64,000 bases of DNA from Psilocybe cubensis (GCA_017499595.2 CM039005.1:3162001-3226000), one strand, 5' to 3'. Shown: positions 1 to 64,000, numbered from the stretch's first letter. Program-made: numbers and translations. The notes: a model not told the origin generated them from the sequence alone.

Positions 1-1027
1 CGTCTGGTAATCGAGAAGCGTGAGCGCCACCGCAAAAAGGACGGAAGACTCACCTTCCAGGTCATGCGGCCCACATAAGATCCATAGGAGGATTCAGGGG
101 GGGAGTACCTTAGTTTGATGCTAGCCCACAGAAACTAGGTAGTATCTAATGAAAATTAAAGAATACAAATACCTCGGGACACACAGAATACCTTGATAAG
201 TTTTGAGTACTTCTTAACACTGTCATGAAGGTGGGATAACATAAACATCGCACATCAAAGGCGACATCGTCCAGAGTGAGATAAGAAATCAGATAACACT
301 GGTTTTCCTTGAGCTAATATCTCCGAGATAATCACAACGCACAGTGACCGTGGGACATATTGCTGCGCACAGCGTTTCGGCATTCGGCACTTCGTGTTCA
401 CGGCTTTTTGATCAACATCGATATCGACTTGAGACGGTAACAAGAGGGAAGTAAATGACAACGCCATGTATAAGATATATATATTACCAGTAACTTCAAT
501 TATTTCAATTGGAAATCACAGTATGGGGACTGTGAAGGGACATGCGCATGGTGGACTTTGAGCACCATCTTGACTCTCACTCTCGCAAACGCGCCACCCC
601 ATCACGCCCCATCAATCTCATTCGTGTCTTACTCGACGTCAAAGATGAATTTTACATTGTCAATGATGAACGCGGGAGTACCATTGTCCTTGTATGAACG
701 ACATGGATATTGCTTATTCAGGGAAGATAGTGGCAGCAATGAGGGTGAATCAAAATTACAACCAAAATCAACGATGAAATAAAATAGGATAAAGAGGATG
801 GGAGCGTGCGAGAGCAGTAGAGGGTATGTTATTCATCGACAAGGTACCTGAAGAGAAAGATGAAGTGATGAGGAGGGTGGAGCATAGCGCGGGGCTGTTG
901 AACCTCGACGAGGACCAGAGCCAGCTCTTGATTCAACCGAACTGTTCACGCGCTCGCCTTGCCTCTGAAATTCCTCTCCGGCACCACACTGTGCTAGAAA
1001 TGCTAGAAATGGAATAAAATAAACACC

Positions 1028-2479
1028 TTATCTTGACTTGCAGAAAGCCCGGTAATAATGTTCTGGATTCTTGACTTTTGCATGCAAGATCGTGTCCGCG
1101 CGCACTGTCACATGTACAGCCTTATACACCCTATTGCACTTCACAAATGCATCGGAAAAGTAGGGGCACCATGTATCTTTCCAGTTTGGGTAGCACTGAA
1201 TCTCTCCAGGAAAGAATACAAGGCGTCGAATGAGCACGTCTGCCGTGATTATGTGAAGATTGCATAGTGGTTTTAGGGAAGATAGGTGCTTGTCCCATTG
1301 TGAGATTTCGTGTTTTTCTTGTATGGCGCTCTTGAGGTCATCCTCCGGTGAGCCGAAGGGAGGTGGAAAAGAGTTGAATAATGTTATTTTCAAAGTGAAT
1401 TTTTCGAGAAGCGGTGGTGGATCCTCGTGTTGGAAGAATCCGATGGGTGTTATTGGCGGTGTTTCTTTGTCTATTTTCCTCAAGTATGAGACGGTGAGCG
1501 CTTTTAGATGTTGTAATGAGTTGAAATGGATACGAGGTATTTTGGCCCCATCACCTGCTTCAAAATTTTGACATTCTCGTTAGTCACACACCGCACAGAA
1601 ATGATGTGTAGGACACTCACAGGGTAAGAGTTGTTGTGAAAATTGAATCGTTAAAGATTCTAATATTTTTCTGTTGTTTACTACACATGCGATGAGATCT
1701 GGAAAGCATTTGTATATAGCCAGGGTTGTCAGATGAGCAAACATATCCGGTGCCGGTGAGTACCGCCCAGATATAACCATTGCAATGTTATGAAATATCA
1801 ATTTGCTCTCATATACTCCAGTGATTGTCAAAGACTTTAGAGGAACGGGATTCAAATCAGAATCATAAACCCCACTGTTGAGTTTCCTGTCCAAGTAAAA
1901 GCCGTGTTCGATAGTTAGATGTTCAATGTTGGATCCGAGGATGATATCACACGGCAAACCTGAGCGGTCGTTCACGTAAAGGGCGTTGATGTACGATGTT
2001 TTGATCATAGAGCGAAGTGAAGCAGCTAGAGCCTTGTCGTTGGGCCATCCACGCGGTGTCCTTAGCGTCAGAGTGCGATACGGGGTGGATGATAGTGACG
2101 ACGGGTCGCGGAACAGGTTGTCAAGGATTGTGATCAAGGATTGTGAGATTTGCAATGTGTCATTGAGGATGTCTCTATAGGGCCATGCAATGAGTGAGAA
2201 TGATGTGATAAATGTGTGTACACCGCGCATCCTGGGGTATTGGATAGACTCGGCTATGAGTTTGGCCAGTCCAAGTATACGAAATATAAATTTGCCTTTG
2301 TTGTAATCGGTCGGCCAGTCCATGAACGCAACTGAGGAGAAGCGCTCCCTATGTGAAACGGTGCGATAACGATGTGATAGGAGTGCAATGGATGATGTCC
2401 CCTTGGGATGTGATTGTCCAGTGTGAACCGCTTGGTGGATGATGTGATCGATGAGTTCTGTAGGGAGGAGGACGGGCAT
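1028..2479 (-). CDS. F-box-like/LRR-type hypothetical protein, 2 exons
   Basis: Starts MPVLLPTELIDHII (fungal F-box-like LPxELxxxI motif) followed by degenerate LxxLxI repeats. ORFs 1580-2512 and 1028-1483 are joined by a short intron near 1560-1620. TATAAAAA lies on the minus strand at 2573-2580. Confidence 0.65.
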
Positions 2480-2572
2480 GGTGCCGTGGTTATTGCTATT
2501 GTGCAGGGCCAATTAGTTAATCAAAGTCAATTCGGACTGGACATTGAACCGTCTTATAGCTTTTGACCGTTA

Positions 2573-2580
2573 TTTTTATA
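2573..2580 (-). promoter_or_regulatory. Putative TATA box (TATAAAAA) of the F-box-like gene
   Basis: Plus-strand tttttata at 2573-2580, about 95 bp upstream of the ATG at 2479. Confidence 0.45.
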
Positions 2581-3239
2581 CACTGCGGGCATTGGCCTAT
2601 ATACTGATTAGTTAAATAATAAAATTATTTATTGTTAAAGGTTAAATATAACTTGTGTATTACAAATCAGTATATTCAAAATATACCACATCGTTACTGT
2701 CTCTGCATAGTCACAAGATTAAATTCGGTAAAGTGTGAATTTACCGCCTATTTCCAATGCGCGTTGTAGGTTAGTTAAAGTGTAATTGTAAATATTGAAT
2801 AATATTTGTACAACACTACGATAAAATTACTCTTTTTGGATATCATAGTTATGGGAAAAATATTTAGTGCTCGTGCAAATTTGTCCATCAGGCGCGTCTA
2901 CACCCTTCAGTGTTCTTGTTCTGCATTCAACATCACTCACTCTAGGGCCGGCCAGTACAGTCACACCATTGACCACCAACGACCAACGATGCGGCCCTCC
3001 TGGTACATTTGAAAAATTCTTTTTTTACTAGTTTTTTCAACCTAATTATAATATACACCCTCTAGCTTTACCGCCGCAAGTTCATGATCAGGGCCGACGA
3101 CGAGATCTCGTTGTCGACTCCGCGCCACGTACCAATAATAATAATTTATATGTGCAGGTGATATTCGTGCCACCGTGTCTGCCACATGAATGACCTCAAC
3201 TAACATAAAATTCCATTTGTCATACATATACCCTAGCTA

Positions 3240-4818
3240 TCATCTTGTGCTTGTAGTAGTAGTTGTTGTGCAAATTAACGATGCAATGTACTCAGCTTCC
3301 AAACGAGGCATGCCATATTTCGAAAGCTTGATAGCCACGTTTGACCGATTCCTCTTCTGCGAATCCAGGATTGTCATGATCAACCTAAGGGAACTCGCTG
3401 AATATCCGTGACACTTAAAATACCAATCTGCATCAGCATTGAACGAAGGATAGAACTGCTCCTCTGAGTCGTCGCTATTGGGTGGATCGAAGTAGGTGCC
3501 AACAATACCGGATAGGTTACGTATGTGGCTCCAAATCATGGTGGGAGTAGCACTGGTACCGGTACTGGTGGAATCGTCCGGTGTTTGAGATATATTCAGC
3601 GAGGCAAAGTTCATGAGCGGTGATGACGTGGTAGTACCCAGTCTCTGTCGCTGGGTCGGGCTACTGGGTGATGAAGGTGTCGTTGGTAGTCGGTGGTTTG
3701 CTCTAAGTCCTCGAGACGGAGTGGATGGCGGAGGCGACGACGTTACGGTACCGGTGTTCGGGATAATATTATTAGAGGTATACGTAGTAATAGTGCCTAT
3801 ATAATCGAAGAGCAGAAATTGTGTAAATTAAAAACAGTGTTGCAAGTCAAGAAAATGTCACGTACGCGTATTGTCAATGTTTCTCCCATATTCAAATCGC
3901 AGCGCTGTTGGCGTAGTTGATGGAGCAACTGCTATTCTGCCACCATGGAGGTCAGGATCCAAATTGAACTGACGACCTTGTCGGCTCGATGTATACGTAG
4001 CTAAGAAATTGTAACGTATATGGCAAGAACGGATCATCATCAAATATAAGTAATAAAAATAGGTGTAATCTTACGCATAAGCGGTTCAGGATCTATCTCA
4101 CGAGGAGGAGATACCCAGCGATTGCCCTCTTGCTTGGGCGTCCATATAAACATCGCTGTTTTATTGCGATCACCTCTCAATAACATCCAGGCTAAAGCTT
4201 CATGAAGGTTTTCAAGCCGACGCCAGCTTGCATACGAACGTCCCACAATTATGGACTTGACATCGATACTAACAGAGGAAAAGATGTACGTGTACAAGGT
4301 TGTGATCATGGACGGTCATTAGTTGGAGATATGTATATAAACACCAATGTGTTTGACTTACTAATTTCGATATATTAGGCTCGAGTTTCCACCAGAAACG
4401 AGAGGATAGTACGGCCCATTGAGCTCAGGTTTGTTTGATATGCGAAGAATGTCGGCGTTATTGAGAATCCATTCGACAGTGTCTTCCACAGGTCTATCGA
4501 AACCGATCCCGTTTCGAATGACGGTATGAATATATGAAACCGTATCTGCGTCTGTTTCATTGCTGAAAACAAATCCTACTGGCCATATCGTTTCAACGAC
4601 TTTTCCACTCTCAATGTAGGGACTACAGGGATTATTGTTCACGTATGCAGATGACTGATCAATATAATCGTAAATAGCATGGTCAACTGCACAACTTACC
4701 GGGCACGATGCACACCAGGCTGCTGACCTCCAATAACCGCATAAACACTAGATCTAGAGTGCGACTCAGTGCTATCAGTAACAGAGTTTGAATTTCCGGC
4801 AGAGTTTGAAAAATCCAT
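3240..4818 (-). CDS. Multi-exon hypothetical protein with RNase H1 N-terminal (Cauli_VI/hybrid-binding)-like motifs
   Basis: Exonic pieces VYAVIGGQQPGVH and YYPLVSGGNSSLIY...VKSIIVGRSYASWRRLENLHEALAWM resemble the YAVxxGxxPGIY...W..F....EA..F fold. C-terminal exon ADWYFKCHGYS...GMPRLEAEYIASLI. Internal exon junctions are uncertain. Confidence 0.55.
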
Positions 4819-5133
4819 CCTATCGTAGGGGCGTGTACGTTTGATCAAAGGTGTGCGGGTATCATATCCATAGCAGACTATATAATGGAGTTGTCGATTT
4901 GGACAATTTCCCACTGCCAAGATATCTGAGGCTTAACGAAAATAAGTATCCATTCACTAGGGTATGCTTCTCTCGATCGCAACATGCATGATACTACCTC
5001 GTAGCTTATATAGCTATATCTCGTAGCCTATAGCTACTAGTCGGCTTTAATACGCGTTAACATATATCAGAACCTATCAGAACCCGTAGTTATAATATAT
5101 TATTACCAGCGCCACATGATAGCAGGGAACCTT

Positions 5134-8100
5134 CTAGTCGTCGAGCTCAGGCTCAAAGGGTTCCCCATCCGAGCCATCATGATCAATATCGATATCGGAC
5201 CTCGTATACTGAGTCATTAGCTAGAAGATATATATCAGTTATATGGATATGATAGACGGAAGATTGTAGCCCAGAATGACACTCACTCTATCCAGCGGTA
5301 AAACGTGTAGAAGTCCGGAATAACGTCCCTCAATCAATGGTAGTGTAGCGCAGTGAGAAGTGACCCTTGAAATAGGAATCACTATCTTGTCAAAAATAGA
5401 TTCATGACATAAAAATCCTGCAAATTGTCCATAGCGTCTGTAGGGATCCGTTTGGGCATCAAAGGATTGAAATGATTTGATTTGGAGAAAAATATCGCTG
5501 GTGAGATGGCCCTCCGACCCAGTGTAGTGGTACTGAAATATTTTTTGGATAACCCCGGCTTTTATGTGCTCATGTTCATTGAAGTTGGGTGCTATCTCCG
5601 AGGAGAATATAATTGCGCTGTCGCGATAGCTTGAAGACAACGATGTGGCATAGCGGACACCGCGCGAAGAGACTTGCTCCAGGAAAATGGCATGTCGTGG
5701 CAATTCGTTAGTATAGATATTTCGATCCAATGCATTGCAAAGCTGTAGATAAACTTTGTCGCTGAGATATTCCATGAGACCAGGGTTGGAAAGCTCCGGA
5801 GGAAATGAAGTTGAGTGAGGGTCCAATATACTTGCCAATCGGAAACCACGAGCATCCTCAAGGCTTATGCCGTCCATTATGGCAACAAGTTTTTTTACTG
5901 ACTCGCGAATGTTGGCATTGTCAGACAATAACGCGCGAGTGTTACCACTCCTGCAAGAAGCAATTAAGAAAGTCGATTCTAATTGTCCTGTTTTGAACAT
6001 CATATAAGAAATATGGACTTCACAATCAGTCATAAGGTTGACGTACCAATTTTTGAATTGGTGTTGATTCGGTGGAAAAAATTGATGTATCGCTCATAAT
6101 GGGGCCCGCTATGTGAATGATTGGGTCCAAATAGTCCTAGCATATCTCCAATATGTCGCGACACATGATGAACGGGCTTGAGACGTTGGTCAGGGAAAAG
6201 AGTGGTGATATTTAAGATGTAACGATCAATATGATAGTTGTAGCGTTCAATTTGGTCTGTCGTTGTGATTCGCATGTTCGCAATTCGGACGGCGGCGACA
6301 AGGTCCATGAAATGGGTTAACATTTCACGTTTTCTATCAGATCCTTCTCCCCATAGACGAATCAGAGTTGTAGGAAGGTGAATGGTACAAATGACCCTCC
6401 AGTTATCAGCACTAAGCTTTCCTCTTTGGGTGGTTCCCCAATTACGTGGAGCGCGAGTAACCCATGTAGGAAGTTGTGTACGCCGCATGTCAGACCATAC
6501 AGCTTCCATTACATCTTTACCAAGTACCGCTCGGCGACGGCGCGACGGTGCTGCATGGTCAACAAACGAGACCAGTGTGACGAACTTGTCTGCGTCTTCG
6601 TCAATCTGAGTTTATCATGCACATATCAACATGTACATGTGCCGCTAGTAATTAGCACTTGTGAAAGCAAGCTTAAAATTTGAATCGTACCGTCTCTACT
6701 AGTAAAGAAAATAGAGCCTGCTTAGCCGACCTCCTGCTTTCGTCGATATCATGTTCGATCTCAAGGATCTCACACAAATATCCGAAGATTGCGGCTTTTC
6801 CTTGCAAGTACGCTCTGTTGCGTGAAGCAGCGGGATCGACAGCATCAATGAGATGTCGTATTATCCTTAAAACCAGAACCATGTTAATATTGGGATTTAA
6901 TGGTTCGGGAAGGCTTGATATCGAATTGCCAGACTGCTCCGCATCATCATCGCCGTCCTCGCTTTGATCTGTTGTCTCCGGGGAGCTTTCAATGCTTTGC
7001 ATCAGGACCTGACTATAACGCGAGCTCCGCCTCTGGGTTAGATGTGGCCATGATCAGTCATTACGAAGACGAAGCCAAAACATATACTTTCACGCACCCA
7101 ATTCAATATGTTATTTGCAAGAACCCACCGTGTTCCTATGACTAACGTGTTTCCTGGACCCAATATTCTGTTATCAACACAAATGCGATAAAGAACCCGG
7201 CGTGGATATGTCAAAAGTTGCTCAACCATCTGTCCGTGATTCTGGTGAATTGTCTCAGAACATCTGCGGTGAAGATCCTCAAGGTCTTCAGAATTGATAC
7301 TTGTATCAGGGGGGGGAAGAGGAGAATCAGATTTTCCATCCCCTCCTGCGTGGTTAACATCGATTTGGAAGACGGATCGACAGTGATTTTGCAACATATT
7401 AAGGTCAAGAGCGTGCATAGGATCGACCACAGTGTACAAAACTGGATCCCAATAAGGCAAGCGATAAAGCGGCGACCAGCGTATTGCATACATCCCAAAG
7501 ATATCCTTTCGGATGGATTCGCTCTCTGCATCTTTCCACCTTTGTCCAATATCCCGCAAATGTTGAGAATCTTTTGCTGGCCATTCCCGCCGATCGTGGA
7601 TATGTATATCATCTTTGTCTATGCTGCAGAAGGTGCAGAAATCATGGGAAGTGGATGAGCTTAAACCAGCAACCTGTCTAGCTGCAAGCATATCGCACAC
7701 CATCGGTACAAGCCTTGCCCAAAAAATTCGCCCGTATAATTCCTTGAACGTACGTGAAAACCTGACGCCATGGAACCAAAATTCTAAGAGATCATCAACA
7801 ACTAGTTCCATATATGGATTTAAGTCCTCCTTCGAGGGCTTGTCAGGTCCTGGAATAACCCCAGCCAAGTACATATTCTCCTGGAGATATCGAAGGTGTT
7901 GTGGCAAATTCAAAAGCACAAGCCAAATTCCAGTTGAAGAAACAGTTTGCTTGGCCGTTTTGTTATGGAATGGGTTGAAGCTGTCGACGGACAGGCTAAA
8001 AACCAATCGACCTTCTCCGTCGGGTTCTCTAGGGAAAAACGGTTCACCATCTTTATCTTTGAGATTCTGAAAGGTTTGAGAGCGCCATATATCATCAACT

Positions 8101-9378
8101 GAGTGATTTGGATCATCGGGATTAATGTTATGCTGTATCGGTTCATCCAAAAGATCCTCCATTCCTGGTCGCGATAGCAAGCGTCCAACCCACGATTTGA
8201 GGTCCTGGTGAATGTACTTTCTTATTGGAGACAAATGTGTGGTTCCGTCCGGCATATCCTTGGTCATCCACAATTCGGTGTCACATATAGGGCTGGTAGG
8301 TGTTCTTTTGTGCGTGCATCGTCTAATGAATGGATAGGGTGGATCTTGTTGAGCATTTTCAGGACGGTAAGGGTACAAAAAATGGCAAGATGAGCATGCC
8401 ACATATTGACGAATACGAGGAGTAAGATGAAATTGTCGCGCCAGGGGCCGAGGATCAACCGGCACACGTGGCAAGATTGTCGAGGGTGCAGGAACGGTTT
8501 CTAATACGCTTCTTATCCCACCAAGAAGCGCCCTTAACGCACGACGCGGGCTGAAGTAGACGTTTTCCATGACAAGACAAAGTACTGAAGCAGCTAGCAA
8601 GGTCTGGTTGGTAACAACGATGGGGCGGAAGAATATGTCTGAAGATCAGGAAGCCGTGATGTCATTTTGTCGAGCTCAAACAATGATGAAAAATTGGCAA
8701 CGAGAACTTACTGTTGTTAAAAAAAGGACGAGCCGATTCATATCCTGATCCACCTCGTTGTTGAGACCACTCTGACTGCTTCTCATGTATGAGTGAAGCT
8801 AGAGAATCATGAATATGCGCAATGAGTTCCGTGAGGGAAGCGGTCGAATTGTCTGAATTTTGGCATATTGAGAGTAATTCGTGAAGACGGTTCTCGACGA
8901 GAAGAAATGGTCTGTTGACAATGTCGTGGGTAAGAGAATAAATACCCGTGTTTGGTGTTGAGTTGTAATCATAATCCTGAGGCCATATAAAATCACCCGA
9001 ATCTGCGGGGTTGTTTTCAAATATCAGTGGTCGATCGTAGCTCGTAATAGGTAGCATCATCAAAGAGTCAATCTCTTGTCTTGCGAGATCGATGAAGGCT
9101 TCCCATGATGTACTCCGATTGCTCTCCAAAATTATTGAGGGTCTGCTTGTTCCGGATCCATGATGGTCAGATCCTGAGTGTCTGGTGGCACGAACTTCTT
9201 CACGAACACGCAGCAACACTCTGTCAGCTCTTGTGTGCTGGTCTCGAGTCGACCTAGAAACAAAATGACCAGGTCCTTCGTAGTTTCCAGAAGCAGGGTT
9301 GAAAGTGGTACAATACGACTTGCAGCGACAAAGAATTCGTCTTGGGCGTGTGCGAGGGTTCTGGGACGTGCTTTCCAT
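5134..9378 (-). CDS. CACTA/EnSpm (Tnp2/Transposase_21-like) DDE transposase, 6 exons, apparently intact
   Basis: N-terminal CRCKSYC...H. Motifs LSVDSFNPF, NLPQHLRYLQENMYLAGVIPGP, VCDMLAARQVAG, CTFC, RWSPLYRLPYWDPV..VDPMH, GKLSADNWR and HHVSRH..LFGP..YERY. GT-AG introns join ORFs 8662-9465, 7038-8600, 6673-7002, 6030-6509 and 5239-6033 plus a short last exon, all in frame. Confidence 0.9.
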
Positions 9379-9697
9379 GACGTCTACGTGGTAACAGCTA
9401 GAAAAATATGGTAAAAGCAATCGATATAGAACAGTCCTGTTAATGCTGCCGACTCTTGCCCGCAACCTATGGCCATGGCCAACAACTATATTGAAATAAA
9501 AAATATTACCAAAAAACTGACGAGATTTATTACCCGCCCCAGCGACAGCTCATCCTATCGCCTTCGAGCGGTCAATTTTCATATATATAAAGGGTTATGG
9601 TATTCAGAGGTAATAAAATAGTGAAAATATCAGGCCGAAGGATGAACTAAACCAACAGTTGAGTACTATAAGCCTAGATGTTAAATTATCAAAACTT

Positions 9698-12343
9698 TCA
9701 GCCTGTCAGTTTCTTTTTCTCCTTTTTCGCATGCTCGCGCTTATAAGTTTCCCAGGTCTGCTCCTTGATCCAATTCGGCGTCGAATCTGAGGCTGTAGCA
9801 TTCAATCTTCGCCCCAAGAATGTCGGATGTGAGATACCAGGTGTGATAAACTTCCCGTACATCTCAGTAACGTCATGCCATTTGTCACCATTTCCGAAAA
9901 ACCAACACTGAGACGTCAACAGTGATTGCTCAGGGGTAGTTGAGTGGAAGTACACATCACCAAGCTTAGCAGGAAGGTGTTGTGCAGGAAGGAGGGGCTG
10001 GCTAATCTTTGTGCTCGACAGAGTTTGAAACCAGCGAAAAGTATGAGTGACTCCGGCCTCCTTGAAGGTGGCGATCTCCTGTTTGAGCAGGGTCACTGGT
10101 TCAGATGGCTCCATAGGGGTTTGGTTGGGTGCGTTACTTAAGACAGCAACTGACGTGGGATGGATAGGATCTAATGATTGGACATTGGCCGTTGAAGTTG
10201 ATGATGACGGTACAGGAGCCTGAGGTCCATCATGAGAAACCGGCGTCACGGATGTCTGATTGTGTCCAACAGAAGGAGAGGCAGAGATTGGTTGGGGATT
10301 AGACGTCAACGAACTCATCCCAGTGTTATGGATCCAGGTGCTAGGAGAGGCAGGTGCCTGCGAAATTGACTGAGGTGGCTGCGCATGCGAAATCGAATGA
10401 GGTGCCTGCGAAATTGACTGAGGTGCCTGCGAAATCAACTGAGGTGCCTGCGAAATTGACTGAGGTGCCTGCAAAATTGACTGAGGTGCCTGCGCGTGCG
10501 AAATTGACTGAGGTGCCTGCGAAATTGACTGAGGCACAGCTGCCGATTGCGACATGTATTGGAGTTGTCCTACAACTGGTACAGATTCTGCCAGCGGCAT
10601 TTGATGCCCTACGACGGGTGCCGGCAAAATTGACTGAGGCTCCACCGACAACGTGTTGTATGGTTGGCTTAGAACCTGGGATATGGATACTGGTTGCATT
10701 GATCGGCGCTGCACAGCGGGTGCCTGGGAGATCGATTCAGGTTCTCCGGAGGACATGTAATGCTGTTGCCCCATGACCTGGGAAATGGATTCTGGCTGAT
10801 GTCTGGCGGGCCCTTGGTACACCAAATCGTTTGACACGACTTCAGCCACCGGCGAAGTCATGAATCCTAAGGGCTGACTTCTAGGCTGAAGAAATTGGAA
10901 TAAGGACATTGTTCAAATTGATGGTGCATTACATAAACTTACCGAAGTCGTTTCCGCTTGCGCATGCGCTCTAGAAGACGGGCCAGTGATAGTTTCTGGA
11001 ACAGACGGTGTTCCACGTAAAGCGCTTCGAACAGACATATGAGAACCAATGTCTGGCTGGAGTGAAGCATGCCGCAGAGAATGAAAAGGATCGTCCACAG
11101 GCACGACTGTAGGCCTTGGGGACTGTTGGAGACCAAGTGAAGGGTCTGGACTATACTGATGACCGGGGATTCTTTGTGAGCCGATATTGTCATTCGAGGG
11201 TATTGTGTCGTTAGGCCTTCGGGCATTCGCACTAATGGAGAGATTGTGCAGAGGTAGTCCAAGATCATTGGATGGTATGGTCCGCAAAGGATCCGGAATG
11301 TAGGGGGTTTGTGACGACGGACTACCCACTGGGTGAGCGGCGTTGTTGACATTGCTTGTTCCAAGCCTAGATCATTGTACTCGAATTTAATTTACAGCTT
11401 TTGAAGGCCTGGGGGAAAGGGTACTCACAAGACTTTTGCTACAATACCTAAACCCGTTTGATCACCCGTTAATATGTATTTGCATCCCTGCTCAATGATC
11501 TCCATAGGCACTGTGAATGGCGCTAGTTTGATCAGACCAGTCTGTGGATCGGAGAGGGTGAGCATATCTGTCTCGTCTCCAGTGAGCCGCCCTATCAATT
11601 GACGTATGTCGTCTTTGCGAGGATCTGGTCTGAACAGATAGAACAACCTAAACAGGCTGTCTTGCTTGTTGCGAAGATCGGAAGAATACTGGCCAAAATA
11701 TCGTCCTGAATGTTGATTCTCGCCGTTCGTAGACAAAGCCTTGATAAAGCTACCATATTGAGGGACATGGTCAGCTATTATATATCCTTGAGTTTCATGA
11801 AGACAGTCTTACTCGACGACAGCTGACCCTCGGTCTCCAACGGGGGTAATGGCCCGATCCTCTTCTTTGACCCTTTGTCCACGGTCCCGAATATTTTCAG
11901 AGGCGACATGGGACGTAAGAGTTTTGCGACTGTGAACTTATATGTAAAATAGTCATAAAATTTGGCAAGGACGATCAAACCTTTCTCCGGCAGATAAGTG
12001 ATAGTTCTCTTCTGTGTGCCTGCTACTTAAAATAAAGAAGACCTTTGAACCTGTTACACGCGAATGAGAAAGACTTGATATATACCTGGGATAATTTGCT
12101 CGCATTGAAAGCACTTTGTTCTCAGTAGGGGAGAGGCCGGATATAGGACGTTGAACCAAAGAAAGATCCAGGTCATACAACTGTTAAAAATGTGTATGAG
12201 ACGATGCACACGTTACTCATCGATGAACTAACATCTTTCTCGGGAAATGCAGGCAATTGCGGGAATGGAGGTTTCTTTGAGTTGGGCAGCGAGACGGGTG
12301 ATACTTGTGCACCTAAGTTGATAATATCTTGATTGGAGCTCAT
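9698..12343 (-). CDS. Multi-exon hypothetical protein with P/Q/S-rich repeats and a C-terminal GDVYFH..W..HP..RRL..PNW domain
   Basis: Co-oriented ORFs 11953-12180, 11778-11978, 11425-11736, 10913-11329 and 9698-10909 separated by short introns. Probable start MSSNQDII at 12343. Confidence 0.6.
10353..10535. repeat. Coding tandem repeat, 21-bp unit (ggtgcctgcgaaattgactga) encoding PQSISQA on the minus strand
   Basis: About 8 imperfect units visible directly, with degenerate copies out to ~10800. Confidence 0.9.
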
Positions 12344-13310
12344 TTCTGAGTCGACGTTGTCGCGAGTACTTTGAGAAATTCTGACAAGGGACTGCGGTAG
12401 CGGGAGCGAAATTTTGGCTGGAGATGTACTCGGTTTGATATTTTTTGATCATCTATAGGTACCCTTGGGGAGGTCCCTCAGCATCCGATCATGTGAGGAA
12501 ACTGGCGCTATCTCAACCACATTTAATTTGAAGCCATATAGATCATGATCGACATGCACATTCCGAATCCTTCATGTCCTCACGATCAGCGGCCATTGCG
12601 CGATCTATGAACCCTAGGCTTCATGTCTACAAATGCAGCGATAGTTTTCTTATGTTTCGCACATACATGCGGTGAAACCGCCCCATGATATTGCTTCGAA
12701 TTCGATAACGATTCCACTTGGCCCACTATATATGCCGCTATTGTTCTATGCATGTGTACGCGTGCCAGGCCTAGTACTAGTACGTCGTCTTTATCTCGAA
12801 TATGTCCAAATGGGAGAATTACACGGGTAAGACTGCGAGGTAAGTCCTAGCGTATAAGCGGATATGTTGCGGCCAATCCATAGCCCAAGGTGCGTTTCGC
12901 GGCCAAGTACTACTCATATCACATCGGGACAAGTCCCTTATGTGATATAACATGATTCCGTGGCATCGCGCCGGTACTGAGTAATCGATTGCGCAGTGGT
13001 ACCGGTAGACTAGTATATAGCACATACTAGAAATTAAAGGATAGGCTTGCAGGTTGAGGATCATGATGAGTACCGTAGCACCACATCGGGACATATCCCT
13101 TATGTGACAACTTTGGTAAGAAATCCGCATGGTCGTGTACTCAGAGGTGGAGCCGTGTTGGGGTTGATAGCTAATTATGTAATTATTCACCTAATCCATT
13201 CGTATGACTCATCATAATAATTATATAATTATCGTTGATCAAATTCGTGATGAGACTAACAGTCCACTTTCCATCGAGGCATACACGATAACCTTGATCA
13301 TTTCACCGTG

Positions 13311-13422
13311 ACGCGTTTTGGATTCCTCCAGACGCGTTCCTTCTAGACTCCAGTACGGAACGCAGCCCAACCTCAGCCATTGCGAAGATTACAACGCGTT
13401 GTGGATACCTCCAGACGCGTTC
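13311..13422. promoter_or_regulatory. Duplicated 29-bp unit containing four ACGCGT (MCB-like) boxes
   Basis: acgcgttttggattcctccagacgcgttc (13311-13339) and acgcgttgtggatacctccagacgcgttc (13394-13422), 150-260 bp upstream of the ATG at 13576. Confidence 0.45.
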
Positions 13423-13575
13423 AACTAGGCATTAAACCACATTCCAAACCACGTCGTGGATTCCTTCAAGTTCAGACGCATTTCACTACCTTTGCTGAGC
13501 ATTGGCTAGCGATCCTTGGCAATTCATTCCATTCCTTATACCTAGTACTTCATCAGATTCGATCTTTCGAGATAC

Positions 13576-16538
13576 ATGGCGAAGTAAGTACAACTCTTTC
13601 GCAGAGTCGGCGATGCATCATGGCTAATTCATGCAAAAAGTATTTCTGTCCGTCGTCAGTACGTAAACCGTTCCCGTGGTAGAGCTCAGATAGTCGACGG
13701 AGTACTGGTATATTCCCCCAATTCCAAGCGCTCCGTACAGATACCCATCAGATCAGCCTACCAATCCAAGGAGAATATTTTTCTACCTACACCCACGATC
13801 AAGGAGGCAACTTACCTCCACTCCAGCTCAAATGAACTCCCTTCCATTCGAGGAAGCTGCCAGCCCCATGCACATTATAACTTTTCTGGAGTCCGCATCT
13901 CCGACTACAAAACGCCCAATTGGTGGAATGAACATTGGGGATGGATTTCCTTCCTTGCTCGCCGGCCGGAATATAGAGGGTATGTTTTTGGCACATTGGG
14001 TTATGTTCCTCTCCCAAACGAGCTCGTCGCTCCCGATGAACGTACTCTCTATTTATTTCCCGATGACATACTTCAGAAATGGACCGCCTTGGAACGGGAT
14101 CTCTGTCGAGTGAGCCATCACCTTTCGATTCTCACAAATACCAGTATCCTCAAACCACCTTCGCCCTGGGCCTTTGGTTATACCAAAACTTATAAATCTC
14201 GGGATGCAGCTCGGCGTGCCTATCATCGTTCTCGTGATTGGTTTTCGATGTGGATGGGAATGATATCATATCAGATCGCAACAGTGATTGTAAAACAACA
14301 GGGCGTTGAGGGATATAACAACTTGTCTATCCCATGTTGGCAAGACGTTCTCTTGAAGAATTGTTGTGATACAGCGTGGTTGGAATCCTTCTTGGAGTCA
14401 GAAATTTTCAGATACCACGGAACACAGAGAGTTGGGTTGTTTGTCGATATCGAAGGCTCTCAGTACAGTGATATACGCAGGCAGCCTCCCGTGGAATGGT
14501 TTTCTAACTACTCGGTCCCCGTTTGGTACATTTGGAAACCAGAATACAACGCCGATAAACGATATCAGCATCTTGCACCATTGCCCCATCAGCTCCAGGA
14601 AGCCGCTGCCTCTGTGATTCCTTCAGAACCCCAACTTAGTCCTGATTTCCAGCTCCAGGAAGACATTCATGACGCAGAACCGATTGCACGTGAGGTTGTT
14701 CTCAGTGAAAATCATCCTATCGATGATAGTAGCTGGCAACTTTTCTTTACCCAGAGAGAGCAACGGAACAAGCGTACCGCTGCTACGGAGACCTCTACAG
14801 AGCGAGAGCTTCGTGAAAAAAGGGCAGAAATGCCACCTCAAAGCGCGAAAGTATTTGTGTGGGAGGAAAATGAATCCGGTGTTCTCGTGCGCGAGCCAGT
14901 AGGGCCTAAAGAACGCGCCAATGTATTGACCAGGTTTTCTGAGGAGCAGATCAGATACGATCCTTTTTCAAACGAATATGATTGTTCAGAACATTTTGGA
15001 CCCATCATCACTGGATTTTTTGAGGCTGACTACATTGAAGGTGGGGAAGAGCCAGACCTAGATGTACCTGAAAATGAACTTCAAACTGTTTCGGCAACAC
15101 TCCTTAATAGTTGTGAACCTCCATCCTCACTCACCATTTCTTCATTAGCGAGCGAAGGCGATACTGACTGGATACCAAGAAACTGCCTCCTCAAAGACCT
15201 ACTTGTCGAAGATAACGCAGCAGCTGAGATACTTGACGTCTTGAGAATTCACTTTGGTTACACCCCCCCCCTCATACTTGAATCATCCTCTGCCCCCCAT
15301 CATGTCTTAAGCGTGGCCATGCAAAGAAACTTCCTGAAGATCATAGGTATTAACGGACGTTCCTGCCCTGCTGGAGTCTTCCAAAGGCCCGCTATCGTTG
15401 CTGCCGTTGGGTTTATGCGCCGTTTGTGTCTGGCCTGCCGCGAACCAACTATCATCGCAGAAGACGAATGGGATCTCAACCCCATGCACAGGAATTCCTT
15501 AGCAACAAGCTCTAGGATATCCTGCATACAGAGAGTTCAAAAAACGTCTCATGAACGCGAACGTCCCTCTAAATCTCCACAAGGCCCCTCGCCAAAGCAC
15601 AGATCAGACGATCATTTGTACATGTTTAATTTTGGAGTTCAGGGAGCAATGGACTGGAAGCTGGCCGTAACCACGGCTGCTGACGCCGCTATTGTTTGTC
15701 GTTTGCCCGAAAATTACAACCAAGCCGAAATTGCTTTGTTTCTGCTACAAAGGGGGATCCCATTCCATACTCTCAAGCCCTGGCCTGCACATATATCCGT
15801 TGATTGTCACGATAGAAAGGCGCATCGCATAATTGACTTCCAACATGTTATTGGCATTCCTTCTCGTCCTCCGAAATATGTATTTGACACAACCGATTAT
15901 GCCCTATATGTTGAAAGAGCTTCTCAACTTTTAAGGGACACGAAGATTGGACGGGCGGCCTTGATGCAAGGAGGTTACGTCTGGAGAATTGCTGTTCCCA
16001 TTGTCAGTTTCGACGCAGTATTACAAGGCCCTGTTCTAGAACCTTCCGGGGAATACTTGCTCGTTAGAACCCAAGACGGGGATTCATATTTTGATAATGA
16101 GCTTGATGCTTGGACAATTGATACGCTCAGTGGCCTCTATCATTGCTACACAGGTAAATTTAATTCCATCAATTTTCTTTCAACCCATCTCCATTTACGG
16201 TTCCATGTTAATGAAAGCTCATATCTTTACTCTCAGGAGAAAGCGATCAGATTGCAAAGAAGTCATGGTATCCTCTGGCCAACACTCAAGAGCATTCAGG
16301 CCATGACCATGGACGGTGGACCGCGATTTCGGAGGAGATATATAACCTTTTCACATCACGCAACTCATTTGCCTATATCAGTGAAGCAATGGACAATGCC
16401 CCTCAAGTGCAGCATCAGCCCAAATCTGCTAATAAGTGGCGAGACGCTACTCGTGGGATTGGAGACCTTAGGAGGGCTAAATTACAACTAGAGCAGGCCT
16501 CCAAGGACATGATATCTAAGGTTCAGCGTGTATTCTAG
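13576..16538 (+). CDS. Large uncharacterised protein (~950 aa), 3 exons
   Basis: ATG at 13576, intron gtaagt..aag, then a frame open from ~13640 through ORF 13996-16491. Motifs VLVYSPNS, RSRDWF, RVGLFVD, LLQRGIPFHT and GRAALMQGGYVWRIA. Last exon KKSWYP...W...KWRD ends with TAG at 16538. Confidence 0.8.
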
Positions 16539-17460
16539 AATCTGTCACGGGTATGACAAGACATAGTATATAAAGTTTTCAACATATCAATTTCTTGATC
16601 ATAATGTACAAAATACTACCGCTAGAAATAGTAATTGATTTCATTAAAGCAGAAATACACATTTCGAGTTCAACATTCATGCGCACGCGTACGGTATATC
16701 TTTGGGACAGAAAATTTCTTCGACTGGACCTACTCCTTGGGGTACTTGTCTGTAGTCACCACAAACAATATCGGTCCAAGAATTCTTCACGTGTCACTCC
16801 ATATCGGCGTATATATACAAGCTCTTCGTAATCTAACAAAGCAATGGATATACAAGGAACTTCACCTTAAAGTTAGCTACTCATCAGAGCGATCGAGGCC
16901 CGCTAGCAATATACTGCTTCGAATTCGCCATGAATAAGGATGGTCATGAGAACTACCGGGCCACATGTTCTGATGGTGAACATGATAGGCGCATCTGAAG
17001 CGCATCCGTCAGATGTGTTGTCCGAGGTCTTCCACGCTAGTTTTTGACACGTTTTATGTGGCCCAGTGCCCGACGCATGCGCATCTACCTAAGGCCGCTC
17101 ATCATGTGTGCTCAAGCTCTTCTCGATAAGACTATCCGTGCAAGATTTCCCGAGCGCTAACCAAAGTTGTTTGTTTCATGTGCTGGAGCGAATTCTCTTC
17201 GATCCTCTTTCTATTTGCCAAGGCTAGTCCGGGCATAGTCATGTTTATTCGATTTTCCCAAGGATCTTCTATCTGGCTGTATATGGTCGGTTCGTTGTTT
17301 GGAAAATCTAGCAGCTCCGCCTACATGATTGTTCATATCGTGTGGAGCCATGGGGTGCTTGAACTTCCAAGTTGTTGATAAATTCAAGAAATTCTATAAT
17401 ACTAGGGTATAAGAGGCCAAAGAGACACCCGCTCTCACCCCATTCATTCATTCTAACTCG

Positions 17461-19671
17461 ATGGATACCGACGACGACGTATACTTCACTGCGGAATCAC
17501 TCGTTGACGCCATCATTTCGTTGCCAGAGACCGGTTACACTGATGCTCTCAACAACTTGTTGGAAAGCGTCCTTAGGTCTGAGCATCGTCTACGGCGCGC
17601 GCTCGCATCCTTTGAAGAACCCCAGGAGATCGACTCGCGATTGCTCGATCCTTATGCGGGCCTCATAGATATTTTTGCTGTCCCTGAAATTGTCAGGAAA
17701 GCACGCCCTCGACCATGGAACGAGGCCCTCTTTGAGGTGGCGATTGACGGCTTTGTCAAAGAGCAGTTTGCCCATAAGCACTTGTTCAGACTCCCCAGGG
17801 ATCTTCAGCGGTCTCCTGGCGTTCTCTATACAGTACCGTCTTATGATCACTTCCTACGCCAGTGGAACGTTTTTACTAACAACGCTATCTCTACCATTTC
17901 TGATTGGTCAAACATCTTGGTGGCTGGAGGCGCCGTTCTGGCCTCTCTTCAACCCATTCCGGTCACAGAACACTATGGTCATCAAGAGTTTTTACCGCCT
18001 ACCCGCAGAGTAATATCTCAGTATTTCGAAACTGCGTATAAAGAGGCCGATGTGGATATTTTCCTGTACGGCATGAACGCAGAACAGGTCAGTGTCTTTT
18101 GTTTCATTCTGGCTGCACCACTTTTCTTATTTATAAATTTATCTTTATCACTCCAGGCACAATAGAAAATTACATTCATTTGTCGAGAGATTCAGGACAA
18201 TCTCGCGAGACAGTGTGTTTTCATAAGGCGCGCTAATACCATTACCATCTGGAGTAAGTCCTGCCTTCTCTATATAATCTGACGTCAACAATTTTTAGAA
18301 TACTGTAGGACTCACTCTTTTCATTTTAGCGTCCGGCGATACTCGCCAAATTCAGATTATTCTCCGTCTGTATCGTTCACCTGCCGAAATCCTCGCTGGG
18401 TTTGATATCGATGCAGCGTGCTGTGCATTTGACGGTATGCCGGCTAACTTATACGTATCTGTGCCATTGCACATGATTTGACCTAACTCTTGCTTTTCAG
18501 GGAGCCATGTAATCTTATCTGCACGGGCCCTCGTTGCGTTGATGACCCAGAAAAACACCGTAGACATGTCAAGGAGGTCCCCGAGCTACGAGGTTAGGCT
18601 GCAAAAATATGCAACCCGAGGTTTTGAGGTGTATCTACCCTCCCTTGACAGGGAGAAGATAAATTACGCTAAGGTTTAATTTTCGAATCCTTGCTTCAAC
18701 AAGAGTCCTGTTGATCAATAAAATTAGGTTTATAATAAAACCCATGTCGTTTTTGGGAAGGGCCTCGAGCGCCTCTTAGTATACGAGTATCTTCGTTATG
18801 ATCCATTGTTCTTCCCCTACCTTCGGACGCAGAGGCGTGGAAGACGTAGGCGCCGTGCCGCGTGGTTCCGCCTCAACCTTTCCGAATTTGACTTCGTTCC
18901 TATGGGGGAGGACAGCAATTATGACCGTGTTTGGGGTCGATTGCCTAGTCATTGGGATGTGGATCAAGTCAAAGCGCACATTTTGAGGATGGTACAATAT
19001 GTTTTTCTATGATGAATTTACCGGTTCTGATATATAAGTGAATTCAACTCTTTGTGACTCAGGAACGAGCCATGAACTCTTCTTGGAAGCTTCGCAAATA
19101 TCGCCGCACAGCTCATCGCCACTTTAGTGCATTTAGCGACGACGTTCTTGACTTATTTGACAGATGCTGTATGCTTGAGGAGGTACGCCCCTTTTGTATT
19201 GATGTTATTCAGAAACTAAACCGGGTTATTATATGAATGATTACAGACTGGAGGCTGCCCGGAACCAGTTACTGAGCGCGACATACAGCTGGTAGAAGAA
19301 GAAATTAAGTCACGTACGTATATGTGGGGTCCCCTGACGTGAGTAATCCCATAATCTGTGATAAGTTGCTCAGCGCTTAGCGTTTCCTACATCGAGTAGC
19401 TTCATCACGGAGAATCCTGGACAACAACTCCTTACGGGAAGCTTCCGTCCCGTTACTGTTGATGATTGGGAGGAGGGTGCCTACGTTTCCGACGGCCAGA
19501 ATCCAAGTGTTGACGAGCGCGAGACAGACTACTCCTTTCGATGGATGAGGTATTTGAAAAACCTGGTGCAGTTCTAAACTTACAATTCGAATAAATTTCA
19601 ATTTTATGATCATGATCAACCCCGGTCGGTTCCTGTTAATTTGGCACACTTTCACCAATGATCCCAAATGA
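17461..19671 (+). CDS. Pol-beta-superfamily nucleotidyltransferase-like protein, multi-exon; possible in-frame stop at 18163-18165
   Basis: WSNILVAGGAVL...ADVDIFLYG (hGG..DxD signature), QIILRLYRSPAEILAGFDIDAACCAFDG, RRSPSYEVRLQKYATRGF, GLERLLVYE and NPGQQLLTGSFRPVTVDDWEEGAY across GT-AG exons. The 3' end is uncertain. Confidence 0.7.
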
Positions 19672-19834
19672 TCGTGTTCCGGATCCCTTGGATAGTCGCG
19701 TAGAACATTAAAAATCAATTACTTGGCTTTAAGATTGAATTCATTGCGACCGCCAATCATGATTCAAGTCAAACAATAATATTCGGCATATGTCGTAGCG
19801 CGTCAGGATAAGTGCTACCGACTACATTGCTACA

Positions 19835-20756
19835 TTAAATTGATGAATTCACCACTATATGACTAGGCCATTCGCCGTCGGCCCTTTGCGCCCTTATGCA
19901 CCGGGCAAGATACCTGTAAAATTTAACTTAGACGTCAGCCCTTCTGTGCACCTTTGATGCGTCATTAATGGACATTTTTTTGGAGATATGACTCACGTTC
20001 TTATGACCTGTTGATGTAGAATCTTCGGCCCAACTGGACGAGTGAGAAAAGGCCTGACTTTACCAAGTGAGAAGAGCAAGAGCTCTCCCCTCCACGGCGC
20101 CGATGGGAAGATTTGGAGCAAATTGGGATTGGCGATGACACGCTTGTTGTAGTACGCTACAATAAGATACCGGTAGGCGTCGCCGTCCACACTTATGATA
20201 GTCCTTTGAGGCTTGGTGCGAATTGGCATAGAGAACACACTAGTGTGTACTTCTGGGGCTTTGTTGTGATTTAATCGATCCGCGTAGGCCCTGCAGCGCC
20301 TTGTACGGCCAAGGTAATATTTCGACGCCAGCGCAAGAGGATAATGATATCCTTCAATGTCCTCGACAACCTAATAAAAGGGCTTGTGTCGTCAGCGACA
20401 GTCTATGGCACCGATTGTTTCATTACTTACGAACCGGCGGATGCCTAGACGGCGCTCGAGGCGTGAAGTGGGTGGGGTATTGGGCCAGCCCGGAGGATGG
20501 TCCGTTGGAAAGAGCTAAATAAATAACGTACGCGTTGAACCAGACGAATAGTATATAATGAGTACGTGCTGGCTCGGATACGTATACAAATAATAAAACT
20601 CACGTTATTGTGATTCATTAAATTAGACATTGGTGCATCGTAATCCTGTCGATGATCAGGAGGAGTGCCGGAATTGGTGCCATGATCCTGATTAGGAAGC
20701 CTGTCCGGAAGGCGTAGCAAGGCTGTAGAGCGTCTAGTGACTCTGGAATTCTCCAT
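19835..20756 (-). CDS. Small multi-exon hypothetical protein
   Basis: Exons MENSRVTRRS..., ...ANPNLLQIFPSAPWRGELLLFSLGK (ORF 19993-20238) and a last exon YLARCIRAQ...SSI* joined by GT-AG introns. Confidence 0.5.
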
Positions 20757-21934
20757 TGTCAATCGATCGCAAATAGACTTCTCCAGTACGGTTGAAGGAA
20801 TGGGTTGTCAACAAAAATTCCTACAGATGCCTGGTTATATATTCTTGTTTGTACAGCTGCGTGGGAGATAGATCTGAACATATCTGGGGTTCCAGTAGGT
20901 TCTGTGGATCATGGCCAAGTAGCAGTACAGTAGATGTCCGATATCTAGGCAGATAGGGTCACTCGGATTAACTGCGCATGCATGTATCTTCCTAGTGTTC
21001 TCGCATCGGGTGTGCTACTCTGGTCAACAAAACGAACCTGAGGCGTGAAGGCGTGGAGGTGCATCAAGGATCCTCATTGCTCGTGGTATCTCTCGGCAAG
21101 CAGCTGTTTATTAGGCGCGTGTATGTCTTTTCATCTTCTTCCTTTCACCTCGAAGCTCAATACAATCAAGGTGGACAGGTCCCACAATCATTTGCGAGTA
21201 TGAGAGCCAGGAACGACCAGAAATATGGATTAAAGGAGCTTTATGGCAACATGAGGCAGTCACGAAGCTGATTAATGATGCATTTGGAGGTTCCACGGAC
21301 AGGCTTAGGATTGGTTGTTTTATGTGCTTGGGAGGAACTGACCGACGCTCGCAGACCGCAACTTAGGCTAGAATTGAAGTACATTCAATTTAAAGCCATG
21401 AATATCGCTGCATTATTCACGATATATGTACAGTAAATGTCTCTGGACAGGAAAATACGAACGAATTCCAGCATAAATTTGGGATTGTATAGTCCGGAAA
21501 CACGTTTATGCCTCGTGTTCTTAGCGCTTCGACATATTGAATAATACTCGGTCGATTCAACCGATCCACAAAACCGCTGCTCGGGACTTTTGTGTGACCC
21601 GCCTATTGGAGTTGAAAATTATGGTTGCGCGCAAGGTGCATGCACATTTTCAATTCGCACCGCGGCTGCCCATGGCCATGCATGTTGATGAACTTGAACC
21701 CCATGTCTCGATCGATGATCCAATCAATCGAATCGCTTTTGGGTCCACCTGTACATGTACTGGATGGGATACACGAGAAGATACTAATTTTGCGATCATT
21801 ATGTTATCAATCTCATATCGCCAAGTAGTTGAGAACTTGCTTAACTTCTCCCCCCTACATATATACGCAGAATTTCTGAGCAAACCTTCAAAGTTTGCAA
21901 TCATTTCTATTCGTCATATCTGCTCGCCTGCTCA

Positions 21935-24122
21935 ATGGATCCAAATTCCTTCGTCACAGTTCTATACCCCCGTTTATTCAACGGGAGATCACAGATATCA
22001 AAGAACTCGACTATCTCTACGAGTTCAAAGGTCAGCAACGTTATCAAGCTCTCGCCAGATGGTTCTTTCCTTGTCATAGGAGATGAAGTTGGAATGATCG
22101 ACGTGAGTATTTGCATGGCTATAGGAACTTTTGGCATCAGCCTTATCAATGTTAACGATAATCTGCGTACAGGTCCGAATGAAGACCACAACAGGATGGT
22201 TGCATGTAAGGCTTTACCACGCAGGAGCAGCTGTACGGGCCCTTCTCTGGCACCCAACGCGTGCCAATACGTTCCTTTGTGGTTCTGCGAATGGAAATTT
22301 ATATATGATACAGTTGTTTTCCAACGGTCAGGATGGGGTAAGTACAAAAATAATATCAATATCAACGTACCCACATTCTAAATTACCACTACATATATTC
22401 TCTGCAGGGGGACATGATCTGCTATGGCGAGGTCCCTGGATTCGTGCACCAAATTTCCATGAGTGGCGATGGGAAACAGCTGGCTATCGCCTATGGCCTT
22501 GATGTCGCCTTGGTCAATAATCCTTTTGAGCGTGAGTACCAGTATAATTGATCAATGTTCATTCCTTACTAATGAACATTTTTTGTCACCGTTCCGGATC
22601 CAGAGAAAAATATTTTAGGCACATTAGTATCTCTGGCGGTTCCACGACATGCATCCACTCTCTACCTTATGGACTACCCTATTCCCAGAGGGCTGTATTT
22701 CCTTGATAATGACCACATTCTGGTGGTTTTTTTCGGTCAATGCGGAATTATGTACGTCATGTTTTACTTGCGAAAGGCTCATCCCTTGTAGATATTAATA
22801 CATAATGTATCGCCCCTTAGAGCCTTTTCCCGACATACCAATAGACCTGCCTGGAGCATACCTATATCCAGTAACTCTCTGTAAGTAACATTTCAAATCC
22901 ATATTATATGTTCTACGTCGAATTTAATGGTGCAACTTAGCGTGGCATCCTCAGCTCTTTCTCCGTCTGGAGAGCGTCTTGCCATCAAAACAGTCAATCA
23001 CACGATCGAGTGGTATTCAATCTCACATCAAAAACGTTTATCAACAACTGTTATTTCCAGACGCAATGATATTGCCAACTCATTAGTCGACATGACCTTT
23101 CTGGACGAAGACACTGTCATTGTGGGACATGACTCTGGATGCGTGATCCTGGCTTCCTACGGCATGGAGGACCCTACGGGCATCTTTAACACGGACGATT
23201 TCGAATGCAGTAAGTCAAAACACCTTCTTTTCCTTTCACATTCCTTTCTAACGATCAAATATTATCTTTTTTGGGGGGATTAAACAAATGCAGTGCCAAT
23301 ACAGGCGCTAGTACGTCTGCCCTTACATCAATCCTAACTGTCGATATAAATATACTGAGCCTTTTCATAGACTTGTGGTGTGCCCAAAGGCACTGAGCGA
23401 CCCCTCATACTTGCGGTCGCAAGGAGGATGCTTCCGGACACCCTCGACTTCGCCTACAACTCTGTCATCCATGTTGGGGAAATTGATACCCCTGCCCAAC
23501 TTCCTTATTACCAGCCCACCATGGACTCAGACAAGGATCGCTCCGGGGCAGAATCAAAGAAGTTTGAGGTATGACACCCCTAACTCAGTTTCGCTGTATT
23601 GCGCTGACTTATAATCCATTATCTACATCTATGCAGTCCCTGCTTTATTCGAATTTGCCACTTGCCACCATTGTGGGAGTAGCAGGAATGGCAATTTTCT
23701 TTGGTGTTCGTCTTTTATCCAACCCAACTGATACAGGACCGACGATTGTGACCCCATCCTTCGCTACGAACACATTGTATTCTACCGTCACTGAGACTGC
23801 ACATGTCTCTGCGCATGCAGAGAACATTACCTGGTTTGTCACACAAGTGGAGACATCTCACTTCACCGTCACAACGACCGCTCACTCAACATCGACGGAG
23901 ACAGCTTACTCGACAGAGACTGTCCAATCCACGGTGACAGAGACCATCACTTCGGAAAATAAAGTCACGGATATTTTGACGCGATTTGTTCCAGCGTCCA
24001 CAACCGCCACGTCTACTTCGACTATCACAAGTACCGCCGTTGTTCAGTGCGACACTGGTGTATCGTGTATCTGCCCTCTGTCTGGCACAATTGAAGCAGT
24101 CGCTACGCCTAGGGGTGCCTAA
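21935..24122 (+). CDS. WD40-like beta-propeller protein with a C-terminal transmembrane helix and Thr/Ser-rich tail, multi-exon
   Basis: Blade-like segments LSPDGSFLVIGDEVG, VRALLWHP..FLCGSANG, MSGDGKQLAIAYG, LSPSGERLAI and VIVGHDSGCV. TM LATIVGVAGMAIFFGV, then a Thr-rich ORF 23571-24122. Start uncertain. Confidence 0.65.
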
Positions 24123-24874
24123 TAGAACACGTTCATACTATTACTATTGGTCATCTTCAATGCATTCTTTTCACCTGATTTATGCCAAATATCATGTATG
24201 CTAATTCCATAACCTGCGTACGCTGTGCGCCATTGTAATACGCGTACGCCAGCGTGGCTTGTGCTGGACAAGTCCTGGATCAGACCAACATGTACATGAG
24301 GTTAAAATATTATTTTATTCGGATCCGGAACGATGAGGCGAGTTCTAAGATAATGTGAGAATCAACTCCAGATTACTTATGGGGTCTTTCCATCTGTGAA
24401 CAATTGAGCCGAGCACATTTTATTTGTTCGTTTCTAACATGCAAATCATCGCTCATAAGATCTAACACATGCCGCTGTAGTAGATCATGATCAAGGGCTC
24501 AGGAAAATGTGCAAAACTAGATCTTCATCATCAAACCTTTCATGGTAATCGGCGGATGAACCATCGGAACATATACAAGGGGTAGGCATTCATTCTGGAG
24601 TCCGATATTTTTTGCTTCTTATCATGACTGGTAGCTGGTAACGCTACCCCGTGGCCACCTCGAGATAAATTTCCCGTATAATGTGTACCTCTCCGGGCAC
24701 GATTCCGGGACCAATTATGCCAATTCATAGGGAAACCCCTCGTGGCATGGCAGGATAACCGACGCTTTAGATCTAGGTTTCATGACCACGCATGTACTTC
24801 ATGATCATCATCGTTTATGTACGTTGGGGATTAAAGCAACTTCAACCTTTGACATATTGTACCTTTTTGCAATC

Positions 24875-26972
24875 ATGAGCGAGTCGACAACCTCTACTAG
24901 TGCTTTCAATCGCCCAACTCAAAGAATGCGCATGGGCTACACGTTATCCATGGTAGACCATCCTGGGAGCCGTGCAGGTCAGTTCCATTCCGTAGTAGAC
25001 TATTTGAGCCAATATAACGTGATGGCGAGTCAGGGACTAGCTACACCGGTACCAGAGCTAGTGTATCCTCTCTAGCCGGGAACTTTAGAGCTGCGTTACA
25101 CTTTGGCTCTGCGGTCGAGACAGAGGGATCATTTAAATCGGCGAGGTCTTATATTTCATCACGAAGCCCCGTTATCAGCTCTCCAAGTTTCCCTTATTGT
25201 GAACAGACTGGTGCTGCAAGACATGGCCGTGCGGAGGATATGATATTGTCTGCAATTCCAAGGCATGTGCCACAGCTTCAAGTTGGACAGATTCACCCAC
25301 AAGATCGATCGGTGCACTCGGACAACAGAAATCATGATCATTTCTCAACAAACTTGGATGTTACACAAGGCCTTCTATTGGAGCGAAGCTCTGCAGAACA
25401 TCAGGATACCAAGTACCGGGAAGCACAAAATCGCCACCGCCCCCGCAGGGGAAGAAGATCTATCCCATATCATCGACCTCGGAATGCCGATCCCTATGAA
25501 GGTGATACCGAAGGACCTGCCACATCCATACGCTATGGTGGCGGTAACTTTCAAAGCAATGCTATTCAGCAAGGGTTTTCCCAACCCGGCGACGTTGAAG
25601 CCTTGCCTGTACATGGAACGTCAGAAAGTATCTTACGGTCGAACCCAGTTTGTTGGATATTCTTGTTTTCCCTTGAACTGTATTTGCTAAAATTCTAATT
25701 TTAGGAGCCGGACAATCGAGTACATTCTATGCTTGCAGGAATCCAAGAGCATTTAGACCGCGTCAATCAACGACTAGATGTCGTCACATCAATGATGACC
25801 ACAGTCCATGCTGCTGGACTCTCTTCGACTGCTGCCAACTCCAGTCAGGCCCATCCCACCCCAGGAAATTCTTCTTCAAGCCCTACTAATAAGAGGTCTA
25901 GACGACGTTCCTCATCGAGGTTGGAATTCATGGTGGGTATATATATATACTTGCCCTAAGAGGTATTGAACCCATAGTTCCCAAGGCATCTGTTCGCGAG
26001 CTTATTGATCTCAAACTTGGCGGCCCCAAAATGTTCGATCCCAGGCGGATGGTCTCTGCAGATGAACTTGAAGACTACTTGATAAAGTGGGACGAGGGAG
26101 ATAATGACTACCAGCGTGTTCCGTGCTGCGATATCAATAACTTCAGGATCGCTTTCAATTGCACTCCAAACAGCCCGTGGAATAAGTCTGCTTCTTGGGT
26201 TTTCGCAAAATATTTCATGACAACGGTCATTTCTCCATCTTACACAATTCACGATATACAGAAGTACTTCATCGTTCGCTGCGCATCACTCCTAAAGGCA
26301 TACAATCGACACCTACAGTCTCCTCAAGCTGCTGCGGCATTGGCTAAGCAAATGCGCCATACTGCAAGGAAGAACCAGGTAGTTTTCTCATAGTTATGTT
26401 ATTATAAATGCTCATTCTTCTCTTCTTTGTACACATAGAAATACTCTAACCGACTGGAGACCTGCAAGAGTCATCCATATCTGAGGCATCATGTCGGTAT
26501 GGTTGAGCAACTCGGGCCAGGTGGGATGTCTAGCGATGAGTCCGATTATGAGCCCACACCAGCTACCGCTCATCTCATTCCTCCAAACATTAAAGAGGTT
26601 TATCATCTTGTTACGCTGAGGCCAGTCTGGAGAGCTCCAGAGGTTTCGCGTTGGCTCAGTAACATCGACTCCTTCAGGATAATTCTTCGTTCAAGAAGCC
26701 CCGACACCCGCGGCAATTATCCTTATGTTAGATTTCGCCATGACATGATTGTGGGAGAAAGTAAACCAGTGAAGGGATTGCCGGTGAATACTTACGATTT
26801 GGGATGGATAGCGACAAGGGTGTCAGCCGAATACGACGCTGGATTCACAAATGAAGCGTATGTCTTTGTCCACGATCCAAGGCTCCTTGAGTAAGTGTAC
26901 CCTTTTTCACGTTATGATCTTGAAATTTAGTCAACGTCATTCATGATCAATTTATCTAGATATTTCAACTGA
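24875..26972 (+). CDS. Multi-exon hypothetical protein with LGxxGMSSDES...WR..V..WL..ID motif (candidate transposon accessory ORF)
   Basis: ORFs 24782-25075, 25240-25698, 25729-25959, 26031-26393 and 26499-26894 in one orientation with short introns. Motif QLGPGGMSSDESD...PVWRAPEVSRWLSNID...GLPVNTYD. Confidence 0.65.
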
Positions 26973-28474
26973 TCATGATTCCTTGGGGTCGGCGTTATAG
27001 TTACTGGACACCGTGAACAGCTATCATACATTCCAAGACTGTATATGTACTAGTGCCGGCGAGGTGACGTTCAATTAAATCTCTAACTTCAATTTCTATG
27101 CGAGCATTATATACGGTCTTCAAATTTAAAGCAGGTACTAGATATATACATGTACGTATAAGTGTTTCCTTGGAACTAGTACTCTAGTGGTAACTTTGAT
27201 AATACGAAAAATTTGAAGTAGTCGTACGACGTGTATACGTAGGTACCATTAACCGGCCGGTACGGCGATCATTTAGCCGGTACGTAGTTGCACGTGGGGT
27301 GTCGTTCAGCCTGGCAGTCGAAGGCCTTTCTTAAAATAACCACTGTTTTCCAGTTCGTACAGCATTCCCAACAAGACCTCCTCAGGAACAGAAGGATGCC
27401 GAGCAGGATGGCTGAGGGGAAAAGATGAGGGGAGACCCATGAAAAGGGAGACCCGCCAGGTAGGTTAATGATATTCGAATTTAGTGTCCTTGTTCTCAAT
27501 TCTCTACAGCCCGTTCGCGCAAGCTCGTTTTGCGATCCCTGCCATCCACACCCGTCTCGACATATAAAATATGTCCACTTCCGCTCGCACTCTGCTCACC
27601 AACCATCCGTCTCGCCGCCACCCTCCCTTTTCCAACCCAGCGACCTGCTCACCACTCGCAGGCGCCGCTTCCCTGCCGGCCTTTTCCTCCACCCCTTCTG
27701 CCGCCGATCCCATTGACAACCAGCACCATTGTACATGTGCTGCTGGCCGTTGTTCGACATTTCGCGCCTCGTACCCGCCTCTTCCTTTCATTGTGACGAC
27801 CAGCAGCTTTGGGCAGCTGGTCCGTATCATGCCTCTTGATCCTTTTTGTTCATTGCATTAATTTGCCTCCCCCGCTGCCTCTAATCCCTTGAACCGACAC
27901 AACAAGCAGCTCTCTCGCAGCTTCTCCAGCATCGTATCGTCGTTACTCTTTTGTGGTTCTTATCTACTAGTAATTTTATTGTCATTTACAACCGTTTGTA
28001 GTTGGGAATAGAATATCTAGATTAGTAGTAGTATATCTTACTTCCTTAAATATTGTTTTGTGAATCATTTTAACCTCACAGGAAACCATCACATAGTATG
28101 ACCATAGGTCCAATACAGCTCACTAAATGGGTAATATTTTTTAGTCAAAAAAGGTATGTTTTTTCCCTCTTTAACTAACTTGTTCTAAATCGGTATACAC
28201 AAGTTGTTTTGTGAAATTGATGCATTACATACACTGGTTATATAGTGATTGGATGCATTACAATATACCGTCTTGGTATTAGATGAATTCATGACCCGAT
28301 ATAATTTAAAATATATTTACATTTTATTTATATGTTATATCCAACTTATATAAGCCAATGCCCGCAGTGATACGGCCTGCATCAGCGCCCAACATCAACT
28401 GACTATCGTCGTGACCCAGCACGTGATTCCATGGAATTCCATGGAATTCTACCATCACGTCAGTAGTGCAGATC

Positions 28475-29514
28475 GGTGGTTGACAAAGTAACTTACGCCA
28501 CCTAACTTGCTGTGACAAAAGTAACTTATTATAACTTTTGTTAGGGCAAGTTACTTTGTCGCCGCAAAGTTAGCGGAGTGTGAATTAAGTTAACTTGGTT
28601 AGACCACGTGAGTTCGCTATTCTAACCCTAAAGCTAACCCTAAGTGGTCCCAATCCTTAGAAATAACGCACGTGAGCCCTTTACTTTAACCCTAATGCTA
28701 ACCCTAGCAGCCTTACTTTGAACAAAAGAAACGTTTTACACGAGCGCTGAAGGAACGGTACTACAATTATTGAAGTTTGAGAAAAACTCCAGCATTAAAT
28801 GACAGGAAAGTAGAGAAATAACTGATAAATTCAATGATCACCCAAGTGCAAGGCTACTTGTACGATATCTTTGTTACTCAATTGGAGTTTTGTACAATAG
28901 GATTGCTTGCTAGGCAATTGTAATTTATATATATGTATAAATACACATGATACAAGAAGTACCTAAGTGTAAATAATACTGCAAACATTGATGAGCCATT
29001 GAATATTCTTGAATACATTGGAATTAACCTTGTAAGAAATAAGCCAACAAGCATACTTACTCGAGCACATCAAAGAATTCATCCAACTAAACACTTTTTT
29101 GCTGTATATAGTACTCTCATTTCAATTTAACTGATCCATGTTTCCAACACTCATTAATACACTATGTATTTGCCTCACTTTTGAATTTAAAACTTGTTCT
29201 TGCGCATGTAAGAGCAGAAACTTGGAGCAAAAACTGCACGCCTGCACATGTACACTTACAAAACACAATACCATAACTCAATTAAGCACTGAATATATAT
29301 CGAATTATCTCTCTGCCCTCACGTTGCTTAATGGATGCACAAATGACTTTGCTAAACGCAAGGTTTGGTGAGTCCACGTGACTCTGATAAGCCAGCACGC
29401 AAGTTACAAGTTAGCGGCACCAAGCGTGAGAAAAGTAAAGCGCAAGTTACCGTGTCTAACTTGGCGGGTGACAAGTTTGCCAAGTTACTCAAATAAGTTA
29501 CTTTGCTGACCGTC
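28475..29514. mobile_element. Non-autonomous Mutator-like (MULE) element, 1040 bp
   Basis: 9-bp direct repeat GTGCAGATC at 28466-28474 and 29515-29523. Imperfect TIR GGTGGTTGACAAAGTAACTTA vs reverse complement GACGGTCAGCAAAGTAACTTA, G...C ends. Many AAGTTA/TAACTT subterminal motifs; no ORF. Confidence 0.75.
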
Positions 29515-31548
29515 GTGCAGATCGATGCTCTCCATCAATGAATCTATGAATACGAAGAGTTGAATTGGATTTGACCAGCTTGTGCACGAATACTATGGGA
29601 AGTCTTTCATGCCCGTAGCCACATTTGTGCGTTGCACGCAAATATAGCATGCACACCACCCAGATACTACCTTTCCATGTACCTTACTTGGTGCTCATAT
29701 CTTATGTGCATACCTGCTTTCCTTTCTCAGCAAAGCTTTATGTCCACCTGCCTCTCTGTTTTGACGGCCATCCATTTTAACAGTTAAAGTTTGATGTCCG
29801 TGTGTAACGCTATGTGATTCACCCATTCAGAGTAAATGAGATATCAGGACCACTATTCTCAACCTGTTTCGCCGAGCGTCGAGCGTTGTAGTCTACAACG
29901 TCAACACCGATACGAAGAAGGTGCTGCGTGTACTGCGCCATAGTATGCACACGGGGCGTGGTGGATGTCGGGTCTCAACAAATGGACATGTGCGGGGGAT
30001 GAGAAGGATAATGTGATATATTGTGTAGACACGTAGACACGTAGACACTGTACCACTGTACTGCACTGACAAATTACAAAACCCAGTGATGAGCTGCGTA
30101 CAGTAAACCCGTTAGTTGACACGGTGTAGCTGCCGCGGTGTCGATGTTGTCACGTACGCCTGTTCAGTGCAGTGCGGAGGGGGGCATGATGGATCGGGGT
30201 GCGAGCGATAGCAAAGGGTGGGGAGATGGGGGAGGGTCGTGGTGGTGGCTTCTGTGGTTGTATGCAAGAATGACGAAGTGCAAATTAGAGCACTCACTGA
30301 AATCCTCCTCTCAGACATCAATATTTGAATCCATCTTCCCCTCACCAAAGTCATACTGCTTCTCAATCCGCCAAGTCCCTGGCATTCCTTGACTTTGTTT
30401 CGAGGTTGCCTTCCGCGCGAATCGTAGTTCGAGTGGCAGGAGTAGCACTGGATGGAGACGGCAGTGGAAAATGGTAAAAGGAATTGATTATTGACTTGGT
30501 GTAGCTGCGGGTCATTGCAGTGCAGTGACAAGTGGGAACATGACAGTGCAAGGTGCGAGCGATGAAAGAGGAAAGGAGAGGGTGGCGGCGAAGGTGGTTT
30601 CAGCGGTTCCATGCGAGAACGACCAAGAACAATGGAAAGTATGTAAAGCACTCACCGAACTCGACAACAGTTCACTCAAACTCCGCCTTTAAATTGACTG
30701 ACGCGCACGGCGGCGACGGCGTTATGTGCCTTGATCACCCTTCTGCACGTTTTTCTAGAGCTAACAGAGTGTCTTGGCTCATGTATTATGCCTTACATAG
30801 GAAAATGTCGGCGTCAAGAAGACTTTTTTTGGGTTATATTTGCTCCATTGTGATGGGTCTTCACTAATCAATGAACCAACTCGAAAGCCCGGTAGCAGAC
30901 GACTCACACCACACCGACATTTCATGATGCTTTGAGTTTGATGTTGGCATAAACCGTAACTCCACTCAAACAATTTTACAGCGCTGCGCTTTGTACTGCA
31001 CTGATCGATGACAAATATGGCACACCTGGACACAAACTCCTCGAATCGCGAGTCTGTGCATTGATTGGTCGAATGGTGTATTTAATATCTCCCAGGTTAG
31101 CCTGCGCTATTTATGGACGCACCACTGCATGGAACTACTGTCTAGTCATCCAGAATATCCTCTATGCCTAGCATAAGTGCAATCTTTTGTCATAGCAGGT
31201 GGAACACGATGCAGGCCGGGGACGGGGGTAAAGCAGCTAGGCACCATGGGTCCGTTGGGAGAGTTGTATTTGAATAATATGTAAATCATTAGGTAGAATG
31301 GTGTGGTGTGTGAGAGCATTTCACTGTTGAAAGGACATGTGTACCCTCATTGACAAGGGAAGGGGAAATTGATTCAATGGCCGATTTTAAAAGACTGCTC
31401 ATGAAGACCATGTTCTCACGCTCATCACTGAAAACAAAGGAGATAAGATAAAAACAATATATGCTAATCAATCTCAATTGATTCAGTCGATGGATTGATA
31501 AGATACTAATTTTAACTGTATGATCCTATACTCCTTCAATCACCTCCT

Positions 31549-32468
31549 TCACCTCTTCCTTTGTCCTACACGAGCGGTGCGCTGGAAGTAAATCTCCTTA
31601 CAGTTCCAATAGCAAGGGTCTTGATCGGCTCTCTGACCCTGGATTTTTCGGGGCTGCTGTTCAGTCTCCCCGCTATCGCGCCCTTCAACGATTGTGGGCA
31701 GTTCCTCTTGGCCCCTTTGTGCCTTCGTCCTTGATTCCCTTGCATAACAAAATGTCAGTGCCATGATATCGAGAGATAGAAATTCACAAAATACCTTACA
31801 TCTTCGTTTGGGCTCGGTGCCGATAGAGGCATATGCTCAACGGGAATGTTATACCCGGGAGCCTTGCCCGTGGTGTTGTTCTCGGTGCTGGGAAGTATTG
31901 ATTTGCGTGAATGATGTCTCTCCGGATGGACGACAGAAAACGTTTGCATGTTCATTATGATTTTGTACGGGCGATGTCTGTCTGATGATACTCCCGCCGC
32001 CTGGTTCCGCATCACCCCCTGGGAACGCTTCTCTTGGGAGTGGGGTAATCTTCGAATGAGAGAAGCTAGATCTATTGTTCCAGTGGCCAGGCTCTGCAAG
32101 ACAAGATGGTCCTCTTTCATCACAGAACCAGAGTTTGTGAGATGCAGATTGTCATGGTGTTGGGACAACGAACGGATGAGGCGGGTGGACTCCACGCTGG
32201 GTGCCACTTTTCCAACGTCGACGGTATGATTTGAGGACCTCGCATAGTAAATATCTAAGAGGTCCCGTGGGGTAGGTCCCGCAAATGACAAGATTTTTGG
32301 CCAGGGTCGGGCGTCGTGGGTTGATGACGATGACGCCTGTGGTGCCACTTCAGATTCTGTACCACCAGTATGGGATGATTTTTTAACGGGTTGCATTGCT
32401 TGGGAAGTGTTAAGGAGAACATTTTGGGGATTTTTTATATGAGCGATGTTGACGTTGAATGTCGACAT
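31549..32468 (-). CDS. Hypothetical Ser/Pro-rich protein, probably 2 exons
   Basis: 237-aa ORF 31755-32468 with a gtaag donor near 31800 and a downstream exon; no recognisable domain. Confidence 0.35.
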
Positions 32469-33431
32469 TCAGTGCTCGAAAATTGAACGGACAAAGTTCA
32501 AGAAAGAGGTAAGGCAATGGGTGTCTGGGAATCAAATACCATTGTTCATTCCATATTATAGGTCACGAAATTACTTCTCAGCACGTTCCTTCCATAAAGT
32601 GGCAGTGGCGGGTGAGAATTATACCCTGCCTGAGGTCGCATGTCCTCGGTGTAAAAGAACTAACCTCAAGGCGTGGACTTCCGAGTCCAGGTCCGTGGAA
32701 AAGAAATATACGTCGTTTAGTCGCCGTATGCTATCCGGTAATTATCAGTTAGCACCCTAATTCTGCCGATTGGATGCTTCGTTCAACGAAGAAGTAACTG
32801 AGCATGTTCAAACCGCGATGTGTAGAGTGAAATGAAAGGAGTGAGGTTCATTTCACCTCCAAACAATCCGCAGTACAAACTCTCTGCTCATAGCACATGT
32901 TTGTGCACAAGAGACATCTGCTCTCAATGCTGCACCATATTTGGAAGACGTACGGTACAACAATGTGTGAATAATGTGCAAGTCGGCGGAAAATTGCTGG
33001 ATCATTGGATGTGTACATTGGAGAGGTAACGATGCAGGCAGCACACGAGATAAAAGGTATGTGTTTACAGTACTGTTTCAACAGAGATTTCATTGTATAG
33101 GTATCCTTGGGGTTGTACCCTTTCCGCTCTGTAGTGATGGAGGATACACCCCATGTGCATATATGCGTCGCAAATCGTCGATAATCCACAAGATAGGCAC
33201 ATGTATGCGCCATTTGATGCAGGTTTTTCAAGGAGTGCGAAATATTCGTTGTATTGTAGATATTTTTGACGAATAGAATGCGGAGGGGCATTCGAAATTG
33301 GCCTCTTTAAAGCCATTCGTGTGCTCTGAGCAAGGATGTTAGTACAACCAAGTGCCTTCGGCGAGCACTGTCATTTAGCTTCGTAAGCACGGATGAAGGG
33401 GGTGTGTGGGTAGGAAGGGGCGGGAAACTCA

Positions 33432-33890
33432 TTGAGACTATGGGGACACGCCAAATAGAGATGTTAGGCGGTACCGGCACCAGTACCGACTCAAATGTGC
33501 ACAGGCGACTTGCGCCTCAGCCATGTGTACAAGCACAACCTGATCCCGCGAGACACCCCATGCGCACATACGCATCTCCAATCGTTGAAGCGACTCGGAG
33601 CAAGGGAGCTGGCGTCACACCTGTTACAGTCACCTTTACCGAACATTGGCATTTATCGTCAAATGCACGGGTTCAGGGTGTGTGGGGGTAGGAACAGTAC
33701 AGTGGGGTACACGTTGAGGCTATGGGGACACATGAAGATAGAGATGCATAGGGGTTATTGGTGCCACCACCTGCTCGAAGAGAGATGAAAGGTGGCAAAA
33801 GACGCACACGCACGATCTGCGCCTCAGTCATGATTGCAAACACGACCAACATCTTGCAATCCGCCCCACTCTACATCTTATCTTCAATCG
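33432..33890. repeat. Degenerate local direct duplication (~280-bp spacing)
   Basis: ttgag(a/g)ctatggggacac..atagagatg and tgcgcctcag(c/t)catg each occur twice (~33432/33714 and ~33511/33818). Confidence 0.6.
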
Positions 33891-35199
33891 TGCATGCACC
33901 CGTTAACTTTGATGACGCCTCGTTAACCCATGCTCGAGGAAAATGAATAAAGAAGCCGAGATTCCCTTTTTCAAAAACTGCACGGAGGAGTGGAAGGTCA
34001 TCGATGGAAACGGGAGTATGGAAATAGGAGGATGAAGTGGTTTGGGTTGGGCGGGTCCGAAAGGCAGAGGTGTTTTGTGTATGCGCCATACGCACATGCG
34101 GGGTGGTGGATAGAGTGTATAAACAGATTGAGATATGCAAACAAGTGTATGGAAAAAGATCATACACCTGACATTCCACTGCACTGACGCATCACATATT
34201 TGAAAGAGTTTGACTACGCTGCATACAGTACACCAGAGTCGTTATTATAGACCTGGTATAGCTGCCGCGGCGTCGATGTTTCCCGTGCGCCGTCGCAGTG
34301 GGAAGTCGACAGTGCGAGACACGAAGAGGAAGGGGAGATGTTGGTGTGGTTACTGTGGTTCCGGTCGAGAACAGTGAAGAGAAAAGCACTCACCGAAATC
34401 CTCCAAGTCCTCATGGGCATCCATCGACCCCTCCTAGAGGCCACGCTGCTGTGCGAGGCACCAAGCACCTAGATTCCTCGACTGCCTCGAGCTTCCCTTC
34501 CCTTCGAATCGTCGTCTTTCGAGTGTTTGGAGTGGAGGTGGCAGTGTAAAAGAACGAAGCAGCGAGCAGCGAGCGCGTTGTTTGTGCTTGCTGTTGTCAA
34601 GCGAATTCAAACTCCGCCTCGACTCCTGAGGCGCGCACCTCACAGCAACGCTATGCGCCTTGATACCCCTTCTACCCCTTTTCTCGAATATTTAACTGGA
34701 GTTGATTATGATGGAGGGGAAAACAAACACAACACCAAGTCTTCCGTATAGCGTTGGCATACACCACCAACCCCGCCTCCATTGCTCCCCAAAACGACTC
34801 GGGACTCGGGTAGGAAAATGAGAGAATGACAAGAGGTGCGACAGTGCTACATTGAGGTTCTTTGGATGGATTGACAGGAAAGAAGAGTCGGAAGCGTGAG
34901 TAGGAAGAGAGAGCTGCACTATTGACATTGGTCGTCACGGTGCCGTGTAAGCCATTGACTAGTGCAGAGGAGAGCTGGGCGTCATTCCGACTAAATGTGT
35001 CATTAACTAGAATCAAGATAGTCAGTGCCATTTAGAAACTTATTTCAATGAAAATATACAGAAATCCCTACAACAATTTCAATGGTCTGCCTGAGTGAAT
35101 ACTTCTAGACTGGAGGTGGCTCTGACCCAACAGAAGTTTTTACACTTCTCTTTGATAGCTATCCACCCGGTGAGTAGGCAAGGGCACGCCAAGCGCACA

Positions 35200-35288
35200 G
35201 GGCACATGGTGTAGTTGGTTATCACGCTCGCTTAGCATTAAATTGATGGAATTGCGAGAGGTGTTGGGTTCAATTCCCAATGCGTCCA
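35200..35288 (+). tRNA. tRNA-Ala (AGC) with a 15-nt intron (35238-35252)
   Basis: GGGCACA TG GTGTAGTTGGTTATCAC G CTCGC TT AGC A [intron] T GCGAG AGGTG TTGGG TTCAATT CCCAA TGCGTCC A. G3:U70 Ala identity pair, canonical intron position after nt 37, TTTT terminator after. Confidence 0.88.
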
Positions 35289-38200
35289 TTTTGCGTTCAT
35301 CTTGGATGATATTTTATGTTGTTCTTGACCAGAAAACACATCAACCGCACCCACTCCGTACAAAACGATCCTTGTCAAACCACCATCCAACCTCCTAAAG
35401 CCCACACCCACACTCCCGCTAAGGCTGCGATTCTCGATACAAACGATAACACGATAACACCTATATTTTCGTTTTTGTTGACTTCCAACAAATTAAAGCT
35501 AACATTAAACTTGGACGCGAGGACGCAGCAGACGTGGGAGAGATGGTGGTGAGAATTGTGGAGTCGAGTGGGAGCTTGGATGCGATCTATATAGGGATCC
35601 GGTGTAATACCCTCGTTGTTCATGTCAAGCATGCACTGGTGTGTGTAGATGGCTAGGGAAGGGGAAAGTGAGTGACTCACTGAGACACTTCTCATTCTCC
35701 ACGATCCCTCAACCGACGCTCATCAAAAACGCTCATCCCAAACTGCGTTCACACCCTGACAGTGCTCACCAGCTGCTGTAGAAACACTTTACCTTGAAGT
35801 TCAAACCGTGCTGGGGAGAGATGTTGTTGGATGATCCAAGTGGACCATCATGATGTTCCCGGATGTATGTGATAAGCCAGCAGCCAGTTGTCTGCCGAGT
35901 GGTTCAACCACAGGCTCTGACATATGCACGCGGATGGTACTTCACGGATGTCTGCAATGGGAAAATGCTGAGAGGACATGCGTATATGAAGTGATCACAG
36001 TCGTAGCTATTGTTTTGGTAGTCCTTGAGAATGCGGATAAATGAGAAAAAATGAATTCTCACCGTGACCCGTAGTTCTGCGCCGGCATTGAGTCGTGTAG
36101 CTGTGGAAGGCATGGTGTGAGAAGTACTATAGTACCAATAATCATACCGTATGGCGCTCGAACAATAAGGAGGTTTTATGCCTGTGAAAAGAATCAAAAT
36201 ATTCTCCCAAGCACTATGATAAGCAGATAAAGATATCATATATAACAGATAAAGACGACCAATCTACACCGAGTCGTCTACTCTTCATCCAAAATTCTCA
36301 ACGCAACACGCACAATGCTTGCTCATAGAGAAATCCATCCATACAAGTCGCTTTCAGTACCGCTGTACTGCAATCTATTATCTGTCTATTGCTACTTTCC
36401 TGCAGTAATCGGTACGTCATTCACAAGACTGTTCAGCTCACCAACCAGACTTCCAATACATATTGATACTTGCACACAGGATGTAAAGGGGTGTTTTAAG
36501 CAGCCTAAAGAGGCATATAATACTCAACAGACCAACCATGGAAGGCAAGTCTTGATATCTGAACTATTAAACTATATCTAATGGGATCTTAACGATGGTT
36601 AGGCCTGCGCATCCTTACCAAAAATGCAAAAGAACATTCTCAAACGTACGTTTCACAATATTTTGTTGTATTTCATAGAAGGTCAGCTGATTCTACTCAT
36701 ATAATACTCATAGGAGGATACAAGAGATGTCCATATAATTGATTTCTTGCGTGATTCAGCCCATTACCTTGGATTTGTAGAGTAATAAATATTGAGAATC
36801 TAATGAATCATGTAGCTAGAATATCATCATTGAGATTTTTGCAAGGTTGCTCTAGTCCGAAAAATGTTCTAATTTAGCCGGATAGGCTTATGTTTATCTC
36901 AACAGATAACATTTATGTGTTGGGCTCTCTTTACAAATTGCAAAGGATCCCAAGAATCACGAGAGAAATACCTCGTCCTAGTTTCAAGCGCAAAGAATGG
37001 ATCCATCTGCATTTGATCAGCGACATCAGTAACGACGTAAAATTTAAGTGACGGTGAGTTGAGGTTGCATTAAGCGGCAAGAGCAAAGACCCTGGAGATT
37101 CAAAGACTAACGAAGGACATGATTCGGAGATGCAGTGTGTATTCTGAGTAGAAAGGAGGCCCCTCTCAGCGTCCAGGAGCACTATCACGTCCCTCTGCAC
37201 ACTCCACTACAATCTCCCAGGTCCCAATGTCGACTCATAACTTCATACCTTACCCCACTCACGCCGTCCACCCATCCACCCATCCCAACGTTACTGAGTG
37301 TCGGGATTTCGTCAAATTCATCGATGACACGGAGGCTGAGGATGGGATGCGATAGGTGGCACATGCTTGCCTGTAACAGAGGGATCGAGTGGGGGTGAGA
37401 GTGCGAGTGGTGAGGGAGAGGCTGTGGTGGGGGCGCGCGGGAACTGGAATGGATTGAGCAAGCTGCCTTCGTCTCTGCCCTTTCCTTCGTGCCGTCCGTC
37501 GTCTTTAGAATGGATCATTGCGGAAGATAACAAGTGGCGCACTTCAAGGTCATGCGCACGCGCACCCCGAATCTCATCAACAACTCAGTGTCTCCTCCCT
37601 TTGACCGCCAGATGGCGGAGAAAGCGCTGGTTGTTGTGAACCATGTAATTAAAGTGAGGTTCCCTAAGCGCATCTGCCCGGTGCCAATCCCGCTATACAC
37701 CCTCCGCATTGTGTCATACTAGCAATCCGGGCCACCACTCGATTGTTGTTTATCTCAACATCGTGCACCGTGCACTACACGCAACACAAGAATGAGTGCG
37801 AACGATCGGTTTGCCATATCGAAGTAGGCATCATATTACTAGCTATAGGATTGGACGATAGCGGGTGTAATACAGAACGAGTCCACCTCATCAACCGGTC
37901 GTATATGCGGGGTTCCAGATGTTATGTCCAAACAGGGGAAAGATACTCTGAGACGAGAACAGGTGCATGGGTTGAACTACCCTTTCCACTGCACTGGATG
38001 CCACTCAAAACGAGGCGCGACAGACTCAGGGCATACAGTACACTGCGAATCATACGTGTGACTTTGTGTAGTTGCCGCTGCGTCAACGTTATACTTGCGC
38101 GAGAGCCCAGTGCGGGGAGAAGATAGCAAGGGAGGAGGGGAGGTTTCAATAGACTACGGATCACTCCCCGAGCCGTTCCTCCTCTTCCTCCATGATCCCT

Positions 38201-39867
38201 TAAACCATGGTTCTCGACAACCCTTGTTCCCTGGAGCGACCGCATTCACTCGATTCCACATGCGCGATCCATTCAGAAAATCAATCCTGTAGCACTTCTT
38301 GCCCTTGACAAGCCGTTTAAAAGTGTCTGGGTCCGGTAGATATCGTTGGATGGGAATGAGTTTAATGACGAAGCCAAGTGGCGCTTTGTTTGCTGTTGTC
38401 CAAAGACATTGAAACTCCGCTATGCCGCGCATGCGCACGCGCACACGCGCCGCACAACGACGATACGCCCTTTACTATCTCATGTCCTCTATTACGAACA
38501 CGCATTGTACACCATATAGTCGTTTCTAGTGTCGACTCTGTGATAGATATGGGCAAAATTTTGTCTGCGAGAGCAGGGTGGGATGCGAGACTGGGTGATT
38601 TTGCAGTAGCGCGGAGGAGTCAGGTCGAACGGTGAGTCCATACAACCCCTCGTTCATCGCGAAAATGCGTCAGTCAGCAGCTTTTGAATTATGACAGCTT
38701 CCATACGCGGCTTTCAATTGCCCAGCACCTTTCCATATTCACTGAAAACATGCGAAAAATCCTTTCGTCAACATACTATACCCCCACGCATTATCCGCCC
38801 GCACGCTGTTTCCAAAACACACTTCAAGAGGGGCATTTTTATACCACAGGTGGTCCCAGGTGCGTCAGTACCCTCTGCCATCCCATTCACCATTCCTGTC
38901 TGCTGATATTCCATTCCTGTGCGGGCGCCTGTGCGTGTCGGTATGCATAGTTTGACTGTTGCCGGGATTAACATGCCGACGAGTTCGCGTTCTCGGATAG
39001 CGGGCTTTACATACGTCGTGTTCAGTTCCCCCCCTCCACCGTCCCCAAGGTCAACATCGATACCCATGTCAACATCACATACTACAACCCCACTGACAAC
39101 GGTGCCTGCTTCCACAAACACCAACATCAATTCCCCACTCTTCTTCTCTTTTGCATCGATATCAACGTACACATGGAGTTCGTCAAGCTATATCCACTTT
39201 TCCTACACCCTTCTATGCATCCCGGGATGGCCACCAAATCAACATCGAACGTGGTCGACTCTACGCGTCGGATGACTGGTTGGTGCATAACTGATCGGTC
39301 GGCATCGTGAGTGGTATTTCCTGGAGGGTGTTTTCTACCCTATGCTTCTGACATCTCATGTCGCATCGCCTTGTTGATTTTGACCCGCCGATTCGTTGAT
39401 GTACTCAGGCCTAGGTAAGGTTTGTACTGTAAGTCTATGCTATTGTGCCATTCATCACTCACCATACACCAGACGTAGCTAACTCAGATGCTGACGCCCA
39501 GGAGCGCAGCGAGCTGAAAGATTTCATACGACGTGGCGGCGATAATAAAATACCAGTTTCCCCCTCCCCGTCCCACTTCTACTAGTTCGTAATGTTATGG
39601 ATAACGTTGTCAATCAACCGTCTGAAAGATCATATATGTATGCAGATGAAACGGTAGCAATAGGAAGGAAGTTCATCGACACAGCACGCGTGAGGATTCT
39701 TGATGTTTTCCATCGACCCCGTCTCAATCTAACCCATAATAATTATTCCAGATAGATATGACAGTGCAGAGGTAGGAGGACAGATTAAATACGAAGTTAA
39801 AGTATCAATAAAGATAAGAGTTCCGTGCATGGAAGTGGTACTTATGCAAGGAGGTAATCAGCCCCAC

Positions 39868-41188
39868 CTAATCCTCCCCGCGGCGCTGCCCCAGAATTTT
39901 CTCCGTAACGAGGACGTGGTCGTTCTCGCCACCCTCGACTCGGGCAGAGGATTTGCGTTCCTGATTGGGCGTATCTCCACTACCGTTGGCTGCCCTTCCC
40001 TGCTGAGCCTCGCCAAAGTCCATATCAGATACGTGTGCCATGGTGCTATCGTCAATTGTGCTGCTCGCGTTGACGAGTGCAAGACGCAAAACCATGGCTG
40101 TAGGCGCAAGTCCCTGATCAAATCTGGTTAGATAGTATAATTTTAAATACAAATGAGAAATATACAGATAAAACATAAAAAATGCTATCGCTGTAGAAAT
40201 TCACTTCACCCAATGGGGAGTCTATGTCTCCAAGTGCAGAGATTTCAGTGGACAGAGCCTCAAATAGCAAGCAGAGTGAATATAGCGCGGATGATTCAAC
40301 AATTATAGTGATGATCTGCTTGTATCTTGTCCTCGATCGACTTGTATTATTGACTACAGGGTATATTCTGTATCCAATTAGAAGTGTGGCCATCGACGTG
40401 GTGCCTAGACTGATGAAGAATACAGCTGAATTCATGTTATTGAGCAGCAAGCCTGTGGAACCGTGGTTAATGCCCGCTTGTACGGTTGTATTGATCACTA
40501 TAACAGCAATACCCATAGCTTTGAAACCGATTTCAGATGTTTCTAGAACGAATTTTATATCTACATACCGCATTCTGTAAAGAAGAATAATAGTGGAACA
40601 GCAATAATTCGTCTTGATTTACCCCATACGTGGTAACATCTCCAAATCTGTTAAAATTTAGTTGAGTAGTGTGCCAGGCTAGCTTAAAATCAATGCAAAC
40701 AAGAAGTCCGTCGGATATACCAATAAGAAAAGGCTCAATCATGGAGGTAAGCACATCAAGCGCCTTTGGAATATCCAACATGGACGAGAATATAGATGCC
40801 TTGGTACTTGCACTCCGTATAAACGACAGGTATAGCAAATACCAGTCAACAATGAAGTTGAGGAAATTAATCCAGTATAGCGCGGAGATTGCAGTTAATA
40901 CTGTCCAACTTCCAGGTCCCTTCCTTGATGCAAGCCTTGAAGCTTGCAGACATATCCATATCAGCATATCTTTATTAACGTCAACTTGAAGCCGTTACGC
41001 ACTGCAAACGTACATGGTGACACCGTACACCATTGTATATATCCCTAGGCCACTTCAGTCATCAAAACTAGTCAACGCAAAGCCGGGCGCTTACCCATCA
41101 TGCAGTTTTGAAGCACTGAGGAATTGAGTTCCCCTCCAATTGTATAGTTTTCAACTTTGGCTGGGAACGTGATGTCGGGGATGGACAT
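39868..41188 (-). CDS. Multi-pass membrane protein (fungal 7TM-like family), paralog 1
   Basis: MSIPDITFP...MG|GIYTMVYGVT; hydrophobic helices; ISDGLL|IWRCYHVW, TSMATLLIGYRI, IIVESSALYS and GLAPTAMVLRLAL. Intron positions shared with paralogs 2 and 3. Confidence 0.8.
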
Positions 41189-41930
41189 GATACCAGATTG
41201 GTGGGTATACTGTCGACTATCGAAGAGCATTCACTATTTATGCAAATCCATTAAAGCAAATTATACAGCGCTGCTATATTTGTTAAGTATATCAATAGAC
41301 CCGCCCGCGCTCAAGTTGCAGCTGTTCCATCACGGTGCTAGCTCCGTTGCACGGCAAAGTTGGCTGAAGGCATTTCAGCGTATCATGATATGATAGCTAC
41401 AATACCCACAATAAAATTGCCTCGCAGAGATAAAATAGAGTGGTTACTGATTCATACAGCCTTCAACTGTTCTCATCGTATAATTTTCCTAATATTAGTG
41501 CCTTCTCAACCTATTTCATCTTGCATTGTGACACTGCACTAAAACATCAGAGTATCCTTTCAACGACACAGATTCGCGCTGTTGGTCTTTAGACTATTCC
41601 ATTCTGGTCACCATTATCCCACATTTGCATCAATGTGTTGACGACTCAAGGGTGGAAAGTGCAGGGGAAGTGGTCGTGTTAACCTCACTAGATATTTTTT
41701 TACCTTTTTACTAGAGTGTGAGGCGATATGCTAAGGGAAGACATTCCTAATAGCTCCTCCAGCTCCTCTCAAATGCCATAGTTTTTGTGTATCCGCATCG
41801 CAGCTGCGAACAGTATCTATTTCGAGTATGCGCTAGTTGTGTTTCCAAGTGTACCTTTTCCTCATAACCCGATTTGAGGAGATGGAGGAGAACAAAGCTC
41901 AGCTATTCAATGAACGGGAACAGCAGGCGT

Positions 41931-42237
41931 CGGGCTCAACCAGACGCTGCGTCGACACGCCACTTGCAGTCGGATCCGTACTTGTCAATATCGAGGCCGA
42001 TGCGTACACGCGCATACAGCCCGTCAACATTAATGGTAGGGAGTTTTGCCACCCTCGCTGTACATTCTCCACCTGCTCGCGCTGGATTTAGCATTCATGT
42101 TCATGTTCGTGGTCGTGTTCTTTGTCAACGACACTGTCTAAAAATAAGGCAAATTCAAAAGTATCGTGCGTCACGCTTATGGAGAGTGTAACTCGGAAAC
42201 AGACCAGCCGTTCTCAGCGACGAGGAAACCTCCAGAC
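41931..42237 (+). repeat. ~305-bp dispersed direct repeat, copy 1 (copy 2 at 45975-46280)
   Basis: Clearly alignable, e.g. ccagacgctgcgtc, tacacgcgcatacagccc, ttcatgttcatgttcgtggtcgtgttc, aaaaataaggcaaattca and agcgacgagg..acctccagac. Confidence 0.85.
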
Positions 42238-43105
42238 ACGTTCGGATATTCCTGTCAAGCATCTGTGATCATTAGTTCAGTCATCTTGCTGCAAAAGGCA
42301 TTTCGGCACTTGGGATTCAAGGAACTGAATTTCCCATGGTCACAGGACATTTTGATTATCTCGAAGATAACCAAATTCTTATCTCACTCCGCGACTATGA
42401 ACCCCTTGCACAACATCGATATTGCCCTACCACACCGCTAAAGAGTTGAACAGAGGTCAGACTTATCAATATTCAGTGGAATCCAAGGTATTTGTACTAT
42501 AGTAACTTTTTATTGGATACTAACTACATTTTGTTTGCTGCCTATATGGCATCAAACTCTGGAAGCTTCCCTGGAGCCTCTATCACCTGAAAGGCGACTT
42601 CTTCACCATTCTTTCGGTGACGCGGGCGCTCCTTTATCACCAAATGTCCCTGCGAGAACTCGTCAGCCAGGCATCTCGGTGGTGCCGGCTTAATCCGCGG
42701 CCTTGGTGCGGCCCTCTTGGTCTCTGCGACCCTGTCTGTGACCCCCCTTTCGCCCCGAAGAACCTCGGTCCCAGCCGAGGTGCTTGCTCCACTACATGGG
42801 TCCGGTGGCGACCCTGATCGTGGCCGCTTGATGGCAGAAGCGGGTCCACACCTGGGTCAAAGTGCAATGGAAAGTCAGCGGTTGACAATAATGAGAAACA
42901 GTGAGTGGAGCATACCTCTCTCTGTCTGCCGTCGATATTCTTCGCTTCCGGGTATATCGGGAAGCGCTGGCTGCTGGCCTGATTTTAACAGTCACAGTTA
43001 GTTGGCACATGTTCGTTCATTGGACGATAGGATGACTCGTACCTCTTTGTCTTGGAGGGATAGTTGGCTATTCTAAAGACATTATGCGAGACATCGGATT
43101 CAGTT

Positions 43106-44410
43106 TCATGCTCTGGAAATGAGAAAGGGAAACAGGTTATCATACCCTCCATTACGGTGTCCAAGCCTAGGAAGAGGCTCGACGGGATTAACCCCGGAGC
43201 TCCCTTCGTGGTTCAAGTCTATCTGGATGGATCCATCATGATAGCGTATTTCCCTTTCTCCAATGCAAGAGTGGAAATCGCTGGTACTGTCGCTTGAGAG
43301 GTATCTGTTGCTCCCGCTGTGATAGTACGAAATCAATTGATCAACACTTGAAAGTGTTGGAAGCAATTGTCGTGTTCGTTTCGCATCTTCTATGGGAACC
43401 CTTGGGTCGGAAGGTGCTGCCTGTGTAGATGGGGCGGTGTCGGTGAACCAGACTCCACCGTGAATGACATCGATATAGCGATTTGGTTGCACGTTTTCTG
43501 GGGCAGCACTCGTTGAGGAGGTGAATGGATAATTCCTGAAGAAGTTGTTTAGTTTTAACCCAATTCCGCGACAATAGACGCACCCATCATCCACGTTCGT
43601 TGACGAATGTTTGCAAAAGTTTGCGGGCGGTAGGGATTGATGTCTGCTTGATGATGCCCGATGCGACGTGTGTGGACTGGTTGGCCGAATTTCTGAATAC
43701 GAAGTCGATGGTTGAATAGCAGGGTCGGGAAAGATTGTGTATGGATTGGGACTTTTCACACGTCCTTGACCTATCATGGGGAAGAGATCAGACGGGGACC
43801 TAAACAACGCTATTTGTCGATGCTCGGTCAGCTTGAAAAATCGCACATGAAGAATTCAATCCTTACGGTTAATGTCCTCAAAAGAATAACTGGGAAATGG
43901 CTCTAGTGTAGGCTCCGTGGACAGTTCAAGACTTGATGAAGGACCTGACGCTTGTTGAACATGGGAAATCGGAGACGAATGAGTGACTGGGGTGGCAAAT
44001 GGTGGATATGAACACCCTTCATCCGACTCGGTGGATATCACTGCTTATCGTCCTACTGTCAGCGTCGCGCAGCACAAATAATCAGCCTCATTGCTTACTG
44101 TTTGTGCCTTCCAGACTTGTAGAAGGATATGAACCTGATGCGAAAGCAGGTTGAATGGGATTGTGGAGGTTACTTGAAAACAGTGCCGCCGTGTGCTGGG
44201 AGCTCCAGGTGAGTACATCTTGGGCCGCGGCGGTATTTTCAGGAATGTAAGCCATCGATGATGCGCTCCCGGGTAGTATATTATCTGAGCTGTCTGTAAA
44301 CAGATTAAAATTCGATAAGAGATCCAACTGAATTGTTAGTATAGAAGATACTCACCATCGGAGAGTCCAGAAACGAAGAGGCTCTAGTCGAGTGTGTCAC
44401 AATAATCCAT
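43106..44410 (-). pseudogene. Probable decayed multi-exon Ser/Pro-rich gene
   Basis: First exon MDYCDTLD*SLFVSGLSD|gtgagt has an in-frame TAG. Further exon-like ORFs at 44088-44327, 43856-44041 and 43106-43846. Confidence 0.35.
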
Positions 44411-45974
44411 GATTCGAACAGGATGTACTAGTGTTTTGCTCTGCGGTAGGGCTTGGGCTAACAATGGAAGAGGGAAAGGGGGAAGCAATATTTCGACACG
44501 GTGTGAAGGGGTATTTCTGATGTTTTCGGTTCTTATTAGTCTGTATAAGATGACTCGTCGAATCCTCGTGTATGAAATGGTGTTGTAGCCTTTTAGGCAG
44601 AAAAATGTTCTGTTTCCCATGAACACACACAATCAACGTCTTTGTGTGCTTACGGCCGCACCATTTCCCTGACGTGCCGAGCGAAATGACCTGTCAACCA
44701 CCTCATGTCCTATGTTCCATCACACAAAAAGTGACTAGTGATTGGTTAATGTGTCGTTTTTCACAGGTCTATTTATAATGCGACAATGAGGTTCGTCTAG
44801 GTTGAAGCTGACTTTCTGGCCTTGTTAGGCGGACGCCGCGGACAGCTTGAGTTGTATATTGCAAGCTCGAACACATTACAATACCTACATTGATTTAACA
44901 TACATCACCTCGATGCCACACACTCACAGTTCCACCGTTGTACCTAGCCTAAGTGCTCTGAACACGATGTGTGAGCTCCACTCGCCGTCGTTGGCAAATG
45001 TATGCAAGCCTGGCCACAGGAAACCAAGTGACTTTGACAGCAACAGAGGAATGCTCCCGATCACGGGGGTTCTCATATGCAGGGCTCACGAAACAAAAAG
45101 TAACATCAGTTGAGAAGGGCTGTACAATGGCCCAGCCGTCGAGAACAGCGTGCACCGTAACATCAAGCTGTTACTGCATCAATTGCAAGCTGAACGCCGC
45201 GAAATGCCAATGTCTGTCCTGCATTGGTTAGATTCCTTCGTTGTCCCAAAGCATCATAGACAGAATTGATAAGACGACACAGAAGAGAAAGTGAGTGGGA
45301 TGCGGCGAGAACAGAGGGTAGAGAGGAGGATATTGTGGAAAGCGTGGTAGGCTGGTGGACGAAAACCAACACACCCGTAGGAGCTACCACGGCGCTGGAC
45401 CAGTGGAAGAGGGGTAAAGCTGAGGGTTGGGTGGGATAAAGGTATATGCCTTACTGGCGCACTCTGAGCGAGGGAGATGTTGATACACTTGTTGCATTTG
45501 ACTTCAACATTTAGTTTCACAACCACGACTCTATACGGGTATGAGTAAGAACAGCGGGACACTCATCGAGGCCACGGAGACACGTCAAGATAGAGATAGA
45601 TCATCTGCTCAAAGAGATGCAAAAGGCGCTTAGGCTGGGCATGGAAGGAGGTCGAGTCTAGATAGACAATGAGTATAGCAGGGGAGACGTTACATGTCTA
45701 GAGATATGCACCGTTCGAAATCACCCAACAAATCACGCACATATTTGACAAATAGGTTGCGACGCACACTGGAACTGACCTGACAAAGGGGTGGTCGGGC
45801 GCTCAGAACAAACTAGATCCCAAATCAGTCTCTGCAATCTGCTTTGGCATGTTCACTTACTCATGTCCACACATGCTCGCGCTAGCCTCTTACAAAAACC
45901 CCTCTTCAAACCCATCATACACATTTCTACACCCGGAACCCGCGCACCGGTGTACGCACTAGGACACCGCTCAA

Positions 45975-46280
45975 CGGGCTCCGCCAGACGCTGCGTCTAC
46001 ATGCCACTTGCCGTCGAATCCGCACTCGTCGATATGGAGGTCAATGCCTACACGCGCATACAGCCCATCAGCGTCGAGGTCACGGTGCTTTGCCACCCTC
46101 ACTGTGAAATCCTCCGCTTGCTTGTGCTGGATTAGTGTTCATGTTCATGTTCGTGGTCGTGTTCTTCGTCAACGACTCTGTCTAAAAAATAAGGCAAATT
46201 CATAATCATCGTGCGTGACGCTGATGGAGAGTGTAACAGTAACATACCAGCCGTTCTGAGCGACGAGGTAACCTCCAGAC
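45975..46280 (+). repeat. ~305-bp dispersed direct repeat, copy 2
   Basis: Aligns with 41931-42237. Confidence 0.85.
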
Positions 46281-48383
46281 GAGGACAGGGATGGGATGGG
46301 GAAATTCGATATCGAATGGGATACTGTTCAGACAGTGAGACTTGACATATTGACATCAACAACTAAGTGACGTAGAATTGTAAAGTGTTGGAGGGGAGGA
46401 CACGTCAACAAGAGGGATGGTGGGGTCCTACCCCAGACCATACGCAGTCGGTCGAAAAGTAACCGAACGATTGCGCGTTTTGTTACTGTTAAGACTTCTG
46501 CGGAGGGGTATGCGGCGGTATTGGTGATGGATGGAAGGAGTGGCCGTGGGCGCGGCTGTGGGTGTGTGAGAGGTCGTGGCGCTGAAATCGATGGTGTAAG
46601 TGGCAGGGATTGTTCATGCTTAACTGAGATTACGAATACGAGTGCGATGTGAATGTGTGTCGTGTGGTATGAGGACGGGTGGGACGGGACAGATGGACAT
46701 GAGTGGGAGATACTGCCGGAATTAAAATAACGCACCTTAAACCTACTGTCAATAAGCGGGTAATGCGCAGGAGAGAGTAGAAGTCACAGGTATTGTGGGA
46801 CGCCAGGTTCAAACTCCGCTTCCCGAAAGGCTACGCTTTCGTTACAGTATATTAGTACTGTGCATGGCACGCATACTTTCACTGGGAAGCAAGGTGGACG
46901 CCCCCTCCCAGAGCACCCCGAGCCGCTCTATTACACCAAGGTTTACATCATCCCCGTAGCACCCATACACCTTCCAAATTTATCCCATCGATGTAGTATG
47001 ATATGTTTGTCATAATGCGAGAGTGTCTACAAGCTCTAGGTTCCGCGTCGACGCTATATAACACCGTCTGCGGAGAAGGGTCATGCAGTATCTGGAATGT
47101 CTCTATTTTCTATCTGCTAATGCTTGTGTAACATGTATCTTTCCTGACTAATGCTTAGGTTCGACGCGAGGAGTTTGAGAATTACGTGTGCATGCGTGGA
47201 CCCGGTGTTGGTGCAACGGAGAGGAGCAGAAGTTTGAAGCGGGATGATATATTGGATAGGAGCCCCCGACCCGTGGCAGATAGTGTTGAGGATAGTAGGA
47301 AGGGGAGTGAGAAAGGTGATATCATTTTTTGGAGAGACATTGGGATTGTTGTGAGGTACCAGGCGGCTTAAAATGACTGAACGTGTGATTGTGCTACAAG
47401 GATTCTGCTGGGAGTGCGTTTACACAAATAACAACACCGGCAATATTCAGAGTAAGATTCTCTCTGCAATGCAGAGAGAATATGTAAAATGTGTATAACG
47501 GACCATGCGGGTGTGATAGAACGGTGGATATCCGAAATTGTGCAGTAAAGGAAAACTGACAAAAATCATATTGTCTGATTGAAGCTAAGATACTCAGTGC
47601 TCGTCCTGTGGTCAATAGACTAATATTCGACACGGGAAAACATAGGAACCTTCATCTTCCGTTGCTAGTAACAAGAGAATGGAGAGCAGTGACAGACATA
47701 GTTTAGCTATGTTGCGCCTGCCTGTCTGTATATCCGTAATTGCCATTATCATTTTCATAAAGGTTACAACTTTCCCCATGATAACGACAGATGTATGAGA
47801 AATGCATTGGATAACGCTGCGTTACATCATAGATTGTACAATTCGCATGCCAACAGTTGCAAGCTTTTCTTGATAAAACAGGAATCTTTTGTCTAGTTCC
47901 ACAGTAACAAACTTTCTGTAACAAATATCATTTGGATATGGTATTCCAAGCCATATCAGATCTAAAGTTAACATTGCTTGCTGAACCTGCAACATGTCGT
48001 TATAACGACATAATTAAATTGGCATAAGTGTTTTCTAGTTGAGGCTATTTTCAAATATCAACGGCAGTCAGGTGGATCACAACGATGTAATTTCGAATAA
48101 TGCTATACTCCACAATGCCTGAAATAGCCAGATAACTACTGTGGGAAAAAGATGGATTCTTCCATGGTTTCTGAATCGTCAAAGGGTACCATCATTAACT
48201 ATTTGGCCTGTTTCTATCAACATGAATTTCATCATCAGGATTTCAATGATGTAACAATGCCAACTGTAGAGCAAATTTTAGTATTCTATGATGTATCTTG
48301 TGCAAAGTTCTATACCCTACGGCTATATAATGTGAAGTAGGACTACATGAACATACCAGAATTATTGAGACCAACCAACCAAC

Positions 48384-49616
48384 ATGCCTAACCATACTGA
48401 CATCTCACCCAATATTGAAAAACAAAAGATGTCTTGCAATATTAACTCGGTAATGGTGTTTGGATCTTTAATGGGTAAGTATAACTTAGTTCCAGAATGT
48501 GTTAATTTTGATTAAATTATGACTATAGGGGCGTATACTCTGCTCTATGGTAACACCATGTATCTTTACAGTGGGTATAAAAGCAGTATAAGTTCACATT
48601 ACTTACCAATCCTTTCATTGACAGTGTCTAAGAAGCAAATTACAAAAAGCAACATCTTTGTTCTATCTTTGATATCCATTCTCTATTTATTCTCATTGGT
48701 TACATTCTGCTTTGAATGGGTTCTTGCTGCTAATTTTATCAGTCAATCTGTAAATGGTGTAGCAATGGATGTAATCCAAGTCACCAATGGCTTGCTATCA
48801 TTTTTCAATATTTTGGTTGCGGATGCTTTACTGGTGAGCAATATATACATAATTAAAATTTGACAAATTGGTGATGGGACTATACAAGTAGATATGGAGG
48901 TGCTTTCATGTCTGGGGAGGCTCAATGCGATCAATAATCATCCCATTGGTTCTTATTGTTGTTGAATTCTGTGAGTTGGATAATTGGAATACCGGTACTT
49001 TCCACTTGACAAAATGTTGGGATATCGCAGGCTTATACCTTGGACATCTCTTTTTTATGGTCAAGTTTGGTCCCTCCACAACACACAAGGTGGTTGTCAT
49101 TTCCAATGACTTGAGCGGAGCCCTCATGTATATTTCGATTGCAACAACTTCTTCGGCGTCCTTCCTCATAGGCTATAGGATACACAGTGTATCCAGGGAT
49201 CATAACCTATCTTCCAGTTCCAGACGGAAATTAACCCACATTATTCTCATAGTCATCGAGTCAGCTGCAACATATGCCCTATCTGTTTTGTTGTATGCAA
49301 TAGAAATAGTCCTTCCAGGAAGCGGAAACTCGGCAAGCGCAGAGCATTGTGTGGGACTATATATTCAACAATTTTTGCACATTATAACAGTGCGTGTTAA
49401 GCACGTTCGTTCAATAATAACTGATATATGACCTGAATATAGGGCATAGCACCAACGGTTGTAGTTGCAAGAGTTGCTATGGTACAACCTAAGATAGAGG
49501 AGACTTCATTTTCCGGCTCAGATTTGAATCCTCGTATAGCATCCTCAGACAATCATACAAACACTCCATTTGATCGAGCATATCCTCAGCCATATGTGAA
49601 AGCACAACCCGCGTAA
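48384..49616 (+). CDS. Multi-pass membrane protein (fungal 7TM-like family), paralog 2
   Basis: MPNHTDISP...LMG|GAYTLLYGNT; VADALL|IWRCFHVW, SASFLIGYRI, IVIESAATYA and GIAPTVVVARVA...KAQPA*. Confidence 0.78.
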
Positions 49617-50522
49617 TTTCTTTCTGAGTAGACAACTATACAAACTGGGCAAAGTTAGGTAGTGCATGAAGAGCATGTGTTCTGGAAACAAAATTGTGCA
49701 GGGAACAAATCTTAATAGGTATCAATAATGTGTATTGCGTGTCTTAGTTGCAACCATTCCAGCGAGACGTACAACAATGGCACAAAGATCTGGAATATTC
49801 GTGTTGCAATCCACCCTTCAATGACGTATGGTAGGCTAGTCACAATCCAAAAAACTCTTCAACTTCTTGGGTCAATTCTTTTTAGTGTACACCAAGATAA
49901 ATTCTGGGTATCGGACACACTGGCCGGTCGGGATTGTCCATGGATAATTGAAGCATTGAAGAGGAGAATGAAAGGCAAGGGCTTAATGCGGAGATTGAAA
50001 TCAATTTCGCGCTGCACGCGGTTCACTTGACAATGCCAGTAAATCCGTGGACAAAGGGAGCATAAAGATCTTTAGAAATTGACTCTGTCATTGAGTAAAA
50101 GCTACTTTCAAAAAGCACACAAAGGGTGATAGCGAGCATCAAAGCCTGAGCTATGCTGTACTGAGAATCAGCCGGTGATTTGAGAGGTGAGCACCCAATG
50201 GAGTCCTTTGCAGCATAGTGAATGAACAACGAACGGGTTATGTAACTTGTCAAAAGAAATCTTTTGCGCTAATCCAAACGAAGTGTCTTTGTTATGGTGC
50301 TATATATACATACTCGGTGCCCGCCTCAACACCCAGCATACAGATGTTTTGTACCCCTCACAAGAACGTTCCCGCTTTAAAGTGGCATACTACAACCCTA
50401 TTGACGGTGCACACCATGCCTTGACTCACCTGGACCATATTGTCCCTCTGCATTATCTGTCTATCGCTACATTCCTGTGCCTTGCTTTCACTGTAGGATA
50501 TTTGATAGTTCGTTTCCGCTCT

Positions 50523-51187
50523 CACTGCGGGCGCCAACCGCTGTAAGTTGAACATACAGCAGTAAACTTACATGTCTTATGTAAGTTTAGGTGTATGTTC
50601 AACTTACAGCACATGTGTCGGGAAAACAAACATTTAACAAAGACATATTGTGTTTGGTGGCTGTATGCCGACCAAACACAATTACTGTAAGTAGCCTGTA
50701 AATAGAATAAACACCTAAATTACACAATTTTTGTTTGTCCGGTGTTAGTAAAACATACACATTTTCTTTAAGTAATACAAACAGCACTTACTGTAAGTAA
50801 GAATTACACACAAAGAAAACAATTTGTATATGTTATACTTACACAAGTTTTTCAATTCATTTAATAGTGTAAGTATAACATACACAAATTGTGTTCTTTG
50901 TGTGTAATTTTTACTTACAGTAAGTGCTGTTTGTACAACTTACAGAAAATGTGTATGTTTTACTAACACCGGACAAAGACAATTTGTGTAATTTAGGTGT
51001 TTATTCTGCTTACAGGCTACTTACAGTAATTGTGTTTGGTGGCTTATAGCCACCAAACACAATATGTCTTTGTTAAATGTTTGTTTTCCTGACACATGTG
51101 CTGTAAGTTGAACATACATCTAAACTTACATAAGACATGTAAGTTTACCACTGTATGCTTAACTTACAGCGGTCGGCGCCCGCAGTG
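50523..51187. mobile_element. Foldback MITE (665 bp), CACTG termini, 3-bp TSD TCT
   Basis: Arms 50523-50844 and 50867-51187 are near-perfect inverted repeats around a 22-nt spacer. Ends CACTGCGGGCGCC...GGCGCCCGCAGTG. TCT at 50520-50522 and 51188-51190. Confidence 0.93.
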
Positions 51188-53240
51188 TCTAATCATTTGT
51201 AAATTGGATAACTCCCGGCTGAATATTTTCAAATTTTGACCAGTAGACGACATATTAGATGGAATTAAAGCATGGAATGTCGGCATTTATTGGGTTTAAG
51301 TACTGATGACGGCCAACAAGATGATGCCCAATACACTACTTCTACATGGGAGGAATGACTGAAAATACAGACGGTTATGTACATTGTCTATGGTTATCCA
51401 TTCAGCTCATTATTTCCGTCAATACTGAAAAAACCTCTAGGTCCCTGTACCGACAATCTCAGGCAATATATTCATATGGATTCTGAGTACGAAATGGCGG
51501 TGCAAATCACATCGAAAACTCTCTTTCCAATGCACATTGATAGCGGTAAGTGAAGTGACAATGATGTCATTTGTATCCTTATCTAATGATGCCACAGAGG
51601 GGATGTCATATGGGCCTTTTCAACTATATGTCGCAATGCGCCAGTGAAACCGGAAGATTGGAGTACAATCGTAAATTACACTTGGATATTCACCTATTCC
51701 ATCTGCCAGAATATACAACACCAAAAGCAACGCACTCACCAAGGTCATTCTCAATGCCCCAACCCATTCTTCAACAACTACGACTACCCTGAACCTCCAT
51801 CCGCACACGATGCCGAGATACACTCTGTATGTGGTATGTGTTCCTCATTTAATGTGGCCTGTGTTGTTGTAGTAGAGGTGTACATCGAACGATCGACCTT
51901 CGGGTTGTAGGCAGTTAGGAGACTGCGGTGGAAAACAGTGGCGCGTTATTTGTCCGTGCTGTTTGTAAAGAAATTCAAACTCCGCTTCAACTTCTTGCCT
52001 GCGGTTCCAGTGCGCGCCGACAGTGCGCCTCTGCTTACAATCCTCCGAGCCGTTTTCAAGATCGAGTGTCTTATTCTCACTGCAAGCTGGAGCAAATCCG
52101 GTCGAAACAAGGCGCAACTAGTACACTCGGAATGCATCTCTGCATGTACAATCGTTTGAACACGGGCAGGGGTTGGACAGGGATCGAGGGTTGAGGCGGA
52201 GGAATTGAGAGGAGGTCCATGTTGGTGAGTGCCTTGCTATCGACGTTGTATCTTCTGGCGACCGCTCTGCTCTCATTGAATCCTATATTCTTGCCTTCTC
52301 TCGCCATTTTGCTCTCGCCATTTCATTATCATGGACTTCCCATCGCACTGGCGCATGACGCATGTCTACGTAGCACAAGATACACGATGAGGGGTACATT
52401 AACTACTCATGGGTATCTCAGTGTGCATGCCACTAGTCTGGCATGTTTTCTGCTTCGTGAAGTATTCTGGAATGTTCATGTTCAGTGCATTGGAGGCCTA
52501 GTTGCACACCATCTTTGTTTCCTTCGCATTCCCACTGTCTTGTCTACTGCACATTCACATCCCTACAATGGAGGCAGTGAAGCATCAATATCGGAAGATA
52601 GATAGAAATACGCAGTACGATGAGACGTAATGTATGATGCCTTAAAAGACACAAGCGAACAGTGTTGTGCTGTGAAATCGGTGTTTCAAAGGTTTGTACA
52701 TGCGTCTGAAACTACGACAACGAGGGGTTGGATTTGAGAATGAACGAAGGTCAATCTATGTTGAAGAAGGCAAGTAACCGGGATGAAAATACTTCGTATA
52801 TGCGCCATACACACGCACAGCGTGTAAGCGAGCATGCGGGCCAAGTCTGACTCGGATGCATAGAACGCCACGGCGACTGTGGTATGCGTGCCACCGTGCG
52901 CCAGTCAAATTGGGGAACCACGGTGACGGAATTAGTGGACTAACCTTGAATTTGACACTGCCCAAGCCTTCAGCTGAAAAATAACGTTGATGTTAATAAG
53001 TCACATTTATTGTATCGGGGTCAATTCAAGTTGACCTCCATCGACCATCTTTTGGACTTGGAGCCCCTAAACTCACAATCCAATACTTAAGTAAGTAATA
53101 TATCACATTCCTGTCAGTACTTAGTATACCGCACTAGAAGTAGTATTTTGTACATAAATATGTACCCAAATATCACGCTACTTTGATATCTTCGTGCCTT
53201 GGTCAACGGAAGCAGTACATCAGGCGGTACTATTCCCACT

Positions 53241-54549
53241 TTAATCATCCTTTCGTGGCTGCTCTTCTATCTGGTCCATACCGAGGTCTTGGTCGTTCTC
53301 TCCGCCCGCAACACGGGCAGATAATCCACAATCCGGATTGGTATAATCTGCACCACTAACAGCGGCCTTGTCCTGCTGAACATCATCGAAGTCCATGTCT
53401 GATATATGTGCCAGGGTGCTGTCTTTAACGGTATCATCTGTGTTGGAGAGTGCAAGACGTAGAACCATAGCCGTAGGTGCGAGCGCCTGACCATTTCTGT
53501 TTTAATAATACCACCTTGCATATGAATCAAAGACTTACAGAAACAACATAAGAGACAGAATCGATGTAGTAAGTCGACTCGGCCAACGGAGATTGTAAGT
53601 TGGTAAACTCGGGGATCGTCTCGGACAATACCTGAAGGAGCAACGCCAGTAAATATGCTGCAGATGACTCGATAATTATAGCGATGATATGGGTGTATCG
53701 GGTCCTCGACCCGGTGTTCTGCTTAGAGACAGGGTATATGCGATAGCCGATTAGAAATGTGGCGATAAATGTGGTGACTAGACACATCAAAAAAAAGGCT
53801 GAATCAATGCGATTGTGTAATAATGCTCTCGAGCGGGACTGAGGTGGTGGCCAGATTGCAGTAACCACAGTCAGAGTAATGACCATAGCTGTGTAGCGAC
53901 AGTCAGCGGTATGGAGGATGTACAGTATCTTCACATACCACATTCCGCAAAGAAGAATAATAGAGGAATGGAAATAATTCGCTTTGATTCACCCCATACG
54001 TGGTAACATCGCCACACCTGTTTCGAAATAGTAAGTAGTGCCCCTGACGGCCTTCCAAGCTACAAACCAGAAGTCCATCCGAAATAACAAAGATAACAGT
54101 CTCGATTATCCGCAGCAATTCCGAAACCCACAGTGGGGAGTCCAATGAAGAAAAGAAGATCGATTCCTTGATGTTCCCGTTCATGATAAACGCCCAGTTC
54201 AGAAAGTACCACTGGAGAATGAAGTCCAGGAAACTTAACCAGTAGAGAGCGGTGATTGTGGTCAACACAGTCATATTCCTGGACCCTCTGTTTCCTGAAC
54301 CTCTTGAAGCTTGTATAAAGTATCAGTGTTGCTGATTGCTATTTTTTAAAATTGAATTACGCACTATAAATGTACATGGTGACGCCGTATACCATTGTAT
54401 AAACCCCTGACCAATTCGATTACCCTGTTTGGTCACCACTCAGAGACACGCTTACCCATCAGGACAGTTTGAATTGCTGAAGCATTAATACTTCCCCTAA
54501 CTATATAGTTTTCAATGTTGGTTGGGATCGTTATGTCGGGAATGGACAT
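53241..54549 (-). CDS. Multi-pass membrane protein (fungal 7TM-like family), paralog 3
   Basis: MSIPDITIP...LMG; ISDGLL|VWRCYHVW, TFIATFLIGYRI, IIIESSAAYL and APTAMVLRLAL...RKDD*. Close to paralog 1. Confidence 0.8.
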
Positions 54550-55521
54550 GATAGTAGACTGGTGATGTGCTACAGATTGCTGAGAAATACTCGGTATTTA
54601 TACGAATTGATTGCGGAAAATCTACGGTATAGCTACGTTAGTCAAAGGTATTGATAAATAATTCTCCCCTCAGTGGGGCAGCCGAATAAGTAGGCTTTCT
54701 TTTGACAATTTGCGAAGCAAGCTGCAATCCACGAGGAATCTGAGAAGCTATATTTGGCGCATCACAATTGTGATGCTTCCTGACTTGTCAATGGAGCATT
54801 TCCTGATGTGAAGCATCTCTCAATGATATCGCATGCAGTCCGAGTCTCCAGTCCAAGTGTCTTTTTGAATTGTTGCATTCTCAATTCTCACAAACTCCAC
54901 TGATTGATAAATCCTCTCGCTTTTGGTGGTTACATATGATCCAAGAGTTCAATTCACTTTTACCCCGCGTTTCGAGAATGTACCAACGAGAAATGGAGGT
55001 CGTAAAGTTATACCTTCCCTTCTGGAGGTCAGATTACCAGAGTCGTGCTGAGGTATTGTGTTCTTGGGCCGGGACTTGGGGCCGGTTTTGTTGGTTTTTG
55101 GCATTTTATGCATCGGCAAAAGTGACCAGATACACAAATGCCTTAGCTGCCTTATTCGGAAGGTCAATGATTCATGTGACATGAGTATGTCGCACGAAAC
55201 ATTTGACCAACATTTAGAGGCGCTGCAAACATTTGGTGGTCATTTGGAGGGCTCGGAAGTGTTTGTAGAGCCCACAATCCAGTAGAAATGATTTCATGTA
55301 CTTGCCATGAATTCCTAATGATTTATTTGCTATAAAACATCGGGGAAATTATTGAACTAAAATATAAACAAAGAACCAATCCTTGAGATTACATTTATGT
55401 CCATTCAAATGATTACATAGATTGCCATGTACGCCAAATGATTACATGTAAACGAAAGGCACACAAAATAATTTTGTATGGACAAATTTTATTGACTGTT
55501 CTATTTTTACACATTGCCAAG

Positions 55522-58500
55522 TCAGAAATCTGCAAACCCTACCGCCTCCGTGTCGTCTATATCCCAGGGTTCCTCGCCATCCTCCCCTACAAATCCGTTG
55601 TCGTTAGCATCCTCTTCATCCTCCTCTTCGGACTCGATATCGTCTTCAGGCTCGGAAGCTTCCATTTCTGCCTCCTGCTCGGCTGTAAGGGGAAGATCGG
55701 GGTGAGCTTCATCGATTCCGAGCTCTTCATCGAGATTGGTGTAAAGCCCGAAGTAAGCTGGCCGCATATGTTGTGTGTAATGGTTGGTGCTCTTGTGGCC
55801 GATACCGTACCCTAAGTAACGCACAAACATATCCCGGTCCACAAATCTTAATGAATATTAGCATAAATATTATACAAAATAGAAACAAATGCAAGTAGCG
55901 TACCGATTAACATAATAAAAATTCCAGTCGTGGTCTGGATAGTCGTCATCTTCCCAGTATGCTCTTCGAGCAATAGAGGGGGGTAGGAGACTATCAGTCA
56001 TTCCACTGTTAAAAGAAGGAATGATGTGCGAGGCTCGGAGAACGTCAGAGGGGTCGAGGAATCCAAATGCATCGGGTGAGTCTGAATGGATAAACTTGAG
56101 GCGATCTAACCGGCGGGCTGCCCATCCTGCTCGAAAGCGATGGTCCACTTCAAACCATCGAACCCAAAGAAACTCCAAGCGTTGAGTTTTACCTCCATTA
56201 TACTGAACATCAGCATCAAAGACACCAAGAACTCGGGCATACGAATAAGGGTGGTCGGTGTCAGCCTCAGAGTCCCGAGAAAGTGTCATGATATTGCAGT
56301 GGTTTCGAGGATTGATAGAGTCCTGTTCGCGTCGTATATCATATGTCGTGTAGTTGACGCGAAGAACCTTGTGCATGTAAATGCGATCACCGAGGATGTT
56401 GATCTGCGCCCGTTCTTCATCCGAAAATGTGTGGTTTTGTCTCGATCCAAATCACCGAGAACACGAGCGAGGAAGTGATCTTCAAGCCTCGAAACAAAAT
56501 CCTAGTAATGATCATATAATTATTATCAGCAAAGACTCACTAGAGTAACCACAATATAGCAAATGATCTGACCTCTGTAACCGCTGCATCGTCGCAGTAA
56601 TTGTTCATAAACTCGTAAATATACAGTTTGTATCGCTTGCTCGTAGACATTTGGTGATGTTCAGATGGCGATAAAGGCGGCAGACTCTCAGACTCGAAAG
56701 TGGCAACGATGTGTGGGGGTTTGACATAGGATATCTTCTTCGAAGGCCTCGAATGTTTTTTGGAAGAGCGCGCACTGGACTGTGGCTCTTTTGCGCCCAA
56801 ATTTTCTCTAGACTCCTTCTCTTCCAGTTTTAAAACCCGTGCCGCAATAGAGCGGAGCAGGTGCTCGCGATGCTCGTGGCGAGAGATCTGGTGCTCAAAC
56901 TTGCAGCCCTTATTCGTGCGTACAAAGAAACGTTTGACCCGACGGTGCTCGAGTTTACCCTAAAGGTAGTTAATCAATATGTATCATATCATAAAACAAA
57001 ATAAATGACGTACCCGTTGTGTTGAATACCCTTCTGTTGGCCCAAACAACCAGATGGTCTTGACATAGTCTCCAAGAGAGTGAAGTTTGTATGTGAAAAG
57101 ATTGAGCATTTTCGAAGTCTTTGCATCGAGAGAGCCAGTGGCAGCAGGCTTTCCCTTTTTGGCATTGTTAGCAGCGCGACGGGCACGAGCAGCCGTCTCC
57201 TTCGGAAGCTCTTTTGTTGAATATTGCGGACAGATCTTAGAGACGAATGATCTAAGCTCTTTTCCTAATCTCCGGGTAGTTGCCTCGAGTCCGGTAAGTG
57301 TTGAGTCTGTATGCATGCGTAGTTTTGCAAGCGCGTGCCATTCACATAACGTGAACAATATGTCTTGAAGAACTTTGTCGTGCGCAGGGGGGAGCAGGCC
57401 TTCAAACACCGGAATAGAGCACTGGACACAAGTATGTCAATCTCTGATAACACGGATTTAATATATTTCTATTATTCATACCTGAAGTAAATCCTCGAAA
57501 TCCCTGGCTGCAAGTTTGGTCATATCCGAAGCATTCCGATGGAATCGACGTATCGTGTTCCTGCCAAAAGTTGCTACTTTGCAATACCTGTGGACATATA
57601 AGTATGAGAAAGTAGAATAATAAGTTGTACGCACCTCCAATTAAGACGCTGAATGCAGTTACCACCTGCAGCCACGAGAATGCGCATCATGTGTGTGAAG
57701 AAAGACTTCCACACACCAAGTTCAAACTCGTGTAGGAAGTCGGGGACGAACATAGAGTGATAGTTAAAACCAAATTTTGATAGACGAATAGAGAAGGCAT
57801 TCTACAAAAAAGCAGTTAAACAAGGGATAATGAAGAGAAATATCAGATTGTACGTACTCGTGTGGGGACAGCCGAGGTGTCCTGAAGAATGTCTTCAACG
57901 CGTGTGCTCTTGACGCCTCTTCCATGAACATAGATCCATTTGCGGGTAATTTCAATTCTATCCCGCCGCTGCTGAGTGTCTAGTCGGATGTGCGAGCGCC
58001 GCTGGCCATCAACGTGGGTTCCAAGGCCACTGACCCAGCGTTTCTGAATTAAGCATCGAGGGCAAACACATTTTGCGAGGTATCGAATCGTGGCTAGAAG
58101 AACTCTGATGGCTAGAGTTAAGAAAGCATGGACCAGAGTAAATAAAGGTAACTTACTTCTCAGGATAGTCAGCGGAATAAGTAAAAAACCGAGGAAAGAC
58201 ACGGCGTGTGATTCCATCGGCACATTTGATAATGATGCCGTGCTCGTATGCTTCCATAAACTCCTCGTCTAGGAGAATGAGCCATATGGCATGCATCAGC
58301 TCTCGCTTTAAGTGGGTGATAGTTGCCGCCGTTGCTGTAAGGCCATTATATGCCTTCATGTAGATGTCTTGAAGCATTTTCGGCAGCTAGTGGGTGACAT
58401 AAATAAATAAAACAAAAAGAAAAAGAATAAAGATCTTACTGTAGGTAAATAAGCGATGTGGTGTGCCGAAAAACTACTTGGATGTGCGCGTACGTACTTT

Positions 58501-59885
58501 GATTGATTTCCGAAGAGGAGGTATAGTGGCCAGAGTGACGCATTGCCAAAGTTTGCCAGCTGGGTAGAGTCAGACCACAGCATTAAAGCAACAATGGCAA
58601 TCTCGTGTGCATCGCCGAGATGGACTTGTTGATTCTGCTGTTTCCGGAGGTTGATATACTCATTGTAAAACGCGTCAGAGTTGTATATTTTGGTGACAAT
58701 GCGTTCAGGGGAGCTTGACGGGGAAGGCTTCCAGAAAAGGCGGTGAGGTGTGAAATGCCATAATTCGGCACTTTCATCCTGAAGTGCTGCCTTGATGGTG
58801 CCAACAAGACTTCGATGATAGACGTTCGGTACCTCAAGAACTGGTGCCGCGTCTTCAGAAGCATGCTGATGCTGCTCGCAAGGCAGAGATATCTTCACAG
58901 TTGAGTTAATCCATCCTTGGTCACGTTGAAATTCTGTTTGCGAATGTGAGCTTGAATGGGATTCCGAACTTGTTGCTTCGTCCATCCGAGCTAATTCCCG
59001 TTGAGCACTGAAGTCTTTTAAATGCTCAACACGGAAATCCTCGGCAAGCAGAACATTCTTCACCAAGTGATCGAGTTCCTGCACGGATTTCAGGTTGGAG
59101 TTTCCGTAGAACCAATGCATGAGGCAAAAAACGGTTGCATTTAAGAAGGGTGCAAACCGATTTGAGGCCAAAGCAGCGTCTATAGAAATTCCCATGGCTT
59201 TGGCAAGTCGAGAGCCTGATTCTTTCGGTAAAGATGTTGCTAACCCCGGAGCATTGCATAGGTTGTCAAGTTCCTCGAAGTCGTCAATCTCCCGCTCAGG
59301 GAAGGTGGGATACTCGCGGTACATGCCAAACTCATTCGGCAAGGTAACGACAACCGTGGGCTCAAAGGATGGGGCCGCTGGCTCAGGAGTTGGTTCGCGT
59401 GGCGCCACACGCTTGGGAGCAGGACGGATGCGAGGAACAGGCGCTGGCATGTGAGGGATGCGGGTCGACGAGTTTGGCAAAAAATCAACGTTTTTTTTGG
59501 GATATTTGCAAACACGTCCTGACCGTGTGGGAGGGGGAACAAAGATGTTAGGAGGTGCCTGAGAAATAGGGCTTGGAGGGGACATGACATCTGCATCTTC
59601 ATAGGTTGCAGGGACATCTTCCCATTCGGCATCCTAAATTGAATCTTGTGTCAGTCTGATAAGTATCAATGTGGCTAGTCATACCTGATTGGGTTCCGTT
59701 AGTTCTTTTTCCTTGTTTAATTCGTCGTCCAGCCTAGCTCGCTTTGAGCTTACGGTCCTCTGGTCAAGATCCTGTGGGTTGCAGACAAGTTCCCAATCTG
59801 CGAGCACAGAAGCACAGGTGATTCTGTGAATTCGGACAGCATGTTTCGTGCTGAAAGTCTGTTCGCATGCATCGCAGATTGCCAT
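55522..59885 (-). pseudogene. Plavaka-family transposase, multi-exon, with an apparent frameshift near 56440
   Basis: N-terminal C2HC finger (CDACEQTF...H...C). Motifs IYNSDAF, LMLWSDSTQLANFGNASLWPLY..GNQSKY, CADGITRRVFPRFFTYSADYPEK, CPRCLI, WHALAKLRMHTD, TYKLHSLGDY and LRVNYTTYDIRREQD. DFVSRLEDHFLARVLG and FSDEERAQINILGDRIY are in different frames. Confidence 0.82.
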
Positions 59886-60082
59886 AACCAGAAGGAAAAT
59901 ATAAAAAATGTGCTGCATAGCAGCATGAGTTAGTACGATAGAACTAGGGTGAAGGCTAAGTTTGAACAGAGATGTCGCGTCAGACGCGTCGGAACTAGGT
60001 CACGTGGACGTGGTCAACGGGCGTCTTCGAAAACCTCTGAAACACATTCCTTGGTTGTCCTCTTTCCTCCACATCCTCCTCT

Positions 60083-62221
60083 ATGCCACCTGCTACTCAG
60101 ACCGGTTCTGCTGTTCAGCAGACCCCTCCGAACCCTCCGAATGCAGCACCTAGAGAAGATATCAGCAGTGGCAACAGTGACAACAGCAACTCGGATACGG
60201 ACCCGGACCATAATGAAGAGGTGGTCATCAGGAAGCGGAAGAAAGCATTGAAGGTCACATTTCGTACCAGGACCTCTCGCAAAAAGTTAAAGGCTTCGTG
60301 AGTATGGTTTTTTTCTTAATTTTCACTATTTAATACACGGTTTTGTTATTTAGGGCTGTTCTCGAGCCCTTCATGCACCATGCTGCATGGCACATTCGCA
60401 ATGGTGCTATTTATACCAACTGGGAGCATGTTATCGTTACTGGCCTGAAGGCGCAGCAAGGAAAATTCGGTTCTCTCACACAGGAAGAGTAAGTAATGTT
60501 CGAGTTTACTATCTAAGGCATATTTCACTTAAACTTTTTACCTTATTAGGTTTGCAGAAAAGCATAAACGAGCTCTTGCAACCTATGAAGAGCTCCGAGC
60601 AGCCGTTCCCTCTTTTGACAACGATATGAAGGTCATAGGGAAGGATCCGGATTACCTAGACCGACTTTGCAAAACGGTATATGCACGATTTTCATTGTAT
60701 TTTTTTTCATCTGACATTCTGTTGTCTATCTAGATGATTACCGCTGCAGGGACAGCCCGATCAAACGACATCTCAAGCCTCAAGAAAGATGCGCTCACCT
60801 ACGCTGCCCTTTGCTTGCCAAATAGTCGGCTCGAGCCTCCGGTCAATCCAAACGACTCCAAAAAGACAAGTCGAGGCTTCAAGCATCCGCAACTTGGTGC
60901 ACTTTTGGTCCCTGCCGACTGCTTTAAGCAGTATCAAACTGATCCAGAGTGAGTTTTCCGTACATCTGTGTTTGCTATACTAATCACTTTTGCAAGTTAC
61001 CGTCGCAAGCTTATGCTTAACAAGGTAACCATCAAGGCAAAGGCCATGCCACACCTCATATATCCATACGACAAGTACGATCCCGACCATGTCTTGGAGG
61101 GCATGTTTATGGCTCCCGCCCTGGTTGCGGTATGGTCTCCTTGCTCCTTGTTACTTTCTACTCATGTATTTTACTAGGTCTTTCAGCATATATTCATGTC
61201 CCCATCATCGGCTTTGAAGACACCCGGTGCGACTCGTACGGGGCTTGGGAAGGCTCGGAAACACCACATGAAGTCGGTGACGATACCGAGCATTGCTTAT
61301 GCATGCACTCATGTATGTTTTTTTTAATGCATGCCGCATATGCTAACCTTCTTGGGTAGTATCGTTATGCCATCTCAGGTTGCATGGACTGGCGTCAGAA
61401 CGATCACCATTTCAACTACGAAGAATTCTATATGGAGGTCGTAAAAATGCTGGAGTGGGCCCGAGAGAACGACCCCGAGTGGTGGACGGATTTTATTACA
61501 TGGTGGAATGCGTGCGTGATTTTTCATTAACCATTCTGGTCCCTGAACATTTCTTTCCAGGCAAGTTTTTCCTGTTGAAGACGACTCCGTGACGGAGAGT
61601 AGCTCATCAGACGAAGAAGCGACTACTTCTACGTTCAAGAAGATGAAGGCTCAGGTGAAGGCTAGCCGCGTGGACAAGGCCAACGCTGCCAATCCTCCAC
61701 CACCACCGCCTTCTCAGTATCAACGTGAATCCCTGTCGCCATCGCCTCCTCCAATGCATGCTCCGTCGCCAGCTTTGTTTATTCAACAAGGTGTAGGTAT
61801 CCCTGGCCGGCAGCCTCTTCCTCAATACGCTGCCGGCCCAATGGACTCCAATATTGACCCCCGCTTACAGATGTCAGGGCCTCATGCTGCTGGAGCCCAG
61901 CCACCTCTCGGACCTTCGTTCTATCCCGCAGGTGCTCCATTCTTTTACGATGGGTCTAACACCATTGCAAGCGCGTCCACTCCGGCTCTGGGTCTGTCTC
62001 GTAATCATCCCACTCCCCGGGCACTCCATGCTACTCCCTACGCTCAACATGCCACCCATTCTCCGGAGTGGCAACTGGCAAATACACAAGACATTGAATC
62101 TTATATGGCCGACCGCACGATGAGGAGAGGCTCAAAGATGCAATCCGGCAGGGATGTTGGCACTCGTCATCCCAGTGTCGGGCCCCAGATGAATGTATTC
62201 CCGGACATCACTAACTGGTAA
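60083..62221 (+). CDS. DUF6698-like accessory protein of the Plavaka element, multi-exon, Pro-rich C-terminus
   Basis: ARSNDISSLK...KTSRGFKHPQLGALLVP, PHLIYP..YDP..VLEGMF and HIFMSPSSA motifs. Divergently transcribed from the transposase, inside the TIRs. Domain name is from motif recall only. Confidence 0.65.
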
Positions 62222-63329
62222 GTACATCTCACATTTTCCCTATCTTTACTGACTACGCTTCAGAATCTTCTGCTCTTGTTACCGCTCTCTTGGCTCTCCT
62301 TTACTGTCAACGTCTTGGTATCTCTTGGCTCTCACCTCTCTCGTGCTCGTTTTGGACTCCTAGGCAACTACTGTGACTTTGGCTGACTCTTCGAAGAAAA
62401 AATCGTGTAATTATACTTGGCTTTCATTCTGCGTCTTAGGTTATGTGTACCTGCTGCCTGTGTACTTGTATTTGTGCTTTGATTAATGGAACTTTTGTTT
62501 TTTTGTTGCATCTCACTGTGCGATTACCGGAAGTGGTGGCGAGGAATGAGGTTCAAAAGGAAAATGGCATTGTGAGAGCCACAAACATTTTTGGGGCTCT
62601 CAAATGTTGCTGAAATGATTTCGGCACTCTTAAATGTTGCCCAAATGATTTGGGAATTCTCAAATTTTAGCGAAAGGATTAGATTCAAACATTCCATGCC
62701 TTTTATATATCCAAGTCTCTCGTTAATCAAAATAAAAGGCCATTTGGGCCTTGGGGCATTTGGACGCCTCCAAATGCCTTGACAAGGCATTTGGGGATCT
62801 TGTCACTTTTGCTGATGTGAAACACGGAATGCTAAAGTCCTTGCACTGTGCACTGCTCTCATTATCATGTCACATTTCTCAAGTCAAAGACACTACTTAG
62901 CAATACCCAGGACGTTAGGTCAAAAAAAGACAAAAACAGTGCCAGTTATTGGCATTTGGCTTGGGAGTGAGTACGGATGTGCGTTGAGTCCGTCGCATCG
63001 CTAACGCGAGCGTGACACTGATGTGTCAGAGTTGGACGCAGCAGCTGAAGTACTTTGAGCCTAATTTCGATGGTTCTAAAAGTTTTAAGGAAGTTTCAAT
63101 ATCAGTCGTGAGAGCAGGTGTACGCTATGTGTTGGTTGCTTGATCATGCCGAACATTGATAACGAAGTGTGGAAGCATCGATATCTGTGATAAGAAAGAA
63201 ACTAAGCAAAGAAAAACTGACGCGGACAAAATCCACTTCCCTTGACTCAAAGTTACACCTGCAATGACTGCTGCGCGCCCCAGCTCAAAGGGCTGCTCGT
63301 TGACTGGTTTACCAATCATAGGTGTGGGT

Positions 63330-63541
63330 ATGTTATCTGCCATGTTATCTGCCCGGCAGAATCCGAGCTTACTCTTTTCACACTTTTCACCATAAAACCT
63401 TGAGTGAACTGCAATAAAAAAAAATGTATTCAAGTATGTACAGGATGTGTATACACATAAGTGCCTTTAAAATTTGAGTAAGTGCTGTCGAATCAGTAGA
63501 ATACGTATGGATGTTATCTGCCACCCCCAATGTTATCTGCC
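63330..63541. repeat. Four copies of ATGTTATCTGCC in two pairs
   Basis: Copies at 63330, 63342, 63511 and 63530. Confidence 0.7.
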
Positions 63542-64000
63542 AGCCGAGGTGCCGCAACACAGCCACATTTGCGCACTTCCGTATTCAATTCACGCTCGAC
63601 GGGCATCCTGGTTTGATTTTTTGAGGCTCTTTGAGTGATATTCTAGATCACATATAAAGTAAATAATGCCCAGGTAGAAAATATCAGACAAATTTAGAGT
63701 ACAGACAAAGTAAAAGGTACATGTTTACATGGACCATTTCTCGGACGCGCGTCAGCGCGAAATTTGCTTCTCGTTTCACACGGTATTTTACAAAATTTAT
63801 GTTTGTGACAATCCGTACATATTCTCGAGTACTTTCAAGTAATTTCTCTTCAAAATTTTGACAAAAATAAAGCATCGTGAGTCTCTCTCTTTTTCTCTCC
63901 ATTTTTTGGTCATTTCCCGTTTGGGACACCCACTCCTATGAACGGAAAACCCGTTGACTCTGCGCAGCCTGTGGGCAGCGGCAACACGTGCATGGAGTCC

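Follow-up and report, generated by a model that had tools for sequence, protein, structure and literature searches.

A probable EnSpm/CACTA transposon of 25.8 kb and its candidate accessory genes in Psilocybe cubensis

Positions 2581–28369 of a 64,000-nucleotide stretch of Psilocybe cubensis DNA (CM039005.1:3162001-3226000; hereafter the window, at its full length) lie between inverted repeats and hold a transposase gene together with about seven further gene-sized coding regions, and the locus raises the question of what kind of mobile element this is and whose genes it carries. A first-pass annotation had read it as a young multi-gene vehicle that may represent an undescribed class. We consider it probable that 2581–28369 is one autonomous EnSpm/CACTA (CMC) transposon, whose further genes are mostly its own accessory genes, exchanged among elements.

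Boundaries, copy number and insertion site

The boundaries of the element comprise four features.

2578–2580, no strand: left copy of the target site duplication (TSD), ATA, read directly and identical to 28370–28372
2581–2603, plus strand: left terminal inverted repeat (TIR), CACTGCGGGCATTGGCCTATATA, member of an inverted pair of 23 nt (96%)
28347–28369, minus strand: right TIR, homologous to the ends of two pairs of metagenome loci (L015/L034 and L016/L027), where copy-to-copy homology stops
28370–28372, no strand: right copy of the TSD, ATA, read directly

The TIR arms, each of 23 nt, are complementary at 22 of 23 positions (96%) and exactly so over the first 16 nt, and CACTGCGGGCATTGGC is present exactly at both ends of the element. 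Apart from a palindrome that lies at 50.5–51.2 kb, the arms are the sole long-range 23-mer inverted pair with one mismatch or less in the window, and none of 100 Markov-1 simulated windows gave any such pair. The TIRs starting with CACTG and the exact 3-bp ATA duplication that had been proposed for this locus were confirmed; since a single insertion is concerned, the ATA/ATA match has a chance of 1 in 64. The element is 25,789 bp long, with a GC content of 45.4%, compared with 45.6% in the remaining window. Elsewhere in the window, the 16-nt end did not occur again, even with 3 mismatches allowed, and the sequence within 2581–28369 was found to contain neither LTRs nor a TIR pair of its own, nor any long direct repeat. 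Subterminal repeats typical of CACTA elements were not found either, as the outermost 820 bp on both sides held two-copy matches of 10–27 nt only. Subterminal repeat arrays, which are the TnpA binding sites, are typical of plant elements, and membership in the superfamily does not need them.

We also examined the alternative that ordinary host genes happen to lie between two small elements with CACTG ends that are unrelated to each other, or between chance matches. In its favour, a single pair of ends was observed, and the search for a clean empty site recovered none. The match of 22/23 between arms with identical 3-bp flanks, which the simulations failed to produce, the failure of the 16-nt end to recur in the window, the transposon-associated nature of the enclosed genes and the occurrence of homologous termini beside related genes elsewhere (described below) all argue against it, and we regard it as exceedingly improbable.

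The searches for an empty site and for further copies with the same ends, both suggested in the first-pass annotation, were run, and neither a clean empty site nor a second full copy of the element was found. At least 91% of the words of the left 10 kb were present in all nine of the runs that hold the left 10 kb, and in two runs of raw reads the depth over the element came to approximately one third of that over the flanks. In X11, the one run for which such a loose end is listed, reads departing from the left flank at 2577 did not run on into the right flank. The element is single-copy and at the same site in the samples examined. Its structure is intact, but as neither another copy nor a clean empty site was found, the description of it as "young, possibly active" went beyond the data. 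Because neither a second copy nor the left end of any related element was seen, joint mobilisation of the whole 25.8 kb rests on this one TIR/TSD pair.

The transposase

The transposase gene occupies the left part of the element.

5239–9378, minus strand: transposase gene (Tnp2 / Transposase_21, EnSpm-CACTA type) with five exons, assigned by Pfam, collinearity, splice sites and conserved columns

The gene starts with an ATG at 9378 and stops with a TAA at 5239–5241, and its introns were placed at approximately 8711–8639, 7097–7033 (or 7064–7009), 6690–6606 and 6046–5988. The ORF at 7038–8645 on the minus strand matched the Pfam family Transposase_21 (PF02992), which is the Pfam assignment used for CMC (PMC5751038), with 48.7 bits and E = 6.9e-13, the gathering cut-off of the family being 28.6 bits. 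The five exon blocks are collinear with residues 11–1239 of a 1247-aa homologue from Galerina marginata, collinearity being seen with P0004, P0006 and P0010, and GT-AG introns that keep the frame occur at all four exon junctions. Among the transposase homologues, all 24 share the D of CDMLA and 23 of the 24 that of DSFNP, and the E of YERY is present in all 21 rows that align there; CTFC (C(2)C) is likewise conserved, and HxxxH (H(3)H) was found in 22 of 22 aligned rows. Judged from its sequence, the transposase looks intact, with the catalytic signature D, D, C(2)C, H(3)H, E. The Pfam match, the collinear exon blocks and the introns bear out the earlier claim of a transposase that splices in frame, and the conserved columns bear out the three motifs that had been named as its candidate D/D/E residues.

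A search limited to proteins of 938–2675 aa yielded 39 relatives of the transposase, 35 of which carry PF02992; among these long relatives, the named ones are nearly all from Agaricomycetes. The element shows CACT(A/G)...(T/C)AGTG termini, a 3-bp TSD, a PF02992 match and a D/D/C(2)C/H(3)H/E signature, all of them features of EnSpm/CACTA, and CAC..GTG ends with 3-bp TSDs have been described for fungal EnSpm (Kojima 2025, PMC12730594). An ordinary Transposase_21 enzyme with 39 relatives, together with ends and TSD such as those reported for fungal EnSpm (PMC12730594), does not support an undescribed class.

Two other identities did not fit. No transposase exon frame matched the Plavaka transposase PF18759 at E up to 0.01–0.1, and the ends start with CACTG, Plavaka termini being TGT..ACA (2-bp TSD) or CATCA..TGATG (2–3-bp TSD) as described in PMC12730594. 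A Starship would have a tyrosine-recombinase "captain" gene at one end; no recombinase-family match was obtained among 36 ORFs between the TIRs and P0043, the protein of JR316_0009453, and the element has a DDE transposase instead. Outside the element, a Plavaka transposase (PF18759 match) lies at 58359–59633, and the window is transposon-rich.

Further coding regions and their recurrence in fungal contigs

Besides the transposase, the following coding regions were found between the TIRs.

3243–4747, minus strand: putative gene, open frames of 91–195 aa
9701–12448, minus strand: putative gene upstream of the transposase and on the same strand, open frames only
13588–16535, plus strand: 967-aa family gene (NCBI model JR316_0009449; relatives in 56 metagenome loci)
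17413–18676, plus strand: gene directly downstream of the 967-aa gene, with a relative in the same relative position in locus L039
19380–20807, minus strand: putative gene, three open frames of 113–125 aa
21525–24119, plus strand: coding region with a Thr/Ser-rich end frame (23568–24119), its middle part (22354–23280) related to locus L034
25334–26891, plus strand: gene JR316_0009453 (456 aa; NCBI model, relatives), C-terminal domain with GMSSDES...WR motifs

The first-pass annotation had counted seven more spliced genes. About seven gene-sized regions are present, two of which match annotated P. cubensis proteins in NCBI (JR316_0009449 and JR316_0009453) and four of which have relatives elsewhere, while 3243–4747, 9701–12448 and 19380–20807 are open frames only. 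These three gave no Pfam match and no match in the 56 metagenome loci; one frame in 9701–12448, of 404 aa, contains tandem repeats of the APQSISQ type (10352–10534 in the DNA). The model of JR316_0009449 consists of 14248–16170 and 16218–16535, and the alignment of its relatives begins further out, at 13588. The 17413–18676 gene, with no Pfam match, has conserved AGGAVLA...D(V/I)x(I/L)FLYG motifs, and its nearest Atlas clusters are hypothetical proteins of Basidiomycota. The 21525–24119 region gave no significant Pfam match, and its part at 22354–23280 is 44.7% identical over 94 aa to L034:2901–3182. JR316_0009453 showed 100% identity across the query ORF 26439–26891, and the upstream exons of the model 100% and 96%.

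Relatives of the 967-aa gene are encoded in 56 soil-metagenome loci, 21 of which contain an open frame of at least 750 aa (22 such frames), and the proteins of this family measure 770–1160 aa. No His is invariant or close to invariant in the family, which gave no match in Pfam, in a PDB sequence search or in a fold search of the model. The profile of the GMSSDES domain found 2421 cluster representatives, which is the copy-number pattern of transposon genes and not of single-copy host genes. An AF2 model of P0043 (pLDDT 78.4) gave no PDB fold match. The Pfam scans covered 36 window ORFs between the TIRs and P0043, and the fold comparison covered the 967-aa and P0043 models; as all the Pfam, PDB sequence and fold searches were empty, they assigned no function to the accessory genes and gave the 967 and GMSSDES families neither a known domain nor a relative of solved structure.

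In the soil-metagenome contigs, four of the extra genes have distant relatives (24–45% amino acid identity) that adjoin each other or Tnp2-type transposases. Counted across the 56 loci with a 967-family gene, a Tnp2 transposase also occurs in three (L009, L014 and L039) and a GMSSDES-family gene in four, beside the Tnp2 transposase in L009 and L014 and upstream of the 967-family gene in L015 and L034, so that the trio of Tnp2, GMSSDES and 967 is found in the window, L009 and L014. A distance of 8–10 kb separates the Tnp2 transposases, located where the retrieved DNA ends, from the 967-family gene, and these are contig neighbours not proven to belong to one element. Five of the 11 loci of at least 12 kb hold one or more further families of this element. 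The arrangement in the window also recurs in L039, with a 17413-type gene directly downstream of the 967-family gene, and in L034, where about 2.5 kb separate the GMSSDES-type gene from a 22354–23280-type gene upstream of it. The DNA of L015 and L034 is 81–85% identical, and the likeness stops at ...AAGCCATTGTCCCTAGTG, in which 14 of 18 bases equal the right end in the window; L016 and L027 are 99.35% identical across 3394 bp, and their flanks differ straight after ...GCCAGCAGTG. In these four loci, the 967-family gene lies approximately 0.75–0.85 kb inside the homologous terminus.

Genes of the 967 family also adjoin a Plavaka transposase gene (L003, L017 and L037; weakly L024), with PF18759 matches in L017 and L003, and in L020 a Helitron gene. 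On a quick 32-row tree of the family, the type of neighbouring transposase was unclustered (6 changes, the mean on shuffling being 6.5), which fits gene exchange between elements and fits equally separate units piling up in transposon-rich DNA. The locus might accordingly be a nest, that is, a CACTA frame with its transposase into which other mobile units were inserted, the 967-aa and GMSSDES genes coming from other elements; the length of the element would then be secondary and its gene set not one functional unit. The Plavaka and Helitron neighbours found besides Tnp2, the unclustered tree and the transposon-rich window with its own Plavaka transposase favour such a nest. It is nevertheless unlikely, given that no inserted unit is delimited by a TIR pair, LTR or long direct repeat inside 2581–28369, that the 967-family gene is the last before the CACTR terminus in L015/L034 and L016/L027 with no other transposase between, and that the trio recurs.

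The same data bear on the reading of the first-pass annotation, in which the element belongs to an undescribed class of giant DDE transposons and ferries about seven captured host genes as Starships do. Captured cargo would agree with the length of 25.8 kb, with the presence between exact ends of several coding regions other than the transposase, with the three regions that lack relatives in the 56 loci and could be captured host DNA, and with the single annotation of the 967-aa gene in P. cubensis at 90% clustering (1 contig). This reading is distinctly unlikely. The transposase, which has the CMCT signature and 39 long relatives, is an unremarkable Transposase_21 protein, and fungal EnSpm have such ends and such a TSD (PMC12730594); four extra genes recur with transposases or a homologous terminus, the GMSSDES domain has its 2421 representatives, and the 36 ORFs scanned and P0043 lack a tyrosine-recombinase match. 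What held of the earlier account is a single DDE transposon, bounded by TIRs and a TSD, unusually large and with several further genes; a multi-gene vehicle in the Starship sense is not supported, as the families of four or more of the extra genes are found again with transposases in other fungal contigs. By their sequence relationships, these genes have the look of a transposon's accessory genes and not of cargo captured from the host.

Proposed mode of action and comparison with known systems

In the single EnSpm/CACTA transposon that we favour, the DDE transposase would bind the CACTG... inverted repeats and excise the whole 25.8 kb by cut-and-paste, and the excised DNA would then be reinserted with a 3-bp duplication. 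The 967-aa and GMSSDES genes, the gene downstream of the former and the 22354–23280 gene would mostly form the element's own accessory repertoire, not captured host genes, and their families may have been exchanged among EnSpm, Plavaka and possibly Helitron, in the manner described for TET/JBP genes in fungi and PAG1–3 in red-algal Plavaka. Their most likely role would be to help the transposon, by TnpA-like end binding or by countering silencing, the choice between the two being a guess. We tentatively propose, at somewhat less than even confidence, an old Agaricomycete lineage of large EnSpm/CACTA elements, with a conserved CACTRSNGRCANNGG terminus and a multi-protein accessory cassette that hops between EnSpm, Plavaka and Helitron. 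If so, the cassette, with its 967 family and a GMSSDES family of thousands of members, would represent new transposon-encoded functions, e.g., end-binding or anti-silencing, in a role comparable to that of TET/JBP or PAG1–3 (the latter compared by description only) yet unrelated to them.

Plant En/Spm encodes TnpD and TnpA, the latter of which binds subterminal repeat arrays. It resembles the present element in its CACTA-type ends, 3-bp TSD, Transposase_21 enzyme and a second protein poorly conserved in sequence; its two-ORF structure (PMC9191631) provides one additional gene, whereas several are present here, and subterminal repeat arrays were not detected. CNIRT6 of Cryptococcus neoformans, for which transposition was shown experimentally, is a further CACTA element of a basidiomycete that ends in CACTG and has a long gene for its transposase; as far as it is described, it has one annotated gene of approximately 6.9 kb, with no mention of a multi-gene accessory set (bioRxiv 10.1101/2025.05.19.654958). 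Fungal EnSpm, including the TET-positive families in rusts and Agaricus bisporus (Kojima 2025, PMC12730594), share with this element a basidiomycete host and the carriage of at least one non-transposase gene common to several transposon superfamilies, and differ in that several other, unnamed accessory families are carried here. No Tet_JBP match was found by Pfam among the 36 ORFs and P0043, nor by PDB fold comparison of the 967-aa and P0043 models; very divergent PE-type TET/JBP are described as detectable by fold comparison only (PMC12730594). A near relative of the element may already be deposited in the supplements of PMC12730594 or in Repbase.

The giant Plavaka of the red alga Bostrychia, members of the EnSpm superfamily of 17–19 kb with the accessory genes PAG1–3, also carry several accessory genes in a conserved cassette with homologues in other transposon superfamilies (bioRxiv 10.1101/2025.02.11.637652). 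They differ in host kingdom, in their Plavaka-lineage transposase and in being hugely amplified, whereas the present element is single-copy; PAG2 and PAG3 have recognisable methylase/SET and 2OG-oxygenase domains (bioRxiv 10.1101/2025.02.11.637652), and the genes here are without any recognisable domain. Starships of the Pezizomycotina are, like this element, large mobile units with several genes. As described, they belong to another fungal subphylum and use a tyrosine recombinase instead of a DDE enzyme, many of them are approximately ten-fold larger, and their cargo is host metabolic or adaptive, whereas the extra genes of the P. cubensis element look transposon-associated.

Termini and transposase of the element

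The element at 2581-28369 is a real CACTA transposon, large and structurally intact, 25,789 bp in length, with a GC content of 45.4% against 45.6% in the remaining window. Its terminal inverted repeats (TIRs) lie at 2581-2603 and 28347-28369, are 23 nt long in inverted orientation with 1 mismatch, and are exact over their first 16 nt, CACTGCGGGCATTGGC. The target-site duplication (TSD), ATA, abuts both ends, at 2578-2580 and 28370-28372. With the exception of a palindrome at 50.5-51.2 kb, this pair was the sole inverted 23-mer match with at most one mismatch in the window, and any pair of that quality was observed in 0 of 100 windows simulated under a Markov-1 model. The CACTG TIRs and the ATA TSD agree with a first-pass annotation, which was made from the sequence alone. 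No convincing subterminal repeats were found in the element. No internal TIR, LTR, or long repeat was found within it either, which argues against a nested-element reading.

A 535-aa frame at 7038-8645(-) matched the Pfam family Transposase_21 (tnp2), scoring 48.7 bits where the curated threshold is 28.6. A search limited to proteins of 938-2675 aa returned 39 relatives of the transposase, of which the named ones were nearly all from Agaricomycetes, and the best was Galerina marginata GALMADRAFT_65801 (1247 aa, 58% identity). A tblastn analysis of this protein on the window gave five collinear blocks spanning its residues 11-1239.

Blocks of the transposase gene matched by GALMADRAFT_65801 in tblastn
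9348-8704 (-), first block
8645-7083 (-), second block
7077-6688 (-), third block
6605-6045 (-), fourth block
5994-5272 (-), fifth block

GT-AG introns that keep the reading frame were present at all four junctions, at positions consistent with the block ends, and the gene starts with an ATG at 9378 and stops with a TAA at 5239-5241. The catalytic signature was scored against 24 relatives. The D of DSFNP was kept in 23 of them and the D of CDMLA in all 24; conservation extended to the CxxC that follows the second D, to HxxxH preceding the E (22/22 aligned rows), and to the E of YERY (21/21). PMC12730594 assigns this D/D/CxxC/HxxxH/E signature to the EnSpm-Mirage-Chapaev-Transib-Plavaka clade. 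The transposase frames gave no match to the Plavaka model, although other DNA in this analysis does match it. The collinear blocks, introns, and conserved columns confirm a transposase with in-frame exons and the DSFNP, CDMLA, and YERY motifs, as had been read earlier.

Copy number, left flank and remainder of the window

Nine raw-read runs from three studies, four of them possible sources of the assembly, contained 91% or more of the words sampled from positions 1-10000. The left junction was reproduced independently by an X9 contig that covers 2514-3635. No RNA run was listed as containing positions 1-10000. Run X14, which was guessed to be RNA, gave a single contig, at 1-180, outside the element, and is silent on its expression.

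Depth, summed over both strands for reads at least 90% alike, was about 10-24 in the element (mean near 16) and 43-61 in the left flank in run X11, and about 8-21 (mean near 13) and 40-57, respectively, in run X12; the left flank (1-2580) was thus about three times as deep as the element. Because coverage was even along the element, there is no sign of a further copy with an identity of 90% or above. The P. cubensis genome is about 46 Mb in size, and with yields of 1.63 and 1.73 billion letters for X11 and X12, one haploid equivalent corresponds to about 18-fold depth. As a lead, the element may occur once per dikaryon and the left flank about three times. Among the variants listed, many in the left flank were of intermediate frequency and nearly all in the element were fixed.

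In X11, 18 reads departed from the flank at 2577, 3 bp short of the TIR, and ran on as GGTGGGTAGG..., a continuation that matches neither the right flank nor the element, and that occurs nowhere in the window even when 3 mismatches are allowed. This second version of the flank may be the other allele, of different structure, or a flank paralogue. No clean empty site was found among the loose ends listed for X11, a list that may omit read classes smaller than about 14. Farther out, depth climbed to about 95-112 at approximately 300-340 in both X11 and X12, and loose ends were abundant at 300-440. Two inverted matches in collinear order were also observed, one between 164-190 and 42470-42496, the other between 318-358 and 42329-42369; the repeat at 160-360/42330-42500 is short and multi-copy.

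Several other features were noted in the rest of the window. A 425-aa frame at 58359-59633(-) matched the Pfam Plavaka transposase (E = 6.9e-13), which ruled out its assignment as a KDZ transposase, and the frames at 55873-58268(-) look like a continuation of this gene; 55873-59633(-) is accordingly a second transposon gene, of a lineage other than that of the element. Paralogous coding sequence with about 70% DNA identity occupies 39900-41200 and 53270-54570, and also 48892-49428; its frames look like multi-pass membrane proteins and in Pfam gave only a weak Yip1 match, under the cut-off. At 41931-42237 and 45975-46280 the window carries two direct copies of a ~310-bp repeat (84% identity). 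The near-perfect palindrome at 50523-51187 (665 bp, arms about 92-94% complementary, in AT-rich surroundings) is possibly a foldback or MITE-like element.

Accessory genes and their recurrence beside transposases

Stop-to-stop frames indicated about seven further coding regions in the element. One of them, a 404-aa frame, contains a 21-bp tandem repeat (10352-10534) encoding APQSISQ-type heptads. The Pfam scan of 36 frames and of JR316_0009453 (P0043) gave no significant match except the transposase. The frame of a 967-aa protein (gene 13588-16535(+)) was 99% identical to "hypothetical protein JR316_0009449 [Psilocybe cubensis]", and the ORF at 26439-26891 showed 100% identity to the corresponding part of JR316_0009453 (456 aa; gene model 25334-26891(+)). 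The locus-tag numbering suggests three more annotated genes between these two.

The 967-aa protein had no match in Pfam, no usable match in Atlas, and, as a profile against PDB sequences, 0 matches. Its AF2 model, built from 25 sequences (pLDDT 65.6), contained confident helical and small beta domains and gave 0 matches at E <= 0.001 in Foldseek against the PDB. The family alignment is without an invariant or near-invariant histidine, which speaks against a dioxygenase of the 2-His-1-carboxylate type, for example TET/JBP. The AF2 model of JR316_0009453, from 139 sequences (pLDDT 78.4), was confident at residues ~160-456 and likewise gave 0 matches against the PDB at E <= 0.001. For the gene at 17413-18676(+), the profile search against the PDB gave only matches to WD-repeat proteins with E >= 0.047, which were treated as noise.

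The C-terminal domain of JR316_0009453, here called GMSSDES, belongs to a large family. A profile of five such domains, searched against 1.84 billion representatives, matched 2421 proteins at E <= 0.001 (944 at E <= 1e-10), all of them cluster representatives at 50% identity. The domain is usually located at the C-terminus, and no Pfam partner was common to ten long proteins that carry it. Among the unannotated "hypothetical proteins" of mushroom genomes the family forms a large group, which could now be labelled as transposon-associated.

For the 967-aa family, a word-based protein search returned only three proteins, the P. cubensis protein itself and two relatives. A pattern built on a three-sequence alignment was then used to scan JGI metagenome contigs, yielding 56 loci (L001-L056) that encode relatives with 23-38% identity in the best segment. 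An uninterrupted frame of at least 750 aa was present at 21 of the 56 loci (22 frames in all), so the family is both widespread and, for the most part, intact.

Every window frame of at least 50 aa was then compared with the 56 loci. The frames that matched came only from inside the TIRs, with two kinds of exception: two frames on the opposite strand that overlap genuine matches, and a Plavaka frame from the far right of the window, which matched L024.

Neighbours of 967-family genes in metagenome loci
L009, L014, L039: Tnp2-type transposase, 8-10 kb from the 967-family gene
L009, L014: GMSSDES-domain relative immediately adjoining the Tnp2-type transposase
L015, L034: relatives of JR316_0009453, both halves, upstream of the 967-family gene
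L034: relative of window 22354-23280, ~2.5 kb upstream of the GMSSDES-type gene, in order and spacing as in the window
L039: relative of window 17413-18676 immediately downstream of the 967-family gene, matching the window arrangement
L003, L017, L037 (weak: L024): 967-family gene just upstream of a Plavaka transposase gene
L020: 967-family gene adjoining a Helitron helicase gene

At least one more family of the element was present at 5 of the 11 loci of at least 12 kb; the remaining six (L002, L013, L017, L033, L048, L056) contained no further element family. At L020, a 1223-aa frame with DUF6570 and Helitron_like_N (4816-8484) lies immediately downstream of the 967-family gene, which is interrupted by a stop. 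At L048, an 85-kb contig, a 20-nt word, CACTAGGTCAAACCTGAGTG, occurs in many copies and both orientations at 6600-18900, around and between two 967-family genes; these copies may be arrays of short inverted repeats.

Termini were recognized at four of the loci. The DNA of L015 and L034, from one metagenome, is 81-85% identical, and the likeness ends right after ...AAGCCATTGTCCCTAGTG, a terminus with which the right end of the window element, ...AAGCCAATGCCCGCAGTG, agrees in 14 out of 18 positions. Over 3394 bp, L016 and L027 share 99.35% identity, and they split immediately after ...GTGCCAGCAGTG, beyond which the flanks read ATATAT... (L016) and TGAGTG... (L027), indicating one such element in two different flanks. 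In 4/4 of these loci the 967-family gene ends 0.75-0.85 kb inside the terminus. This shared terminus next to 967-family genes shows that elements with a homologous CACTR end carry the family. A CACTG pair at L056 (1811/8577) was rejected as element ends, since the inverted repeat extends past CACTG into the flanks.

When the 32 frames of 500 aa or longer were placed on a quick maximum-likelihood tree, shorter frames being excluded, they did not group by the type of neighbouring transposase (6 changes, compared with 6.5 on average after shuffling). The window copy shared a long branch with L001-L004, among which one is Plavaka-linked. Movement of accessory genes from one transposon superfamily to another is consistent with this pattern. 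The 967-family genes beside Plavaka and Helitron genes, and the unclustered transposase type, also fit a crowding of separate units in transposon-rich DNA instead of gene exchange.

JR316_0009449 to JR316_0009453 and the neighbouring loci are probably transposon genes and not host genes, and caution is needed in reading them as host genes in the P. cubensis annotation. The seven extra genes of the first-pass annotation agree in number with the approximately seven coding regions seen. The multi-gene vehicle that it proposed was not upheld in the sense of a Starship-like carrier of host genes, because the families of at least four extra genes recur with transposases in other contigs. By analogy and from genomic association, we propose that the accessory proteins might serve the transposon, either as TnpA-like end-binding factors or as anti-silencing factors.

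Relation to known transposons

The ends, TSD, and enzyme of the window element are all of the fungal EnSpm/CACTA type, and the element does not represent the undescribed class that had been suggested for it. CMC elements are reported to be expanded in Agaricomycetes (PMC5751038), and CNIRT6, a CACTA element with CACTG ends, is described as transposing in Cryptococcus (bioRxiv 10.1101/2025.05.19.654958). With this element, coordinates become available for a CACTA transposon that is intact, comes from a basidiomycete, and carries four or more recurrent accessory families whose fold is unknown; its interest is in these conserved, uncharacterised genes. No description of the families, which are nameless, was found in the literature covered, outside which lay Repbase and the supplements of PMC12730594.

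Accessory genes common to several superfamilies have a precedent in TET-positive EnSpm and Plavaka elements and in the Plavaka elements of Bostrychia. TET/JBP genes move between transposon superfamilies, with TET-positive EnSpm and Plavaka among them, according to PMC12730594. The Bostrychia Plavaka elements, as described in bioRxiv 10.1101/2025.02.11.637652, are 17-19 kb long with three accessory genes, PAG1-3, shared across superfamilies; the same preprint terms transposon accessory genes rare and names TET/JBP as the only one found so far in basidiomycete Plavaka. Set beside these systems, the novelty of the window element is its particular cassette: four or more recurrent families, none with a known domain or fold, carried by a 25.8-kb element of the Agaricales.
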